Source of the DNA: Macrostomum hystrix | Taxonomy: Eukaryota > Animalia > Platyhelminthes | Assembly: GCA_950097015.1 (NCBI GenBank) | Contig: CATNEN010000039.1 | Span: 10,478,001 to 10,542,000 of the forward strand | Length of the DNA: 64,000 nt | Reading direction: 5' to 3' | Shown: positions 1 through 64,000 of the stretch, one piece after another | Layout of the letters: the number at the start of each line of letters is the position of its first letter | How positions within the stretch are numbered: position 1 is the stretch's first letter | Notes under the pieces: generated by a model | Told to the model about the DNA's origin: nothing | The model's database searches: none | Seen by the model: only the letters and a program-made list of their open reading frames with translations | Translations under genes and position numbers: made by a program

Positions 1-100
1 CAGGGGTTTTGTCCTTATGAGTTGAAATTGCCCGACCAGCCCTCAAGCCTTCTCACTAGAAATTCGAACTCACGGACCTTCTGGTGCGAGAGTAAGCTGG
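1..100 (-). mobile_element. possible tRNA-derived SINE fragment
   Basis: Minus strand reads ...ctctcgcaccagaaggtccgtGAGTTCGAATTC..., a tRNA-like arm plus B-box; A-box not clear. Confidence 0.35.
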
Positions 101-925
101 ATTAATGTCATAGCATTCCGCTGCATCTCAATTATAATTATATACGAACAACTTATGGCTAATATTCGTACTTAAACATTGTTTAGCCGTGTTTGCAAAA
201 CAAAACCACAAAGTGTTATCATTAATTCTATCAAAAAGGAGTATAGATTCCGACTATACTACTTGTTTTCTTGGAGTTAGTAGCAAGTTAGATATGCTTT
301 GATTCTGGCATTTTGCAGCCTTTGCTTTTTACATATCTGCGCATATATTTTTGTTTTTAGTTGGACAGCATCAAGCTGCACTGTTGCCATGGCAACTTGA
401 TGCATCAAAGAAAAAATGGCATATTCCATTTCGACTGTCTTCCAGAATGCAATTCTTAGCCTAATTTTAGTTCTAGTCCCACTGCAAATAGCATATAAAA
501 ACGGTGCATTGTTTGTGCGAATATATAGTTTATCAGCAAATTTTAATCTGCTATTATTAAGTGGTGATCAGAATATGTTTTAATCGACCAGTTTAATTAT
601 TTGATTTGTTGTTTACAGTTGACTGAAAACACACTCTTCCATGTTAAAATTCTTTCCATTTTTTCTTATGTTTTGCGTCATAACTACTGAATGTGGTTGG
701 TGAGTAGTGTCTGAGAAAATTGATTAAAAATATTATTAAATACAATTACAAATAAACAAGGTACATTCAAGATGTGTTCAGATTTACTATTAACTGAAAT
801 GATTGCGGCCATTTTATATATATATATATTTGTTAATATTACAGGTAAATCAGTGTCACACAATAGGCGTCTCCCTGGTTACCAAAACAACAATGCGCTA
901 TTACAGAGGTTAGCTATTAGCTGTT

Positions 926-1422
926 TTAATATCCAACGCGGCCAGTCAAATGGAAGGCCGGCCTGGTCACACTGTAGTCAGTGCGGAACAGGGCAACGAC
1001 TTCTGAGCCAGGCGATGTGGACAGAGTGTACTGCCGATTGCCCTGACGTCCGGTCAGTCTGTAGCCGGAGGCTGTGTAATACCTGCTAGTGTAGTTAATA
1101 GCCAGGTAGTCGCAGCACGACTCGGCGTCGAAGTTGCGCAGGTCGATGTTGACAACGCCGTTCCGGTTCTCGGTGCGGTTAACCAGGACGTACCTGCAGT
1201 TGAGGTTGTTCAGGTACTGGCCGCCACAGGAGCCATAGGAATTGCCGTTCAGAAAGAATCTGGAGCCGCTCTTGTAGAGAGTCGGGCAGGTGGCAACTGA
1301 AACAATTCAAACGGTGCTACACAAGGAGTTTGCTTTTAGATAAAAGTGCAATTTAGGCGAATGAACTCACCGGCAAATGTGGCGCAACAGACCACGGTCA
1401 ACAGGCTCAGAAACAGCTTCAT
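926..1422 (-). CDS. secreted single CUB-domain protein (140 aa, 2 exons: 1422-1371, 1296-926)
   Basis: Manual splice (GTGAGT...TTTCAG, 74-bp intron) gives MKLFLSLLTVVCCATFAVATC...YLNNLNCRY...FDAESCCDYL...LFRTDYSVTRPAF: signal peptide plus CUB motifs; 423 nt in frame. Confidence 0.85.
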
Positions 1423-1510
1423 CTTTTTCTGCTTTGTGGGATAAGCTTTCCTTGTTCTAGCTTGAATATTGTGGTGACTTGTGCTGTCTGCTGTTAGCTA
1501 TCTCTGCAAG

Positions 1511-1520
1511 TATATTTATA
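1511..1520 (-). promoter_or_regulatory. TATA box of the CUB gene
   Basis: TATAAATATA on the minus strand ~90 bp upstream of the ATG. Confidence 0.55.
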
Positions 1521-1950
1521 GTACAGACCCTTCTGCAAGACCTGCTGTTACAGTTGCCATGTGTGCTCAGCTGAGCACACCTAGACTAATTAATCAATTA
1601 GCAGTTTTCTTTAATTGCTTCAACAATCAGTGAGTGAAAATGGCTTACAATGCGAAAGCAACATTAACTTTGCCTTCTAAACCCGTGCCACTTATTAAGC
1701 AGTGTGAAAGTTAGTTCAGCTTTCAGTTGAAAGAAACGAAGAAACTAAATAGTGATTGTGAATATTAGTGCGTTAGAAATGTTAACAGACAGTTTACGTC
1801 GGATCCAATTCCGTTAAGTTTCCAAAACTTTAGACTTTGCTGTATAATTTTCTTGGTAAACTACATTTTTGTGACATTATTTATTGCATTAAGTTTTACC
1901 GAAAATATTTTTAAACAATGGAATGTTACTATCCACTCTGCCGAAATTCA

Positions 1951-2125
1951 TGACTGACTGACTGACTGACTGACTGACTGACTACTGACTGACTGACTGA
2001 CTGACTGACTGACTGACTGACTGACTGACTGACTGACTGACTGACTGACTGACTGACTGACTGACTGACTGACTGACTGACTGACTGACTGACTGACTGA
2101 CTGACTGACTGACTGACTGACTGAC
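1951..2125. repeat. (GACT)n microsatellite
   Basis: Near-perfect tetranucleotide run abutting the stop codon of the fibrinogen-domain gene. Confidence 0.98.
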
Positions 2126-3565
2126 TAAGCTACGATAATCAGGATCTCAAACGATTTCATGGAGTAGTTGTAGGCCAGTGGACTCGTGGTACCCGGATAT
2201 GATTCAAAGTAGTAAATCCCATAGAGCGAACTAAAAGCCGCAGGCGGGTACAGGTAACGACCGTTCGGGTTGATGGAGGTGCAGTAGCCGAACCACCAGC
2301 CGCAGCCGAACAGCTTGGCACAGTTGACTTCGGCATGAATGTCATTGTCAGAGTCGGTGGTTGAGAACTGTCTTCCAGACAGGCCGTTAACATCTCCTTG
2401 AGCAATCTGAGCGACGTTGGACCTGGCAGGGTCCACAGGTGCGATGTTCAGTCGGTACTTCTCACCGGCGCTGTCGATGTACAGGCTGGGGTTCTCAGCC
2501 CAGTACCAGTTGTCATTCCAGTCGCTGAACTCCCAGCGGATCCTGCACCTGACAGCCAACGTGGCGTTGCTGCAGCCTGCAGTCAGGGTGAGCTGGTGCA
2601 TCGACTCCAGCCCCAACCAGAAGTTCCTGTTCTCGCCCTGACCGAATCCAGCAGCGTACTCAGCCCAGCTTCGGTTGAAGCCCAGAGTCTCGTCCACCCG
2701 GTGCTGGATTGTCGTCCAGCAGCTGGTGCGGTTGGACAACGGCCGCAGCTGTGATGGAAGTTGAGGTGTTCTTTTAGCAGTTTTTTTCTCCCTGGTGAAA
2801 GACCACGGTACTGCCTACTTCACGATAGCTCCCAAACCGAATAGAAAAATGTGGGCATTTGAAATACCCCTTGGTCTATCTACTGTTAAGTGCCTGATCA
2901 ACCTATTCAAAATCAAACTGGACCTATTCAAAATCGAACTGGACCTATTCAAAATCGAACTGGACCTATTCAAAATCAAACTGGACCTATTCAAAATCAA
3001 ACTGGACCTATTCAAAATCGAACTGGACCTATTCAAAATCAAACTGGACCTATTCAAAATCAAACTGGACCTATTCAAAACCAAACTGGACCTATTCAAA
3101 ATCAAACTGGACCTATTCAAAACCAAAGTGGACCTATTCAAAATCAAACTGGACCTATTCAAAATCAAACTGGACCTATTCAAAATCAAACTGGACCTAT
3201 TCAAAATCAAACTGGACCTATTAAAAATCAAACTGGACCTATTCAAAATCAAACGATTCACCTACCCACATCAACGTCATATTTTCGTTCCTGGTGTTTC
3301 TGCACTTCCTACAGCCAAACAGCCCTCGCAGGCAGCGCAGCGGTAAGCATTCACCGCTTGAGGTGTTAAAAATGGCAGCTTGAGCAGTCGGGTAGTTATC
3401 GAGCAGCATCACGCACTCGGTGACTCGCCGCGCGTAGCTCGCTGACGCGATCGGCGCGTACTCGGTGAGGTTGTCCCGCTGCAGGATCCAAGAGTCAGCT
3501 GCTGACAATGCGAGGTAGCCGAGGCACAGAATCGTCAAGCAGGTGATGAGCTGTGAGCAGTTCAT
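2125..3565 (-). CDS. secreted PAN/apple-like + fibrinogen C-terminal (FReD) protein, 2 exons (~3565-3270, 2791-2125)
   Basis: Exon 1 has a signal peptide and C..AAIFN...C.L PAN-like motif. Exon 2 has WTTIQHR, FNRSWAEYAAGFG, FWLGLE, FSTTDSDND, GWWF..C...NPNG. The GTGGGT donor at 3269 joins the TTTCACCAG acceptor in frame; the exact donor is uncertain. Confidence 0.8.
2901..3253. repeat. 21-bp intronic minisatellite (AAATCAAACTGGACCTATTCA)
   Basis: Tandem copies visible directly. Confidence 0.95.
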
Positions 3566-4197
3566 TGCTTTTAGTTTTCCTATCAGAATTTTTAATTCCT
3601 AGTTGGGATCTGCGCGACAAAAATGGAGTTGTTTTTTTATTTTATGCTCTCTCTCTCAGGGACAGGGTTGGTTTGGGATGAAAACTGTACGCATTTTTCT
3701 TCTCATTTTAACAAAACGCGCATTTATTTAAATTTGGAATGTTTAAAAAAGAATTAATTGACTTGACATTTGCATATATTTTATGCAGAATCGATTATTA
3801 CGAAACCAAGGTCCACTGGAAGTAGAAGGACGTTTCCTAGGAAAATATCCTACGAAGATTGGAAAAATTCACATTTCAGCAAGTTTTTTTAGACTGTGGT
3901 TTGATTCGAAGTGGATCAAAGGCTCGCTTTTTTATTTTATTCGCCTCATTTATAGCTTTATCAATTTCTGTCAAGCTTTGTTTCTGAAAGCCCTTGCCTG
4001 TGCCTAAAAATTCATTAACAGTAGAAAGATAGAAAGACCAACGATTGATCTTTCAAATGCCCAAATTTTCTTTTTTTTCCTGTATCTTTCAAAATCTTGG
4101 ATTCGCTATAGAGGCTTTTACAGAGCAATATTTGTTGTCCTTGTCACCAGGGTGCCTGACAATGATCGCTGAATATCCCGACGATAATGACGTCGGA

Positions 4198-4296
4198 CGG
4201 TCTTGCTAATGGACACAAATTGTTTCAGTGGAGTCGGGACACGAACCACCGACCTTCAAGTCGTGAGTCCGACGCCCTAACCACTAGGCTACAACC
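4198..4296 (-). mobile_element. tRNA-derived SINE head (CORE-SINE-like), truncated
   Basis: ggttgTAGCCTAGTGGttagggcgtcggactcacgacttgaaggtcggtGGTTCGTGTCCc (A/B boxes), then tgtgtccattagcaagac; same family as 49376-49625. Confidence 0.7.
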
Positions 4297-4338
4297 TATT
4301 ACTATATAGGTATAGTAAAGAAAGTACAAGTAGAATAC

Positions 4339-5085
4339 TTGTTGCGACATATGGAGAGGCCGTGCCAAGCGAACCGACTGTCCGACGGTGGGTTCGCGAG
4401 TTCAAAGAGGGCGGTACCTCCCTTGACGACATCGCGCCTGGCCCATCTGGCTCCACGCCGGCGCAGATGCGCGCCCGTCTGCAAAGCTGTTGAAGCTGCT
4501 GTAAAAGCTGCGCCTAAGAGCTCACTTCGCAGGCTTTCTGCTACTGTTGGCCTTTCAAATCCATATGTGCACGAGATTCTCAAGACCGATCTTGGGCCGT
4601 CCCGCCTCTCCTGTCGATGGATTCCCCGCATCCTCACGCCAGAGCAGAAGAGTCGACGTGTCGAGGTTGCGCACGCGCTGCAAGCTGCCTACACTCTAGA
4701 GGGTCAGCCTTTCCTTGACAAGATCATAACGTGCGACGAGACGTGGCTGCCATTTTTTGAGTCGGCTGGCAAGCAGAAAGACGCTGAGTGGTGTGTGCGA
4801 GGCTCAAACTCGCCAACGAAGCCTCGGCAGACGTGGACAAAGAAGATCATGATCTCTCTCTTCTTCGATGGCCAAGGTCCCCTGCTGGTCGAATTTCTGC
4901 CAGATGGCAAGACCGTCAACTCAGTGCACTACCAGGAACAGCTTGAGCGCCTCAAGGTGGCTGTTATTGCGAATCGACGCGGCACGTGGCGAAGCGGTCG
5001 TGCGCTTCTCCATGACAACGCTCGCCCACATACCGCCATGGCAACCGTCGCAAAGCTCAAGGAGATCGGGCTCGAATCACTAACG
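4339..5085 (+). mobile_element. mariner (Tc1/mariner) transposase fragment, truncated at both ends
   Basis: WIPRILT, IITCDETW, KKIMISLFFD, TVNSVHY, LLHDNARPH motifs; C-terminal YSPDL motif and TIRs not seen. Confidence 0.9.
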
Positions 5086-5750
5086 ATCACTATCCCAGCT
5101 AGCACCCCTTGTATAAAAAGGATTGGATCTGCTTAATGGAAAAAAGGAAAATTCCATATCTCTGTATTGTGTTTTGTGCCTGCTAGTGGTCACTAGCAGA
5201 CACACTGTTTCCAGACCTTCAAGGTCGGCAGGAAATCGCAAACGGTTGTTTATAGCTCAAATAGTACGTAGGCCACTCTCCGCATCCCTCAGATTTCTAC
5301 TTCGTATACGGGCTAGCAATAATATCCTAGCCTGCTAAATAAAATAGCATTGAATTATTGAAAATCAGCTTGCCCACGCATGGCAACGCGAAGGGCGGTG
5401 GCTCAATTGTTTCAGTTTGGGCAAATAGAGAAATAACAGCCTGGGCGATGAAACAGGGAACAGGCGAGCGGACGTGGGCATGGGGCTGCTCACGGCGCTG
5501 TAGTGCTGTGAGTTTTCTTGCAGCGGTTGCCATTAGTAAAATTCCACGCAGAAAAAAGTTTTATTAGACTCTGCTTGTTTGATGGTACGTGAGTGGCGAA
5601 TCCGTCTAGCGCGCTTGCTGCTCACACTAATGTCCCAGAGCTCGATTATGCGGCGAGGCCATATGAATTTGGTGTGCAATGAGGGCCAATATCCTCCAAG
5701 GCACAGTGAGTATACACTGCCTGACGATGAGAAAGTCAGGGCAGGTGTTA

Positions 5751-7840
5751 AGAGTTCATCTGCAGCTCAGCTCAGAGTTCATCTGCAGCTCAGCTCAGAG
5801 TTCATCTGCAGTTCAGCTCAGAGTTCATCTGCAGTTTAGTTCAGAGTTGATCTGCAGCTCAGCTCAGAGTTCATCTGCAGTTTAGCTGAGAGTTCATCTG
5901 CAGTTTAGCTGAGAGTTCATCTGCAGTTCAGCTCAGAGTTCATCTGCAGTTTAGTTCAGAGTTCATCTGCAGCTCAGCTCAGAGTTCATCTGCAGTTTAG
6001 TTCAGAGTTCATCTGCAGTTTAGTTCAGAGTTCATCTGCAGTTCAGCTCAGAGTTGATCTGCAGTTCAGCTCAGAGTTCATCTGCAGTTCAGCTCAGAGT
6101 TGATCTGCAGCTCAGCTCAGAGTTCATCTGCAGTTCAGCTCAGAGTTCATCTGCAGCTCAGCTCAGAGTTCATCTGCAGCTCAGCTCAGAGTTCATCTGC
6201 AGTTTAGTTCAGAGTTCATCTGCAGTTTAGCTCAGAGTTCATCTGCAGTTCAGCTCAGAGTTGATCTGCAGCTCAGCTCAGAGTTGATCTGCAGCTCAGC
6301 TCAGAGTTCATCTGCAGTTTAGTTCAGAGTTCATCTGCAGTTTAGTTCAGAGTTGATCTGCAGCTCAGCTCAGAGTTGATCTGCAGTTCAGCTCAGAGTT
6401 CATCTGCAGTTCAGCTCAGAGTTCATCTGCAGCTCAGCTCAGAGTTCATCTGCAGCTCAGCTCAGAGTTCATCTGCAGTTTAGTTCAGAGTTCATCTGCA
6501 GCTCAGCTCAGAGTTCATCTGCAGTTTAGTTCAGAGTTCATCTGCAGTTCAGCTCAGAGTTCATCTGCAGTTCAGCTCAGAGTTCATCTGCAGTTCAGCT
6601 CAGAGTTCATCTGCAGTTCAGCTCAGAGTTCATCTGCAGTTCAGCTCAGAGTTGATCTGCAGCTCAGCTCAGAGTTCATCTGCAGCTCAGCTCAGAGTTC
6701 ATCTGCAGTTTAGTTCAGAGTTCATCTGCAGTTTAGCTCAGAGTTCATCTTCAGTTCAGCTCAGAGTTCATCTGCAGTTCAGCTCAGAGTTGATCTGCAG
6801 TTCAGCTCAGAGTTCATCTGCAGTTCAGCTCAGAGTTCATCTGCAGCTCAGCTCAGAGTTCATCTGCAGCTCAGCTCAGAGTTCATCTGCAGTTTAGTTC
6901 AGAGTTCATCTGCAGTTTAGCTCAGAGTTCATCTGCAGTTCAGCTCAGAGTTGATCTGCAGCTCAGCTCAGAGTTGATCTGCAGCTCAGCTCAGAGTTCA
7001 TCTGCAGTTTAGTTCAGAGTTCATCTGCAGTTTAGTTCAGAGTTGATCTGCAGCTCAGCTCAGAGTTGATCTGCAGTTCAGCTCAGAGTTCATCTGCAGT
7101 TCAGCTCAGAGTTCATCTGCAGTTCAGCTCAGAGTTCATCTGCAGCTCAGCTCAGAGTTCATCTGCAGCTCAGCTCAGAGTTCATCTGCAGTTTAGTTCA
7201 GAGTTCATCTGCAGTTTAGCTCAGAGTTCATCTGCAGTTCAGCTCAGAGTTCATCTGCAGTTCAGCTCAGAGTTGATCTGCAGTTCAGCTCAGAGTTCAT
7301 CTGCAGTTCAGCTCAGAGTTCATCTGCAGCTCAGCTCAGAGTTCATCTGCAGCTCAGCTCAGAGTTCATCTGCAGTTTAGTTCAGAGTTCATCTGCAGTT
7401 TAGCTCAGAGTTCATCTGCAGTTCAGCTCAGAGTTCATCTGCAGCTCAGCTCAGAGTTGATCTGCAGCTCAGCTCAGAGTTCATCTGCAGTTTAGTTCAG
7501 AGTTCATCTGCAGTTTAGTTCAGAGTTGATCTGCAGCTCAGCTCAGAGTTGATCTGCAGCTCAGCTCAGAGTTCATCTGCAGTTTAGTTCAGAGTTCATC
7601 TGCAGTTTAGCTGAGAGTTCATCTGCAGTTCAGCTCAGAGTTCATCTGCAGTTTAGTTCAGAGTTCATCTGCAGCTCAGCTCAGAGTTCATCTGCAGTTT
7701 AGTTCAGAGTTCATCTGCAGTTTAGCTGAGAGTTCATCTGCAGTTTAGTTCAGAGTTCATCTGCAGTTTAGCTGAGAGTTCATCTGCAGTTTAGTTCAGA
7801 GTTCATCTGCAGTTTAGCTGAGAGTTCATCTGCAGTTTAG
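5751..7840. repeat. 23-bp minisatellite (AGAGTTCATCTGCAGYTYAGYTC)
   Basis: ~2.1 kb tandem array. Confidence 0.97.
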
Positions 7841-8435
7841 GTAATGCACTAATGGTAGTATTGGTTTTGACAATCAATATGAGAAGATGGACAATCAAAA
7901 TGAAGACAGCCATAGATCTGCATGCAGCAGCTCAGCTCAGCTTCGCAGCAGCTGCGGCTTAGGCCACAGTAATACCAATTACGGTAGTAAAAATGATGCA
8001 ATAATGCAGACAGGGCAGATCAGATTCAGTGTTTTTACAGACTAAACAGACTCAGGCTTTAGCGCATTTCCGTAGAAACCTGAGTTTCTGTCAGTAATAG
8101 CAGCGCTAATTTCAGTAAATATTTATCAATATATTATGTATAATTAACGTGCCAGAGTCATACCAAACCTGATCTGCAAGAATATGCGAGTGTCTGAGTG
8201 CATTCAACAGTCTAAGAAATAAATGAACAATTGCATCCATGATCTAATAGCGAATTCACTCAGTATTCGCGATTATCAATAAATGGGCAAGCTCTAAATA
8301 TGAAACTTCTTTAAGTTCAGGCAGGGAACAAAATCAATGTACAAAGCAGATCGGGGTAGTTAATTGGGGAAATAAGTTGAAAAAACAAAACAGAAAAAAT
8401 TAACACAGAATCGAATTGTTAGGCTTGACTTTTAG

Positions 8436-9292
8436 TGAATTTGGGATTGGGTTGAATGGGATTGCAGTGAATTTGGGATTGGGTTGAATCGGATTGCAGT
8501 GAATTTGGGATTGGGTTGAATGGGATTGCAATGAAATTGGGATTATGTTGAATGGGATTGCAGTGAATTTGGGATTGGGTTAAATAGGATTGCAATGAAA
8601 TTGGGATTTGGTTGAATGGGATTGCAATGAAATTGGGATTGGGTTGAATAGGATTGCAATGAAATTGGGATTGGGTTGAATGGGATTGCAATGAAATTGG
8701 GATTGGGTTGAATGGGATGGCAGTGAATTTGGGATCGGGTTGAATGGGATTGCAATGAAATTGGGATTGGCTTGAATGGGATTCAGTTGAATTTGGGATT
8801 GGGTTGAATGGGATTCAGTTCAATTTGGGATTCAAAAGAATAGGATTGCAGTGAATTTGGGATTCAGAAGAATGGGATGGTAGTGAATTTGGGATTCAGA
8901 TGAATGGGATGGCAGTGAATTAGAGATTCAGTTGAATGGGATTTCAGTGAAATTGGGATTCAGAAGAATGGGATGGCAGTGAATTTGGGATTCAGATGAA
9001 TGGGATGGCAGTGAAATTGGGATTTAGTTGAATGGGATCGCAGTGAATTTGGGATTCAGTTGAATGGGATTGCATTGAATTTGGGATTGGGTTGAATGGG
9101 ATTGCAATGAAATTGGGATTGGGTTGAATGGGATTGCAGTAAATTTGGGATTGGGTTGAATGGGATTGCAATGAAATATGGGTATTGGGTTGAATGGGAT
9201 TGCAGTGAATTTGGGATTGGGTTGAATGGGATTGCAGTGAATTTTGGATTGGGTTGAATGGGATTGCAGTGAATTTGGGATTGGGTTGAATT
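8436..9292. repeat. 32-bp (2x16) minisatellite (GTGAATTTGGGATTGG GTTGAATGGGATTGCA)
   Basis: Tandem array with a diverged centre. Confidence 0.93.
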
Positions 9293-9908
9293 GCATTTCA
9301 GTTAATCACGCTAAGCTTCAGTTTTTCAGTTAATCACGCTAAGCTTAAAAAAATCAGGAAAATTTGATCTAAAAGAATTAAGTAGCGAAATAATTGCGAA
9401 ATAATTGCAAAAGTTGACGCCGAAGTATTTATGTGTTCGATCAATAAAACAAAACAAATTAGTGAACGAGCAGTTTAGTTATAATCAGCAAAGTTTAGAC
9501 ATCAATTCAAATCAGCACTCTAATTATTATGCATAAAGGACAAGCGGAGAGAGAAGCCGCGACTCACAGAATAGAATAAACCTGATTAGGCGGTGGGTGG
9601 TGATGTTATACTACTCATATTATGAGAAGTTAGTAGTATCAAAAAATCTAAAGGTTTGACTCAACCGAATACCGAAGCAGGTTATCAAACACCTGATTTT
9701 AATCAACTTCATGCAGCAATGAATAATCAGCTAAACAGGCTACTATGAGTAGTGCGCCTGTGCACAACTTGACAAAGAAGGCTGAATTTGATCGCTAGCT
9801 CGACTTTATATGGAAGGCACAGAAGAATTTCTCTGCTAGACTAAAAAGCTAAGGCTGGGGTCACTTTACGAGCCCTTCATAGTGTGGACTGCTTTGTTCT
9901 GTCTCTGT

Positions 9909-12900
9909 CTACTCAGAGGATTCCTCACGACGATGTTCGTACGATTCCTCGGCAGGCAGTTCGGAAGATTCCTCGGCAGGGAGTTCGGACGATTCCTCGG
10001 TAGGCAGTTCGGACGATTTCTCTCGAGGCTGCTCAGACGATTCTTGTCGAGGTTGCTCAGACGGTTCTTGTCGAGGCTGCTCAGACGACTCTTGTCGAGG
10101 CTGCTCAGACGGTTCTTGTCGAGGCTGCTCAGACGGTTCTTGTCGAGGTTGCTCAGACGGTTCTTGTCGAGGCTGCTCAGACGACTCTTGTCGAGGCTGC
10201 TCAGACGACTCTTCTCGAGGCTGCTCAAACGGTTCTTGTCGAGGCTGCTCAGACGGCTCTTCTCGAGGCTGCTCAGACAAATTTTCTCGAGGCTGCTCAG
10301 ACGACTCTTGTCGAGGTTGCTCAGAAAAGTTTTCTCGAGGCTGCTCAGACGACTCTTGTCGAGGCTGCTCAGACGACTCTTCTCGAGGCTGCTCAGAGGA
10401 CTCTTCTCGAGGCTGCTCAGAGGACTCTTCTCGAGGCTGCTCAGACGACTCTTCTCGAGGCTGCTCAGACGACTCTTCTCGAGGCTGCTCAGACGACTCT
10501 TCTCGAGGCTCTTTCAAAGATTCTTCCGCAGTATGTTCAGAAGATTCTTTCTCAGAATCTTTAGACGATTCTCTCAAGTTGGAATGCTTGGACGATAATT
10601 GAGGAGTCTGCTCAGCCGATTCTTGCCGAGGCTGTTGAACAGAAGCATCTATAGCAGAAGGTACAGCAGACACAGCAAAGGAGAATTTATTGAGCAAGCC
10701 AGCCAATTCGACAGAGTCCGAGTGCCTGTTGACTGAGATGGCAGTCGGTGTGCCTTCGTGGTTGTAAGTGTTTTTCAAAGCCGCCTGGAATAAAAAAAAC
10801 ACTTTTTATCATCAGGATCAGGAATCAGGATCCAAGAAGGTCACATTGGGGATCAGGATCCCACGAGTCATGCTGGGAAAATTCTGCATGACTTTTTGGT
10901 CATAAGTATTTCCTCCAGTTGAAGATCAGCACTCACTTCAGCCGAATTTTCTCTATCGTCGCCGACAGGGGCAGCCGGAGCTAACAGCAGAACCGGGGTC
11001 TCGACGCCGAAGCCCACAACAATGTCCTCCAGCGCGCGATCTGTAGGCGAGGTGACACAGGCGAACGGACCAGCATCGGCCGCTCCCGTGGCTCCATCGG
11101 GTTCAGCGGGCAGCATGGGCAGATCCAGGGGTCGAGCGGCTGTCAGAGCCGTGTCTTCAGTTGCTGAAGGCACCGGCGGTAACGGGCAGCGCGGCCGGTG
11201 GAGCGAGTCCTGGCTGGAGGTCTCCTCCTCGCGCTCCATCAGTCGCTGCTGCTCATCCAGCTGGCGCAGCTCATTGTCGCGAGCTTGGGATCTGTTGCGC
11301 AACAGCAGGCAGCGGATGGCCTCCAGGAGGGCGTTCTGCTGCTCCGCGTAGTCCTTCATGCTCTGCGAATGAGGATCGACCAACAATATGGGATGGGGTT
11401 GGGCGAGATCCTGAGCTCGAATCCGCGTTTGGTCACGTTCATTTGGGGCGTAGCCCTGGGGTGGGGCTTATCGTGAAGTTTAGACCTATAAAGGGCCCAT
11501 TGCCAAGGCACATTGAGAGTTTTACACTGCCTGGCGATGAGAAAACGCTGAGAAATGTGTGTGTGAGGGGGTCAGCAAAATGAGCAGAATTGCCTTTTCA
11601 CTGGCTGCGTGTCAAACGGTCACAAAATGATGCGCCAGTGCCCCCAACCCTCTTGAATATAATTAATTATTAATTAACCGCTCCGGTGACTAACTCCTAA
11701 ATCCTGCAGGTTGTTAGCTTCCAAATCCTGCAGGTTGTTAGCTTCCAAATCCTGCAGGTTGTTAGCTTCCAAATCCTGCAGGTTGTTAGCTTCCAAATCC
11801 TGCAGGTTGTTAGCCCCTAAGATGCGGGCATCTTCGGGTTGCAAGCCACTGAACACTTCCCGCAGGGTTCTCACCGGCTCCTTCTTGATATCCTTATCAA
11901 GGTCCAGCCTAGTCAGGCTCTTGTTGACGCTGAGGGCTAGTTTGAGAGCCATGAGTCCGGCTGTTCGAATCTGGTTGTCGCGCAAGTCGAGCCGAAGCAA
12001 CTGGGGGCTCTCGGCTAGGCATTCGGCCAAAGCTACAGCACCCTCGCATGAGATGCGGCTGCACTGCAGGCCAAGGCGTAACAGAGTCCGATTGCGTAAC
12101 AAACCGTCCCGCAGCAGGTGTACACCTTCGCTACCGATAGCATTGTGGCCCAGATTAAGCGTCTGCAGATGACGATTGACAGCTAGAGCGGCTGACACAG
12201 CAGGCATGGCCTCGTGACTGATCTGGTTGTGCCACAGCACCAGAGCCGACAGGCCGCAGTCGCCCCCCTGCTGCTCGTAGAGGCCTTCGCATATGTGGGC
12301 GCAGCCGGTATCCTAGCGGTGTTAGTGGAGAACCGCTGGTTTTTAGAAATAGGTTGTAATGTCTAGAGACCGATTGCAATGTCTAGAGACCGGTTGCAAT
12401 GTCTAGAGACCGGTTGCAATGTCTAGAGACCGATTGCAATGTCTAGAGAGAGACCGATTGCAATGTCTAGAGACCGATTGCACTGTCTAGGAACTGGATG
12501 CACTGGTTAGGGAACTGGTAGCACTGTCTTGGGAACTGGTTGCACTGTCTTGGGAACTGGTTGCACTGTCTTGGGAACTGGTTGCACTGTCTTGGGAACT
12601 AGTTGCAAGGTCTAGGAACTGGTTGCGATGTCTAGGGAACTGGTTGCGATGTCTAGGGAACTAGTTGCACTGGTTAGGGAACTAGTTGCAAGGTCTAGGG
12701 AACTGGTTGCACTGTCTTGGGAACTGGTTGCACTGTCAAGGAACTGGTTGCACTGGCTAGGGAACTGGTTGCAATGTCTAGGAACTGGTTGCACTGGCTA
12801 GAGAACTGGTTGCAATGTCTAGGAACTGGTTGCACTGGTTAGGGAACTGGTTGCACTGTCTTGGGAACTGGTTGCAATGTCTAGGGAACTGGTTGCACTG

Positions 12901-15900
12901 TCTTGGGAACTGGTTGCAATGTCTAGGGAACTGGTTGCACTGGCTAGGGAACTGGTTGCACTGGCTAGGGAACTGGTTGCACTGGCTAGGGAACTGGTTG
13001 CACTGACTAGGGAACTGGTTGCACTGTCTTGGGAACTGGTTGCACTGACTAGGGAACTGGTTGCACCGTCTAGGAAACTGGTTGCACTGTCTTGGGAACT
13101 GGTTGCACTGTCTAGGGAACTGGTTGCACTGTCTAGGGAACTGGTTGCACTGTCTTGGGAACTGGTTGCACTGTCTAGGGAACTGGTTGCACTGTCTTGG
13201 GAACTGGTTGCACTGGCTAGGGAACTGGTTGCACTGTCTAGGGAACTGGTTGCACTGGCTAGGGAACTGGTTGCACTGTCTTGGGAACTGGTTGCAATGT
13301 CTAGGGAACTGGTTGCACTGACTAGGGAACTGGTTGCAATGTCTTGGGAACTGGTTGCAATGTCTTGGGAACTGGTTGCACTGACTAGGGAACTGGTTGC
13401 ACTGTCTAGGAACTGGTTGCAATGTCTAGGGAACTGATTGCACTGTCTTGGGAACTGGTTGCAATGTCTTGGGAACTGGTTGCACTGACTAGGGAACTGG
13501 TTGCACTGTCTTGGGAACTGGTTGCAATGTCTAGGGAACTGGTTGCACTGTCTAGGAACTGGTTGCACTGGCTAGGGAACTGGTTGCACTGTCTAGGGAA
13601 CTGGTTGCACTGTCTTGGGAACTGGTTGCACTGGCTAGGGAACTGGTTGCACTGTCTAGGGAACTGGTTGCACTGTCTTGGGAACTGGTTGCACTGACTA
13701 GGGAACCGGTTGCACCGTCTAGGGAACCGGTTGCACCGTCTAGGAAACTGGTTGCACTGTCTAGGGAACTGGTTGCACTGGCTAGGGAACTGGTTGCACT
13801 GTCTAGGGAACTGGTTGCACTGGCTAGGGAACTGGTTGCACTGGCTGGGGAACAGGTTGCACTGTCTAGGAACTGGTTGCACTGGCTAGGGAACTGGTTG
13901 CACTGTCTAGGGAACTGGTTGCACTGTCTTGGGAACTGGTTGCAATGTCTAGGGAACTGGTTGCACTGGCTAGGGAACTGGTTGCAATGTCTTGGGAACT
14001 GGTTGCAATGTCTTGGGAACTGGTTGCACTGACTAGGGAACTGGTTGCACTGTCTAGGAACTGGTTGCAATGTCTAGGGAACTGATTGCACTGTCTTGGG
14101 AACTGGTTGCAATGTCTTGGGAACTGGTTGCACTGACTAGGGAACTGGTTGCACTGTCTTGGGAACTGGTTGCAATGTCTAGGGAACTGGTTGCACTGTC
14201 TAGGAACTGGTTGCACTGGCTAGGGAACTGGTTGCACTGTCTAGGGAACTGGTTGCACTGTCTTGGGAACTGGTTGCACTGGCTAGGGAACTGGTTGCAC
14301 TGTCTAGGGAACTGGTTGCACTGTCTTGGGAACTGGTTGCACTGACTAGGGAACCGGTTGCACCGTCTAGGGAACCGGTTGCACCGTCTAGGAAACTGGT
14401 TGCACTGTCTAGGGAACTGGTTGCACTGGCTAGGGAACTGGTTGCACTGTCTAGGGAACTGGTTGCACTGGCTAGGGAACTGGTTGCACTGGCTGGGGAA
14501 CAGGTTGCACTGTCTAGGAACTGGTTGCACTGGCTAGGGAACTGGTTGCACTGTCTAGGGAACTGGTTGCACTGTCTTGGGAACTGGTTGCACTGTCTAG
14601 GAACTGGTTGCACTGGCTAGGGAACTGGTTGCACTGGCTAGGGAACTGGTTGCACTGTCTTGGGAACTGGTTGCACTGTCTAGGAACTGGTTGCGATGTC
14701 GCGGATTGGTAGCTATATTTAGGGGATTGTTAATGGAAAATTCAATATGTATAATTACAATATGCGCGAGCTAGCCAACTAGCTGCCGTAGATGTTTCCA
14801 AAAATGTGCATTTTTTAGGGCCTAGCGCGAATTAAAACCCACCTGCAAGGCGTTGTTTCTGACGTCCAGCAACTGCAGGGTTGGTGTATTCCTCAGCAGG
14901 CTGGCCAAGTGCTGCCCGTCGCTGCTTGTCATCTTGTTTTCAGCCAGCAGAAGCTCGCGCAGGCTTTCATTAATGCGAAGAGCTGTCACTGAAATTATTG
15001 TGAAATCGTTTAGTACATGAACAATTAGATGTCAAGGAATGACTAGTCCCCTGATAAGACAGCGGGTTATTGCAGTCAGGTACATGACTAATTCCCTAAT
15101 TAGACAGTGTGTTATTGCAGCCAGGTACATGACTAATTCCCTAATTAGACAGTGGGTTATTGCAGTCAGGTACATGACTAATTCCCTAATTAGACAGCGG
15201 GTTATTGCAGTCAGGTAAATGACTAACTCCCTAATTAGACAGCGGGTTATTGCAGTCAGGTACATGACTAATTCCCTAATTAGACAGCGGGTTATTGCAG
15301 TCAGGTACATGACTAACTCCCTAATTAGACAGTGGGTTATTGCAGTCAGGTACATGACTAATTCCCTAATTAGACAGCGGGTTATTGCAGTCAGGTACAT
15401 GACTAATTCCCTAATTAGACAGCGGGTTATTGCAGTCAGGTACATGACTAATTCCCTAATTAGACAGCGGTTTATTGCAGTCAGGTACATGACTAATTCC
15501 CTAATTAGACAGTGGGTTATTGCAGTCAGGTACATGACTAATTTCCTAATTAGACAGTGGGTTATTGCAGTCAGGTAAATGACTAATTCCCTAATTAGAC
15601 AGTGTGTTATTGCAGTCAGGTACATGACTAATTCCCTAATTAGACAGTGGGTTATTGCAGTCAGGTACATGACTAATTCCCTAATTAGACAGTGGGTTAT
15701 TGCAGTCAGGTAAATGACTAATTCCCTAATTAGACAGTGTGTTATTGCAGTCAGGTACATGACTAATTCCCTAATTAGACAGTGGGTTATTGCAGTCAGG
15801 TACATGACTAATTCCCTAATTAGACAGTGGGTTATTGCAGTCAGGTACATGACTAATTCCCTAATTAGACAGTGGGTTATTGCAGTCAGGTACATGACTA

Positions 15901-17047
15901 ATTTTCCAATAAAACAGAGAAAAGGCAAAACACCAACCAAGAATGAGCAGATTCCGGCCGGTGATGTTGGAATTTTCCAGGTGGAGAGTCACCAAGGAGG
16001 AGCCGATGCGCAGGGATCGAACCATGGCTGGTATGCTCTGCTCGGACAGTGGAATGCCGTGCAAGTCCAGCGTGTGCATGCACGGAGTTTTCTTGAGCAT
16101 GCGTGAGCACATCTGCCAGCCGCGCAGGCCGATGCGAGTATTGTGAGCGATGTTGAGCTTGCAGCAGGACTCATAGTACTCAATCATGTCGAACAGCGCT
16201 ATGGCGCTATCCTCGTCAAGGCCGCTATTTTCAAAGTCCAGAGTTTTAAACTGCACGCGTTTGAAGATCTCTTCTAACGATTCAACGTGGCGACTGTCTA
16301 GACGAAGATTGCGACAGCTCAGCATCTCGTAGCGATCGTTGCAGACGCTCAGATCGATGCCCTGCAGCTGCTCAAGCAGGTGACGATGCGGTTGAACACA
16401 GTTGGCGTCGCAGGCGGCCTTGTAGGCGCAGACCAGCTCCTCGGTGGTGCAGCTGTAGCCTGGGGCGGGCGGGCGTTTGAGCAGACAATGAAATATTCTT
16501 TCATTACTTTTTTATCAGAATTTTCAACTCTTCCTCAGAGAAATCTTCTCGATTTGCTGAGAGAGATGAGAGATAAGGAGAGGAGACTCAAAAGAGATGA
16601 GACAGTGGGAGATAAGACACATGAGAGATGAGACATGGGAGAGATGATCTATGGGAGAGATGAGACATGGAAGAGCAAGAGATGACACACAGGAGAGATG
16701 AGAGATTGAAAAGATAAGACGAGACAAGAGAGAAATGGGGCATGGGAGATTTTCTTATCTACATACTTCCTTTTTGCCTACCCCAGTTTCATAGAAATCA
16801 GCTTTCAGTACATTTTCCATTAGTTTTTAATAATGCAAAATTTCTTCCTAAAAGCTTGAATCCCAAACTCACCTTTTCCCCATGGATCAGGTGGGTCCAT
16901 ATAGCCGGAGACTATTCTCTCATCATTGGGAAAGGTCACCTTTCTGGATGAGGAGAATTGGCCAGCATCAGCACCAATGCCACCAGTCATTGCATAATCT
17001 CCATCAGAGAGATCATTGCAAGCTGTCAGGTCAACTGTCTCAGCCAT
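9909..17047 (-). CDS. PPP1R37: protein phosphatase 1 regulatory subunit 37 (LRR protein); exons 17047-16873, 16459-15938, 14988-14843, 12312-11875, 11362-10937, 10784-9909
   Basis: RKVTF (RVxF PP1-docking) plus IVSGYMDPPDPW; LEEIFKRVQF, ALFDMIEYYES, GLRGWQ; RI-like LRRs (LVLWHNQI, LNLGHNAIG, LDLRDNQI); all junctions GT-AG and in phase. Confidence 0.9.
9915..10560 (-). repeat. 24-bp coding tandem repeat (EESSEQPR)n in last PPP1R37 exon
   Basis: Open frame 9909-10802 with 8-aa periodicity. Confidence 0.85.
11698..11820. repeat. 24-bp intronic minisatellite (AAATCCTGCAGGTTGTTAGCTTCC)
   Basis: About five tandem copies. Confidence 0.9.
12352..14700. repeat. 20-21-bp intronic minisatellite (GGGAACTGGTTGCACTGTCTA)
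   Basis: ~2.3 kb tandem array. Confidence 0.97.
15036..15915. repeat. 45-bp intronic minisatellite
   Basis: GACTAATTCCCTAATTAGACAGYGGGTTATTGCAGTCAGGTACAT tandem array; explains the 15-aa periodic ORFs. Confidence 0.97.
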
Positions 17048-17705
17048 GAGAATGATTGCTGTGACTTTTATAGTCTTTTATAGGATCTAGAGCTCAACTC
17101 TGTCAGGAAATTATTTACAAATAGAAGCAATTTCATATGTTTTGCTTTGATGTTGATTTTACATATTTGTTTTAATAATTAACATGGAACTGAAAGAATT
17201 TAAAATGAAGTTCATGTAACAGGATAGATTAAAAAATAAACCATATTAAATTATGTCTGGAAACTGGAGAAAAGGGTAGTTATTACAGTCAGTGACAGTC
17301 AGAACTTGTGCAAAATTGCCAAATTTCTGCCAAAAAATAGTTAAGTAGTTTTTTAGCTAGGCAAGCCATGTAGAATAAAATGTCTTGCTAAAAATAATTT
17401 GCTAAGTTTATTGTTCATCAAAAACTATTCTTGACCATTTGCCATTTACCTATTTCTGTTAAGGGTTGCAATCTGTAACAGAATGGTAAAATAAATCAGC
17501 TTTAAAATGACTACCTTTGTGGTGATCTAGAAAAATCTAGTATACTTCCTAAGACAGCTATTTTAGTCTTAACACTCTTAAGTGTGTTTCACAACACAAC
17601 TTTTTACCCTTTTCAAATGTGCAATAATTAAATACTCTGAACTCATTCTTAAACATTCACAAAACTTTAATCCTATATTATATTCTATTCTGGGGATTTG
17701 ATTAA

Positions 17706-18151
17706 GGTAGTTGTTATTTGTCCGGTTAACCGGACAAATAGCCATTTGGTTATTCGTCCGGTTAACCGAGGTTGTAGGGGTTGTAGGCCTAGCGCTACCA
17801 CGAGAACCTCTATCATTTGTAAGATAAAATAATTAACAAGCTGCAAAAGGACAGTCATTCAGATTTGAAGTTTGTGTCTCAAATTATTTTCGCTTATCAG
17901 CTAATTAAAAAAATTAAAACCTTTTCCAGAAATTTGGTTGTTTCAGGGACTAACTTAGTTCAAGGGTATAGTTTGGTCTTTGTGAGGTCAAGACTCAAGA
18001 TGGCTATTAGCATGGCAAGAGTGGTCTTTGGGAGGATCATTGCTCCTGCTCATTGAAAGGGGAGAAATTAAGTCCTTGGGTGGTTAACCGGTTAACCGGA
18101 CAAATAACCAAATGGCTATTTGTCCAGTTAACCGGACAAATAACAACTACC
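17706..18151. mobile_element. Mutator-like (MULE) MITE
   Basis: ~60-bp TIRs (GGTAGTTGTTATTTGTCC...GGACAAATAACAACTACC) flanked by a perfect 9-bp TSD TTTGATTAA (17697-17705, 18152-18160). Confidence 0.9.
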
Positions 18152-19753
18152 TTTGATTAATCTCTGTATTGAAATGTGGTTAACAATCCTGTGTATCGAT
18201 CTCAGCACTAGGCCTATATATGCACGTGTATGATAGTTAATTATAGATTGGCAAGTCTTAAATTAATTAATAAGGAATTCATGATTGATTTACTATTATT
18301 GGAACAGACAATTGACAAGTTAAACAACAAGATATGTCTATTACTATGACTATGCTTAGGAGTTATTGATTTTTTCATTATAGCAGTATACATTCTCACA
18401 TTATTACAAAGCTGAGAAACAGATACTTTAATAAATATGCAATTATAGATATACAACTTAAAAAAACTAACTAGGCCTAGCTAGCTAATTATTAATATAA
18501 AAACTCCACTTCTTTAGAAGAAAGAAAAAACAAAAATAGAATAATCCATGTATCTTGTTAGTAGCAAAAACAAGAACGGCCCTGTATTTTTTTAAATTAC
18601 TAGAACCTAGAAGTAAAACTTAAATTTTAAAGCTATCTAACCAACCTACAGCCTAGCCAGGTACTAAAAAGTAAAAATGATAACTCGGTCTGCAATTAAT
18701 AACTTGCTGGATTTTCTATTGATTCAATTTCCGAGTGTAGCCCTACTTTTCCACAAACAAGTCAATTTACTTGCATGGCTTTTTTAAAGTTCTTATCGCA
18801 TATTTTAAATTTTACTGGTTCTTCTGATTGATGTGGGAAGGGTGATGCGATTAAATTACTACGTACCTACGTTTGATAAAAAGTGATTTGAAATTCCTAT
18901 ATTTTAGTTATTGATATATGTTCAATTATAACAACGAAAAAATCATTACGGTAATCTATGTATTACTGCTTTATACTTTTCTGCTCATTTAAACGGGAAA
19001 AAACAAAAATTATAGCTATTTTCCAAATATCAAAAAGCTTATTTGTCCGGTTAACAGGACGAATATCCAAAATAGCTAATTGTCCAGTTAACCGGATGCA
19101 GAAACTTATCCCTTAAGTTAAGGTGCGAACCTTCATCCATCCCCTGCCTCAGCTTTAAGCTCTCGCTATTGTTTAAAGCCTATTTCACGATTCGATATTG
19201 CGATTATAGTTAGATAAATTCATCCCGGCAGTAGAATAATAAATATAATAAACCCAGTCATATGTTAATTGAAAACTTTTAAAGAAATGACTCTTTGTTG
19301 TTATCGTGTTGAAAGATATACAAATCCATTAACTTTACCTTAGTCAGCTTAGTGCCTCAGCTTTTTTAGCAATACTAAAATGAACTGCACTATATTAGGT
19401 TTCGACTTATAACAGTTATATATGTTAAACATATATATATATTATAATATGCTTAAATCTGCAAAAATTGTTGCAATTTTTGCTTCGATTTTTATCGAAA
19501 CGCGTTTAGATATATAAATAAACACCAGGAAGTATAATCGACCAAGAATGATCGGCCTTTGCCGCGACCAAAAAACGATTCCTCAGCCGACTTCATGGCC
19601 AAAGAAACGTTTTTGAGGGGTATTATAGACATAGACATGTACATAGACAACTTGAAAATCAGCCTGAAACGCTTGGATTTTGCCACTGTGGATTCAATCG
19701 AATGGTCGATGGATCAATTGGTCTGCAAAAGCAATTTAATCGTTAAGTATAGA

Positions 19754-20595
19754 ATAATACCCCCCTGATTTCGTTTCTTTGGCCTACGAACGGCTGAGGA
19801 CGCGTTTCTTGGCCGAGGCGAAGCCGAGGCCCAGAAGCGCAGTCCGAAGCCGTTCGTAGGCCATAGGCAACTGATTGTTCTGACTATGGATTTGAGGGCA
19901 GGAATGAGCATGGAATCCTCGTTGTACTTGTTTCACGATTGGCCAAGACTAAAACAGCGGGCACGGAATGTCGTTGTGTGCCCACTGCCCTGAGAATTCG
20001 TCTATGTCCAAAGCCCCTAAAGCCTGTTCATACAGCTGCAGTGAAGAGAGACGTGGAGGCATCGGACTAGAGCTGAGATTACTTTCAGCTCTCAGCTTTC
20101 AATTATGCCACATTGAAAGGCATAAGAGGAACCAGGACTCTTAAGTCGTTCAATGTGGTTCCGAGTAGTAGCCAATGTCGAAGGCGACTTTGAGGATGCC
20201 TCGATGTCCTTAATGTTTTGAAGTTCTTTCGCATCCAGCCGTGAGGCAATCATGCGACCCAAACGACCTCAAGCCTACCGCTGTACTGGAAATGGACAGC
20301 GTCCGACTTAGTTTCTTCATTTAGTGGACTATAGACTAACGTGGAGTATTAAAGGAACTCATCTGGTCACATGCAGCCATTGCACACGCTATGTATACGT
20401 GACATATCGGTTGTACTTTTAAGGCCATGTTCATAAGTTTCACTTTGTACTTTTCAAGTTTAATCGCAAAAAAAAATTCATGCGTTACAAACGTTTACGC
20501 TTATGCCATAGACAAAATCTGCGGGCAACACACTGACGATTCCTTAGGCCGTCTTGCCCGCGAAATCGTGAGATAACGAGTTCAGGGGGTATTAT
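19754..20595. mobile_element. probable non-autonomous DNA element
   Basis: Inverted ends ATAATACCCCCTGA.../...TCAGGGGGTATTAT; left end recurs at ~21650-21700. Confidence 0.5.
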
Positions 20596-22235
20596 ATATA
20601 TTATTTAATCCTAAAGCTTGGCCCGGCTCCCGAGATTGCACTACTAAAACTGTTTACAGCAACTGTGACCATAGACTATATGTTTAATCGGCCTAGGCCG
20701 TTAAATGACTGGCTTAGGCCAGTTAAATAATAAATACATAGAATTAATAGCCAATAGGCCGGGCCAAGCTGGGGATTAAATTAAATTTAATAACATCCGC
20801 CTCGATTTTGTTCTATGGGCGAAAGTCTCGCGCTGAGAGTCTCGTGGAAAGGACTTTCTTTCCCACAGAGCAAAGTCGAGGCGGGTGTTATTATAACACA
20901 TCCAGGATATCCAGGAACATCCAGAAAAAGTTCTCTGGAAGATTTTGTCGGCCTACTTGACATAACAGAGGACAAAATATTACAGAATAATTTTGTGGCA
21001 CTTAGCTGCAGGTGGGTACCTGTAGGTTTTGTCCATTAACAACTTACGCGTCTTTACAAACTAAAAGTGAAAGCGATGACACACGCATATTGAAAGCCAA
21101 GAGGTTTTTCTCTGTTTAGAGTACTTCAAAAAATATGTTATTTCTACGCGATAGAACCTACTTTTTTAACGCTTTAAGTATTTTTTCGTTTTTAACATAA
21201 GCACTAGTCTCCTATTTGTATTTTATACTATTTTAAAAAAACTAACCCATTTTGACTCAAATGTACTAATATATTTGTGCTTTACATTTAACACCATTCA
21301 TTAGACAAGCTATAGCCCTCTTTACTCTATGGAGGATGCTAAGCGATGTACGAGTAAAGCGGAGGGAGTACTGATCATATTATTTCGTATAAACATGAAC
21401 ATAAAAGATGGTTTAAAAGAGGCCATACTATCTTCCCACTGTTGGGAAAAGACCAACGAGGGTATTTCAAATACCCACCGTCTACCGAAAGACCGATTTT
21501 CGGGAGAGTCGATCATATTGATCGAAATTTTCTGCTCTTTATGATGAACTAAATCGTAGTTCATTAAACTAACTCGAGTCTGCATCGTCTTGATTTTAAG
21601 CGATTCTTGTCGGAAGACCAAATTGACCGGGACAAGTGGGGAATAAAAAATAATACGCCCCTGATTTCGTTTATTTGGCCTACGAACGGCTGAGGACGCT
21701 GAGAACTCAGGAGCTAGCTGAGAACTGGTGACAAAAACAACGAGGCGCTGTATAAATCTATGGCGAATCCATATTGGTTAAAATTTATAATATGGTAACA
21801 TTATGAAATTGCTATGACAAAAAATTATGCCCGTATACACTTATGGACTTTGCCACCAGACATCCCGACAAGAATCTCTAAATATCTCGACGATGCCGAC
21901 ATTTTGTGATTCTGGAAGTTGTTTCATTGGATCAGCTGACAATTTTAGGCCATGTTTTCTGCATTTTCATGGCGATTGGTTGAATATTTTAGGAGATACA
22001 GAAAATATTTGCATGGGTAGTTGAAATACCCCCAGCGGTCTTCCTGCTGTTAAAGTGAGATAAAGTGAGGCAACGAGGAATATGAGACCACCCTGACCCA
22101 GACGCGAGATCTACTGCAGCCCATGATGCGCCGCCTGGTCAAATCTATTCTGGCGACGGAGTCGAACGATGCCTATTGGCATCGATGCTTACAGAGCTAC
22201 TAGCGTTCCCTTTCCTTTTCCGCCCCTTCCATTCC

Positions 22236-24183
22236 CTCTGTAGCTGTGACGTCCCTCCTCTCTGTAGCTGTGGTGCCCCTCCTCTCTGTAGCTGTGACGC
22301 CCCTCCCTCTGTAGCTGTGGTGCCCCTCCTCTCTGTAGCTGTGACGCCCCTCCCTCTGTAGCTGTGGTGCCCCTCCTCTCTGTAGCTGTGACGCCCCTCC
22401 CTCTGTAGCTGTGGTGCCCCTCCTCTCTGTAGCTGTGACGCCCCTCCCTCTGTAGCTGTGGTGCCCCTCCTCTCTGTAGCTGTGACGCCCCTCCCTCTGT
22501 AGCTGTGACGCCTCTCCCTCTGTAGCTGTGGTGCCCCTCCTCTCTGTAGCTGTGGTGCCCCTCCTCTCTGTAGCTGTGACGCCCCTCCCTCTGTAGCTGT
22601 GACGCCTCTCCCTCTGTAGCTGTGACGCCTCTCCCTCTGTAGCTGTGGTGCCCCTCCTCTCTGTAGCTGTGACGCCCCTCCCTCTGTAGCTGTGGTGCCC
22701 CTCCTCTCTGTAGCTGTGACGCCCCTCCCTCTGTAGCTGTGGTGCCCCTCCTCTCTGTAGCTGTGACGCCCCTCCCTCTGTAGCTGTGGTGCCCCTCCTC
22801 TTTGTAGCTGTGACGTCCCTCCCTCTGTAGCTGTGGTGCCCCTCCTCTCTGTAGCTGTGACGTCCCTCCTTCTGTAGCTGTGACGTCCCTCAGTCTGTAG
22901 CTGTGACGTCCCTCCCTCTGTAGCTGTGACGTCCCTCCCTCTGTAGCTGTGGTGCCCCTCCTCTTTGTAGCTGTGACGTCCCTCCCTCTGTAGCTGTGGT
23001 GCCCCTCCTCTCTGTAGCTGTGACGCCCCTCCCTCTGTAGCTGTGACGTCCCTCACTCTGTAGCTGTGACGCCCCTCCCTCTGTAGCTGTGACGCCCCTC
23101 CCTCTGTAGCTGTGACGTCCCTCACTCTGTAGCTGTGGTGCCCCTCCTCTCTGTAGCTGTGACGCCCCTCCCTCTGTAGCTGTGACGTCCCTCACTCTGT
23201 AGCTGTGACGCCCCTCCCTCTGTAGCTGTGACGTCCCTCCCTCTGTAGCTGTGACGTCCCTCACTCTGTAGCTGTGACGCCCCTCACTCTGTAGCTGTGA
23301 CGTCCCTCAGTCTGTAGCTGTGACGTCCCTCCTTCTGTAGCTGTGACGTCCCTCAGTCTGTAGCTGTGACGTCCCTCCCTCTGTAGCTGTGACGTCCCTC
23401 CCTCTGTAGCTGTGGTGCCCCTCCTCTTTGTAGCTGTGACGTCCCTCCTTCTGTAGCTGTGACGTCCCTCACTCTGTAGCTGTGACGTCCCTCAGTCTGT
23501 AGCTGTGACGTCCCTCCCTCTGTAGCTGTGACGTCCCTCCCTCTGTAGCTGTGGTGCCCCTCCTCTCTGTAGCTGTGACGCCCCTCACTCTGTAGCTGTG
23601 ACGTCCCTCCCTCTGTAGCTGTGACGTCCCTCCCTCTGTAGCTGTGGTGCCCCTCCTCTTTGTAGCTGTGACGTCCCTCCTTCTGTAGCTGTGACGTCCC
23701 TCACTCTGTAGCTGTGACGTCCCTCCCTCTGTAGCTGTGACGTCCCTCCCTCTGTAGCTGTGGTGCCCCTCCTCTTTGTAGCTGTGACGTCCCTCCTTCT
23801 GTAGCTGTGACGTCCCTCACTCTGTAGCTGTGACGTCCCTCAGTCTGTAGCTGTGACGTCCCTCCCTCTGTAGCTGTGACGTCCCTCCCTCTGTAGCTGT
23901 GGTGCCCCTCCTCTCTGTAGCTGTGACGCCCCTCACTCTGTAGCTGTGACGTCCCTCCCTCTGTAGCTGTGACGTCCCTCCCTCTGTAGCTGTGGTGCCC
24001 CTCCTCTTTGTAGCTGTGACGTCCCTCCTTCTGTAGCTGTGACGTCCCTCACTCTGTAGCTGTGACGTCCCTCACTCTGTAGCTGTGGTGCCCCTCCTCT
24101 CTGTAGCTGTGACGTCCCTCCCTCTGTAGCTGTGACGTCCCTCCCTCTGTAGCTGTGACGTCCCTCCCTCTGTAGCTGTGACG
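22236..24183. repeat. 23/24-bp minisatellite (CTGTAGCTGTGACGCCCCTCCCT)
   Basis: ~1.95 kb array of interspersed variants. Confidence 0.97.
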
Positions 24184-24187
24184 CTCG

Positions 24188-26090
24188 TGCTCAGCGTCAG
24201 CAAAAAAACCTAATTATCAGACAATTAGACAGGCATCAGTCAGAAAACCACATGAACGGAAATGTAAAGTTTTCCTCTACAATTCCATCGTTATTACCGT
24301 AGGGCGATTTGCTGGGTAGTTAGTTCGCTAAAGTTCTCACAATTAAGCGACTCGGAAAAGCAGAAAAGCTAAAACTCTAGGTTTCAGACATAGACATGCT
24401 GAAGTTTACTGCGTGAAAGCTCAATGCATCAGCTTAACTTCTGTGGCCAAAACTGCCTGCTTTCACGAACTTTCACGACTGGACAGGGAATGCCCCTCGC
24501 TTATAAGCCGAGATAGCTGTCTTTTGACACCCACGCAAAACATTCTTAGCTCAGGTTTCACTCAGCAAGTCAATCGAAGGACATAATTTATCATAATATG
24601 AAGTCGACCACAGCACCAACGATTATGCTGCTGTTTCTGCTGCTGATCACGCTGACTCTGCTGACTGAATCTCAAGCAGCTGCTATCGGTGACGGACAAA
24701 GAGTTTCTGAATCAGAGCAGTTAAAACAACTGACGGAAACATTAATTAGTGCTTTAGGTTATGTCCGCGATATCCGGTGAGAGCAGGCATGACGCCACAT
24801 TTTAATTATTAATTGTTTGTCCTACATTGACGTATTTTTGAGACTGAAATGGACGTTCTTATGTTTGGAAAGGACAAAATATTGGCTAGTCATTTTATGA
24901 GATAAAGGAATGTAAATGTTCTTTTACCTATAGCTCACCGCAGTCTGCCTCTAAGATTTATATATCATGGTCTAAACACTGTCGGTAAAGGAAATCATTG
25001 AGTCCATTATAATGGAATCAAATTAAAAAAGCGCGGAGGAACATTTGTGTCATATAACAAAATGATGATAATGCTTAAGCATGCAAATATATATTTACTA
25101 GCACTCCGTCAGTGTGTTTCTAAAGTGTTCGCACGCCACAGACGTTCATTGTATATTTAGCGCTTAAAAATGCCGCACGCGTTCTTGGCATCGATGGTAA
25201 AAATACTCATTGACGCACAGTAAAATCAATGACTAATGTTTATAGATGGGAAATTAACCTAACCCAGTTGGGCCGAACGTACAGTCAGTGGCGACTCCGT
25301 ACAGCTGTTAAGTTCAGTCCATATAGGCAAGAGACAAGCAGTCTGGCCGCAGTGAGGTAGAAGGAAATGTCAAATCACCGATCTCTAAAATACGTGATTT
25401 TATGTTTTTTATTGATAAACCAAAACCAATTGTTTTTCACTTGCGCAGGCATGGATTAAACACAATGGACTGGAATCGTTCCGAATAGGCAGAATGCAAG
25501 TCACCTTGGACTGCACTGACCAACAGAAGCTTGATTAACATACTTCTTTCAACAGAATCTAAAATATGACATTTTAAATAACTGAAAGCATGTGTTTTAG
25601 AAAATTTCTATAAAATCTAAGAATATCACTGATATCACTGTTAATGTATTGGCTTTATTTCACTAATACCACCAAAGTTGCTGTGCAATGTTTAACCGCT
25701 CTTTATTGGAAATATGGTTTTGTCAAAGTAATTCAGACTGGTAGCGTGTATCTGAGTGTCTTAGTATAACTATTCTGGTAGCGTTTAGTACAATTGTCTA
25801 GTAGTCAATCTGGTAGCGTTTTCTATTGCCGTATTTTCATTTCTATGTATTCCTGTCCGCTCTTAGGCGTTACCAATGATCCAAGTTTAACTGCTTTCTC
25901 AGAAATCAATGCGAACGTTCCTATTTATGCTTGCGTATTACACCAATGCAAAACGTTATCTTTCCTCAGCTCTCGTAAAACAAGTAAAACTGAATTCATC
26001 ACTTATAACAAATATTATTTCGCGAGTGTTTCTAAGAAAGTTTTCAAATCGCACTGCATCAACTGACCTCCCTACAGGTGTTTTTTGAAA
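24188..26090 (+). repeat. segmental duplication, copy 1 (copy 2 at ~34643-36556; remnant at 62460-62664)
   Basis: Long co-linear near-identity covering promoter, exon 1, intron and 3' flank. Confidence 0.95.
24598..25488 (+). CDS. small secreted peptide, diverged NPF-like paralog lacking RFamide (exons 24598-24776, 25449-25488)
   Basis: Signal peptide; phase-2 intron CG|GTGAGA...GCGCAG|G; spliced C-terminus ...GYVRDIRHGLNTMDWNRSE*. Confidence 0.7.
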
Positions 26091-26379
26091 CAAGTCATAA
26101 TATAATATTAAATATACAATATAATAACTATTAAACAATATGAACATGAAACGGAAAACATGAAAGACCAGCAAACGAGGCGACTAAAAAGTAGGACGCT
26201 TGTATATAGTCATGTACCAAATTAGCACGTAATGTGAGTTCTGCTGCTCTCTCACCTAGCCCAGTGTGCGCCTCCAAAATCACCTCTCACCTTTTGCTTA
26301 GTATCCTATGGGTCCGTTCTCCCGTTCTGCTCAATGTATGCCGCCATGCTAATGCACATTCGCTCTAAACCGCCCAAAG

Positions 26380-27820
26380 TATGTATTTGAACACGGCGGT
26401 GTTTCCGCAAGCGGTGGTTCCGCTCCTTCGGCAAGCCGTCCGCCCCAGACGAGGTTCCGGTCGAGGCGCTGCGGCTCCGCTGTGTGGCTTCCCAAGTCCC
26501 AGGCGCCATGAACCGCGTGCTCGCCAGCACCCCTGCGCCCACCGACTGGACCGTAGCGAACATTGTGCCGATTCCGAAGAAGGCCGGGACAACGTGTAAA
26601 GAAGATCACCGCGTGATCTCGCTCATGTCCTGCACCGCGAAGCTTTTCAACCAACTGCTTCTCGATCGCCTGCAGTCGGTGCTGGACCCGTAGCTCCGTT
26701 ACGAGCAGAACGGGTTTCGGCTGCAGCACGGTACAGTGACCCAGATCCTCGCACTCCGCCGTGTCATCGAGGAGGCACGCATCCGCCAGTCAACCCTGAG
26801 CGTCGTATTTGTCGACTTCTGCAAGGCGTTTGACTCGGTGTCGAGAACCGCGCTCTTACTCGTCCTTCGTGCCTACCGAGTCCCGGGGCAGCTAGTCACC
26901 GCTGTCATGTCGCTGTATCGTGACAAGCGCGCTGCTGTTGCTATGGCGGACGGCCTGTCCGACCTGTTTGCCACCTCGTCAGGAGTGCTGCAGGGCGACA
27001 CGCTGGCCCCGTTCGTCTTCGTGCTTCTCCTGGACTGGGTGCTTCGGACTTCGACCTCGCCCTCCTGTCCTCGACCGTCGAAGGCACCCAGCGCCAGATT
27101 GACAGGTTGGCTGAGGTGGCATCAAGCGTCGGCCTAAAGATCAACACGCTTAAGACCGAGGTTGCCGTGCCTAGGTGATCGTGCCGGCCAACATTCCAGC
27201 TGACCTGACGTGCCGCGGCGCAGACAGGCAGATCATCTCGCTCGCACGCTGCCAGCGGTTCACTTACGTCGGCGGTCTGGTGCCCTACGTAGAAGATGAC
27301 ATCCGGCGGCGCAGAAGACTCGCATGGGCGGCCTACCATTCGATCCGGGCCGTCCTCCAGTCCACAGCGCTGCCTGACCGCCAGATGGCACGGCTGTGGC
27401 TGGCGGTGGTCGAGACCGTCCTGCTGTACTACGCCGAGTCGTGGGCGGTGACGGCTACGCTGGAGCGGCAGCTGGACTCGGCACACTCGGGGCTGCTTCA
27501 TGCGACCTTTCAAGCTGACAAGAGCGTCGGGACCGAGGCTCTGTACGAGAGAGCCCAGCTGCAACGCCCATCCACCATCCTGCGCCAGCAGCGACTTCGA
27601 CAAGCGGGACACGTTATTCGGGCCGAGAGCTACTGCCGCCAGCCCGCCCAGGACGTCCTGCTGCTCACCCTGCAGGGCCTGTAAAGGCGCGGCCAGGCTT
27701 GGACCCAGCGCTACGTCGACTGCTTGCTGAGCGACGCCGGGGCGCCCGACACTGCCACCGGCGCGGACCATATTCACGCGCTGGCTCTCCGTCGCGCCAT
27801 CTGACGCTGCCTCCCTGACT
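26380..27820 (+). mobile_element. 5'-truncated degenerate non-LTR retrotransposon (RTE-like RT)
   Basis: IVPIPKK, RVISLMS, QNGFR, FVDFCKAFDSV, GVLQGDTLAPFVF; stops, and the YADD region is deleted. Confidence 0.9.
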
Positions 27821-28199
27821 TTTGGGGCTAGCGTCTCTTGTTGTTGTTGCGCGGTCAGAATCCCCTTCATTTCATTTACTGTTGATTTCCTCTGCATTTT
27901 TCTTGCTCTTAACTCACCACGAATGCTCACCCCGAATAATGCAAAGATATTATTGATAGTACGGTATATCTACATCCTCTCTCCACTTTTCCAATTGGTC
28001 ATTTGCTTCCTTTGCTTTTGTGCCCTTCATCCTTACTTTTCTCAGCGTTACTTCCAGTATCCGAGGGAGATTCGTACTCTTACTTTTTCTGTATTTACTA
28101 ATGATTACGCAACTTTGCCCTGCTTAACTTGGGTTCGTCCCAGTTATTGTCTCACAAAATAGCAAGTCAAAGGAAATGAAATGCTTTACTCCTCACACT

Positions 28200-28612
28200 C
28201 GACATCCGATTCTGCATCCGACATCCGATTCAGCATCCGACATCCGATTCAGCATCCGACATCCGATTCTGCATCCGACATCCGATTCTGCATCCGACAT
28301 CCGATTCTGCATCCGACATCCGATTCTGCATCCGACATCCGATTCTGCATCCGACATCCGATTCTGCATCCGACAGCCGATTCTGCATCCGACATCCGAT
28401 TCTGCATCCGACATCCGATTCTGCATCCGACATCCGATTCTGCATCCGACATCCGATTCTGCATCCGACATCCGATTCTGCATCCGACATCCGATTCTGC
28501 ATCCGACAGCCGATTCTGCATCCGACATCCGATTCTGCATCCGACATCTGATTCTGCATCCGACATCCGATTCTGCATCCGACATCTGATTCTGCATTCG
28601 ACATCCGATCCG
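28200..28612. repeat. 19-bp minisatellite (GACATCCGATTCTGCATCC)
   Basis: Tandem array. Confidence 0.97.
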
Positions 28613-28849
28613 ATGAAGCTGCCGCAGCCGCTGCCGCAGCGCGTGCGGGCTTTTGAGAGCCAGTTGGTTTCGCAGCCACGGGCTGACGCGCTCTTCCAGA
28701 ACGTGAGCACGCTCTTTAGATTTTTGGTGGAACCGCAGAGCAGAGACTGCAAAAGAGCCGAAAGGGGCGAGTACAGGATAAATTAAAAAACCCCTACTTG
28801 ATTGATAACTTAGTGGAAAGTAAATAAGAAAGTATTGCCCAATGTTAAC

Positions 28850-31155
28850 ATAAACATATGTTATAAACATAACATAAACGGAGTATCAACTCCGGGTTGT
28901 ATATTTGTTTTAAATATTTTTCGGCTGAATAATATTGCTTAAAGGTGTAATAAAAGTGGCTTAGCTTGCTTGAGTTTTGTGTCCTTCGTCTCACAATGGG
29001 TATAGAATTGAGAAACGAAACTTTTCCTGTGGTTTCTACAGGAAAGGTTTCTAGAGGACTAATGCCTCTGCAGTTCAGCATAACCTCATTGTTGATCTTT
29101 GCTTTGATTCCAACATCACTGTATGTTGGGTCCGCTAATAACTTGAACTTTATGCAGTCCGGGCGGCTTGTTATGGAGGCCCAGTATGACATGCTTCTTT
29201 TCTGGATGTTCCTCGGAGGCGTACAGAGCTATGCTTTCTATCATTGCTGTGCAGTACAGCATGAGCTGATTGTATCTGACCGCCCTTCTGCAACTCTCGT
29301 GGATTATCTCCAAAGATCACTAGATCATCGCAGTGCAGCAAGTTGTTTATTTGTTCATCTTTAATGAAGGTATCGCTGCGAAATGAATCCCTTAGCATTG
29401 TGTTCAAAGGATCTATATAGAGTGAGAAGAGTAGAGGGGATAGGGGACAGCCTTGTCTTTCTCCATTTGTTATGCTCCTTGCCTTAGTTGCTTGGCCATC
29501 TGAGATCTTCAGTTGGAATTTAGCTCCTGAGTACATGCTTTGTATTGCTTCGATTATTTCTGGGCTGACCTTTAACTCCCTAAGTCGTTGGAAAAGTGTT
29601 GGATGGTGGACCATGTCAAATGCGCTTTTTAAGTCAAAGAATACTAAGTGAAATGGCCTTTTGCGACGCTTTTTGCTGTGGATCAACGTCAAGAGAGTGG
29701 CAATGTGGTCTGAAGTTCGGTAGCCCTTTCTATTTCCTATTTGACTGGCTGAAAGCAAGTCGAGGGTGCGAATATGAGTTTCTAGCTTTTCATAGATAAG
29801 TGAGGCAAACAGGCGAGCCAGGGCAGGCAGCACGCTTATGGGTCTGTAGTTTTTGGGGTCACTACGGGAACCCTTTTTATAAATCGGTGTGATTAGGGCA
29901 TTTGACCGCTGTGCAGGAGTCTGGCCGATTCTTACGCTTGCGTTAAATAGCTTCAGAAGTATGGGTTTTAGCATCTCTTGTCCGTAGATAACGCTCTCAT
30001 TTGTTATAACATCTATTCCTGCAGCCTTTCTTCTCTTTAGCTTTTTGACTGCTCTATCGAGATCTACACAGCTAATTAAATCCTCGGGACTAACCGCTTC
30101 ATCTGTGCGATGCGGCTGGGTTCCCGAAAAAGGATGTGCGTTAAACACTTTGGTGAGGTTGTCCGCGTTGTCAGCGATTGGGGCTTGAGATCTGTTAAGT
30201 CTCTTGCTGGGGAACAGCAACTCTTCTGCTCTTCTAACACGGACCAGATGTTCGTCTTTGAGGTTCCTTTGAGGTTCCCTTTGAGGTTCCGTAGGCCGCC
30301 ATTTTCTGAATTTATGTCCATTTATGTCCATCTGCCTTGAGTTTCTTGAGCTGTTGTTTGTATTTTTCTGCTAGCCCATTATATTATGATGCCAGCGAAC
30401 TGTCAGTTGGTCTACGTCTTTTTTTCCTGGCCACTTACTTTTCCTTAACGCAAACAAAAAGTCCGCTCCGCTGCTGTTGAGTTTACCGTCGTAGAAGTGG
30501 ATTTCATGAAAGTCAAATGTTAAAAGCTGATGTTTAACACCATACTCACACAGATCTTTGTCGAAGAGTTGTTCTGTTCGTGTCGAACTGTCTGGGATGA
30601 TGAGTAGGTGCAGGCAATTCGCACCGTGTTGCCTTTGCCCCACGTCTATAGCAGTGACAGCTCTATATGCCCCTTACATTGATGGCTCATGGTTAAGGTC
30701 AATTTACAGACATTCTTGCGCACTGAAGTTTGGCTCTTGCAGTAACTTAATGAGCCTTTCTTGGGTGTTGTAGTAGACAACTCGAATGGAAGAGTCTGCG
30801 AAAGTCAATGGCTTTCCATAGCTTTGAGCTGACGACGACTATATCATGCTTTTCAGACCTTCTTTAACTCTCTGTTTGGTACAACTGTTGCTTTCTGCCT
30901 CAGCTGGTTTCGAGTCCCTTGCTGCAGCTCCTGATGCGTTCTCTGCATTTTTACTGGCACTGACTGCATCGTCACATTTTTTTGAAGAGGCTGTTGGGTT
31001 CACTGAGCGCGAGGCCTTCTCAGCATATGTTTCCCGTCCTGCTCCTTCATTCTGCGTCTTGGTGAACGCCAGCGCTTGCAGACTGACCAGTTCGCTCGAC
31101 CTTCTGCTCGAGGCTGTGGCTGATTTGTTGGCTCTAGTGTTTGGCTCTGTGGTTG
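28850..31155 (-). mobile_element. degenerate non-LTR retrotransposon (RT 29171-30331; upstream possible SGNH-esterase-like ORF1 remnant)
   Basis: KAAGIDVITNE, YRPISVL, FFDLKSAFDMV, RQGCPLSPLLFSLYI, LHCDDLV; no APE endonuclease seen; ORF1 call is weak. Confidence 0.8.
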
Positions 31156-31159
31156 ATAT

Positions 31160-33740
31160 CTAGTTGTAGCTCCCCTGCCAGGCCGCCGCTGGAGTGCTGG
31201 TGATGGTCATGGGCGGGGCGCTCGGCTTGATCGCCTTGCCAGACATTGCGCAGCTCATACTGTTCTTGATCGATGTCACTGTTGTCTCCAGGCCACCAGG
31301 CTGCGGCTCGGCACTGCTGCTTGGTCCTCACGATGCCGTGGTGCCCACTGTGTGCCATGTTGATGACTCGGCTTCTCAATGCGACCGGGATGACCGTCGC
31401 CATGCCGCGGGCAATGCAGCCGTCCCCCCACAGGTAGAGCTCGTCCTTGACAAGATGGTACTCCTGCAGCTTCCGGGGCAGTTGCTTCGGGGTGGGCCAG
31501 CCTTCTCGGACAAGGCGCGCGACTGCCTGCAGGGTTTCATCGTCCGCAGTTGCTCTGCGGACCTCCTCCGGGCTGACGACTCCAGTTAGCTGTGCTGTCA
31601 GGACTTGGCCGATCTCCAGCTCCAGGTGAATTATCTGCATGCCGTCTCGACAGCAGGTCGGCGACAGTGTTGTCCCGGCCACATATGTAGCGGATGCTGA
31701 CCAGCGGGTACGCTCGTCAGCCGTTCTGTCCACCTGAGGATGCGCAGCGACCGGACTCCTTGGCTGCCAGCGGTCAGCAGCGTGCTCAGCTTGCTGTGGA
31801 CCGTGTACACGGTTACCGGGCGGCCCTATGTGAACAGGTGCCACTTTTTGACAGCCCTGACGACCGACAGGGCCTCCTTCTCTCCGACTGAGTAGTTGCG
31901 CTCTGCTGCAGTGAGCGATCTTGAGCTGTAGGCGATTGGATGTTCCTCGCCGCCCTGGACTTGTGCTAGTACAGCCCCGATGTCGTGAGCGCTGGCGTCT
32001 CATCAGATGATTGTCTCCGCGCTGGTGTCGAATGGCTTTAGGACAGGTGCCGCTGTCAGTTGCATCTTGATCTTGTCGAACGCGTTGTCTTGCTCGAGGC
32101 CCCACGACCACGGCTCGTCCTTGCGCAGCAGTCTTCGCAGCGGCTCGGTTGTCTCCGCGTAGCCGCGTACGAATCGACTGTACGATCGAAGTTGGTCGCC
32201 CCCAGGATTGCGGCCGCCTCCTTGGCGTTGCCCGGCCGGGGCGTCTCTCTGATAGCCTTCACGTACGAGTCGATTGCCTGGATGCCGCTACCAGATATCC
32301 GGAAGCCGTGGAAGTCCACTGCGGGTTGCGCGAAGACGCACTTCTCATTAAGCGTGATGTTGTACTCACCTAGCCGCTCTTCTGTTAAACGCAGGTTGTC
32401 TTCGTGCTCCTTCCGGGTCTTGCCGTGCACCAAGATGTCGTCGACTGCGTTGACCGTTCCTGGCAGCCCTTGCAGGATGCGGGCCATGGCCTTCTGGAAG
32501 AAGCCCGCAGCGCTGCTGAGACCGAACGGTACGCGGCGAAACTGTTTCAAGCCCTCGTCTGTGATGAAGGCTGTCAAGTGCCGGCTGTCTTAGTGCAGCT
32601 CAATATCCGTTCTTCATGTTTAGCTTTGTGAAGACTTGCGATCCTCGCAACTCCGCTGCCAGCTCGTCGATGGTCGGCGTCGGGTAAGCGTCCGCGATGA
32701 CCGCTTTGTTGACGTCGCGCAGGTCAATATAAATTCGGATCTTTGCGTCGCTCTTAGAGCGTAGAGCGTTGCGTTGCTCACCCAGGAACTGGCGCTGATT
32801 TTCTCGACGATCTGTTCCGCCTCCATCCTGTCAAGTTCGGACTTTACCGCCTCTTTCATGGCTAGCGGTATCTTGCGTCGTGCCTGGACCACGGGGTGGA
32901 CACTTGTGTTCCTTGCAATACTGGCCGCCGCAGCGCCTGCACTTTTCGCTGTCCTTGTGAGCCTTATTTGGCCTGGCTCTGCAGTCTTCCGCTTTGAGAC
33001 GGCGTGTACTGTCTGCGGGCCGTGTGCTGCGCTCGATGCTTCTCCGATGATTTTGGCTTCCTTGATGGCGATCTCGATCTGTACCGCGATCCGTAGGGCC
33101 TTCTGCAGTGTTAGGTCGTCGGACTCCATGAGCAGCCTCTCTCGGATGCGTGGCATGCTCGTCTTCTCGATCAGCTGATCGCGCACTATCTTACTAGTGA
33201 GGTCCTTGAATGCACAGTCGGCTGCGAGCTGCTGGAGTTCTTGGACGTACTGCTGCACTGGCTCCCCTGGTCGCTGGTCTCTGCACCTGAACTTGTCGCG
33301 TGCTCCGATGACGCTCTGGTTCGGTACGAAGATCTTGTCGAGCAGCTCGATGAATGTCTTCATGTCGGCCGCTTCCACGTTCTCCGCTAGCCGTTGGCCT
33401 TCTTGTCCGAGACAGTGCCTAAGGATTGCCATTTGCCTCTCCTGTGACACTTTGCTCAGTTCGGTTGCCGCCACGTAGGTGATGAACTGGCTCTTCCATC
33501 TCGGCCACGGGCAGCTTGGCTCGCCCGGGCTGGCTAGGTATGGAGTTGGTGGGCTGAGACCTAGGTCTGCCATTCTCGTCGCCAATTTTGTGTATTTAAC
33601 ACAGTGATTGAATGTTGTAGCAAGCTTATAGGTTCTGCGACCCCGCACTCTATATTTATATTGAGAGGCATGCACGTGGTGAGCAAGTGTTACATAATAG
33701 GCAAGTACTATACACGTCGGGGCCGCGCGTAGGCGTTACA
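31160..33740 (-). mobile_element. degenerate Ty3/Gypsy LTR retrotransposon, 3'-truncated
   Basis: 5' LTR TGTAACG...ACACA (33740-33589) with TATAAATA; PBS TGGCGACGAG; gag (QRPGEPVQQY, VRDQLI); RT (RVPFGLSSA, VDDILV); integrase Zn motif (AHSGHHG...WWPG). Confidence 0.92.
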
Positions 33741-33794
33741 AATCAATGGACAGCAAATGAACTAATATACGCTCGTATCGCGTGGTCCACAACA

Positions 33795-33905
33795 GATCTT
33801 ATGTGTGATCGGGTCATCTCGCCGTCTGGCATTACCTACGATTGGCGCGAAATTAAATATCACCTGCACAGGGTTAGCCATTTCGATCCCATCACCAGGA
33901 AGCCT
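33795..33905 (+). pseudogene. STUB1/CHIP-like U-box fragment
   Basis: [29 protein letters not shown] matches the CHIP U-box; rest of gene absent from window. Confidence 0.65.
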
Positions 33906-33944
33906 TGTCAAGGATGACGATGGCCCAAAACTTTTCCTGACGTT

Positions 33945-34305
33945 TTTAAGAATCGATTGCTCACCTGTTTCTAAGAATCGATCAATTGTTTCTTAGAACT
34001 GCTCTTTTGATTCTAAAAATCGCTCCATTGTTTCTAAGAATCGATCTATTCTTTATGAGAACCGCTCTATTGTTTGAAAGCACTGTTTTTTCTATCGGAG
34101 AACCGCTCTCTTGTTTCTGAGAATCGCTCTTTTTCTAATAACCGCCATATTAATTGTTTCTAAAAATCGCTATCCGGATTCTAAGAATCTCTCAATTGTT
34201 TCTGACGAGCCGGGAATCTTGTCTGACAAGTGGCAAGTCTAGAGCAGGGAATCTTGTCTGACAAGTGGCAGTCTAGAGCAGGGAATCTTGTCTGACAAGT
34301 GGCAG
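33945..34305. repeat. degenerate ~21-bp repeats followed by three ~29-bp repeats
   Basis: TTTCTAAGAATCGCTC-like units; GGGAATCTTGTCTGACAAGTGGCA x3. Confidence 0.7.
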
Positions 34306-35045
34306 TTGTCTCTGCACTTGGGCATCAGGAATTTCTCGGAGAAGTCAGTCTTGATGAATGCTCGTTGAGCATACTTAGCCTGTTTTTCCATCGTTATTGC
34401 CGTAGGGCGATTTTCTGGGCTTTGAGCTCGCTCACAAGTTCTCTCACAATAAGGTGACTGGAAAAGGCTAACATTGAGTAGTTTTTGTAAGGCCAAATGT
34501 CGATGCTTTTAAAACTCGCGAAGCTGTAGCAATAGTGACACTTCTTGTATGAGAACAGTTATTGAGCCCCATCACCATATCAAGATTGATGCATGACAAA
34601 CTCTCCGATTTCACACTACTCAGTCACTTGAGCGCCGAATTGTGCTCAGCATCAGCAAAATAAAAACAAAACCACAATTATCAGACATTGTCAGAAAACC
34701 ACATGATCGGAAATGTAGAGTTTTTCCTCTACAATTCCATCGTTACCGCCGTAGGGCGATTTGCTGGGTAGTGAGTTCGCTAAAGTTCTCTCACAATTAA
34801 GCGACTCGGAAAAGCAGAAAAGCTAAAACTCTAGGTTTCAGACATAGACATGCTGAATTTTACTGCTCTCAATGCATCAGCTTAACTTCTGTGGCCAAAA
34901 CTGCCTGCTTTCACGAACTTTCACGACTGGACAGGGAATTACCCTCGCTTATAAGCCGAGATAGCTGTCTTTTGACACCCACGCAAAACATTCTTAGCTC
35001 AGGTTTCACTCAGCAAATCAATCGAAAGACATAAATAATCGAAAT

Positions 35046-35922
35046 ATGAAGTCGACCACAGCATCAACGATTATACTGCTGTTTCTGCTGCTGATCACGC
35101 TGACTTTGCTGACTGAATCTCAAGCAGCTGCTATCGGTGACAGTCAAAGAGCTCTTACAGCAGAGCAGTTAGAAAAACTGAAGAAAGCGCTATTGCGTGC
35201 TTTACAGTATGCCGGCCATCTCCGGTGAGAGCAGGCATGACGCCACATTTTAATATAAATTGTCTGCCCTATATTGACGTATTTGTGTCACTGAAATGGA
35301 CGTTCTTATGTTTGGAAAGGACAAAATATTGGCTAGTCATTTTAATAGATACTTCCGTCAAGAATGAATAAAGGAATGTAAATGTCCTTTACCCTAGCTC
35401 ACTGTAGTCTTTGTAGATTTGTATATCATGGTCTAAACACTGTCGGCAAACGAAATCATTGAGTCCATTATAATGGAATCAAATTAAAAAAGCGCAGAGG
35501 ACCATTTGTGCCGTATAAAAATGATGATAATGCTTAAGCATGCAAATATATATTTACTAGCACTCCGTCAGTGTGTTACTAAAGTGTTCGCACGCCACAT
35601 AAGTTCACTGTATACGAGTATTTAGCGCTTAAAAATGCCGCACGCGTTCTTGGCTTCAATGGTAAAAATACTCATTGACGCACAGGAAAATCAATGGCTA
35701 ATGTTTATAGATGGGAAATTAACCTAACCCAGTTGGGCCGAACGTACAGTCAGTGGCGACTCCTTACAGCTGTTAAGTTCAGTCCATATAGGCAAGAGAC
35801 AAACAGTCTGGCCGCAGTGAGGTAGAAGGAAATGTCAAATCACCGATCTCTAAAATACGTAATTTTATGTTTTTATTGATAAACCAAAACCAATTGTTTT
35901 TCACTTGCGCAGGTTTGGATGA
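35046..35922 (+). CDS. NPF/NPY-like RFamide neuropeptide precursor, 62 aa (exons 35046-35224, 35913-35922)
   Basis: Signal peptide + AAIGDSQRALTAEQLEKLKKALLRALQYAGHLR|FG*; phase-2 intron in the Arg codon of RF-G; terminal Gly amide donor. Confidence 0.78.
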
Positions 35923-36671
35923 AACACAATGGACTGGAATCGTTCCGAATAGGCAGAATGCAAGTCACCTTGGACTGCACTGACCAACAGAAGCTTGATT
36001 AACATACTTCTTTCAACAGAATCTAAAATATGACATTTTAAATAACTGAAAGCATGTGTTTTAGAAAATTTCTATAAAATCTAAGAATATCACTGATATC
36101 ACTGTTAATGTATTGGCTTTATTTCACTAATACCACCAAAGTTGTTGTGCAATGTTTAACCGCTCTTTATTGGCAATATGGTTTTGTCAAAGTAATTCAG
36201 ACTGGTAGCGTGTATCTGAGTGTCTAAGTATAGCTATTCTGGTAGCGTTTAGTACAATTGTCTAGTAGTCAATCTGGTAGCGTTTTCTATGGCCGCATTT
36301 TCATTTCTATGTATTCCTGTCCGCTCTTAGGCGTTACCAATGATCCAAGTTTAACTGCTTTCTCAGAAGTCAATGCGAACGTTCCTATTTATTCTTGCGT
36401 ATTACACCAATGCAAAACGTTATCTTTCCCCTGCTCTCGTAAAACAAGTAAAACTGAATTCATCACTTATAACAAATATTGTTTCGCGAGTGTTTCGCAG
36501 AAAAAATCAGTTTTCAAATCGCACATTATCAACTGACCTCCCTGCAGGAGTTTTTTAAAATAATTCAGCGAGAAAAACACAATTAGCAAAACAGAATACA
36601 ATAATTAAGGCGCATAGATAAAACTGAACAGTTACGCAGACAGGTTAGAACAGGTATATAATAACTACAAT

Positions 36672-37204
36672 AGTAGTAGGGGTTAGCAGAACACGGCCGC
36701 AGGAAATTCCGTGGAAATTCCATGGCATGCATTGTAGTTTGGAATTGGTGAGCAGTCAAGGTAAAAGGTATGTATTTATATGTCTGTATATACTATCTAG
36801 CTCATATAATATATAAAATGTGTATATCCGGAAAACATTGATATTTTGTGAGTATAGTTCTGAATCTTGAGTCTGATGAGATAGAGCTGTAGTATGACTG
36901 TATGCAACTCTGCCGCACTTGTACTGAGGAGATAAGCGACAATGCAAATTGATAGTAGGGGTTGGGTCTATGCTGCTGGGATGGCTGAGCCAATCAGGCC
37001 CTGGTAAGAGAGTTGTGCCCCACCTGCAGTGGAGCGCAGGCCGAGCCAGGTAAGAGATTTTATGATTTTATGGTGATATGGTTGTGGCTGTGGCAAGCGG
37101 GAAGGCAGATAATGGTGGAATGTAACCAATCGCGCTGCGGAGAGTGCGCCTGCATGCACACAGTGACTATGAGTTGCTGGGGGTGTGGGGGCGAAGCCCC
37201 CACA
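36672..37204 (+). repeat. left terminal inverted repeat (533 bp)
   Basis: Starts AGTAGTAGGGG; reverse complement of 61964-62459 with about six substitutions and two small indels by eye. Confidence 0.95.
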
Positions 37205-37674
37205 TTGTTTTCCTTGTTGAAAACAACCCTTTGTTCACTGCAGAGATAAGAGAGAAATGGCTGGCTTATCTTTTGTTGCTGCGTACGGCTGCAGTGGAGT
37301 GGAGAGGCCGATGGAGGGTGGGTGAGGTGTGAGGTGGGAGTTGGAGATAAGGGCCCCAGTCCGCATGGGTAATGAAAACTGATCTATGTCGGAGGAATAG
37401 AAATGAATTGGGAGGCTAGGGAATTCATTGATTAAGTTTTAAAAACTTCCGCGCTGCTCTTGTGCCGTTTTGTAGTATGAAAAATTGTTTCACGAACAGT
37501 TTTGAGGCGGTCTGTGAGTGCTTAAGTGGCAAGCAAATGGTTACAAAGGTGTGATGGTAAAAATAAAGCGGTTTGTAATATATGTCATCTATAATTATGC
37601 TGGTGGATTAAATAGGATCTTATCGGTTTATATTTATTTGAAGCTAGCAGCTAGCTTCTGATACCTTGAACTGG

Positions 37675-37682
37675 TATATAAA
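37675..37682 (+). promoter_or_regulatory. TATA box upstream of left-end ORF
   Basis: TATATAAA ~80 bp before ATG 37761. Confidence 0.5.
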
Positions 37683-37760
37683 CTGGGCAATTTTCTTTGC
37701 TCTGAGGCTATCTCTGTCTTTAATAAATACGCTCGTAAATAAAAAACGAGAAGCGAAAAA

Positions 37761-38582
37761 ATGTCTTCAGTTTGGCATTACGAAACTTGTTTGGATTGTA
37801 TGAAATGTCAGCAAGAAGGACTCCGATCCGATCGCCATGAAAAATGTGAAAAAGTGAAATGGGCAGTATGCTGGTAGTGCTCGGAGGTCTCTGTGTTCAA
37901 CGAACAAGCTGCTGCAGAAAATACCAAGGCTCATCGAAATCATCAGCTGCTCCCCGGTAATGAAGAAGCTGAGCGCTCGTTTCGGCGAATTGTCATGGGA
38001 GCAGCAAAGCGCAGCAAGAAGGAGAAAGATGCAGCAATACAAAGAATGAGGGCGCTCAGTCAAGTCATCAATGGAGTCATCAGATCCCGAGCCAGCAGCA
38101 CCAGCTCTAGTGAGGACTTTGTGACTCCAATTAGTGGTCGTCGTCACGACAAAGTCATCACCAATGCTGCTGCTGATGATGATAATGGTGAGGGGCGAGA
38201 GACTCAAGCTGCTGTGCAATCAATAGCGCCAGCTGTACTTCATGCTCCAGTCATCAGGGGCAAGCAGATGCTTCAACCCCCCAGCCCGATGATTGATGAA
38301 GAAGATGGTAGTGAATCCATGGATATTGAACCTGATGTCTTCGCTCTGATTGGTGATGTGACATCGTCTGCTTCGACTGGTGATCAAGCTGTTGCCAGTG
38401 GAGCTGTGTCTGCTATTACTGGTACTATTAGTTCTGCTGCTGCCTTGGCTGCTCCAAACGCTAGCAATGATCATGGCGACCTGTTGGCGGCGGCTATTGG
38501 GATCCCAGCTTTGACTGCCATCGATGCTGATGAGCTGCTGGCGGGCTTTGAAGGACAACAACAACAGCAACAGCCCGACTAG
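37761..38582 (+). pseudogene. left-end hypothetical protein, Cys-rich N-terminus + acidic low-complexity C-terminus; one in-frame TAG (37875-37877)
   Basis: MSSVWHYETCLDCMKCQQEGLRSDRHEKCEKVKWAVCW*CSEVSVFNEQ is in frame with ORF 37893-38582. Confidence 0.6.
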
Positions 38583-38711
38583 TGAAGCTGCTACTGCTAA
38601 CAATTTGACAGTGAATATTGTGCTTCCATATGTAACTGGTGCTGGCTATAATGTTCTGATTGAAGGTAACAAAGTTACGCTCACTCCTATTTAACTCTAT
38701 TCCTGCATTTA

Positions 38712-38762
38712 CACACACACACACCACACACACACACACACACACTCACTCACACACACACA
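38712..38762. repeat. (CA)n microsatellite
   Basis: Direct observation. Confidence 0.9.
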
Positions 38763-39216
38763 AACATTTTCAAACTCCTATAGGAAGACCACGATGTCTT
38801 TAAATGCTTCTAATGCTATTCATAGAACGGTGAGCTTACATTTTCTTATTAAAAAAAACAAAAAAGCTTCACTTTAATTTAGTCTTTCACGCTACTTTTA
38901 CAGGGAAAAAGCCCGAGTTGGAGCACAGTAAATTCCTGGAATTTAAGAGACAAAAATAAAACAAGCCAAAGTCATTTCACTTGTGATTATTGATTGATTT
39001 TTATACCTCGTTTTGAGAAAAATGTTTTGAGTAAGTTTTTTCTGCAGAAATGGGCAAAATGTGGAAAGTGGTGTTCTTTTTTGCTGAATAATTTGCCTGC
39101 GAAAGAATTTTGTTTTCGACGAGTCGCATTTAATTCAATTGGTATTTAAGGAAGTGAAAAACTTCAGAGCTGGGAATCAAAATAGAAAGAAAGCACTGCA
39201 GAGGTGATTTAAGAAA

Positions 39217-40968
39217 ATGAATTTCCTGCAGCTTGTTTTTCGGTTGCTTCTTTTGCTTCCGTTGTTACACGACGATGTGGCTTCTGGCACCCGGATCTGC
39301 AGATCCTTACATATAACCAGCAAGGGCTATGAGACCCACAGAAATGTTAGTCGCTTGCAGGCGGAGTTGACGGCTTTAGTAGCTGGCTGCCAGTATGTAT
39401 TCGGCAACTTGGAGTTGGGCAATATAGGTATGAACCAATCAACGTACCAACCGCTGGACGATGAAATTCGAAACATGCAAACAGACTTTCTTGACTCCAT
39501 TGTTGAGATCAGAGGAGCACTGACGATCAATTACGTCAGCCTTAAGCGCGTCACCTTCCGCAACTTGCGCACAATCCGAGGTTACGCTTTTAATGAATCT
39601 ACTACTGACTTCCCATTATATTCATTTGTATTATTCTTTTCGCGGAACATGAGGAAGCTGGAATTGCCCAAGCTGACTGCAATCACAAAGAAAAATGTAT
39701 ATCTATTGGGGTCAATTCAGTCTAGCTTGTACTGCTACCTGTCCTACAGCATCAACTGGAGAAGCCTGTTTCAAGAACCAGGCCAGCGTTTTTCTGATAA
39801 CATATTTTCTGTTATTACTGAAGAAGGCCAAGTTCTTCTGAGACGCTGGAGCTCACATGCGATAAGGCATACCTGCAATCGTCTGCTTTCCTGTCACGCC
39901 AATTGTACTCAAACTCCAATTTATAACAAAACTTGCTGGTCCGACGGTGTTGATGGCTGCCAAAGTAATCATCTGTGTCGTAAGCGCAAGTGTAAATCTA
40001 CGAACCTATGCTTCCGTAACCCTAGCACTGGCCAAGAAGACTGCTGCCACGACGACTGCCTTGGCGGTTGCTCAAACCGGCCCAACGAGTGCTTCGCCTG
40101 TCGCAGAGGAGTATTGTTCAATGGTGTCTGTAGAGAATCCTGTCCGTCGAATACTAGTACCGCTAGTGGCAATGGCACTGGCGTGACTGTTTGGCGACAG
40201 ATCGGCAACATCTGCGTAGAGGAGTGCTCACTGCCCTTTGTTGTTAGCTCTGACGGCAGGCGCTGCTTAATCGAGTGTCCGTCAGCAGAAGTCCCTATCA
40301 AAGGAGTTTGCTCAAAGTGTATTGACAAAATTAGCTCTAAGCCCTGCAAATCGTGCAATGTCTCCAATATAATTACTGACGATTTAGTATACTCATTGAG
40401 GACTGAGCAGTGTTCGATTTGGAGGGCCGATTTTTCTGATCTAGTCGTGCATGCTGATTGGTTAAGTAGCTTAGATAACCTGAAAGTATTGGAGAATTTA
40501 GAGTACTTTTACGGCAATTTAATAATTCAGAGATCTCAACACTTGACAGAAAATATTCGATTCCTACGTAATATCAAACATGTCACTTCTTCCTTTGAGA
40601 TTGAATTTCTCAAGACGAGATACCTCGGACTAGCTAGCTTGGAATATACTCCTAACCTTGAGCTTAAGGATATTAGTGATCTTTGCAGAGCCTGGTATCC
40701 TAGCAATCGAATCCGAGAAATCCAGGAAGTCACTAAAGAATTTCAAATTACAATAGAAAACCTGAGCTTCGATGACAGCAGCGAGATTTGCCGGAACGCT
40801 ACCTGCGATGCTCAGTGCCAGGACGAATGCTGGGGACCCGGTCCAGACATGTGCGTGGCGTGTCGGAACTTCAAAGTGAACGGCCGCTGCTATGCCACCT
40901 GTGCGGAGTCGGGCAGGATTGAAGTAAATGGGAATTGTGAACTGCCTGTGCCACAGCTAATCGGCTAA
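39217..40968 (+). CDS. intronless secreted EGFR/ErbB-like ectodomain (L1, furin-like Cys-rich, L2, partial domain IV), no TM or kinase
   Basis: Signal peptide; GCQYVFGNLEL, FLDSIVEIRG, FRNLRTIRG; CHANC..CW...CQ, DCCHDDCLGGC..CFACR; LGLASLE; CDAQCQDECWGPGPDMCVACRN. Confidence 0.9.
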   Translation: MNFLQLVFRLLLLLPLLHDDVASGTRICRSLHITSKGYETHRNVSRLQAELTALVAGCQYVFGNLELGNIGMNQSTYQPLDDEIRNMQTDFLDSIVEIRGALTINYVSLKRVTFRNLRTIRGYAFNESTTDFPLYSFVLFFSRNMRKLELPKLTAITKKNVYLLGSIQSSLYCYLSYSINWRSLFQEPGQRFSDNIFSVITEEGQVLLRRWSSHAIRHTCNRLLSCHANCTQTPIYNKTCWSDGVDGCQSNHLCRKRKCKSTNLCFRNPSTGQEDCCHDDCLGGCSNRPNECFACRRGVLFNGVCRESCPSNTSTASGNGTGVTVWRQIGNICVEECSLPFVVSSDGRRCLIECPSAEVPIKGVCSKCIDKISSKPCKSCNVSNIITDDLVYSLRTEQCSIWRADFSDLVVHADWLSSLDNLKVLENLEYFYGNLIIQRSQHLTENIRFLRNIKHVTSSFEIEFLKTRYLGLASLEYTPNLELKDISDLCRAWYPSNRIREIQEVTKEFQITIENLSFDDSSEICRNATCDAQCQDECWGPGPDMCVACRNFKVNGRCYATCAESGRIEVNGNCELPVPQLIG

Positions 40969-43900
40969 TGCGATGAAGGCTGCAACGGTCCAGGGCGTGA
41001 TCAATGTGTGAACTGAGAAGTTTCGTTACGAACAAATCAGTGCTTCATTGTAATGAGACTAAATTTGAGCTACTAATAGTAAACCAATATCCCTATGAAA
41101 ATTCTAAGATGAAATTTTGGAACAAGCTTTTGTCTTTAATTAGTCGATTAGCACATGCAGTGGCACACCATCAAGGCAAGCCGTTGTGGCCATATTTGGT
41201 CACCTGAGTTTGACGTCGCCATTTGTTGAAGCCAGTCAGGAAAAGACCTTCAGCACTTGAGTGTTTTTAGTTTTCGATACCTAAATAAAAATAGACTCGT
41301 ACTTCAAAATCAAATACTACTACTTTCAGTAGTATTTGTCGTGCATGCACGAGATGCACGCATGCACGTCCTTCATAAGCTTGTGCAGTGCTGTAGCTGA
41401 GTTAACCATTTGCCTATCAAGTATTTAATCAACAGGGTGCTCAGTGACTCGCACTTTTACTCAGCAGCAGAGCTGCACAATGTCTACTCGATGTACTCAA
41501 ATTAAAGTAGGCGTTGAGTTGAAAAGTCAGGGTTTTGTGAAGAGTCTTACACGGGTATAACTCCCTTGCTGCTCTTATTATATCCAGTTTAGTGTTGCTA
41601 TCAGCATGCGTTTACTGGTGTTATTTTACGGAGCGTCACTTCTAGGCACTACAGACTCAAGCATGCTACTTTCTTTAGATTGTTCGCTCAAGCTAGTTTA
41701 CAATATTAGATCTCGCTTCTCTGCGACTACTGGTCTGAGTACAGAGACAATTCAACTCAGGAACAAAATCTCAACTCGCGATAGCTCGAGCAAAGCTGTG
41801 AGCCATTTCTCTCGACTTAACTAAGGTATTTAACGGTTGAAAGGAGAGAAATGTGTCAAGCCAAACACGCGCGCACATACAATAGCTAAGGGCTACTGCG
41901 TGCATCCAATGATTGGATAGAGGTGCTGCACATATAAAATCCGATTTCGTCGTTAATGGACGTTAAATGGGCGCATTCTGAGCCACGAATCTATCGTCTA
42001 TGGTTGGAAAATGCGAAGTCTTGAACCGGTGTGCCATATAATGGTCCTGAAAACGGGGCCCATTAAACCGTATAATGGGCGCCAAATAATGGGCCGCAAA
42101 TCATTTATTGACGAAAAAACGTTTCAAACATGTTTAAACAAGTAGAATAAGCGACAACTAAGTAGTTAATAGTCAGTGGCAGTAACGGTCAATACCCAGC
42201 GTGAGGTAAACATCGTTAGTCGAATTTGATCTCGATCCTGCCACCCTCGATGACAAGAGACTTGACCCCGTGGCCAGCAGTGGACTTACCGGAGTTTCGG
42301 CCAGACTCCGCTACAGCAGGTTGCCCGCTTGATGGACCACTGACGTTCGTCGGACGACTGGAGTCCTGCAAAGCGTCAGAGGTAATCCTCGTAACTTTGG
42401 CCGATGGGCCTATTCTCATTCGAAATATTATGATCTCAAAATAAAAATTAATAATAATGATTGCTTCTCGATATTCGAGACACTTTTCTTAAGCTCTGAA
42501 AGTAAAACAACGCTAGCAGCTACGCCTGCTCAATCAGTCCTCTTTTAGAATTTAATCGTAGATCGTATAACGCTTGAAGAAATGCTCGAAAAGAAGTTAA
42601 AAATTAAAACGAATGACGCATTTAGCTCGTAGCTATGCTCAACATTTTTTTTCTAGTTCTGATTCGGATAACGCTTGCAGTTATGCTGGATAATTTTTGT
42701 TAGCTTGGAATACAAAAAAATGCTAACAGCACAGTCTTCACTTCTTTTTTAATCCTATTGAATATTGCTTGCAAGAATGCTTAACAAACGCTGAAAGTTA
42801 AAAGGAACAATCGCATTGCTCAAAGTATTTTCTAATATTTCTGAATCAATGAACCATGGCAGATATGCTCGAAAATGCTTTCCTCAGTTTTGTAGCGAAT
42901 AAAACTTGCTGCACTCAAAATTTTTGGGGGGGGGGCGCCCACCCCGAGCCCGCTCCTTATCTGCCTGTCTGGCTTGGAGATCGGGGCCACCTTCCGCCAC
43001 TCCCCCCTTCCGCCGCTACCCACCTTCCCTCGCTCTCACCACTTCCGCCGCTCCACTCCTTAGCGTAGGGATCGAGTTTGCCTACGCTAGTTTGCCGGCA
43101 TTTCTTTGTGTCCTGAACCCATTGTGCCACGCCACCTAGCCTTCTAGTCTCAGTAGTGCACCGCCATACGATGACGCCACGCCCTAGCCACCGGCAAATC
43201 AGTCTCTATCATACTTTCTTCATAATTGTTGCCCGCCGCAGTACAAGAAGTGATTCAACCCTACGTGAAGACCCTGTTCCATTGTTGCCATTGTTGCTAT
43301 ATGTCGCTAATACTGAGCGAGCCTGCATGTACACCTATATCCTCTACGTCGCCAATACTCGTCATCATCTACTACAACGTCATTGCCCGAGTGCTACTGC
43401 TAGACAAATCTTCGCCGTGTTTGTCGTTATTTATTCCACCTGGGTCCTCACCGAGAGCGTCACATTATTTCTTCGATAATTCGCTTTTACCATTTCGATA
43501 AATAATGTTACCCCCTCCATTATTTTTGCCAGCCACTTGATAAATTATTCTACCTTATTGATTATTTATACTCCACCTTGATAACTTTTGCTTTCCTCAT
43601 GATAAATTTTGTTTACCTCTCGATAATTCATTTTCTCCCTCGATAATTCATGCTTCTCTCTTAATCTATCTACTGATTAGCTACTATCATATCCTTTCTA
43701 TGGATAATTACTGCTTCCTTCTTGATAGTAAATGTTTCCTCCTGGATAAATTATGCTTCCACATCGATTATGAATGCTATCTTCTGGAAATCTCATGCTT
43801 TCCCCGAGAAATATCATGCTTATCTTGCTAAACAACTCGTAAAAACGATACAATTGAAAAAGCTAAACGCTAATATTGCTGTGGTTTAAATGTTGTCTTA

Positions 43901-45239
43901 TATTTCTAAATCTAATTACGCTTGCAGCAACGTGCGAAAAATCTGTCCTTAGTTTTATACTGAATAGCGCCTTTTTACGGAAAGACTATATTTTTTTCAC
44001 TATATTAATACTCGTACCCAAAAGAGCTGAATAAAAATGTAAATAGAAAACAGTTACTGATAATTATGCATAACAATAATTAGCTACCCCTAGATAGATC
44101 ATACTACCCCTCAATAATTCCTGCTAGTGTTGTAGTGCTGCTTTTTAATAGCACTTCCCTAGTAATTTAACTTCCTCTATTAGTAATACATAATGCAAGT
44201 GGTTGGCTTAACTTCCTTATTTATTGTTTTCAGTCACTTAAAGTGACCTGTACAATCATTATACCGCACCCCTGTTGGGTTGATTGATTCAAACTACTGA
44301 TAGTTTGGGTAGCGTGGCTTTCAACACGATAGGTCTGGCCTTCTGCCAGTAATGTTCTAGATACTAAATCTAGGTAATTCTGGAGACACTGCTCTCAGGT
44401 GTTTCAGACAATTTAATCAGATATTTCGGGCTCTCTGGCCAGTCTGTACTCGGGCTTCTCCCGGATCGGTCTTTAACGGTTTCCACTCACTTAGAAATAA
44501 GTAAGGCTTTTGAGCATGCTCACAAAGAGACTGAACTGTTTAAGCTCCAATTTAATGGCAGACCAAACGGTTAGCTTCCTGTATGAAAACCCCTCTGTAT
44601 TTATACCAAAAATCCTATCGAATATTCCCAGTATATTTCAGTGGAGTAAAACAAAGTTTATGTATAGATATTTGTAGCATATAAAAATATTTCGCGCGCT
44701 AGTTTAATTTGGCCAATGAGAGCCCTTTACACTATCCCTAAATAAATTATTCTATCCTTTTGAAAAAAGTGCTATACCCTGAAAGTATTATGTTATCCTA
44801 GAAATCTCATGCAATGTACATTAAGTTAGCACATTAAGTTAGCCATATATTAACGCACGTAGGGTGCTACAAGTAGTGACGCAATCCTATTCAATTGAGA
44901 GCATCCGCCCTGTTCTGTGCTACTAACGCACGCACGGGCGAGAAAAAGCACAGATGCAATCTTCTAATAAAGCTGACAGTGTCCGGCCCTATTCTACCGA
45001 AAAAACAGGGTCTATTGTATTCTGGATCTATTCTAACAGAAAATGACGGCTTTTTCGAGCATTAAATGCCTTTAAAATTAGCAAATAATTCGCAAAACGT
45101 GTAACATCTCGTTAAAAGGCAAATATTTTAGAGAAAGAATCGCGAAAATCGGACATCGTTTTTGCTAGAACAACGACAAGACCACATTTTACATTGAGTG
45201 AATGGACACACACACTTTTAGCATAATAGAAGATAGAGA

Positions 45240-45900
45240 GTACAACATCCCTCCCAATAGCTCGTATTGGTTAAAGACGGAGGAATAGAAAATGATTAAA
45301 ATAAGCATTTTGTTTCTACGCATGCGAAGCTCACAAAAGGTAACGTAGTTTGGCACGGGACACAAACTTAAATGCTGTAGGTAAGTCAGATTGTCACAGT
45401 CAAGTCCTTGTTAGCGGTTCGCTTTACTTTGACACCGGATGCTGCCATCGACGGGCGTTCCGAACATCAGATCGGCGGCGGAGATTCCCGTGACGGTGTC
45501 TGGCGTGTTGCTGTACACGGCGAGCCACTCTCGCAGCGCAGCTCGCCAATCAGTTTCTTGGGCTTCAGAAATGCAGAGCAGCTTGCTGAGGGACCGATTT
45601 AGTTGCTCTGTAATGCCATTTAATTTGCAGTGGTATCGTCTGATGCGTAGATGGCTAATCCTGAGACTTTTGACAAAGCTGTTCAACACCTTTGATGCAA
45701 ACAGTGGGCTGTTGTCGGATACAACCTGTCCTGCGGTTCCGAACGTCCCGAAGATCTGCTGCAGTTTTTTGATAGTGGCTTCTGCTGTCATCGATTTCCT
45801 GGCACAACGAATGGGTAGCGTTAGAAATGTTCGACAACTACCATGAAGTGCCGGCCGTTAATTGGCACGAGGAAGTCAAACACGACGGTCTCTGGCGCTG
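45240..45900 (-). mobile_element. Gypsy-like integrase remnant with PPT/LTR start
   Basis: TAEATIKKLQQIFGTFG...VVSDNSPLFAS...NGITEQLN; GGGAGGGA-TGTTGTA at ~45255-45241. Confidence 0.75.
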
Positions 45901-46169
45901 AGTCTCTGGCCTTGACAGAAAAGCATGAGAAATGATACGCAGGAAAGGATGGAAGGAGAGCGTCGCGATGTTACAGATTTCGCGACACTCAGGAAATCCT
46001 ACTCAGAAGTGCGGATATCCCTTTCGAATTTCCTTGTTCTCCATTGCCTACCCTAATAAGTCGTTGCGTTGCTTTAAGGCGAGGGACTCAGCCTTTTCAC
46101 AATATTCAGCATCAGTCCTTTGGTGCAGTGCTAGGGCTAGCGCTGCATGGTCTCTATTAAAACTAATTA

Positions 46170-46439
46170 GTGGCTTTTAAAGGCCGATTGTATGCACAAT
46201 CGCGCTGCTATGTCGAGTGTTTAGAATGTCGTCCGTACTGCATTTCAGACAACAAGACCTTCACAAAGACTGACAGGCCAACCAAGACAGTCACCGCCAC
46301 TGTTGCAACCAACTGGACTGTGTCCGTTGGTTGCAACAACGACCTCTTCTGTCTGGAGGAGTGCGCCAGCAGCCCCAGCTGCCAGGCTGTGATTTTCAAC
46401 GAACGGCAGCTGCTGTGCCACCTGCTCAGGTTTTTTTGA
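46170..46439 (+). pseudogene. PAN/apple-domain fragment
   Basis: FCLEECASSPSCQAVIFNERQLLCHL Cys pattern; no clear start or signal peptide. Confidence 0.5.
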
Positions 46440-47879
46440 GTGCCACTCAAGCTCAAAAATGCTCCGAATAACTTACACCGCGGACCACAAAAATATCTGG
46501 AGAACTAAGGCAGGGACCACTGAGGAAATCGCCAGGGGAAAAAGCATCCGAAATCTCACATTTTCTCGCAACCATTGCCGATCCAAACATTTCCTTCACC
46601 TGCTACAGATAGGTTACTATCAACGAAATGTCAAGATACGAGCGTAGGCCATATTTGAGTTACGAGTTACATAATTGACTGCTCACATATTAAAGTTAGC
46701 ACATTAAAACGTATTTAAAACTAGTCTATTTAACTGCATATTATTTATACGCGGTTTTGAGGTCCTTAATAAAACAAAAATCGATTCTGTTATACTGCCA
46801 AACATGGAAAAAAGAAGGTTAAGCGTCTAAAAATTTCCTGTTTGTTCTAGATCAGAGATACTTGGCAGAATGCGATTTGTACAAAGTTAAAATTTGTTTC
46901 TTTACACGAAAACGTTACAAAACCGGAGTGATGCAGAACCGAGATTGAAACGCGAAATTATTCTTTTTTTCCTTTAACAATTCTTCTAGCTTGCTTATAT
47001 GGTTTTTCGATTTCAATTTTTTCAGTTTTACTTCACTAGCTTCTGCGCCATAAAATTTAATATTCTACCAAAATGACTCATTTAGACGAAAAAGTCTTGT
47101 TGGGAAATGAACTGAATATTGCTTGTACTCTCTTGCTAGCAATTAGACTTTTCTTTTCTGCGTGGCCACTAATTGACAACCAGGCATCTATTGGATAATT
47201 ATCTGCATTGGATAATATTGGAAAATTACCTATTGTAGCTGCCGAAGACCGCGTACAACGTTCCAGCCCCCAGAACCTGCCGTCTATTGCCAGCACGATC
47301 GCCATAGTCCCGAGGAGAGGTCCGATCGGCGTGTGCCGATCGCCATTCTCCTGAAGAAAGGCAAGACATCCGATGAGATTGGCTTCTTCTGGTCGATTGC
47401 CCTGAACTCAAGGCTGGCTAAGCTAGCCGAGCGTTAGGTCCAAGCGTGGCTCTACGGGTGGGCCGAGTTCCAGCACACCTTTTACTTTTTACTTAATTGC
47501 AGGGGGCCTGGGGCACTTGACGCACAAGCGCAGGAACGACTAGGCGGGAGTCGCCCATCGCGCCATCTGGACCCCTGGACACAGAAACCTCACACAGCCG
47601 CAAGCCAAGCGGGGAAGGGGGCGGCAGCCGGAGTGCCTCTATCTCACCACAGGCCCGCACATGCACAGAGCAGACCAAACCAGGGGAGGACTTAGATGCC
47701 TGAATGGTAGGGACGAAAGGACCAAGCCACGCGCGCAGACGGCTGGTGAAACCTCGACGCTCAGAGCACGCATGGCTGGTGCACACCCGCCCCACCCCCA
47801 TACAACGCCTCACTGTCGGCCCAAGGCACAAACACAAACACAAACAAGCAGGCATGCAGAAGGCAGGGGTTAGGCTATT

Positions 47880-48720
47880 CTAAATTAGCTTTGGTTGCAC
47901 AGAATAAGGTGCATCTCCACAAGTCACTACTTCGCAAATCTCCAGCTAAGCCCCGAAATTAGCGTGACTTGGAGGGAGGAACGAACCAGCGACCATTGGA
48001 AAGTGAGGCAGCGACATTCGCCGCTGACCCACTCACCCCCTCCTGCTGCACCCCACTCAGGCCGGTCGATGCGCAGCAGCAGATTGCCCGGCTTACTCAG
48101 CTCATCAGTGACGGCCACCAATAGCCACCCGTCAGAGGAACGGTGGCCGTCTTGTTTGAGTTCCGTAGACTGTATAGAATCAGGGCCTGTTGCACATCCT
48201 GCACGCCGCCTGGATCCGGCCGCGGGCGTTCGCTGGCAAACAAGCCTCTTGGCTGACCGACGAGCTGCTGTCAAGGCGCATGGCGCGCTGAGCAGCTGCC
48301 GGATCTTTCGCGAGGTCCTGCCGCAGTCGCGTTTTTGCCCCACTGCTCTTTGAGCTGAACATCAACGACCTACCCGGCTGCTGTCAGAGTACGTGTATTC
48401 TAAATGAACGTTGCTTGACGCAGACGATCTCGCTGTCGCGGTGCAAGGCTTGACTGCGGAGGAGGCCGAGGCGAAAGCGCAGCGGGCAATTGACGCGGTC
48501 ACCGCCTGAGAGAAGACTGGTTTATCTTTGGCTAAACGATATAACTTTCGCCTTGGACCGCCAGCAGCGCTTCCTCGGCATCATCCTGGATCACTGAAAT
48601 CGGGGTTTCCAGGCCTCTATAGGCGTCAATATTGCACCTGCCTGCGGTTTTTTTATACGAGATTGAGGAGAAGGCCGCTTACCTGTTTAATAACTAGCCT
48701 AGCTTACTAGCCCTGTCTCT
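47880..48720 (+). mobile_element. heavily deleted non-LTR retrotransposon remnant (APE SDH motif + RT)
   Basis: TSDHW; LADRRAAVK; FAPLLFELNINDL; ADDLAV in shifting frames. Confidence 0.65.
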
Positions 48721-48902
48721 TCACCTCCACGAAGAAGTGGGCTAACGTTACAGCCTGAGCAGATCTCGGATATCTCCTGCTTTTTCCTGTGGCGAACAGA
48801 GCGGTTGGGCGCTGGTCAGACATCCGTTCTGAGCAGAGAAAGCTTGGGCGAAGCGCTCAGCCGCGCAGCGGGCTGCCTCCCCTCCTAGCCGGCTGCATGG
48901 CC

Positions 48903-48904
<2 letters not shown>

Positions 48905-48958
<54 letters not shown>
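48905..48958. repeat. (CA)n microsatellite
   Basis: Direct observation. Confidence 0.95.
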
Positions 48959-48959
<1 letters not shown>

Positions 48960-49375
48960 CTTCGTGTTTCACTCTTGGATTCGATTTGATCGAAATATTT
49001 TCAAAAAGGAAAATAATTTTTATTAAGCGTCATACAAATTATTAATTTTCGAAACATAAATGTCCATATCCTAGGCTTTTTAAAAAGTGTACCTGCTTTC
49101 ATAGTTCAAGCATGAGTTCTACGCTGCTTCATTGTCAATGTCATCTTTTATTTGTCAGCTTTTGGTAAAAACCTAACTTCCGTTATAATTAATCAGCAGT
49201 GCTGGAAATTCAAAAAACATTTTGGCTAACTGAGCATCTTAAGTGTTTTCGGAACAAAAAGAGTAAAGGATTGTGTTTTTTTCTTTGTGTGCATTATATA
49301 TATATATATATATATGCATTAACTGGCTGATTGTGCAAATGCTTCATTGCAACATAATCTTATATTCATATTTTT

Positions 49376-49625
49376 AGAGTGGGTTGTAGCCTAGTGGTTA
49401 GATTCGAATCGCAACTCCGCTGTTGCAATTTTTGTGTCCTTTAGCAAGACTCTTTACTCTGAAGTGCTTCAGTTCACCCAGCTGTTAAATGGGTTCCAGA
49501 ATTTACTGGGGTAATTGAATTACTCGTAGGTGGTGTGTTGTCCCCTCAGTCCACGGACTGAACAGCCGTACGCAGCCTTCGCTGCGGCTGTGCTGTCGGC
49601 TGCACATCTGACCCCGAGTGGTAAA
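49376..49625 (+). mobile_element. tRNA-derived CORE-like SINE (internally deleted head)
   Basis: ggttgtagcctagtggttag head shared with 4198-4296; tgtgtcctttagcaagac...ttcagttcacccagctgttaaatggg resembles the CORE domain. Confidence 0.7.
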
Positions 49626-50268
49626 ATTTAATATTTTTTATTATAGTTTCTATTATTACTATTTTTTAGAAAGAAAAATTACAGTTTAGTAAAATGGATT
49701 TTGAATCTCACCTGCACTTTTCTATATTTGTGTGCGACTCGAGCAATTAAATTTAACTAGATTAAGTTGGCCTGTGATTGTTCTATTGTAAGTTTAGCAA
49801 GTACAACTGGATTGATTGGCATTAATTGACTCGCTTTTGTTGTGAAAATATTATTTTGTATAATTTCAGTCTACTAAAAGTGTCCAATCATCTGGTGCGG
49901 ACATCTCAGACTTTGATGAAAAAATTGTCGGACATAGAAGAAGACTTGTCAGAGTCCACAGACACAGACTTGTCGGATTCAACTGGCACTAACTGGTCTG
50001 ATTTGATAGATCAAAGCAGGCTTTCAGATTCTGAGTCTAAACCCGGTCAGAGAAAGACTGGAGAAAAAAAACTGAGATACCGACAGCAGCAACAGCAGCA
50101 GCGGCAGTGGAAGAAGCAAGGACACATCCTATAGCGAAGAGCATAATGCTGAAAGCAGCGCAAGCAATGAAGGTAAAATAAATATATACCTCACATGTAT
50201 TATTTCCTTGCTGTATATTTTATTACGTAATATGAAATAAATGTATACTTGTACCTTCGTTTATACAG

Positions 50269-53200
50269 GCAGTCTTCAGATCATCAATAACGGAGCTGTA
50301 CAAATCATCACAGCACACAATGGAATTATTGAAGCTATTCGGATTCACCCACAGCAGCAGCAGCAAGACGCTACAGGCTCTGATAGGGAACAATCTGAAG
50401 TTGATGCCTTCGCAGGTGTGGCAGCGATGAAAGACTATATTTGCCAGATGCTCTCTGAGAGACTGCTTGTAGGTGTGAACCAACTGGTGCGTGCTCAGCT
50501 GAAGCTTAATGTGCACATGCAGCGGTTGAAAGCAGGTGAGATGGTGGTTGAGGAGGATAAGTGGATTAGTGTTCCTATGAAACAGCTAGACTCAGTTGAT
50601 GAAATCGGCTCATGGTGGACTGACCAATTGAATGGCTGTGAGAGAGTCATTGAGCTGTTAAACACTAATGGCAGCGGCTGGGTGCTCGGCCGTGTCAATT
50701 ACGTTGACTTGTCTATAGCACATGGGGACAGAATTCGCTATTATGCTGGTCATGCCGATCAATTCGAGCTACCCCATGATCTATTAAGTGAAGCAGGCTG
50801 TAATTAATCCACCTAGCACTGGTGATGATTCCTTTGTTTATGCCTGCATTTCTGTCCTTCACCATGATGATAAAGAAATCAGAAAATCGCCTCATCGATT
50901 ATTATCCTACCAGAAATGGCTTCATGAAATCAATTTGGATGGTGTACAAAAGCCAGTTCAGATTAGTTATCTTGATCGAATCGAGTTTAATAATCCCTCG
51001 TTGTGCTTCTCTGTGTTGACTTGGAAGAATGGGACAGTTGAAGTGTTGAGACAGCCGAATGCAGAACTCACCGAAGGTAGAAAAGTAATTCCACTTCTGC
51101 TTCTGACAAAAAGTGATTTTAACACCGTCACCAACACTAGCACCAAAGGGCATTGGTGTGGGATTGTTAGCCTCAACCGTCTTCTCAATAGTCGTTACGG
51201 ACTGCATCAGCGAAAATGGTGCGAAAGATGTCTAACATCTTTTAAATCTGAAGAGCGCCTCCGCACACATCGTGATGAATGTTATCAGTCCAACAGCTAT
51301 ACGCAGAAAGAAGTGATGCCCACAAAAGAAAAATGTATGCTATCATTTACTAGTCATGAGAAGACTATTTCTCCTACATTTGTTGTATACGCTGACTTTG
51401 AGTCATTTAATGAGCCAGTGAACACTGAAGCTTCATCAGGACCGAGAAATGTTTACCATCACACACCTGCGGCTGCAGGTTGTCTAGTTGTTCAACGTGC
51501 AGGTGTAAAAGGACCACTTCTTGGTGATAGTGGATCGATTTATCAGGCTTTTACTGCTGACACTACTGAGAACTGTATTGAGAAGTTCCTCTTCTATCTA
51601 GAAAGACTGTCTCATGAAATTTATGAGTGGAACAAGAAACACAGTTACCAACCTAAAATTATCAATGAAGCTGCTTAAGATGAATTCGGAGAAGCTGAGA
51701 TTTGTCTCTACTGTGGTGTGAAGTTTGATGGTGAAACTTCTTTGAAGGTGTGGTATCATGACCATTCCTCAGGCGAGTTCCGCGGTGCTGCATGCTCAAA
51801 GTGCAACCTTTCTGCTCAGCTGAAGCGACGATACTTGCCTAGGTTCTGCTTCACAATCTTAAAAACTACGACATGCATCTAATTCTTTCTGCGGCATTGG
51901 GAAGAATGAAGCATTGGCGACTTAATGTGGTGCTAATGACCATAGAGAAGTATTTATCTCTTGCTGCTGAAGTAAAAGTTGATGCAGTAACAATTCAAGG
52001 AAAGAATGTGCCACTTTATGTGACGATTCAATTTTTGGATTCTTTCCTGTTTCTAAGCAGCAGCTTGGATTGCCTTGTCAGGGATTTGCCAGCAACCGAG
52101 CAAACCCACACAGGTCGCTTGAAAGAATTCTATCCGAATCTCAGCAACTTTACTCTCGAGGGCAAAGGCGTTTTTCCATACGAGTTCGTTAAAAGTGCTA
52201 CAGACTTAGAGTTGAGAGAGCTGCCACCTCGGGAAGCATTCTTCAACACCCTCTCAAAGACTGAGTGCTCCCCGACACAGTATGACCGAGCGAGAAGAGC
52301 TTGGGAAGAATTCGGAGCCGAAACTTTGAATGACTACATGCTCGCCAATCTTCAAATGGACGTCAGACAGCTTGCAGACGTATTTGAATCTTTTAGACGA
52401 CTAAGCATTCAGGACGATGGCCTTGATCCCGTCCATTTCATCTCTACTCCTGGATTGTCGTTTGCATCGGCCATGAAGAGCACCACAAGTAAGCTTGAAC
52501 TTTTGACTGACAACACTATGTACAGGATGTTTGATAGTGTTGGCGTGCGCGGCGGAATGTGCTTTGTTAATGTGCACCAAGTAGCAACAATCAAGTCAGA
52601 TGTTGAATCAGCTTTACTTATTCCGCTTGATGTTAATAATTTATATGGAGTCGCACTTTCTATGCCGCTACCCTGTAAGGATTTCCGATGGGTCGAGCCG
52701 GAAGTTCTCAGAACCTGGACTGAGGCTACCATTCTAAGTCAGCAGGACGATTCACCTGAAGCATTTCTGATTGAGGTTGATTTACATTACCCTCCAGAAC
52801 TTCATGAGCAAACTAGCGAACTACCTCTGGCACCTGAAAAGTGTTCAATCGAATTTGAAGAGTTCCCAGAATTCATGCAGCAGCTCTGGTACAGTCTCAA
52901 TCCAGACGGTCGAGTGTACAAGGGCAACAGAAAGCTGCTACTCGATTGCTATGACAAGCAGGGCTATATTGTGCTTAGCAGAATGTTGAAGTTCTATCTG
53001 GAACAGGGAATGAAAGTAGTTGAATTCAAACGAGCTATCCAGTTTTCACAAGAAAGCATCTTGGAACCCTACATTCGAAAAAATACTGAGCGAAGGATGG
53101 CATCGACGTCAGACTTTGAGAAATTCTACTACAAGCTCAAGATCAATTCAGTCTTTGGAAAGACCATGGAAAATGGCAGGAAAAGGAGAACAATCCGAAT

Positions 53201-53984
53201 TTAAAGTAACGAAGTAAAAGCGAAGATGCTTGCGTCAAAGCCAAATCTGAAGGAGGTAATCGTGATCAATGAAGATTTGACCATCTTTGAGTTGAGTAAA
53301 ACAACAGTGAAGCTGGATAGACCCATCTACATTAGTCAATGTGTTCTTGACCTATCTAAGCTTTACATGTACTCACTTACTGTACACCAAATTAAAACCA
53401 TGGTTTGAAAAAGAAAATGTGCGTCTGGAGCTCTGTGGCGGTGATACTGATTCATTTTTCCTATGTGTTAGGAACATCGATCTTCTGCGAGACTTCTTGC
53501 CTGCTCTGATTCAACGAGGCATTCTAGATACCTCCAACTATGTTGAAAACCACCCGTTGAAGTCTAACAATTTTAAAGCAAAGCCTGGTTGCATTAAGGA
53601 CGAATCCTGCGGGATTGAATTCGTGAGTGGATTCTTCTCCGACCAAAGCTCTACAGGTTCCAAAGCACTGTTACTAACGCGAGTAAAAAGGCTGCGAAAG
53701 GAGTTCAGAAAGCAGTGCTCAAGAAAGAAATTAGCCATGCGGATTACGTCGCTGCATTTGACTCACTCAAAACTCATGATGTTGTCACTCATCGTATCGG
53801 TAGTCATCATCACGAGATTTATACTATTCAGCAGCGCCAGCGAGCTTTGACAACGTGGGAAGATAAGCGAGCTTGGATTAGTTCCAACGAAAGTCTTCCG
53901 TTCGGCCACTATCGTCTTCGGCATGATGTTGCTGCTGATGCTGCTGCTGCTGCTGCTGCTGCTGATCCTGTCGCGAAAACGTGA
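50269..53984 (+). pseudogene. polB: protein-primed family B DNA polymerase with EndoVII/HNH-like insertion; at least 6 stops/frameshifts
   Basis: GSGW, AVINP, CERCL..F...H..C, VVYADFES (ExoI), HDH.SGEFRGAAC..CN, HNLKNYD, KGVFPYEF, DVNNLYG (A), KLKINSVFGKTMEN (B), GDTDS (C), KDE, EDKR. Confidence 0.95.
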
Positions 53985-54868
53985 GTTCTTTATTAACCAA
54001 TCCAGTTCTCTGTACACCATTGTGGTAATCTATTTTCTTACCCCTGTTATCTGCCCGCTCCGCCCTTCTCTATCTATTATCGATTGTGTCGCTGTCCCTT
54101 TCCGCTAACCCCCCTCCAGTCTGGCGTCTACCCCCCATTGTTCACTCACCCCAGGGTTTTCATACCCTCTTTTGTCTCTCCTCGCTGTCGACCCCCTTTC
54201 TGTCCTAGCATATCAAGAGTTATAATATCGTCTGGTGTATCGGTTCAAAGTCCCCCCTTCATTCTCATATCTCTTTTGTAGCGAAGGTTTCAACGAAAAT
54301 CAATTTAATACAGAGCGGTCAAGGAAGAGGAGACGTGCCCCAGCTTTCGCAGAACAAAATCTGAACTCACAAATTTCTTAACTATAGAAATCTTGCGACA
54401 AGAATCGTTAGTTTAGTGACAGACCGATCTAAATATTGCCTTATTGTTTTAATCTCATTGAATCATTTTTTCAGCTACTGACTTTATTTACATTGAAAAT
54501 ATTATTTGTTGTTAACCACTTTTAAGCTGTTGCTTTCTTATGCGTTTTAATAACATAACGTCTTATATCAAATTTCTTTAAATTGTTTTCCAAGTTATAT
54601 TTCAGCTATATTTGCTGTCAGACCCTAAATGCGCATTGATATTTCCGATTTGATTTTGTATTGCTTTGTTTTCATGGTGGTGGTGCCCTGTTCTCTGTTT
54701 TTTTGCCTTTGTTTTATGCGTACGTCAAATTTTTTTTCTAAAATCATTTTGTTTTATGCGTACGTCAACTTTTTATGTCAGTAAAAATAAAAAATAAAAA
54801 CATGATTTGTCTTCATATCCGTAGCATCAATCGCAGACATAAACGTGATAGGCTTGTGTGTGTGTGTT

Positions 54869-55443
54869 TTATTCTGCATTCGAGATCAAATTTTGTAGGT
54901 GCACAAAGTCAGATTGTAGTTGAAATAAAGAACGAGCTCCACTTAGAACAAAGGAGCCATTGTGAAACAATAGACATTTGCAAAAGTTAAGTTTGAAAAC
55001 TAGTGCGGAAAATGATTCAGATTGATAAAATGCCTTTGGGATTCTCAAAGACAAGTCTGACAAATACAGAGCAGAACAAACAGATAGCTGTCCATGCGCA
55101 GTAATTGTTTTAATTCGAACACAAACGGGTTGATAAGGCAGCAGCTGAGCAGGCACTCTGCGATGCAGCATAGCCACGAAGCGATGGGCAGCCCTGACTG
55201 AGTCCGAGTAGCTCCGGGCGCCACAGATGCTCAGTTGGCCAGTGGGGTAGAGTAGCAGTGTCACTCTCGGATTCCGGATCCCCTCTTGATGAGCACTCGG
55301 TGCCAGACGGGTCGGTAGATGACATGAGCCATGCTGAGAGTGAGTTCCCGAAGTGGAAGCTGGGCGTCCCTGCCACCGGCCAGTCTCAGATCCACTCCTG
55401 CGACCAGATTGGTAACTCTCGGGGCTGTTGCTTGAGTAGTCAT
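54869..55443 (-). pseudogene. TATA-binding protein (TBP) homologue, ~190 aa, one frameshift in a G-run near 55280
   Basis: PRVTNLVAGVDL...LRELTLSMAHVIYRP...VLIKR / IRNPRVTLLLYPTGQLSICGARS...AAHRFVAML...YQSESFSALVFKL...CLLFHNGSFVLSGARS follows both TBP core repeats. Confidence 0.85.
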
Positions 55444-55544
55444 TTCTAATGCGTCGGCTGTTTGTGAAGTTGCCCGTGCTTCTAGTGCAGGAGGAGCAGT
55501 TTGAAATTGTCATGTGCCACGGGCACTGCTCGCTTCTTAAGCTG

Positions 55545-55972
55545 ATACAAAATGTTGGCTTCAGCCAGCTGTAATACAAAAGCGCGTTTCTCACGGCGCA
55601 GCCGGTATCTGATGTTTTGCTAGATGGCGATCCCAGATCCTCCAGGTTGTACACCTGCCTGCCCAACAGCTGGGTCAGAAATACACACTTATTCTCCCTA
55701 CATGTCCAGGTGGGCTTGCATGCAATTCTTCGGATGTCAGCAGCCAACTCCGTGTAAGGTCGGGTTCCATCGGTCCACTTTAGCCTATGCCGCTTCTGTG
55801 TGAGCTGTCTGTATCGAATTCGCATTCCAGGGGAAACCCTCTCCCAGGAACATGGGGACGCATACACATGGTGGGTGATGAGTTAGCTTCCTGACCTATC
55901 TTATACAACTGCCATCTCCTTCACAATGAAATCACTGTTACATGGAAAGCCTTGGATGTCGATGTAGTACAT
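55545..55972 (-). pseudogene. hypothetical DEDD/DnaQ-exonuclease-like protein, two in-frame stops
   Basis: MYYIDIQGF...FIVKEMAVV...HRLKWTDG..PY...K..FL...VYNLEDLG.P...CAVRNA pattern; fold call is inference. Confidence 0.5.
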
Positions 55973-55981
55973 TTTCAGTCG

Positions 55982-56699
55982 TTAATCGAATTCTTGGCCA
56001 TTAGAATCAGCCCGCTGCTTTCTTATATACTTTTTTTGCTCACCTAGCTTCAGCCAGGCTGTCTTGCACCCAAATCCCTTAACTGCATGTTGTTCTTTTC
56101 CAACTTCAACCTCTTCACTGGTAGCTGGCAGAGACATTTGCTGTCTGAGGGATTTTCCTATAGCTGAAACTGGGACATTAGAACTCTTTTGTCCCAGCAA
56201 GCAAACGAAATCATCCCACCCGGCTGGTTTATTTCGCATTTCAGAATCCCTCACCGCATGCTGAATCAAGTCGACGATGTTCGATGAGGAAATTAACTTG
56301 CCGGAAATTTCCGTCTCCCCACTGTCACCCACCCGAATCAGAGACGGATTGGCTGATAGGATGGCCCATAGACTGCGAGCGCTGGTTTTGAATTTCTGGG
56401 GCACGGACTGGGCAATCTTTTCTGCCCAGCTGCTCGGCAGCATCTCTGCTTTCTGTTTCTGTGCCGCTTCACTCTCTCCTGCTACACTCTCCTTTCCAAC
56501 TTGCTTGCGCTTGGACAACAAACTTTTCATAGCGTTCTGGTACATTGTCTGGCCAATCGTCGGCATACAATATATCATCACATTTTATTTGTGCCTGCTT
56601 TACCGCAATGTCTCCTGCAGACTCATTGAGCTTCACATTACTCATTAGCATGTCATACTCAGACTTGGGAATCAGAACCATCTCGGGGAACTTGTTCAT
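55982..56699 (-). pseudogene. conserved Maverick hypothetical protein (frameshifted)
   Basis: MVLIP N-terminus; GE..I.G..I..SNIVDLI...P.GW..F...L...NVP...IG motif typical of animal Mavericks. Confidence 0.65.
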
Positions 56700-57006
56700 T
56701 TTCCTTCTTTCTTCTATGCACAAGCTTCAGCAGAGTGGGGAGAATTTTAAGGAAATTATGATTTAGCAAGTCAGCTTCTTTTCTTTGAGCTGGGATTTTT
56801 CGAATAATCTGCTTGGACTTTGCCAGCTCAGCCTTTTCAATAAGAGAGAAAGTCAGGTTGTTTTCCAATAGGTTGTAACAGGCTTCAACAAGGAATTTTC
56901 GCACTTCTTTCGGACCGTGCTTGATTAGCAAGCGCTTGAAGCTGACAGTGTATTTCGCTGATGCAAGAATTGCAAAGATGCTTTCATGAAAACAAAGCGT
57001 GTCCAT
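56659..57006 (-). CDS. conserved small Maverick hypothetical protein
   Basis: E.CYNLL.NN..S..EK..L.K.K..IRKI pattern; sits directly after the ATPase. Confidence 0.55.
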   Translation of the reverse strand: MDTLCFHESIFAILASAKYTVSFKRLLIKHGPKEVRKFLVEACYNLLENNLTFSLIEKAELAKSKQIIRKIPAQRKEADLLNHNFLKILPTLLKLVHRRKKENEQVPRDGSDSQV

Positions 57007-57045
57007 TGTGGAGTATAGATATGGAAAACAGCGTATTTGCCATTC

Positions 57046-58047
57046 TTAGGTATAAACTAGGTGGGGGCGCTGGTTGGGCAGGATCCGGGCTCGCACTCGC
57101 AGCTCATCGGGAGTGGATGGGTGGAAATCCAGAAGCAGGTAAGCTCCCCTACCTTTAGCGGTCACATGCTAAAACACAGACAGCAGAAAGCCGGGCTTCT
57201 CTACAAAGCACTGCCTGCCCAGTGCTGCAATCTGCAGCTGGTCTCTGGGGTTTTTCATGATGACAAAGTACATCGCATTCAGACTAATCGTTCGCAACTC
57301 TTTTCCTTTAAAAAATACACTCTGGGTCAGCATTACCAGAAAGCAGGGTAAGTGATGAGCGATTCCGGTGAAAACATTTCGCATCGCAGCAGAGTTAGAA
57401 GTCTCTTCAATCAAATCATCAAAAACAATCAGGTCATTGGGTCTTAGAGCCGCCTCAATGTTGCTGGGGAATCCCTGCTGCATGTGCACTCCCAGGCTGC
57501 TCAGCTCAGAGTGCACTGTCTGCGAAACCCCATAGTACCACAGGACTCTCTCAGGCTTCGTATCAAACATTTTCGCACTTCGCTTCTACAGATTGGCTAA
57601 AGCCGACTATGGAAACCAGTGCGAATAGAACCTGCTATGATGCCCGCCTGCGGCAGGGAAGCTGCATGAATTGCATGCAAGCCCACCTGGACATGTAGGG
57701 AGAATAAGTGTGTACTTCTGTCCCAGCTGTTGGGCAGGCAGGTGTACAACCTGGAGGATCTGGGATCGCCATCTAGGGAAGTTGGAAAAGAACAACATGC
57801 AGTTAAGGGATTTGGGTGCAAGACAGCCTGGCTGAAGCTAGGTGAGCAAAAAAAGTATATAAGAAAGCAGCGGGCTGATTCTAATGGCCAAGAATTCGAT
57901 TAACGACTGAAAATGTACTACATCCCTGTACTGAATTAGCTGCTTCACGAAGGTTGTCTTGCCAGCATTGGTTGGCCCGCTGACAATCATGCAGCTTCCC
58001 TGCCGCAGGCGGGCATCATAGCAGGTTCTATTCGCACTGGTTTCCAT
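57046..58047 (-). pseudogene. A32/FtsK-like genome-packaging ATPase, interrupted by ~350-bp insertion (57571-57924) and a stop
   Basis: Walker A GPTNAGKT; Walker B LIVFDDL; HH...LTQ; RTISLN..Y; KNPRD..QI..L.RQ; YLLLDFHP. Confidence 0.92.
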
Positions 58048-58079
58048 AGTCGGCTTTAGCCAATCTGTAGAGCTGACTT

Positions 58080-58595
58080 TCATAACTTTCTTTTTCTTAG
58101 GCTGGCTTCGAACTGCCGAAGCATTCTGTCATTCAGGTGGCTCTTTTCCTTTGAATGCAGTTGTCGCAGAACCCACTTAAATGACCGTTCGAATTGAAAC
58201 TTCTGATAAGTAAAATAAAGACAGAAGAGGCCGCATTTGACGGAGTCACAGCTTTGAATTCGATCCACATTGCTGCTCAAACGAAGCGGGGAACCTAAGG
58301 CTACTTTCAGTAAACCATGAATAATCATTCAAGTTTTCGAGTCCCAGCCAAGGGAATTGAAAAGCTCCACAGAATTCCCGCAAGTGACGTCGCAAACCAC
58401 CCAGTGGCCTGACAAGGAGCTGTGATGCAACAAAATGAAAATTAATTTGCTCTTATATGTTTTCTCATTCAGGTAACTCCACAATTGTAATTCTAATTCA
58501 GCATTATTGGAACTATTCAAATTTAGAGACACTATAAAAACGTTTCTAGGGGGCAAAAAGCTTCTGGCAAGTTTAAACACCTGAAAAGTGTTCAT
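58080..58595 (-). pseudogene. adenain-like cysteine maturation protease, one in-frame stop (58329-58331)
   Basis: GHWV...ELFNSLG...IQ...SVKCGLFCLYF. Confidence 0.88.
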
Positions 58596-58597
58596 AA

Positions 58598-59882
58598 TTA
58601 TGATGAAAAATCTAGCAAAATTTCCCTATGCTTGGTGACTTCAATCAGAGAGTCATACAGGCACATGGCAATCAGAGTCACGGCCTCGTCAAGCGCCTGT
58701 CGGAACCGAATCTCCAGCCGCAGTTTTCCCTCTTTCTGTCCGTACCACAGGGCTGCTCCCTCGGGTGTGAGGTCGAACGCTAACACGGTGTTGTCGTTGG
58801 AGAAGACCTGATAGGGGATCCAAGGGACCGAGTTGGTGGGGCTGGCAGACTGGAAACTTTTCAGGTAGTGCAAGTACTCTCGCACAAATGAGTTGTTTTC
58901 GGGTGTGAATGCACCGTGGCACATGGTTTCCCCGCCTTTCTTTAAAGCTAGCTGGCTGAGGTTGAAGCTCTGGAACTCGAAGGGGCTGGTGTGATGATTC
59001 CCGTTGAAGGCTCAGTGGCTCACGAAAGCCAGCATGATGAACTTAGGGAGTTTTCAGTGGGTAAAGCCTTCAATGTTCCTCGACTGGATTCCCTGGGGCA
59101 GAATAAAGTTCTGCATTTCGGCTCGCTCCATAGGATAGAGCGCATTCTGGTTGGTCAGTCCCTGCTCATGGGCTAGGCTGATGTGAGAAGCCACCTTGAC
59201 TCGGCGGAGATGCAGGATGCAGTGGGAGATTTCCATGCGGTAGGCTGTGTTGTTTGTGACCGGGGTTCTGATGGCAAATGCAGCGTCGCTGCGCACCAAC
59301 TTAATGTGCAGGTGCAGGTTGTTCAGCAGGAACATGGGGCACTGGAAGATGTCGCTGAGCAACGGTCCGGCATACTCCACCCAGCGGGACTGCCTGTGGC
59401 TCTCCATGTGCGCCTCTGCAGCGGAGTCAGATTGCAGGAATCCAGCGGGGTAGAACTTCAGCTGCTGGGCGTCTGAGGAGCTCATGAGAGCTTTGAAATA
59501 GGCATGATAGGGATAGAGTTGGTCTCCCCCGGACACAACTCGCTGGTTAATGCTCACAATGACATCAGAGAAGAGCGTAGACAGGACGAAGTTTTCAGGG
59601 TGCACATCACTGTCTCGGCGCTCTGTCAGCTCTCCTTCAGCGTTCAGAACATTCTCCCTCAGCAAGCACCCATCCAGTCGGACTAGGCGGCAGCGAATGT
59701 ACAGTAAAGAATTCAATAGATCGGTGTATTCGTCAGCTGATGGGTGGCAATCGAATTCGATGGGTGCATTTGCAGCAATTGAGTTTCACGGGGTGAATAT
59801 CGACATAGGAGGATTTGTCAATGGCAGTCTGCAGCGCAGGAGCCTTGAACAAATCGAGCCTTGGGTTGAATCCATAAGCCAT
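58598..59882 (-). pseudogene. double-jelly-roll major capsid protein (hexon-like), frameshifted
   Basis: LDLF.AP.LQTAI...V.IHP...PIEF...Y.DL.NS.LY; LFSDV.V.IN; YPYHAY; C-terminal LAFDLTP...G.LRLEIRF..AL...VT.I....D..IEV...R. Confidence 0.92.
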
Positions 59883-59884
59883 GT

Positions 59885-60075
59885 CTACGACAAAGAGTCC
59901 AGCACGCGCTTCACCGTTTTCCTGCCGACTTTTCGCTTCCTCTTGCTTACCGTTTTGCCCTTTGCTTTGCTCTCTCCTTTCTTAGGTTTCTTTCTACCTG
60001 CATTGTTCCGTTTCCTTGATTTTTCCCCTTCTTGCCATTTTGGCGAGGTGTCTTCTGTATTCTCTTTTTCCTAGA
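59885..60075 (-). pseudogene. basic C-terminal remnant of putative core/DNA-condensing protein
   Basis: QEGEKSRKRNNAGRKKPKKGESKAKGKTVSKRKRKVGRKTVKRVLDSLS* between penton and hexon; N-terminus apparently lost. Confidence 0.45.
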
Positions 60076-60116
60076 AGCTTTAGCATATTAGTACTGCCGG
60101 ATCAGCTGCTGATAGT

Positions 60117-60904
60117 TCATCGAATAAGTTTCTCCCGGATCTGGATCGTGAGCAAAACAGGACTGCAGCTCTGAGCAGTCAGATGGTGACCAAATGTATC
60201 CCGCAGTTGAATTCGAATGCTGTGTAGAAAATTTGCTTTCTGGATTGGGAAGAACAAAGTTTTCTTAAACAGTTTGCTAAAGTAGCAGCCCCATTCAGCA
60301 TTAGAACCGATGTTCACAGTTCGCAGCAGGGAGTCCCAGTTGCAGCTTGTTCACTCAACAAGGCTGCAGTGCACATTGACCAGGTTGGTGGGCGGACAGC
60401 CGATGCAACAGCTTGACACGTGGCGCCCAGGTGGGATTTTGATTGACTGGTTTCCAAATCCCAACCACTGCAGGATTTTGCTTGGAGGAAGATACAACTC
60501 TGCTCGTGCGGTATTGTTGTGCATCACTGTTCGTTGATTCTGAATTTCAAACTTTATCCCAAAATCTTTATTGCTGCGAGCCATCAGGCCCGATTCATCA
60601 GCCTCCATCTCAGACTCTCTATCGCTCATGGCATCAAAGAACAGTGACTCAGAGTTGACTAGCAGCTCATTCAACCGCTCCACCAGCGTCCGGGTTGAAG
60701 AACCAGGGCCTCATGCTCTCTTCCATCTAAGACTGTGAAGCAGCAGGGCTCGTCAACTTTGAGCCATGCAGCAGGCAGATGGATTTCAGCCAGACCTGCC
60801 TCATAGTCCACATTTCGATCCAAGTATATAGGTGCAGTCAGGCGAAAATTAAAGTCACTAGAAGAACCTTCTGCATGCTCACTGTTTATTATGATGCTGC
60901 TCAT
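60117..60904 (-). pseudogene. minor capsid protein (penton-like), frameshifted
   Basis: S.DF..RL..PI.L...YEAGLAEI.LP..W; VHCSLVE; LLRTV; FFPI...SIRIQLRD..G...V..TI.IR. Confidence 0.85.
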
Positions 60905-60946
60905 TCCTCAAAATCAAAATATTCAAATATCGAATAACTTAGATGT

Positions 60947-61170
60947 CTATACCTTTCTTAAGTCCTTCTCATCCACCCAGCCAGTCGAGTTGTAGTCGGC
61001 CCACTTTACGAGATAGCGAATCTTTCCCTTCCGCTTCTCAGTCTTTAGAATCTTTTCAATCACATACACCCGCAGGGAGTCCGGAACAGCTTAGAGTTCA
61101 TGCTCATAAAAGAGTCATTGAATGTCTTCCCCCCTCATGTCGCGAATCTTGTACATGTAGGGATAATGCT
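60947..61170 (-). pseudogene. Maverick integrase C-terminus with chromodomain; catalytic core absent
   Basis: YKIRDMRGEDIQ*LFYEHEL*...YVIEKILK...RYLVKWADY..GWV.EKDL. Confidence 0.85.
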
Positions 61171-61928
61171 TTGGGGGATAATCCTCCTTCTCTTCATCAT
61201 AGGTCAGCTTTGGCAATTCGTTTGCGTCGTACCTGCGCAGTGGCCAAGGGACCTTTCGTTTGCAACTGCCGCTGCTGTTGCTGCTGAGCGACGAGGCGGC
61301 GCGAAATTGGTACCAGACTGGATCGCGGCTCAAGTCGCTGTCCTGCAGTGGTAAGCGCCCAGATGGAGAGGAAGAACCCACACTGCTTGCCTTGCCCGAC
61401 TGGGCGATGAGTAGCGTCTTCCGGTCCTCCTCCTCCTCCTCACACGTTCCTTCAACAGAAGCCAGCTCAGCCTTGACATCGATGCCCACCTCACGTTTGA
61501 CGTCTTGAGTGCCCAGCTCATATTCACCTTCTGGTGATTTTCCTTGCAGCTCCGAGTCAATCCAGCTCGCTTTTTTCCATAGCTCATTCCATAGGCGGGG
61601 TGACAGGGCCACGGAATTGCGCCTTAGGTATTCTTCCGTACTTGAAGATACTCCGTATCTTCGAGAAGACGCTTGAGCCAGATGGTTCCTCGGCTGACCA
61701 TCGCGATCTTCTCAAAACCAAGCTTGATCGTGACGTTGTGTCGGTTGACCGCGGAGTGTACAAGTTGTTGCTTCACTTGCTTTAGTTTTCCCATTGATAC
61801 GCGTTGAGATTGAATCCGGGCACGCCTGGCTTCAGTTCTCGTTCACTAGAATAGAAGCGCCGAATCGCTATAAAATGATGACCTTCATAATCTTGCACTT
61901 GCACTTTAAACCCGTCGCAGAGATCCAT
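61170..61928 (-). pseudogene. PC4/Sub1-like ssDNA-binding protein (domain 61782-61928) with frameshifted acidic extension
   Basis: MDLCDGFKVQVQDYEGHHFIAIRRFY....LKPGVPGFNLNAYQWE matches the PC4 pattern V.V..F.G...I.IR..Y....KPG..GI.L...QW. Confidence 0.8.
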
Positions 61929-61963
61929 GCTCAACAATCTGATATAGCAGCGATGAGAATTTG

Positions 61964-62459
61964 TGTGGGGGCCCCCACACCCCCAGCAACTCGTCACTGT
62001 GTGCATGCAGGCGCACTCTCCGCAGCGCGATTGGTTATATTCCACCATTATCTGCCTTCCCGCTTGCCACAGCCACAACCATATCACCATAGAATCATAA
62101 AATCTCTTACCTGGCTCGGCCTGCGCGCCACTGCAGGTGGGGCACAACTCTCTTACCAGGGCCTGATTGGCTCAGCCATCCCAGCAGCATAGACCCAACC
62201 CCTACTATCAATTTGCATTGTCGCTTATCTCCTCAGTACAAGAGCGGCAGAGTTGCATACAGTCATACTACAGCTCTATCTCATCAGACTCAAGATTCAG
62301 AACTATACTCACAAAATATCAATGTTTTCCGGATATACACATTTTATATATTATATGAGCTAGATAGTATATACAGACATATAGATACATACCTTTTACC
62401 TTGACTGCTCACCAATTCCAAACTACAATGCATGCCATGGAATTTCCACGGGATTTCCT
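61964..62459 (-). repeat. right terminal inverted repeat, outermost ~29 bp missing
   Basis: Reverse complement of 36701-37204. Confidence 0.95.
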
Positions 62460-62664
62460 ACACCAATGCAAAACGTTGTCTTTCCTCAGCTCCTGTAAGA
62501 CAAGTAAAACTGAATTCATCACTTATAAGAAATATTATTTCGCGAGTGTTTCTAAGAAATAATCGGTTTTCAAATCGCACTCAATCAACTGACCTAAGCG
62601 AGAAAAACATAATTAGCAAAACAGAATACAATAATTAAGATGCATGGATAAAACTGAACAGTTA
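62460..62664 (+). repeat. third, partial copy of the peptide-gene 3' flank
   Basis: Similar to ~36404-36634 and ~25940-26068. Confidence 0.85.
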
Positions 62665-64000
62665 GTACGGGTATAAAAATTGAGCATAAGCACTTACGCT
62701 CGAATGTGTGTTTGTGCTCATGTCAAATACCATTATCAGCATCGCAGAGTCGTGAACAGCATCTATAAGTGTGCACCTAGGGCGACTAGAGGATCGCAGT
62801 CAACAAGCTTTGCAAGTGCGAGTACATTTATATCGTCGGTCATCGGAGCGATAAGGTTATTTGGATCTGCATGCTGAACAGTTGCCCACAACACAAAATC
62901 AAGGACCACTAGCATATATATACTTGAGTAGTCCGTGCACAAAATGTGAAACACAAAATCTTCTACAATCCTGGCTCGCAAATGCAAATCAGGGGACAAA
63001 TAAAATGCCAGTATGTGGAGGGCATGAACCAAAATCTGCAGGATACTACCCGTTTATCCGCGACAATCGACAGTTTGTCCTGTTGTGATGTTGTGTCTCT
63101 AATTTAATGTAATTTTAATATGCTAGTTACAATTACATGCATTATATTATTTGCGGTAGCCATATTGGTTAGGGATATTTTTTCGGTTTTTTATTAATAT
63201 TTATAATGATTTTGTTTTAGTGTACTATATAGTCGTAGTTCGTATTCAAATGTGCTAATTTGGCCTTTCTAGGAAGGCTCCCTCGCCCCCGGGTCTGGCT
63301 CTACGACTGAGTGTTCGTTTTTATTTTGTCAGGTACTAGACACCTAACTTTGCTAGGCCTATTCTACATAAGTTATTGCATAATTTTAGGCATTGTTTGC
63401 CTTCTTAGACATTGTTGTTATGTACAGTTTCATGCAGATTAATTACCACCAGTTTTACTACTACAATTAAAGCTTTTTGTCCAAGGGCCTACTCACTCAT
63501 CCAGTGTTATGCTAACACCAAAGTGTAAATAAAAATGGAATGTTGTTGAATGGACAGAGGTAGCTTAACCAGCATTGGCTATTGTGTTTATTATCTGGGG
63601 TTCCTGCATGGTGCATGCAGTGTTGGCTTGTCTTGTCTGAATTGCCTAAATGTACATGGCGCTGGGCTTTCACCTGCAGGGGTGGATCTGGCATTAGCCT
63701 ATTTTATTATTGCTCTCTTTGTATACGTATTAAATTTTTATGCCAAATAGACTCATGTGTACTTTCTGCCAATCTACATTTTGCGGGCTCTTACAGCTCA
63801 GTGCACAAAAATGTCAGAAATGTGATTGTAAACATTGTATTTAATAATTGTGTTGTGCTGCTAGCTTTGATGATACTAGGTTAAGAAACACATTTTTCTA
63901 TATTTTATTTATGTGATGAATTATATTAAATTAAAAAGCTATATTTTCTATATTTATAATTGTAGTAGCCATTTTGGGTGTGCGGTTTTATTTATCCTAG

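What the first reader, a model, noticed from the sequence alone, without database searches (positions are those of the whole stretch)
36672..62459. Near-complete, fairly young but dead adintovirus-like Maverick, unusually long
Seen: the TIRs differ by only about six substitutions and two small indels over ~500 bp, yet almost every core gene has stops or frameshifts. At ~25.8 kb it exceeds the usual 15-20 kb because of an ~11 kb central block. Inference: a recent insertion with intact relatives probably elsewhere in the genome. Some frameshifts in homopolymers may be assembly errors.
Basis: partly seen in the sequence, partly recalled or inferred. Interest (0 to 1): 0.7.

Follow-up and report, generated by a model that had tools for sequence, protein, structure and literature searches.

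The report
Dead Maverick holding secreted EGFR ectodomain
A broken virus-like transposon (Maverick), likely in a flatworm, holds among inserted host repeats an intact gene for the outer part of an EGF receptor that is predicted to be secreted and would likely act as a decoy, and it more likely landed there than travelled with the transposon.

Summary
The Maverick is real and dead. The terminal inverted repeats (TIRs) differ by 6 substitutions and 2 indels, but the right one lacks its outer 29 bp, so no target-site duplication (TSD) can be read. PolB, ATPase, protease and capsid genes are all broken. Of the element's integrase only the chromodomain tail remains; the rve piece in the middle is not Maverick-type. 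'Young yet dead' is no paradox: 17 lesions seen, about 13 expected from TIR divergence. A public run reproduces 5 of 6 PolB breaks, so these are not assembly errors. The extra ~11.5 kb is a patchwork of host repeats. All 38 of its cysteines match a Macrostomum lignano receptor kinase (46% identity). Variants occur in all four runs laid, two of them without this Maverick's PolB or TIRs, so it is likely a multicopy host family of secreted decoy receptors. Whether the Maverick carried it (about 30%) or it arrived later (about 55%) needs the genome, which is not held.

The parts
34642..36634 (.). Left flank: copy of a dispersed host repeat
   Evidence: 91% identical to 24187-26097 over 1.9 kb; its end part matches 62459-62664
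36672..37204 (+). Left TIR, complete, starting AGTAGT
   Evidence: (AGT)2 is the commonest Maverick end motif in PMC8097293
37761..38582 (+). Left-arm accessory ORF: Cys-rich start, low-complexity rest, one internal stop at 37875; function not identified
   Evidence: sequence; no Pfam hit; Atlas request did not complete
39217..40968 (+). Intact intronless EGFR-ectodomain gene, 583 aa: signal-like N-terminus, L1, CR1, L2, first part of CR2; no transmembrane or kinase part. Homology runs about 15 codons past the stop, then ends
   Evidence: Pfam Recep_L, Furin-like, GF_recep_IV; PDB sequence and fold hits; 46% to M. lignano PAA79361; hydropathy; AF2 pLDDT 78.7
41340..45070 (.). Non-coding host-like repeats, deep in run X1 (bins about 500-2900)
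   Evidence: no Pfam hit in six frames
45414..45900 (-). Decayed rve integrase fragment, not Maverick-type; looks Ty3/Gypsy-like (motif recalled)
   Evidence: Pfam rve below cut-off; only E=0.011 against a profile of 7 Maverick integrases; best blastp to 636 locus ORFs E=0.066
46167..46436 (+). PAN-domain-like host gene fragment
   Evidence: Pfam PAN_1 E=0.002-0.004, below cut-off
47408..48960 (.). Very high-copy repeat plus decayed LINE reverse-transcriptase-like piece and (CA)n
   Evidence: X1 depth 14,000-24,000 in two bins; RT motifs read by eye, recalled; no Pfam hit
49380..49614 (.). SINE-like very high-copy repeat (SINE label inferred)
   Evidence: X1 bin depth 179,000 and many loose ends; ARAGORN 0 genes; no credible Rfam hit
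50241..53984 (+). Protein-primed PolB with endonuclease VII insert; broken by 2 stops (51676, 53202) and 4 frame changes (near 50785, 51845, 53385, 53620)
   Evidence: Pfam PF03175, PF02945; tblastn with 4 natural homologs; nearest relatives 58% and 56%
54869..55975 (-). Small conserved Polinton ORF (2 stops) followed by a TBP-like domain
   Evidence: hit to L064 ORF, E=9e-6; Pfam TBP E=5.5e-13
55982..57045 (-). Two Polinton-type ORFs of unknown function
   Evidence: 55982-56584 matches an L009 ORF, 37%, E=3e-12; the other has no hit
57045..58082 (-). A32/FtsK-type packaging ATPase, interrupted by a 349-bp insert (57571-57919) built from inverted copies of nearby sequence, plus a stop at 57171
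   Evidence: tblastn hits from 8 of 76 loci; inverted repeats I2-I4; contigs of X1 and X3 join across the insert
58080..58595 (-). Adenain-type (C5) maturation protease, one internal stop
   Evidence: Pfam Peptidase_C5 E=0.002, below cut-off; frames
58598..59880 (-). Major capsid protein, double jelly-roll; frame change near the start and 2 stops (59056, 59014)
   Evidence: 29% over 416 columns to the L009 ORF, E=5e-52; Atlas DJR clusters at score 0.97
59880..60118 (-). Basic pX-like ORF remnant (label inferred from position and composition)
   Evidence: frames
60117..60903 (-). Probable minor capsid protein (inferred from position, no tool hit); one frame change and one stop
   Evidence: frames
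60947..61171 (-). C-terminal tail with chromodomain of the Maverick integrase, 2 stops; catalytic core missing
   Evidence: Pfam Chromo above cut-off; matches only the last 60-100 residues of rve+chromo integrases from related loci
61500..61930 (-). PC4-like gene, broken; a second PC4-like repeat read by eye
   Evidence: Pfam PC4 E=2.4e-6
61964..62459 (-). Right TIR, lacking the outer 29 bp
62459..62664 (.). Right flank: another, 80-90% identical copy of the left-flank host repeat, entered mid-unit

Best explanation
This is one integrated Maverick/Polinton whose core genes are all broken and whose left accessory region holds about 11.5 kb of host-type repeats and an intact EGFR-ectodomain gene; the block likely entered after the element inserted, and the gene is likely one member of a multicopy flatworm family of secreted receptor ectodomains predicted to soak up EGF-type ligands or block full-length receptors. 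Steps. (1) Shown: TIRs, gene set, breaks. (2) Inferred: a Group 2/Alpha-type element of about 15 kb inserted next to a host repeat and has decayed neutrally since; a later deletion removed the right end, the TSD and flank up to a second repeat copy; another loss removed the integrase core (before or after insertion, unknown). (3) Shown: the block is a mosaic of repeats of very different abundance plus decayed retroelement pieces. Inferred: it came in as one or a few pieces of host DNA. (4) Shown: the EGFR gene is open, keeps every cysteine, lacks membrane and kinase parts, and has many variants in public runs. Inferred: it arose by truncation of an intron-poor Macrostomum receptor kinase, was amplified, and is or was until lately kept by host selection as a decoy. 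My odds: single dead Maverick 0.88; multicopy secreted family 0.75; arrival after insertion 0.55.
For: Neutral decay: TIR substitution divergence 1.2% (95% CI 0.5-2.7%) predicts about 13 lesions in 7.9 kb of core coding DNA; I counted 17. Lesions real: X3 contigs identical over PolB 50864-53920. Mosaic block: X1 bin depths from about 210 to 179,000. EGFR gene apart from this element: depth over the gene versus PolB is 1450-1780 vs 130-210 in X1, 107-209 vs about 3 in X3, 92-557 vs 0 in X4, 35-166 vs 0 in X9; at one site 12, 5, 6 and 2 contigs cover it and all differ from the window. In X4 and X9 deep cover stops near the gene's ends. In X1 and X3 several contigs continue through the non-EGFR sequence 3' of the stop, so the truncation is likely shared by the family. 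A 2,568-nt X3 contig matches the left-arm ORF (37798-38467, 24 differences) and no further piece of it is listed over the EGFR gene. 0 of 76 PolB-related loci encode an EGFR-like ORF. The ORF is open while the core decays: P about 0.02-0.03 if it had sat there neutrally since insertion. 38 of 38 cysteines shared with PAA79361; sister to it inside an all-M. lignano clade of 4 rows, SH-aLRT 100, quick tree. Fold matches EGFR/HER ectodomains, TM about 0.6.
Against: The tool warns that summed contig depth is no copy number and that the runs were found with the EGFR stretch, so they cover it by choice; only 4 of 13 runs were laid and their tables are cut. No contig or read spans either block junction. 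Low-copy parts of the block have X1 depth (about 210-420) like the left arm and PolB, which fits cargo as well as an allelic copy of this locus. Piling six or more inserts into one block within 1.2% divergence is easier if the block came in one piece, possibly before the last transposition. The gene lies on the same strand as PolB and the left-arm ORF, in the accessory position. The 76 loci are distant (28-45% identity to the query PolB) and mostly short. The open-frame test is post hoc: there is a stop inside the region of homology, about 15 codons before it ends. Secretion, expression and ligand binding are untested. The host genus is inferred from protein hits only.
Confidence: 0.55

Rival explanations
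1. True cargo: a Maverick lineage captured the EGFR-ectodomain gene (about 2.5 kb, giving a 17-18 kb element) or the whole block before this insertion and moves it around; further repeats piled in later.
For: [quoted passage not shown]
Against: The gene is far deeper than any Maverick part in 4 of 4 runs and present where PolB and TIRs are not (X4, X9); the sister left-arm contig in X3 does not visibly continue into it; the parent receptor appears intron-free from CR2 to kinase in M. lignano, so lack of introns says nothing; Maverick genes themselves span 0.30-0.65 GC at fourfold sites, so composition does not discriminate; 0 of 76 related loci carry it.
Confidence: 0.3
2. Chimera: two neighbouring insertions of one family in opposite decay, or a misjoin, with ordinary host DNA between a left-arm remnant and a PolB-to-right-TIR remnant.
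For: No TSD; right end truncated and flanked by a repeat copy that is not the continuation of the left flank; the block looks like intergenic host DNA; no spanning reads.
Against: Arms are inverted, 98.8% identical and enclose one non-redundant gene set; no second TIR copy inside the window; lesion load fits the TIR-based age.
Confidence: 0.1
3. The EGFR ORF is a recent pseudogene fragment of a full-length receptor, open by chance.
For: Homology continues past the stop; a 549-aa truncated model also exists among M. lignano copies of the parent gene; P of an open frame under neutrality is small but not negligible (0.02-0.09).
Against: Only 46% identical to the nearest full-length receptor yet all cysteines kept; many variants share the non-receptor 3' sequence in X1 and X3; no membrane or kinase homology anywhere in the window.
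Confidence: 0.15

Closest known systems
Group 2 Polintons / Alpha adintoviruses (Starrett et al., PMC8502044; Jeong et al., PMC10748475)
   Same: TIRs, PF03175-type PolB with an inserted endonuclease, packaging ATPase, adenain protease, double jelly-roll capsid, chromodomain integrase tail; 36% over the whole fragment to a C. remanei Polinton PolB
   Different: Integrase core missing, no TSD, all core genes broken; TBP-like and PC4-like genes, which I did not find described for Polintons (search, one paper with Polinton and PC4 seen as listing only; 0 hits in passages); 11.5 kb host-type block
Cargo-bearing nematode Mavericks with wasp proteases and krma kinases (Widen et al., 10.1101/2022.07.12.499685)
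   Same: [quoted passage not shown]
   Different: There, cargo recurs in many elements and species; here it is seen in one copy and linkage is unproven; no fusogen recognised; the gene is a receptor ectodomain
Macrostomum lignano EGFR-like receptor kinases (PAA79361 / Mlig012838, PAA65671 / Mlig030557)
   Same: Same ectodomain clade, 46% and 34% identity, all 38 cysteines shared with the first
   Different: Stops in domain IV; no membrane segment or kinase. Barberan et al. (PMC4914847, passages) list 8 EGFRs for M. lignano and the passages seen mention no secreted receptor
Soluble receptor decoys: human soluble EGFR isoforms (PMC13107152, listing only) and Drosophila secreted decoy of InR (recalled)
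   Same: Ligand-binding ectodomain without signalling part
   Different: Here a stand-alone, intronless, likely multicopy gene found inside a mobile element; no viral protein of this fold in BFVD (best TM 0.21)

Membership tests
Maverick/Polinton | Terminal inverted repeats with (AGT)2 or (AG)3 end motif | tested here: met
   motif present at left end only, right end truncated
Maverick/Polinton | 6-bp target-site duplication | tested here: not met
   right outer 29 bp and native flank are gone; loss is secondary by inference
Maverick/Polinton | Protein-primed family B polymerase | tested here: met
   (broken)
Maverick/Polinton | rve integrase with C-terminal chromodomain | tested here: inconclusive
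   only the tail is present; shows descent from an integrase-bearing element, not a working gene
Maverick/Polinton | Packaging ATPase, cysteine protease, double jelly-roll major capsid protein | tested here: met
   (all broken; protease hit below Pfam cut-off)
Maverick/Polinton | Single jelly-roll minor capsid protein | tested here: inconclusive
   candidate at 60117-60903 by position; no Pfam or locus hit
Adintovirus, Alpha class (PMC8502044) | pfam03175-type PolB (Polinton group 2) | tested here: met
   PF03175 59.9 bits, cut-off 25.8; similarity to C. remanei PolB, nematode PolBs being Group 2. No tree with named Alpha/Beta references was built
Adintovirus, Alpha class (PMC8502044) | N-terminal OTU domain of PolB | tested here: inconclusive
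   region aligns at 49% with P0114; no Pfam OTU hit in window or relatives; not folded
Adintovirus (PMC8502044) | Intact integrase and virion module; PLA2X or GasderminX/Cupiennin accessory genes | tested here: not met
   integrase core absent; no such Pfam hits among 22 of 44 long and 131 of 139 short ORFs scanned. It is a degraded endogenous relative, not a working member
Adintovirus (PMC8502044) | Free linear genomes or virions | not testable with these tools
   only contigs were available
EGFR/ErbB receptor tyrosine kinase | L1-CR1-L2-CR2 ectodomain | tested here: met
   CR2 partial
EGFR/ErbB receptor tyrosine kinase | Transmembrane helix and kinase domain | tested here: not met
   top hydropathy outside the N-terminus 0.99 vs 3.06 in the parent; no tblastn hit of parent residues 597-1090 in the window; no Pfam kinase in the block
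Secreted decoy receptor | Secretion and ligand binding without signalling | not testable with these tools
   predicted from anatomy only
Maverick cargo gene (Widen et al.) | Same gene at the same place in independent Maverick insertions | tested here: inconclusive
   no genome held; contigs too short; indirect evidence leans against

The most novel reading that the evidence does not exclude
A flatworm Maverick lineage captured a truncated EGF receptor, turned it into a secreted decoy cargo and spread it through Macrostomum genomes, founding a multicopy gene family that outlived its carriers and now tunes EGFR signalling in a regenerating animal: a virus-like element delivering a growth-factor-receptor decoy, a fold with no match among predicted viral structures.
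Probability: 0.22. Interest if true: 0.78.

Novelty: new variant of a known kind. Interest (0 to 1): 0.45.

Why it matters
The dead Maverick alone is ordinary: most Mavericks in animal genomes are degraded (PMC8097293). The gene inside it is not. A multicopy, kinase-less, secreted EGFR ectodomain family would be a new layer of control on a pathway central to flatworm regeneration (PMC4914847), and is testable by RNAi and binding assays. If the gene also proves to be Maverick cargo, it would extend Maverick gene capture from nematodes to flatworms and to a signalling decoy. My searches (open-access library only) found no paper on Macrostomum Mavericks, on such a family, or on a virus-borne EGFR ectodomain.

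Tried and rejected
No whole genome is held, so copies could not be mapped. Word-seeded protein searches with the EGFR ORF found nothing; the full HMMER scan found 108 relatives. The exact protein is not in the 15-billion collection. Direct scans of viral contigs with capsid and PolB fragments and of metagenome contigs with the EGFR ORF gave no confirmed locus. The contig joint 38577-50086 that would skip the whole block (X1, X3) is rejected as evidence of an empty form: its short side is 20 letters and both ends are CAG/CAA runs. The rve fragment at 45.4 kb was tested as the element's integrase and rejected. No LTRs, long inverted repeats or clear duplication bound the EGFR gene or the block; one exact 15-bp direct repeat (44823/46693) is unexplained. 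No poly(A) tail after the EGFR gene. Codon composition did not separate host from Maverick origin. tRNA and Rfam scans were empty apart from one chance scaRNA hit on the CA repeat. Weak Pfam hits below cut-off on short frames were treated as chance. Absence of cover in X4 and X9 over the core is only weak evidence, as contigs show presence, not absence. The left-arm ORF stayed unnamed because the Atlas did not answer. The careful EGFR tree did not finish; the quick tree is cited, with a long-branch warning for the next row out. No complex prediction was run. Earlier scan findings: none returned.


Full report
Observation. The left end begins AGTAGT at 36672, the commonest Maverick end motif (PMC8097293, passages). 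The right arm lacks the outer 29 bp and runs straight into a host repeat. That repeat also forms the left flank and has a third copy at 24187-26097; the right copy is 80-90% identical and entered mid-unit, so it is not the continuation of the left flank. No TSD can be read. A deletion of the right end and native flank is the simplest reading (inference).

Core genes. PolB (50241-53984, +) hits PF03175 and endonuclease VII. Its nearest relatives are unnamed Logan proteins at 58% and 56%; 192 proteins pass E 1e-20 among 5,575 candidates. Against four homologs it shows 2 stops and 4 frame changes. An alignment of 15 homologs fetched 74 metagenome and 2 viral loci. Their 1,199 ORFs identify, on the minus strand, two small Polinton ORFs, the ATPase, the major capsid protein and an integrase tail. 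The capsid call is backed by double jelly-roll clusters in the Atlas; the protease by a Peptidase_C5 hit below cut-off. The minor capsid and basic pX-like genes are placed by position only. TBP-like and PC4-like domains are present. The ATPase is split by a 349-bp insert made of inverted copies of nearby sequence; contigs in X1 and X3 join across it, so it is particular to this copy.

Integrase. Only 60947-61171 matches Maverick integrases, and only their last 60-100 residues with the chromodomain. A profile of 7 such integrases run over all window frames finds that tail (E 4e-7) and, weakly, the rve piece at 45.4 kb (E 0.011). That piece has Gypsy-like motifs (recalled) and lies among host repeats. 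So the element could not integrate on its own even if the other genes were whole.

Young but dead. TIR rates predict about 1 stop and 7 indels in PolB and about 13 disabling lesions in 7.9 kb of core coding DNA; I counted 17. This is ordinary neutral decay. Three X3 contigs match PolB from 50864 to 53920 without a difference, across 5 of the 6 breaks. X3 may stem from the same material as the assembly, but it still argues against homopolymer errors, as do the sequence contexts. X1 holds a PolB version that differs at many sites and has indels of its own; I did not assess whether any copy is intact.

The central block. From 38.6 to 50.2 kb, depth in X1 swings from about 210 to 179,000: a patchwork of repeats, with decayed Gypsy-like, PAN-like and LINE-like pieces, a SINE-like unit and CA runs. 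Without it the element is about 14-15 kb. Intact vertebrate Mavericks run 12.7-24.6 kb and coral polintovirus regions average 23.6 kb, possibly with flanks (PMC11131425, passages), so the length is not in itself remarkable.

39217-40968 encodes 583 residues without a break: hydrophobic N-terminus, Receptor L, furin-like, second L domain and the start of domain IV. It has no transmembrane segment. Among 1.84 billion representatives, 108 pass E 0.001 and two stand far ahead: Macrostomum lignano receptor kinases of 1,090 and 1,091 residues. Identity to the first is 46% over 587 columns and runs about 15 codons past the stop; its membrane and kinase parts have no match in the window. All 38 cysteines are shared. 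In a quick tree of 54 of the first 75 hits, cut to 640 residues, the protein is sister to that receptor in a 4-row clade whose other rows are all M. lignano. The model (pLDDT 78.7) matches Drosophila EGFR and HER2 ectodomains at TM about 0.6 and nothing in BFVD above TM 0.21. The host is therefore likely a Macrostomum-type flatworm (inference). An antisense gene model is colinear with the parent from CR2 to the kinase within 9 codons, so the parent is likely intron-free there and the lack of introns is no sign of viral residence.

Is it cargo? Thirteen runs hold part of the gene; I laid 4. In all 4 it is covered by several variant contigs and is much deeper than PolB; X4 and X9 show no PolB or TIR cover. 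Depth is a sum over contigs and the runs were chosen by this gene, so this shows multiple variants, not a copy number. In X1 and X3 several contigs share the non-receptor sequence 3' of the stop, so truncation is likely a family trait. A long X3 contig matching the left-arm ORF has no listed piece over the EGFR gene, and 0 of 76 distant related loci carry such an ORF. An open frame this long has P about 0.02-0.03 at the core's lesion rate, which points to later arrival or to host selection. Against this, the gene sits where nematode Mavericks carry cargo (10.1101/2022.07.12.499685, passages), the inserts cluster in one block, and low-copy block parts match the left arm and PolB in X1 depth. 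I put late arrival at 0.55, cargo at 0.3, chimera at 0.1.

Mechanism, predicted. A signal-bearing L1-CR1-L2 unit keeps both ligand-binding faces of an EGF receptor (established knowledge of the family, recalled). Secreted, it would bind EGF or neuregulin-type ligands, or pair with full-length receptors, without signalling. None of this was tested. M. lignano has 8 listed EGFRs and 2 ligands, and flatworm EGFR families expanded independently (PMC4914847, passages).

Comparison with known kinds. The element works like a Group 2 Polinton / Alpha adintovirus (PMC8502044, parts 1-2 of 6 read; PMC10748475, passages; PMC11161782, passages) but is a degraded endogenous relative: integrase core, TSD and the named accessory genes were not found. 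The gene is an EGFR-family ectodomain but not a receptor kinase. Searches of the open-access library found no report of Macrostomum Mavericks, of a secreted EGFR family in this genus or of a virus-borne EGFR ectodomain; subscription papers and supplements were not seen.

Verdict. The element is an ordinary dead Maverick. The value lies in the intact ectodomain gene and the open question of its vehicle. Interest 0.45.

Noticed in passing
window 57571-57919: The insert in the ATPase gene is a patchwork of 98-100% identical inverted copies of 55620-55728, 55961-56107 and 57987-58071: a very recent template-switch type rearrangement, absent from sister contigs.
   Followed up: partly
window 54869-55230 and 61500-61930: TBP-like and PC4-like domains inside the Maverick core: general transcription factor homologs I did not find described for Polintons in one search and two papers' passages.
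   Followed up: partly
window 40717-40896: Residues 501-560 of the EGFR ectodomain are 72% identical to the M. lignano receptor against 30-60% elsewhere, and residues 521-583 have higher GC at fourfold sites (0.67 vs 0.45): possible gene conversion from a full-length paralog.
   Followed up: partly
window 36200-63200 in runs X3, X4, X9: Cover is gene-shaped (PolB, capsid module, EGFR gene, left-flank repeat; none on TIRs and several spacers), which would fit RNA better than DNA; if so the broken PolB copy and the EGFR family are transcribed. Library kind is only guessed by the tool.
   Followed up: no
window 50241-61465 in X1 and X3: The capsid module is 2-5 times deeper than PolB and the TIRs, hinting at sister elements with a similar capsid module and a different polymerase, as reported for nematode Polintons.
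   Followed up: no
window 24187-26097, 34642-36634, 62459-62664: Three copies of an unidentified AT-rich host repeat of at least 1.9 kb; deep in X4.
   Followed up: partly
window 44823-44837 and 46693-46707: Exact 15-bp direct repeat around the Gypsy-like and PAN-like fragments; could be the duplication of a 1.9-kb insertion.
   Followed up: no
window 11674-16511 (-): Leucine-rich-repeat host gene exons (PPP1R37-like by eye, recalled) separated by long minisatellite arrays.
   Followed up: no
window 2125-5136, 26694-33735: Fibrinogen-domain ORF, mariner-type transposase, two LINE RT fragments and a Gypsy-type element with gag, RT and integrase pieces, all named by eye and not tested.
   Followed up: no
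window 1951-34306: Dense minisatellite arrays with 19-45 bp units, up to 2.3 kb long, and a MITE-like inverted repeat at 17704-18153.
   Followed up: no
L056:4729-6021: A Polinton integrase ORF with an N-terminal phospholipase A2-like domain in the same stop-to-stop frame.
   Followed up: no

Follow-up and report, generated by a model that had tools for sequence, protein, structure and literature searches.

A probable host family of secreted EGFR ectodomains in Macrostomum hystrix, one copy of which lies inside a dead Maverick

We analysed a window of 64,000 nucleotides from Macrostomum hystrix (contig CATNEN010000039.1, positions 10,478,001 to 10,542,000 of the forward strand). Within it an open reading frame (ORF) with the domains of an EGFR ectodomain lies between terminal inverted repeats (TIRs) at 36701-37192 and 61971-62459 that are 99% identical (Table 1), and the AGTAGT motif at the left end is as in the Mavericks of PMC8097293. 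Inside the TIRs we found the polymerase (pPolB), packaging ATPase and protease of a Maverick/Polinton, all of them broken. By tblastn we located five breaks in polB, two of them in-frame stops (51676 and 53202) and three of them changes of frame (near 51845, 53390 and 53620). A sixth, near 50795, is suggested because ORFs overlap there, so that of the six or more lesions counted in the initial annotation five are directly seen. The packaging ATPase is split by internal inversions, and the P-loop and Peptidase_C5 matches of the core fall below the curated Pfam cut-offs. Other parts of the core are probable major and minor capsid genes and, by its motif, a candidate C-terminal remnant of the integrase. 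Pfam gave no match for these capsid and integrase candidates, and the search for a viral-contig relative of the presumed capsid piece gave none (0 of 1). The element ends carry no 6-bp target-site duplication, and the element lacks the intact ORFs of an active one. The Maverick around the ectodomain ORF is dead. Around the ORF itself there is about 11 kb of host-like debris, in which a stretch with a (CA)n tail to 48958 is presumably a LINE remnant.

Table 1. Features of the locus, in positions of the window.
Feature	Position	Strand	Remarks
Left Maverick end	36672..37192	+	AGTAGT motif at 36672; TIR matches right arm from 36701
Maverick left-arm ORF (ORF1)	37761..38582	+	no Pfam match; followed by (AC)n run 38711-38766
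Approximate unit common to paralogous copies	39000..41470	+	short 5' flank, ORF, AT-rich 3' flank; bounds estimated from X1 contig cover
Truncated EGFR ectodomain ORF	39217..40968	+	domains I-III and first three domain-IV modules; 38 Cys; 10 N-glycosylation sequons
Predicted signal peptide	39217..39288	+	hydrophobic helix, residues 3-17; from hydropathy and model, not a signal-peptide predictor
L1 domain	39385..39768	+	Pfam Recep_L, residues 57-184
Cys-rich domain II	39895..40347	+	Pfam Furin-like, residues 227-377
L2 domain	40354..40791	+	fold and alignment; no Pfam match
Domain IV start	40801..40938	+	ends at Cys 574, last Cys of complete module
Decayed domain-IV remnant	40942..41050	+	tail has left the frame; two stops (40966, 41014); motifs in more than one frame
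Host-like debris inside element	41500..49500	.	rve and PAN fragments, high-copy repeat, probable LINE remnant
rve integrase fragment	45411-45788	-	within host-like debris
PAN fragment	46167-46436		within host-like debris
High-copy repeat	47220-48233		within host-like debris
Protein-primed polB	49826..53981	+	broken in 5-6 places; PF03175
Broken Maverick core	54869..61800	-	TBP-like ORF, packaging ATPase, adenovirus-type protease, PC4
Right TIR	61971..62459	-	6 mismatches and a 3-nt indel to left arm; lacks outer ~29 bp

The initial annotation described an uninterrupted ORF of 583 amino acids with a signal peptide, L1, Cys-rich domain II, L2 and the start of domain IV, and our analysis bears this out. 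The translation has no internal stop, and Pfam, fold and alignment together give the domains: a GF_recep_IV match covers residues 529-565, and for L2 the structure model shows a beta-helix with high confidence. This model (pLDDT 87.7) has the EGFR fold, and upon fold comparison the whole of it matches the Drosophila EGFR ectodomain. By hydropathy the N-terminal helix is consistent with a signal peptide. Past residue 30 the best 19-residue hydropathy is 0.99, compared with 3.06 for the transmembrane (TM) helix of a full-length relative, and tblastn with three full-length relatives matched neither a TM helix nor a kinase anywhere in the window, as had also been claimed. The ORF has the L1, Cys-rich domain II and L2 of an EGFR/ErbB receptor and lacks a complete domain IV, a TM helix and a tyrosine kinase domain. 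Like a secreted decoy receptor of the SDR type it combines a signal peptide (by hydropathy) and ligand-binding domains with the lack of a TM helix. A decoy role is plausible.

A quick tree of 26 rows placed the ORF as sister to the full-length M. lignano EGFR P0001 (Mlig012838, PAA79361.1; SH-aLRT 99) inside a Macrostomum clade (100), which fits a vertical origin in Macrostomum. The two ectodomains are 47% identical and have the same Cys pattern and a short domain IV; all 38 Cys of the ORF align to Cys of P0001, and every Cys of P0001 up to residue 580 has its counterpart. Unlike the ORF, P0001 goes on through the remainder of domain IV to a TM helix and a tyrosine kinase, and its dimerisation arm is longer. 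The next matches from outside Macrostomum are far weaker. We found no near-length homologue among 7996 candidates, the exact sequence is absent from the collection searched, and there were no relatives among 76 pattern matches in metagenome contigs or among 20 in viral contigs. A search of the ESM Atlas returned EGFR clusters only. No EGFR-like viral fold was found, the viral fold library giving one match at E<=0.001, which was partial (TM 0.21). The parent gene P0001, which has several gene models per locus name, is uninterrupted over residues 520-803 and 811-966 (at least 284 codons). Since the host parent is itself largely uninterrupted, the lack of introns in the ORF says little about capture.

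The final ~8 residues of the ORF are already out of the receptor frame, and thus its end is set by a lesion and is not clean. It had been proposed that the ORF derives from a longer receptor whose domain IV continues in the same frame after the TAA. The first part agrees with the tree, the homologue searches and the remnant after the stop, which tblastn aligns to a full-length relative up to 41007; the remnant is there, but its motifs are spread over more than one frame. Several lesions fall within ~100 bp after the truncation point compared with none in the 1.72 kb before it. The ORF could instead be a misassembly, or an exon at the start of a full-length receptor whose TM and kinase exons lie far off and are joined to it by splicing. 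A splice from ~40924 had been singled out for checking, and none is seen in the contigs of three public runs, X3 (40680-41002), X4 (40702-40980) and X9 (40682-41002), which are not on record as RNA and which cross both donor and stop with 0 gaps; they contain 3 differing letters, one of which could touch the stop. The parent has no intron in that stretch, and both outer Maverick junctions are present in a further run, X1. The junction between ORF1 and the EGFR segment, on the other hand, spans the (AC)n run and lies outside both stretches compared in the runs. We regard a first exon or a misassembly as scarcely credible. In X1 cover is ~1280 at 41088-41127, where a receptor would encode its membrane-proximal part, and an AATAAA lies at 41284 in the AT-rich 3' flank.

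Contigs were compared from X1, X3, X4 and X9, of 12 listed runs that had been found using this gene, over stretches that exclude the microsatellite junction 38711-38766. We found several paralogues of the ORF, 85-100% identical. Over the same bases of the one run X3, 0 differences in 225 nt stand against 53 in 358 nt, and X1 has 14 differences in 398 nt and 35 in 299 nt, which indicates distinct paralogues. Only X1 covers the whole region. Its main ORF contig has a depth of 853.5, the contig of the adjoining ORF1 210.4 and single-junction contigs 78-105 (two junction contigs, 77.8 and 80.5). Under the same likeness cut-off, summed depth, which does not equal copy number, is 1194-2082 in 7 of 7 bins over 39108-41473 and 79-264 in 14 of 14 bins over 37264-38705. 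Cover is still 1411 at 39084; farther upstream it drops to 180 (38894) and 95 (38836), and the sequence common to the copies fades ~200 bp before the ATG. In X3, X4 and X9 most cover falls in the bins of the ORF (for X4, 0 of 19 bins over 36744-38705 show any depth, although absent cover is by itself no evidence), and on this pattern we guess these runs to be RNA-like; no run is on record as RNA. Relatives of the ORF appear to outnumber the adjoining Maverick arm by far and do not share the link to it.

This bears on whether the ectodomain is true Maverick cargo, captured and spread by a Maverick lineage and acting from the element as a decoy in the EGF signalling of the host. The ORF does lie between a TIR and the core genes, a location that matches the cargo regions of nematode Mavericks, and its GC3 of 0.51 is lower than in the four host exons compared (0.62-0.70) but falls inside the range of the Maverick (0.34-0.68). 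Depth and cover nevertheless argue against co-amplification with this Maverick arm: in X1 the adjoining arm and TIR reach 79-610 compared with 1194-2082 for the ORF, the shared sequence fades soon upstream, and near-identical ORF copies (96.5%) should have carried alignable arms along. A TATAAG box is absent upstream on the + strand, the parent is largely intronless, and the element is dead and without a target-site duplication. We consider cargo improbable. A fuller form, in which a host EGFR was taken up by a Maverick lineage and cut down to a secreted ligand trap that now spreads with the element and alters stem-cell EGF signalling as a decoy, is a shade less probable again; this would be the first Polinton-type virus with a decoy of a growth-factor receptor. 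A literature search, mostly at the level of abstracts, returned no EGFR ectodomain in a Maverick and no secreted EGFR family in Macrostomum. The suggestion that a Maverick captured the gene as a viral decoy is thus not supported, given a largely uninterrupted parent, relatives that appear to outnumber the arm and a dead element; on present evidence a viral decoy is unlikely. More probably the dead Maverick carries this copy as a passenger rather than as a viral gene. A search of the window gave neither TIRs nor long direct repeats at the bounds of the inserted segment. The other suggestion, of a host gene that arrived later and is under selection, fits better. Its selection part is borne out in part, by 38 of 38 Cys kept, while 3 of 13 listed variants are synonymous.

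Those 13 variants are the best-supported of more than 1000 rows, a biased sample, and the share of synonymous ones among them is as expected without selection (a fraction of 0.22; P=0.56). Such a pattern would also suit a transcribed pseudogene family, that is, a truncated EGFR duplicate spread by segmental duplication without selected function. The intact ORF had been set against the broken polB, and this contrast is present but weak alone, since at 5-6 lesions per 3.7 kb the probability of no lesion in 1.72 kb is 0.06-0.10. The lesion that sets the ORF end, the long branch of the ORF (0.98 vs 0.41 in the quick tree) and an ectodomain-only, frameshifted model of the parent in M. lignano (P0111) point the same way; the branch may reflect relaxed constraint as well as adaptation. 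What speaks against a pseudogene family is that every one of the 38 Cys is kept at 47% identity, although this conservation may predate the truncation, and that lesions cluster just after the truncation point. So does a diverged copy at 40408-40709, seen in three runs, whose gap is of 3 letters, although another, at 39383-39743, has 5 gap letters. Taken together we find a pseudogene family doubtful.

The reading we favour, with a probability of about 0.55, is a host multi-copy family of TM-less, kinase-less secreted EGFR ectodomains that likely act as ligand traps, with one of the copies carried in the dead Maverick. The family is likely host-owned and likely transcribed and secreted, and it would damp EGF signalling by taking up ligand. 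A lineage-specific, already largely intronless EGFR paralogue would have been duplicated; tree and parent structure agree with this, and the order of events is our reconstruction. A lesion after the third domain-IV module closed the frame, and the code downstream decayed and was lost. Domains I-III diverged fast and yet preserved the entire disulphide scaffold, which we take as a sign of selection for a soluble product. Contig cover and depth suggest that copies of the 2.5-kb unit multiplied without the arm of this Maverick, and in the assembly one copy with ~8 kb of host-like debris lies between left arm and polB, having come there by capture or later insertion. By analogy the product would bind EGF/neuregulin-like ligands between L1 and L2 and compete with kinase-bearing paralogues. 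The idea from human EGFR that loss of the domain-IV tether raises affinity may not apply to invertebrate receptors and plays no part in this reading. The soluble ectodomain might instead pair with membrane EGFRs and block dimerisation rather than act as a ligand sink. Domain II is complete with all its Cys, and such decoy classes have been described for receptor kinases (PMC1431701), but the arm loop C309-C333 falls 5 residues short of that in P0001, it carries two sequons, and its tip is modelled with pLDDT<50. This counts weakly, as the arm of P0002 is similarly short, and we hold a dominant-negative partner to be very unlikely.

Known secreted receptor fragments offer partial parallels. Drosophila SDR, which is secreted and binds ligand, and insect DR2 are insulin-receptor decoys that, like the ORF family, are separate genes from duplication of a receptor kinase with loss of the kinase (PMC7253209). 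They are old and single-copy, whereas the present family is EGFR-derived and multi-copy with a putative decoy function. Soluble mammalian EGFR isoforms (PMC1431701) and C. elegans HPA-1/HPA-2 (PMC3227454) are secreted L-domain proteins and known or predicted antagonists of EGF signalling. The former are alternative transcripts of the receptor gene and the latter consist of L domains only; the ORF belongs to a separate gene family that keeps domains I-IVa. In nematodes the cargo genes wasp and krma are found again and again in Mavericks and pass between species (10.1101/2022.07.12.499685), whereas by depth and cover of the runs no recurrence of the ORF with this Maverick arm was seen. The published flatworm EGFR census counted kinase-bearing sequences only (PMC4914847), and because a kinase domain was required, kinase-less secreted paralogues fall outside it by design.

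If our reading is true, this multi-copy, fast-evolving secreted EGFR ectodomain would be the EGFR counterpart of the insect insulin-receptor decoys. EGFR signalling controls flatworm regeneration and homeostasis, and the family would give a model genus of regeneration research a brake on EGF signalling that can be tested directly. The position of the ORF within a Maverick illustrates a way for host signalling genes to end up in such elements.

We confirmed the uninterrupted, secreted-type EGFR ectodomain ORF described in the initial annotation (EGFR ORF; see table). Pfam identified L1, domain II (furin-like) and the beginning of domain IV, and the N-terminus carries a hydrophobic helix, downstream of which no TM-like segment was found in the ORF. 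An AlphaFold2 model was built from a 36-sequence alignment, and both L domains are visible in it (mean pLDDT 87.7). Its top Foldseek match was the Drosophila EGFR ectodomain (E 5e-22, TM 0.62), and the solved structures closest by sequence were LET-23 and Drosophila EGFR. Using three M. lignano receptors as tblastn queries we found no match to TM or kinase sequence anywhere in the window.

The nearest proteins to the EGFR ORF were three full-length Macrostomum lignano EGFRs (47, 37 and 34% identity). In a library of 1.8 billion proteins only 2 of 108 matches reached 1e-30, both among these three. In a quick tree of 26 ectodomains the ORF was sister to P0001, the full-length M. lignano EGFR Mlig012838 (PAA79361.1), with support of 99 inside a Macrostomum clade supported at 100, on a branch of 0.98 vs 0.41. 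All 38 of its cysteines aligned with P0001 cysteines and none was lost. Receptor homology stops at Cys574, and the final residues no longer follow the frame of the receptor. Remains of more domain-IV modules come after it within ~100 bp, spread across 2 stops and over more than one frame. Given this tree, the frame loss with its remnants and the lack of TM or kinase sequence in the window, the proposed derivation from a longer receptor holds: the ORF descends from a host paralogue and has been truncated.

The ORF had been noted to lack introns, and splicing from a donor at ~40924 had been proposed. P0112, an automatic M. lignano gene model, includes the opposite strand of a second parent-gene copy, and this antisense sequence matches the M. 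lignano protein P0110 codon for codon over 284 residues (520-803) and 156 residues (811-966). Within the residues spanned, the parent gene thus runs without a break from domain IV across a large part of the kinase. Lack of introns thus loses its weight as a sign of capture, and the parent has no intron at the place of the proposed donor. Contigs of three public sequencing runs (X3, X4 and X9) span donor and stop with 0 gaps and 3 differing letters somewhere in them. P0112 holds its two parent copies in opposite orientation inside one model, and in the parent model P0111 (g8, 549 aa) a frame change within domain IV leaves only the ectodomain. The parent paralogue group may repeatedly yield truncated copies, or an assembly error may lie behind the gene model.

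The EGFR ORF is positioned between the two TIRs of a broken Maverick encoding pPolB, a TBP-like ORF, PC4, an ATPase P-loop and a weak match to adenovirus protease. By their motifs, capsid and integrase remnants are probably present as well. tblastn located 5 breaks in polB and a sixth is probable. Among named proteins its closest counterpart, from M. lignano, shares only 47% identity, so the window probably comes from a different macrostomid species. The ATPase region contains internal inversions. A candidate ATG of the TBP-like ORF is preceded by TATAAG at a distance of 36 nt; ahead of the EGFR ORF the + strand has no TATAAG. The Maverick proper amounts to ~15 kb; an 11-kb segment between 38.7 and 49.5 kb contains the EGFR unit (~2.5 kb; short 5' flank, ORF and AT-rich 3' flank) and unrelated transposon fragments. 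The motif at the left end, AGTAGT, is reported as the commonest Maverick end motif of vertebrates (PMC8097293). The right arm lacks its outer ~29 bp and no 6-bp target-site duplication was found at the ends; together with the repeat shared by both flanks, this could mean that a flank was rearranged or that two insertions were joined into a chimera.

Features of the window
Feature	Position	Strand	Remarks
Host leucine-rich-repeat gene	10868-16325	-	Long minisatellite introns between exons
Left-flank repeat	35912-36535		High depth and several variant contigs in run X4
Repeat in both Maverick flanks	36403-36634 and 62459-62664		One ~230-bp repeat on either side, its blocks matching at 89-94% identity
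AGTAGT motif	36672		Maverick left end
TIRs	36701-37192 and 61971-62459	inverted	6 substitutions and one 3-nt indel between them
EGFR ORF	39217-40968	+	583 aa, 0 internal stops
SINE-like segment	49378-49540		Just upstream of polB; resembles a tRNA-derived SINE
AT-rich GT...AG segment	50173-50269	+	Separates two open frames at the 5' end of polB; resembles a spliceosomal intron, here within a Maverick gene
TBP-like ORF	54869-55905	-	Pfam TBP, E 5e-13
Three near-perfect inverted duplications	55620-58071		147, 109 and 85 nt; patchwork splitting the ATPase gene; resembles the product of a template switch
Partial copy of TBP-like ORF	57668-57776		Inverted

Part of the stretch was present in 12 public runs, none on record as RNA. 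Contigs were compared from 4 runs over 38770-48890 and from 2 runs over 35600-38705. Overlapping contigs within one run differed unequally from the window (0/225 and 53/358 letters in X3, 14/398 and 35/299 in X1), and represent paralogues rather than alleles. Run X1 covers 30/30 bins in both compared stretches and behaves like genomic DNA. Its depth was 77.8 for the left element-end contig, 80.5 at the right-junction joint, 210.4 for the contig of the left-arm Maverick ORF1, 237-265 for TIR contigs and 853.5 for one EGFR contig alone. Summed depth, which is no copy number, was 1194-2082 across the ORF unit, compared with 79-264 in the Maverick arm next to it and 201-277 at 45868-47219; rare forms drop out of contigs, and X1 is possibly the window's own sample. 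With that caution, ectodomain genes are several-fold commoner than the adjoining arm. Upstream of the ORF cover falls from 1411 at 39084 to 705 at 39051, 180 at 38894 and 95 at 38836, and therefore the sequence linking the ORF to the Maverick is absent from most copies. On the 3' side cover is held (1921 at 41004, ~1280 at 41088-41127); most copies therefore have the non-coding 3' flank in common and, like the window copy, are probably truncated. We favour a host decoy family whose window copy is a passenger in the Maverick (probability about 0.55). That the ORF is true Maverick cargo is improbable: nematode Mavericks are reported to carry host-derived cargo (10.1101/2022.07.12.499685) and the ORF lies between the TIRs, but the copies appear to outnumber the Maverick arm and most lack the linking sequence. 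The viral decoy of the initial annotation is possible, yet not favoured. The GC3 of the ORF (0.51) is below that of four host exons and inside the Maverick range, which drift in a fast-evolving gene explains as well as a long stay in the element.

A transcribed pseudogene family is unlikely too, if somewhat less so than cargo. In its favour only 3 of 13 listed ORF differences are synonymous, in line with the neutral share of 0.22; these 13 are a filtered subset favouring sites where the window copy departs from most others, and may therefore tell more of that copy than of the family. Counted for selection are the full cysteine scaffold kept at 47% identity and 1.72 kb free of lesions up to a sharp boundary with a decayed tail. 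The contrast earlier drawn between an intact ORF and a broken polB stands in both its observations, but reaches only P=0.06-0.10. Minor alternatives share the remaining probability.

DAF-2B is reportedly a secreted insulin-receptor decoy made by kinase loss. Such decoys of the insulin receptor also include SDR and DR2 (PMC7253209), mammalian EGFR is described as giving secreted decoys as transcript variants (PMC1431701), and C. elegans HPA-1/2 are a further known case (PMC3227454). A flatworm EGFR census reports 8 M. lignano receptors and retained only kinase-containing sequences (PMC4914847). In our literature search neither a secreted EGFR gene family of Macrostomum nor a Maverick carrying an EGFR turned up. 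Thus decoys by kinase loss are already known, and the EGFR ectodomain family is real and apparently undescribed so far.

Our data show an EGFR ectodomain of soluble type that retains both ligand-binding domains, is present in several copies and is devoid of TM or kinase. If the host decoy reading is correct, the copies would be transcribed and secreted, would bind an EGF/neuregulin-like ligand between L1 and L2, and would compete with the kinase-bearing paralogues. Because the dimerisation arm is shortened and doubly glycosylatable, we lean weakly, from sequence, towards a sink for ligand rather than a dominant-negative partner.

Follow-up and report, generated by a model that had tools for sequence, protein, structure and literature searches.

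How Mavericks, which have no RNA polymerase of their own, time the expression of their capsid genes is an open question. It is raised by a locus of the flatworm Macrostomum hystrix, where a gene resembling the one for TATA-binding protein (TBP) stands among the genes of such an element. The stretch of DNA analysed here, which we call the window, comprises 64,000 nucleotides (contig CATNEN010000039.1, positions 10,478,001 to 10,542,000). An initial annotation had assigned the gene to a Maverick/Polinton and had suggested that its product might redirect the RNA polymerase II (Pol II) of its host to the element's own, possibly non-TATA, promoters or compete with host TBP. What kind of gene is this, does it belong to the element, and what would an unbroken version of it do?

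The TBP-Like Gene of the Window Is Broken

The gene consists of two pieces separated by a frame break:

55285..55443, minus strand: N-terminal piece of the TBP-like gene, 53 codons from the ATG (tblastn with residues 1-57 of the relative P0004, 68%)
55280..55284, minus strand: frame break in the TBP-like gene, window copy
54869..55279, minus strand: C-terminal piece of the TBP-like gene, 136 codons plus stop (Pfam TBP; PDB TBPs)

The minus-strand frame beginning with the ATG at 55443 runs for 61 codons, and a second frame leads from about 55279 to the stop at 54869. The C-terminal piece (136 aa) matched the Pfam TBP profile in two stretches with E 3.8e-14 and 52.7 bits, above the cut-off of 22.9, and its comparison with the PDB sequences returned 35 matches (best E 1.3e-9), 100% of which are TBPs or TBP fusions. 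The N-terminal piece (53 aa) gave no match when searched alone against Pfam; it shares 83% identity with the N-terminus of one unbroken relative. The Pfam and PDB matches confirm the initial reading of two open reading frame (ORF) pieces in different frames encoding a protein of the TBP fold, and the ORF order agrees with its placing of this gene as the last of the minus-strand virion block.

The window copy is broken, decayed and incapable of making the protein. At 7 of the 112 columns that the family holds invariant, it differs from its relatives. The frame break itself may be a mutation or an assembly error. Five of the seven contigs of run X1 (which may not be independent of the window) that lie over the frame break differ there in length from the window, and none of the ten contigs from three runs that cover position 55277 (assembled contigs, not raw reads) matches the window at that place. 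The neighbouring exonuclease-like frame (55444-55882, minus strand) is open across the N-terminal part of TBP in the window copy and in P0012 of Macrostomum lignano; the latter carries a similar break a few codons from that of the window, and both copies can be read as exonuclease-TBP fusions. Programmed frameshifting to produce such a fusion was considered and set aside, since the gene also occurs unbroken and on its own in relatives and the majority of contigs disagree with the window at this place.

The Surrounding Element Is a Decayed Maverick

The features of the element, from left to right, are as follows:

36701..37192, no strand: left inverted-repeat arm, 98-99% identical to the right arm
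50241..53984, plus strand: protein-primed DNA polymerase B (PolB), in several frames (DNA_pol_B_2, E 2.8e-16)
55444..55972, minus strand: exonuclease-like gene with two in-frame stops and no Pfam match, joined to TBP in P0012
55982..56699, minus strand: PZ-like gene, broken, joined to TBP in P0010, P0013 and P0164
56659..57006, minus strand: PM-like gene, gene order as in the available text of PMC8097293
57046..58083, minus strand: packaging ATPase with P-loop GPTNAGKT (Pfam P-loop matches below cut-off)
58080..58595, minus strand: adenain-like protease with one in-frame stop (Peptidase_C5, E 0.0022, below cut-off)
58598..59882, minus strand: major capsid protein, broken, 77-82% to the unbroken P0162
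59884..60904, minus strand: PW-like basic protein and minor-capsid-like gene, broken, labelled by position, no Pfam match
60947..61230, minus strand: integrase C-terminal remnant with chromodomain, core absent (Pfam Chromo, E 2.5e-6)
61510..61928, minus strand: PC4-like gene, broken (Pfam PC4, E 2.4e-6, above cut-off)
61971..62459, no strand: right inverted-repeat arm

The plus-strand PolB gene converges on the minus-strand virion block, which reads from the right: PC4, integrase remnant, minor capsid, PW, capsid, protease, ATPase, PM, PZ, exonuclease, TBP. The exonuclease-like label is presumed from an N-terminal DxQGF motif, and the minor capsid, PW, PM and PZ genes are likewise tentatively labelled by position. 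Vertebrate Mavericks share the order integrase, minor capsid, PW, capsid, protease, and ATPase, PM, PZ, and have inverted repeats of similar length, as described in the available part of PMC8097293. Unlike the elements described there, the window element has ATPase-PM-PZ after the capsid module on the same strand, followed by the exonuclease-like gene and TBP, with PC4 at the right end.

The inverted repeats (467-492 nt) enclose 25.8 kb; their arms start with AG and are devoid of (AGT)2 or (AG)3 end motifs, and no 6-bp target duplication was found at them. For the packaging ATPase and the cysteine protease the position fits, and the profile matches below cut-off were obtained on broken pieces. 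The integrase is represented in the element by the chromodomain-bearing remnant only. An rve integrase fragment at 45411-45857 (minus strand), also below the Pfam cut-off, may belong to another element; we take it to be more like an LTR-retrotransposon integrase than a Maverick one. When the model of P0162 was compared with 48,161 chains, the top nine were jelly-roll proteins of viruses, either capsid or scaffold (Z 8.5-9.9), matched with an rmsd of 3.9-6.6 over 151-171 aligned residues of the N half only of a model with a pLDDT of 41.6. The capsid alignment found no match among the PDB sequences, and an atlas search with the capsid protein gave no result. The structural match is supportive, not strong, for a predicted double jelly-roll major capsid protein. 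Taken together, PolB, the inverted repeats and the capsid match uphold the Maverick context proposed for the TBP gene.

Most genes contain stops or frame breaks; the exonuclease-like, capsid, protease and integrase sequences are interrupted by in-frame stops. The ATPase gene is split by an inverted duplication at about 57585-57987, composed of near-exact copies of 55620-55728, 55961-56107 and 57987-58071, which is a recent internal rearrangement. Because of the stops, the frame breaks, the ATPase inversion and the missing target duplication, we regard the window element as a fossil, of Maverick type and decayed rather than intact.

Several other features deserve mention. The PC4-like gene adjoins the right repeat, with an apparent second PC4-like unit past a frame break; judging by its sequence, it gives the element another transcription factor of host type besides TBP. 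Between the repeat arms, an intronless ORF at 39217-40968 (plus strand) encodes 583 aa resembling an EGFR ectodomain (Receptor L, E 2e-16; Furin-like, E 1e-13), with a signal-peptide-like start and no membrane segment before the stop. The only plus-strand TAAGAA hexamer in 37000-54200 lies 7 nt before its ATG, and no homologue was found at E 1e-20; the ORF might encode a decoy receptor that was captured, or it might be a host insertion of unrelated origin. The repeat-bounded region also holds a low-complexity 234-aa ORF without Pfam match (37878-38582, plus strand) and a PAN-domain fragment (46167-46439, plus strand; E 0.0036). The arms abut copies, 80-95% alike, of one host repeat family (35500-36634 and 62459-62664; also 25039-26097), and two insertions may have recombined to give the locus, or the element may have a preference for this host repeat. 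Positions 1-36000 form a host-like flank, in which we labelled by eye fibrinogen-, CUB- and leucine-rich-repeat-like exons, numerous minisatellites, and fragments resembling mariner, LINE and Gypsy elements.

The TBP Gene Recurs in Sister Copies and Is Probably an Old Capture

Among 16 candidates, five proved to be relatives: four full-length, unbroken proteins of 190-202 aa at 66-71% and one fragment at 90%. The named unbroken relatives come from M. lignano (including PAA46374.1). All four match Pfam TBP (PF00352) in two stretches (E about 1e-22 to 1e-23), and they are about 30% diverged from one another. Four M. lignano gene models join TBP to Maverick genes, namely P0010 (PZ-like), P0012 (exonuclease-like), and P0013 and P0164 (capsid, ATPase, PZ-like), the last two of which may be one locus. 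Run X1 yielded 125 contigs on 53500-57600, and on one of them, 1913 nt long, TBP is connected with the upstream gene. Of 374 sister-contig differences, 40 were listed; 19 of these fall in the TBP ORF, 11 of them at third codon positions (p 0.024), which points to constraint on the protein. In the RNA-guided annotation, similar transcripts share a name prefix, as stated in the available text of PMC5730564, and an M. lignano model name ending in g17 is a hint, not proof, of many copies and of transcription; Mlig021525 and Mlig030348 were not found in the published supplements searched.

Since the unbroken relatives and the joined models place a TBP-like gene in sister Maverick copies, a check that the initial annotation had proposed, the gene is not a one-off retrocopy. 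By these sequences, it appears as a regular part of a multi-copy Maverick family. Scans of viral contigs with the C-terminal piece, alignment A2, P0125 and a capsid piece retrieved no relative, nor did a metagenome scan with alignment A2; a metagenome scan with P0014 gave one weak match of 35 residues on a 1541-nt contig, which is uninformative.

Searching 1.84 billion representatives with a profile gave 1539 matches, of which 150 were listed; among the matches listed, the metagenome proteins P0014 (48%) and P0021 (31%) carry the derived residues of the family. Trees were computed with FastTree (146 rows, for which coverage kept 138 of the 144 remaining listed matches) and with IQ-TREE (46 rows picked by hand from these). 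The family, P0014 and P0021 form one clade (97; 100/96; 100/97), which adjoins short TBPs with Thr159 (97/87; 96/85) and is separated from the rows of archaeal-like and eukaryotic-like type (99/96; 100/99), the groups being labelled by motif rules, the branches long and host TBP absent from the tree. The short TBPs P0040, P0047, P0057, P0067, P0095, P0111 and P0125 (170-185 aa, on contigs of up to 18.8 kb) have Thr at the Asn159 position in 7/7 cases and are likely other element-borne TBPs.

That a host retrocopy or neutral passenger simply fell into one Maverick appears very improbable. The AU test does not reject a grouping with cellular eukaryotic TBPs (p 0.102, in a tree that does not hold the host's own TBP), and the window copy is broken and has departed from invariant columns. 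However, the same neighbours are found in four other gene models, the unbroken relatives are widely diverged, identity to the human TBP core is 22%, and the metagenome relatives share a well-supported clade with the family. The gene is likely an old capture, with the donor not fixed by the tree.

The Family Keeps the TBP Saddle and the TFIIB Dock and Has an Altered DNA Face

P0004, a natural relative, was folded with six sequences and gave a model with a pLDDT of 81.6. Its best PDB matches are TBPs (TM about 0.8, 20-25% identity), with Foldseek giving E 3.7e-14 and TM 0.82 to 1mp9; viral matches (BFVD) are giant-virus TBPs at 8-20% structural identity, and the atlas search returned TBP clusters only. 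The model has the shape of the TBP saddle, so that both profile and fold bear out the TBP identity of the gene. Cellular TBPs (PF00352; yeast 1tbp, human 1cdw) share this two-repeat saddle and both stirrup glutamates; they differ from the family in sequence (22-25% identity), and the family lacks an N-terminal extension and has a six-residue insertion after strand 1. The unbroken relatives consist of the TBP core only, without a large Pol II-binding N-terminal domain, and are basic (23-25 Lys/Arg vs. 9-12 Asp/Glu).

Residues are numbered as in yeast, anchored on the available text of PMC7221094, and the DNA-contact set comprises the first 16 residues of Table 1 of PMC12529657. Among the four relatives, 112 of 188 columns are invariant (N lobe 69/99, C lobe 40/78). 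Seven of the 16 contact residues are kept (Asn69, Val71, Leu114, Phe190, Leu205, Phe207, Val213) and nine are replaced (Phe99 by Pro, Ala101 by Val, Phe116 by Tyr, Val122 by Ser, Thr124 by Cys, Asn159 by Thr, Val161 by Thr, Pro191 by Ser, Thr215 by Ser/Cys), 8/9 of them by the same residue in all four relatives. Of the four intercalating Phe residues of canonical TBP, the two in the C repeat are kept and those of the N repeat are Pro and Tyr; of the dyad Asn pair, Asn69 is kept and Asn159 is Thr in all family rows. The initial annotation had thus correctly noted the retention of both C-repeat Phe and the change of the second Asn to Thr. Its claim that the N-repeat Phe are replaced holds for both positions; the change of Phe116 to Tyr (found in all family rows, never Trp) is conservative, and at the Phe99 column the four unbroken relatives have Pro, preceded by Trp one column earlier, so that the His read there at first belongs to the window copy only and not to the family. 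Pro at this column may weaken DNA bending.

The equivalents of the TFIIB stirrup residues Glu186 and Glu188 are present in 7/7 relatives, and the window copy has lost one of them. The N-lobe basic patch, which serves TFIIA, TAF1, Mot1 and Brf, is partly lost: the Arg141 and Arg90 positions are Ala, Lys145 is Arg, and Arg137 is kept in 3/4 relatives, with positions 137 and 141 mapped by offset from the available text of PMC7221094 and positions 90 and 145 placed by inference. According to the same source, the TBPs of Nucleocytoviricota are likewise virus-encoded proteins of the TBP fold with an eroded N-lobe regulatory signature; they have the first stirrup Glu conserved at about 40% and are mostly paired with a viral TFIIB. 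They mostly lose the stirrup glutamates, whereas the family keeps both, and neither TFIIB nor RNA polymerase was found by Pfam among the 30 window ORFs of a copy that has deletions. An element-encoded TFIIB is possible, as the integrase core and other parts are missing from this copy.

Because the TFIIB stirrup is kept and the N-lobe patch is partly lost, we favour, judging by these residues, a redirection of Pol II over competition with host TBP. The same features could be expected of a decoy or shut-off factor that titrates host TFIIB/Brf or occupies host promoters without productive initiation: the stirrup glutamates are kept, two of the four intercalating Phe are replaced and half of the N-lobe patch is gone, a loss that PMC7221094, in its available part, ties to escape from Mot1. 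We consider such a factor unlikely. The replaced DNA-face residues are invariant in the family and the N lobe is its better conserved half, which is as expected for a new specificity and not for a dead face; moreover, shutting off host Pol II would presumably harm an element without its own polymerase.

TAAGAA as a Candidate Promoter Box

The hexamer TAAGAA occurs before several genes of the virion block:

55532..55542, minus strand: putative promoter box (RYY)TAAGAA, lying 96 nt upstream of the ATG of TBP
56025, 57048, 58099, 59984, 60267 and 60960, minus strand: six further TAAGAA sites

On the coding strand of 54800-62459, all seven TAAGAA sites lie 16-147 nt upstream of predicted starts (7/10 starts), and the other strand has one. 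The aligned sites read RYYTAAGAAAG, with a purine at -3 and a pyrimidine at -2 in 7/7. The protease, PZ-like and PC4 starts have no TAAGAA within 150 nt, one site overlaps a stop codon, and the right inverted repeat contains 0/7 of the sites. The motif was found post hoc in one decayed copy, and several start codons are assumed.

The statistical results depend on the null model. In a best-hexamer null that keeps the upstream amino acids, 61, 10, 4 and 20 of 1000 trials reached the observed value at 99, 120, 150 and 201 nt, respectively, and synonymous-codon resampling expects 1.1 sites vs. the seven observed. A random-window null gave P 0.02-0.48, a circular-shift test of the hexamer at 100 nt was not significant (53/150), and position-restricted motif searches were null, with 28-40 of 40 null sets equally good. 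Two other meanings of TAAGAA, an initiator like the TAAG of baculoviruses and a branch point for splicing, are possible and were set aside. We treat TAAGAA as a candidate non-TATA box, a lead of moderate strength; its clustering before virion gene starts makes the non-TATA promoter foreseen by the initial annotation plausible as a prediction. This clustering before the element's own genes also speaks against the decoy described above.

The hexamer might be a mere by-product of basic protein tails, with the protein serving as a general TBP substitute of relaxed specificity for conditions where host TBP is scarce. The upstream windows are indeed Lys/Arg-rich (22% vs. 11%), significance is weak at some window sizes, and a canonical TATATAAG overlaps the TAAGAA site that precedes the exonuclease-like gene. 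Nevertheless, the excess of sites persists when the amino acids are preserved, and the central contacts Asn159 and Val161 are replaced, making such a substitute distinctly improbable. Little more probability attaches to a role outside Pol II transcription, be it DNA bending or packaging at replication ends or in genome condensation, or recruitment of Pol III through Brf. The protein is basic, its gene lies in the virion block, and Brf1/2 use the same glutamate (PMC7221094, available part), but the presence of both glutamates in 7/7 relatives implies contact with an adapter, the right inverted repeat holds none of the seven TAAGAA sites, and the genes behind the motif are protein-coding.

Discussion

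In this work, we provide evidence that a divergent TBP is carried by a Maverick family of Macrostomum. Virus-encoded TBPs are known as a kind; the family described here is live-looking, and its window copy is dead. As the stirrup glutamates are kept and the DNA face is changed, the protein likely steers host Pol II to genes of the element. Somewhat probably, judging from the residues and sites described above, the unbroken protein would act as the element's own promoter factor and use a non-TATA box to supply the virion genes with the host's TFIIB and Pol II.

In cellular TBP, the C-repeat Phe pair takes the first T-A step of the TATA box, and Asn159 and Val161 leave no room for a G-C pair at position 4. 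Positions 3 and 4 distinguish the candidate TAAGAAAG from TATAAAAG, and the first T-A step is common to both. Such a mechanism would work as follows. The unbroken TBP would bind the non-TATA box, for which TAAGAAAG is the candidate; its C-repeat Phe pair would open the first T-A step, while Thr in place of Asn159 and of Val161 would make room for G at position 4. The insertion of one Phe pair at the first T-A step of a TATA box is described in the available text of PMC10005294. The kept stirrup glutamates would then dock host TFIIB, and host Pol II would start on the virion genes; partial loss of the N-lobe patch would weaken control by TFIIA, TAF1 and Mot1, and the element's PC4 co-activator homologue would perhaps aid transcription. 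DNA binding by the protein, TAAGAA as its target, host TFIIB as its partner and a late timing of the virion genes are inferred from the sequences.

The best functional analogy to the family appears to be ORF24 of KSHV, a viral TBP of beta/gammaherpesviruses, which reads a non-TATA late box with host Pol II (PMC12529657, available part). Both have polar residues at the Val122, Thr124 and Val161 positions. In contrast to the bare 190-aa core of the family, ORF24 is a protein of 752 residues in which all four Phe are retained; it makes direct contact with Pol II, and the prediction is that TFIIB is not bound. TRF2/TBPL1, a TBP paralogue, has lost intercalating Phe and does not bind TATA (PMC10005294); according to the text of PMC7221094 it has Trp at the Phe116 position, where the family has Tyr, and the family keeps both C-repeat Phe.

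An earlier description of TBP-bearing Mavericks, which the initial annotation had named as speaking against its reading, exists in part. A TBP gene is labelled in a MELD virus with an adintovirus-like PolB (Starrett 2021, PMC8502044, Fig. 5 legend), and that midsize linear dsDNA element is Polinton-like, as here; the label stands in the legend, and no analysis of residues or promoters and no mention of Macrostomum accompany it in the available text. In the literature searched on Polintons, Mavericks or adintoviruses and TBP, this was the one direct mention, and subscription papers, Repbase reports and bioRxiv supplements may hold more. The main texts of PMC8097293, PMC11131425, PMC10748475 and 10.64898/2026.06.19.733378, in their available parts, do not mention TATA or TBP; the available part of PMC13134418 and the supplement of PMC12896417 yielded nothing further. 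TBPs also occur in mirusvirus-like algal elements (PMC10675990, available part).

A more specific proposal, which we put forward tentatively, is a one-protein switch resembling a sigma factor: a 190-aa TBP that would read TAAGAAAG and not TATAAAAG, plug into host TFIIB and thereby define a promoter class unusable by host TBP, and that would belong, with other short TBPs of the Thr159 type, to a broader lineage distinct from the cellular groups. If true, no smaller viral device for late transcription would be known than this bare, re-specified TBP with its TFIIB dock. It would represent a third route to the control of virion genes, beside that of the giant viruses, which bring their own TBP, TFIIB and polymerase, and that of the herpesviruses, which use a large TBP mimic binding Pol II. 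The family would offer a protein-site pair that can be tested directly in a model animal open to transgenesis, a natural experiment on the recognition code of TBP and, possibly, an orthogonal TBP-promoter pair.

Follow-up and report, generated by a model that had tools for sequence, protein, structure and literature searches.

The closest described systems are the Mavericks or Polintons (adintoviruses). Features shared between the element analysed here and the vertebrate layout described in PMC8097293 are terminal inverted repeats (TIRs) with AGTAGT, a protein-primed family B polymerase (pPolB), an integrase chromodomain and the gene orders int-mCP-PW-MCP-pro and ATPase-PM-PZ, whereas the present element differs from the Mavericks of that account in the addition of TBP and PC4 and in that the two modules share a strand while pPolB lies on the other. 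MELD viruses with adintovirus-like PolB (Starrett 2021, PMC8502044) give a precedent for a TBP-like gene among midsize Polinton-related viruses; there the gene is a label in the legend to Figure 5, within a section on non-animal datasets, and sections 3.2 and 3.4 contain no residue, promoter or PC4 analysis. Apart from this label, the literature searched yielded no account of what TBP or PC4 does in Mavericks/Polintons; the words TBP, TATA and PC4 are absent from the main text of PMC8097293, and a term look-up in PMC11161782 and PMC10748475 gave zero counts.

The vTBPs of beta/gamma-herpesviruses (i.e. KSHV ORF24, EBV BcRF1 and HCMV UL87; PMC12529657) resemble the element TBP in their TBP fold, whose DNA face is altered and more polar, and the herpes TATT late promoters (PMC12529657) likewise place a non-canonical box before structural genes, with host Pol II use shown there and inferred here. 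Herpes ORF24 is described as a large protein with extra domains that needs five other viral factors, has all four phenylalanines, lacks the TFIIB glutamates and binds Pol II itself. In contrast, the Maverick TBP is a bare saddle of ~190 amino acids with the TFIIB glutamates kept and two phenylalanines changed; it falls outside the ORF24 type and is a functional analogue at most. TBP-like proteins of giant viruses (BFVD) share the TBP fold, the best match being to Heterosigma akashiwo virus at E 6e-10, but are 10–20% identical to the Maverick TBP in the top ten rows; the viruses that carry them have an RNA polymerase of their own. Cellular PC4 functions at the TFIIA-TFIID step. The PC4-like piece of the element matches the ssDNA-binding C-terminal domain of PC4/Sub1 proteins (i.e. 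human PC4, MoSub1 and the phage T5 homologue; PMC7549692, PMC2592824) but has no lysine-rich N-terminal region, has several basic residues changed and is broken, its design being nearer to the stand-alone phage/bacterial forms.

The stretch analysed (i.e. the window) comprises 64,000 nucleotides of Macrostomum hystrix DNA. It holds a degraded Maverick/Polinton, a virus-like transposon lying broken in an animal genome with its own altered TBP gene aboard; the copy here is dead. The features of the element are:

36672..37192, plus strand: left TIR, opening with the Maverick end motif AGTAGT
50788..53984, plus strand: pPolB (PF03175, E 2.8e-16)
54869..55443, minus strand: TBP-like gene whose frame breaks ~55 codons in (intact relatives, ~190 codons)
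55450..55972, minus strand: nuclease-like small gene with an N-terminal D-x-Q-G-F motif and internal stops (62% to P0005 over 334 amino acids)
55982..56699, minus strand: PZ-like gene in two frames (65% over 48 amino acids to P0006; position)
56659..57006, minus strand: PM-like gene, from its position between ATPase and PZ
57169..58083, minus strand: A32-like packaging ATPase gene (tblastn match to the L020/L025 ATPases)
58080..58595, minus strand: adenain-like protease gene in two frames (PF00770, E 0.0022, below cut-off)
58598..59882, minus strand: probable major capsid protein (MCP) gene, in pieces, from gene order
59885..60120, minus strand: PW-like small basic protein gene, broken, from position
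60117..60904, minus strand: probable minor capsid protein (mCP) gene in three frames, from the order int-mCP-PW-MCP-pro (PMC8097293)
60947..61176, minus strand: C-terminal remnant of a Maverick integrase with chromodomain, core missing in the window copy
61400..61842, minus strand: frames possibly continuing the PC4-like gene (candidate second repeat), no matches
61782..61928, minus strand: PC4/Sub1-like gene, first piece, of the bare C-terminal-domain type, frame-broken and stopping after 48 codons
61971..62459, minus strand: right TIR, outer end truncated and abutting a host repeat

The repeats at 36701–37192 and 61971–62459 are 98% alike over 492 nt and, together with AGTAGT at 36672, have the form of Maverick TIRs, for which section 7 of PMC8097293 gives (AGT)2 or (AG)3 as the type of end motif. 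The sequence at 62459–62664, outside the right TIR, matches flank repeats, and contigs in X1 and X5 extend past 62459 into sequence differing from the window. As the right outer TIR end is missing, there is no second target-site copy for comparison of a 6-bp duplication. The element copy is broken, rearranged and insert-bearing. An rve piece at 45411–45857 looks like a separate insert.

TBP and PC4 form the two ends of one same-strand (minus) block, with pPolB on the opposite strand; between these ends lies a near-complete core minus the polymerase, which includes the integrase remnant and the PM-, PZ- and nuclease-like genes. The first-pass annotation had seen PC4 and TBP as bracketing the capsid, protease and ATPase genes. 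Both genes do occupy the ends of the block, with the reservation that both are frame-broken here and that the long TBP ORF is chimeric; as a meaningful arrangement, the bracketing did not survive, these being simply two ends of a same-strand block in which the true neighbour of PC4 is the integrase remnant. Among the genes said to lie between, the ATPase is supported by tblastn (matches to the A32-like ATPases of contigs L020 and L025 at E 1e-24 and 4e-17) and the protease match is weak, while the capsid genes had no library match (for MCP, none in Pfam or PDB) and were named by order and partly by motifs that we take to be those of capsid proteins. The ATPase gene is split at 57571–57919 by an inverted patchwork of nearby sequence (i.e. 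internal inverted duplications), across which sister contigs join; sister contigs also have extra sequence near 60086 in the PW-like gene. The C-terminal 40 amino acids of MCP are 90% identical to M. lignano model P0006, and a similar-sized gene occupies the place of the PM-like gene in L025. The small nuclease-like gene, for which the Pfam search was blank, has a frame that continues over the TBP start, and its D-x-Q-G-F motif is presumably DEDD-nuclease-like. In the integrase remnant, a chromodomain was detected at 60950–61090 (PF00385, E 2.5e-6), behind a stretch that we take to be integrase from its motif; contigs from three of the four sequencing runs continue into unlike sequence at the remnant edge (61174–61176). 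A chromodomain has been described in the Maverick integrase (bioRxiv 697771).

The presence of TBP-like and PC4-like genes, as first annotated, was upheld by both profile and PDB matches. The ORF at 54869–55825 scored 49 bits with the TBP family profile (PF00352, E 5.5e-13; the cut-off is 22.9), and 35 TBP sequences were matched at E<=0.01 in a PDB sequence search. The TBP begins at 55443 in a different frame, which supplies its first 54 residues (83% identical to P0001); the 318-amino-acid ORF was rejected as a genuine long TBP, being a chimera of the upstream gene and the last three quarters of TBP. A comparable chimera occurs in P0005 with the frame switch some ten codons away. Intact TBP relatives of ~190 amino acids were present in Macrostomum lignano and Logan contigs, with six matches among 139 candidates, four of which are 190–202 amino acids long and 66–71% identical to the window piece; the intact relatives are 68–73% identical among themselves. 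Among 1.84 billion representatives, only five were found at E<=1e-30, the next after a gap being at 4e-22. Each of P0001–P0004 contains two PF00352 stretches (E 1e-23 to 4e-22), as in the two-repeat saddle, and the relatives are predicted to take the TBP fold, the AF2 model of P0001 (pLDDT 80.9) superposing on the TBPs of human, yeast and plant with a TM of about 0.70.

In a 38-row tree, the family fell outside the clade of cellular TBPs, forming a clade on a long branch (support 96/93). An archaeal origin was rejected despite top PDB matches to archaeal TBP, with a quick tree placing the element TBP on the eukaryote side and the 38-row tree giving no resolution. We make no claim that Maverick TBPs arose once, as the grouping of short TBPs in a 25-row tree (SH-aLRT 86) was lost in the careful 38-row tree. 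Scans of IMG/VR with TBP and with the ATPase returned no loci. A search with the short-TBP alignment A3 gave 23 metagenome loci, two with a Maverick-type ATPase beside a short TBP (unrelated contigs, both under 3 kb and too short to reveal a PC4 gene), and two loci in viruses, one on a contig of prokaryotic-virus-like character and one in a giant-virus bin; PF02229 was found in neither of the two viral records.

The DNA face of the element TBP is rewired, and the changes are shared across the family. All five family rows keep F190, F207, N69, E186 and E188 and carry F99>P, F116>Y, V122>S, T124>C, N159>T, V161>T/S, V203>K and P191>S, in what we take to be yeast TBP numbering, set by offset, with the assignment of position 203 hinging on a two-residue gap. 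Relative to canonical cellular TBP, two of the four intercalating phenylalanines and one of the two central asparagines are thus retained, with Pro>Ser in 5/5. The sharing of identical changes by relatives diverged to 68–73% identity is suggestive of a new, selected specificity more than of decay. With two of the four intercalating phenylalanines replaced, DNA binding may be weak or lost. The acidic TFIIB stirrup (E186 and E188) is present in all five intact relatives, the window copy having E188 only (stirrup YQSESF). In cellular TBP, Pro191 is the residue behind the requirement for T at position 1, and TFIIB is contacted through E188 (PMC1636458, PMC12529657).

At the other end of the block, the PC4 frame ending at 61782 matched PF02229 in the C-terminal ssDNA-binding domain (E 2.4e-6, 27.4 bits against a cut-off of 25), with PDB sequence matches to human PC4 and MoSub1, and E values of 6e-5/3e-4 for the entries 4usg/1pcf. 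The gene had been placed ~35 bp inside the right TIR; it is near the TIR but not within it, the ATG at 61928 lying inside the element and separated from the inner TIR edge by 43 bp, or by 65 bp if measured from the ungapped arm. From this first conserved ATG, where similarity stops in one sister contig, the protein opens at the C-terminal domain without the lysine-rich coactivator region (human residues 1–62), and the in-frame stretch upstream is TIR sequence and not lysine-rich. As aligned to 4usg, the piece has Tyr at both of what we take to be the stacking positions, and several basic residues of human PC4 are missing. The homologue search yielded no intact relative of the piece (70–226-amino-acid candidates only), phage and IMG/VR searches were blank, and the frames at 61400–61842 had no match in Pfam, PDB, Atlas or the homologue search (108–347-amino-acid candidates only); a tandem second PC4 repeat is therefore unproven. 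The alternative raised at first annotation, that PC4 is an ssDNA-binding protein, fits better than a coactivator partner, as PC4 lies beside the integrase and has neither a promoter box nor a lysine-rich region. In phage T5, a PC4 homologue serves DNA replication (PMC7549692).

The upstream regions of the element genes, for which motif discovery had been proposed, were examined with TAAGAA already in view as a candidate. It was the top 6-mer, ahead of 6/10 starts of the homology set (10–120 nt upstream). In the block it occurs seven times on the coding strand and never on the other (1.9 expected), and all seven sites lie 16–147 nt upstream of 7/10 gene starts:

60955..60960, minus strand: TAAGAA box, 56 nt before the mCP ATG
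60262..60267, minus strand: TAAGAA box, 147 nt before the PW-like ATG
59979..59984, minus strand: TAAGAA box, 102 nt before the MCP ATG
58094..58099, minus strand: TAAGAA box, 16 nt before the first and 52 nt before the second of two candidate ATPase ATGs
57043..57048, minus strand: TAAGAA box, 42 nt before the PM-like ATG
56020..56025, minus strand: TAAGAA box, inside TATATAAGAA, 53 nt before the nuclease-like ATG
55534..55539, minus strand: TAAGAA box, 96 nt before the TBP ATG

No box precedes the protease or the PZ-like gene, the PC4-like gene has none within 150 nt and none occurs in the 4.1-kb polymerase part. TAAGAA was also seen 7 nt before an EGFR-like ORF. Six starts were reached by any 6-mer in 131/20000 random-window sets and 26/5000 shuffles. 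For TAAGAA taken alone, the null was <=13/4000 at all 12 settings; correction for all 6-mers varied with the window, from 3/4000 at 150 nt to 1158/4000 at 80 nt, and was not significant at 60–80 nt.

We propose, at roughly even confidence and from sequence comparison, that the altered TBP reads a private TAAGAA box and recruits host Pol II, while PC4 is a separate ssDNA-binding protein for replication. The short TBP would bind the box before most core genes and recruit host TFIIB and RNA polymerase II, switching on capsid and packaging genes, probably 'late', with transcription starting about 25–30 nt downstream of the box; the range of box-to-ATG distances (16–147 nt) is a weak point for such a −30 role. 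The box ahead of the TBP gene itself may provide positive feedback. An intact relative (e.g. P0001) would be expected to bind NNTAAGAA better than TATAAAAG or scrambled DNA, and the element TBP to bind CCTAAGAA sequence-specifically and activate box promoters. The PC4-like protein would act apart from TBP, binding ssDNA in strand-displacement replication.

The box could instead be read by host TBP or another host factor, with the element TBP as a decoy or repressor titrating away TFIIB or other partners, or as a non-specific DNA binder; we consider this unlikely. Wild-type TBP tolerates G at position 6 (PMC1636458), and C at octamer position 2 is excluded for cellular TBP by the rule in PMC13566119, the TBP-box rules of Patikoglou 1999 being taken as cited in these two papers. 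Four of the seven boxes satisfy the host rule, one of them being a full TATATAAG, but the other three have C at position 2 and fail it on the coding strand. A decoy would accord with the kept TFIIB glutamates and with the change of half of the intercalating pairs, whereas the constancy of the DNA-face changes across the diverged family speaks against it.

A joint role of element TBP and element PC4 in the pre-initiation complex, with PC4 as coactivator or melted-promoter stabiliser, appears quite improbable. Residues N91 and E93 of TBP, which we take to lie on the TFIIA side, are changed in 5/5 family rows; PC4 has neither lysine-rich N-terminal region nor box, and about 6.3 kb and eight genes separate it from TBP. 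In favour stand the occurrence of the two genes in one element on one strand, the report that the PC4 C-terminal domain mediates both repression and coactivation (PMC2592824), and, in locus L003, an ORF that lies 9 nt ahead of a short TBP and comprises two beta-beta-beta-alpha units, with PC4/Pur-alpha chains among its fold matches; that match is, however, at background (pLDDT 58, Z 3.3–3.5, best unrelated 4.4), and the Maverick status of L003 is unproven. A two-component TBP/PC4 module is unsupported. Of the element's own initiation kit, as first suggested, the TBP half gains support (i.e. from an intact family, a rewired DNA face and a matching box) and the pairing with PC4 finds no support.

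It is very doubtful that the box is a chance or codon-driven pattern with the TBP target elsewhere. The six boxes checked fall where the upstream gene encodes Leu/Ile-Arg-Lys, Leu-Arg-Ser, Pro-Lys-Lys or Phe-Lys-Lys, so that TAAGAA might be favoured by basic C-termini, and the loss of significance at 60–80 nt points the same way; against this are the 7:0 strand bias, the placing of all seven sites within 150 nt of a start, the use of two different codon phases and the occurrence of TAAGAA before 11/127 other ATGs. Finally, a TBP-independent initiator-type late promoter with a TAAG core, serving another (helper-virus) machinery, has a precedent in the baculovirus late motif and would suit sites too near an ATG for a −30 box (i.e. 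16 nt for the first ATPase ATG and 7 nt for the EGFR-like ORF), but is extremely improbable given that, apart from the ATPase site, the block sites (six of seven) are 42–147 nt upstream, that the second ATPase ATG is at 52 nt and that no helper virus is in evidence.

The preferred reading, of an altered TBP with a private box, may extend to other elements. In contig L025, canonical TATATAA lies 35–43 nt before the ATPase, PM-like and TBP genes, and its TBP keeps the N-repeat phenylalanines. Tentatively, and at somewhat less than even confidence, some animal Mavericks may run a one-protein 'late' programme, in which a captured minimal TBP, its DNA face co-evolved with a private TATA-like box, works through host TFIIB-Pol II; with similar caution, the box would be TAAGAA here and TATATAA where TBP is near-canonical. 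The boldest form, in which PC4 is a second subunit, is hardly probable. A self-encoded TBP with its own box bears on how Mavericks/Polintons express capsid genes and on whether they have a viral life cycle. If true, this would be the smallest viral initiation switch of the herpes-like type, and the TBP a natural case of altered specificity; it would constitute a natural orthogonal TBP-promoter pair in an integrating virus of ~20 kb, and evidence for staged, virion-forming Maverick gene expression.

The TBP and PC4 genes are right-half genes of a Maverick/Polinton with terminal inverted repeats (TIRs) at its ends; the left TIR starts with AGTAGT at 36672 and the right one is shortened. An end of the AGTAGT type is described for Mavericks in the available text of PMC8097293.

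Features of the element (window coordinates)
36701-37192 and 61971-62459, inverted repeats, 98% alike
plus strand, protein-primed polymerase, broken (PF03175, E 2.8e-16)
61928, minus strand, start of the PC4-like gene, 43 bp inboard of the TIR; stop after 48 codons
minus strand, continuing inward: chromodomain-bearing integrase remnant; probable mCP, PW, MCP and protease; ATPase, PM, PZ, small nuclease-like gene, TBP-like gene
37860-38582, plus strand, acidic, low-complexity ORF adjoining the left TIR, no Pfam match
39217-40968, plus strand, intronless 583-aa EGFR/LET-23-like ectodomain ORF between the TIRs
45411-45857, minus strand, retrotransposon-like rve fragment (PF00665, E 2e-5)

The first-pass annotation had placed PC4 ~35 bp inside the right TIR, with capsid, protease and ATPase genes between it and TBP. 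PC4 is indeed beside the TIR, but its ATG lies further inboard; the gene order agrees, but the capsid genes had no library match and the integrase remnant adjoins PC4. The capsid names follow gene order and, in part, what we take to be their motifs. An M. lignano gene model (P0006) joins capsid end, ATPase, PZ and TBP in the identical order, and this species is the source of the nearest named proteins, which makes this flatworm or one of its relatives the probable host. The order also agrees with both vertebrate Maverick modules in the available text of PMC8097293.

The rve fragment and host-type repeats (41000-49800) enlarge the element to about 25.8 kb. The ectodomain ORF (PDB LET-23, E 1e-21; Pfam L and furin-like domains) has a hydrophobic N-terminus, no kinase and a TAAGAA 7 nt upstream of its ATG; it could represent a soluble decoy receptor acquired by capture, or else a later insertion. 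The left flank (35001-36567) is a 1.6-kb repeat, 92% identical to 24553-26097, a piece of which adjoins the shortened right TIR (62459-62664). Positions 1-34000 are host sequence with satellites (e.g. a 23-nt unit from 5613), and from translations presumably hold mariner-, LINE- and Gypsy-like fragments, a fibrinogen-like ORF (2125-2814) and leucine-rich-repeat exons.

Both genes named in the first-pass annotation are real, with Pfam matches above cut-off (TBP, E 5.5e-13; PC4, E 2.4e-6) and matches to solved structures, but both are broken in this copy. TBP starts at 55443. Residues 1-54, which are 83% identical to those of P0001, an intact TBP relative, are in a different frame from the remainder; the 318-aa ORF is therefore a chimera with the upstream gene and was ruled out as a single TBP gene. 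Sister contigs (i.e. sequencing-run contigs from related copies) differ at the TBP break, join across an insert in the ATPase and continue where the integrase core and TIR end are missing, indicating that the damage is particular to the window copy. The insert (57571-57919) is a patchwork in which three short pieces from nearby in the element (85, 109 and 147 nt) recur in inverted form, 98-100% alike; it is either a recent rearrangement of the template-switch kind or an artefact of assembly. A nuclease-like frame (55450-55620, minus strand) is open across the TBP start, both here and in the relative P0005, and in each case a frame break joins it to TBP; this is possibly a real gene overlap.

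Intact TBP relatives (190-202 aa) share 66-71% identity with the window piece and 68-73% with one another; only five proteins reached E<=1e-30 in a profile search of 1.84 billion. They form a long-branch clade outside cellular TBPs (96/93), of uncertain placement where long branches meet, and the P0001 model predicts a full saddle (pLDDT 80.9, TM about 0.7). By what we take to be yeast numbering, all five members keep F190, F207, N69 and the TFIIB glutamates E186/E188 of canonical TBP and share F99>P, F116>Y, V122>S, T124>C, N159>T, V161>T/S, V203>K and P191>S; on the TFIIA side, N91 and E93 differ as well. Because identical changes persist across 30% divergence, these residues point to a surface retuned, not decaying. 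The protein is a TBP-family member, not a canonical TBP. In the available text of PMC1636458, Pro191 enforces T at the first box position.

The de-duplicated block holds seven copies of a candidate box, TAAGAA, on its coding strand and none on the opposite one (1.9 expected). All seven sites lie 16-147 nt upstream of a start among the 10 used for motif tests (mCP, PW, MCP, ATPase, PM, nuclease-like and TBP); TAAGAA was not found upstream of PC4, protease or PZ, nor in the polymerase part, and precedes 11 of 127 other ATGs. De novo, it was the top 6-mer at 120 nt (6/10 starts), a level that any 6-mer attained in 131/20000 random sets and 26/5000 shuffles. A second hexamer, ATTCGA, is present in 5 of 10 upstream windows of minus-strand genes (55443-61928).

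The best reading as a whole, which we rate at about an even chance, is that the element TBP reads its own box and recruits host Pol II. Polymerase and PC4 would probably be expressed early by host factors; element TBP would then bind NNTAAGAA, recruit host TFIIB and Pol II via its kept stirrup, and probably drive capsid, packaging and its own gene. That the host reads the box and the element TBP is a decoy is appreciably less probable: the steric rule for cellular TBP (PMC13566119, available text) is satisfied at four of seven sites and broken at three, which read CCTAAGAA.

A joint TBP and PC4 module, proposed in the first-pass annotation as the element's own transcription-initiation kit, is unlikely. 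Its TBP part is supported by the kept and changed residues and the box, but a partnership with PC4 is not. The PC4 piece, next to the integrase, lacks the box; it has Tyr at what we take to be aromatic stacking positions, and several presumably functional basic residues are altered. Its alignment to a human C-terminal-domain construct (residues 11-50) begins at residue 9 of the piece, so lysine-rich region 1-62 is missing; similarity of one sister contig stops exactly at the PC4 ATG. Homologue searches with the piece and its downstream frame found no intact relative. There is one possible hint of a pairing: in the locus L003, an ORF (3-359, plus strand) with two beta-beta-beta-alpha units lies directly upstream of a short TBP, its model being of low confidence and its PC4/Pur-like matches no better than background. 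In a protein-primed linear genome, replication proceeds by strand displacement and leaves ssDNA exposed; PC4 probably serves there as an ssDNA-binding protein, apart from the TBP. In available text, coactivation in vitro requires region 1-62 (PMC2592824), and a PC4 homologue serves replication in phage T5 (PMC7549692). Overall, the earlier observation was partly confirmed and its interpretation partly supported.

A chance or codon-driven box is slightly less probable again. For TAAGAA as a motif named beforehand the null gave <=13/4000 at all 12 settings; under all-6-mer correction it gave 3 to 1173 of 4000, without significance at 60-80 nt. That TAAG is initiator-type is the least probable reading.

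Literature searches and term look-ups in the text of Polinton papers gave no account of what TBP or PC4 does in Mavericks; in the available text of Starrett 2021, a TBP label stands in one figure legend, in the non-animal dataset section. By analogy, the element TBP would work similarly to herpesviral TBP mimics (PMC12529657, available text); unlike these, it is a bare saddle that keeps the TFIIB glutamates, with no evident partner set. TBP genes are present in other Maverick-like elements, namely two of 23 metagenome loci. In L020, a TATAAAA box and an ATPase likewise accompany a short TBP. L025 has back-to-back TATATAA boxes (1562-1605) in the 46-nt gap between divergent short TBP and ATPase genes, and another at 947 before the next gene. 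Its near-canonical short TBP adjoins a Maverick-type ATPase, with canonical TATATAA 35-43 nt upstream of three genes, a comparison consistent with a matched TBP-box code.
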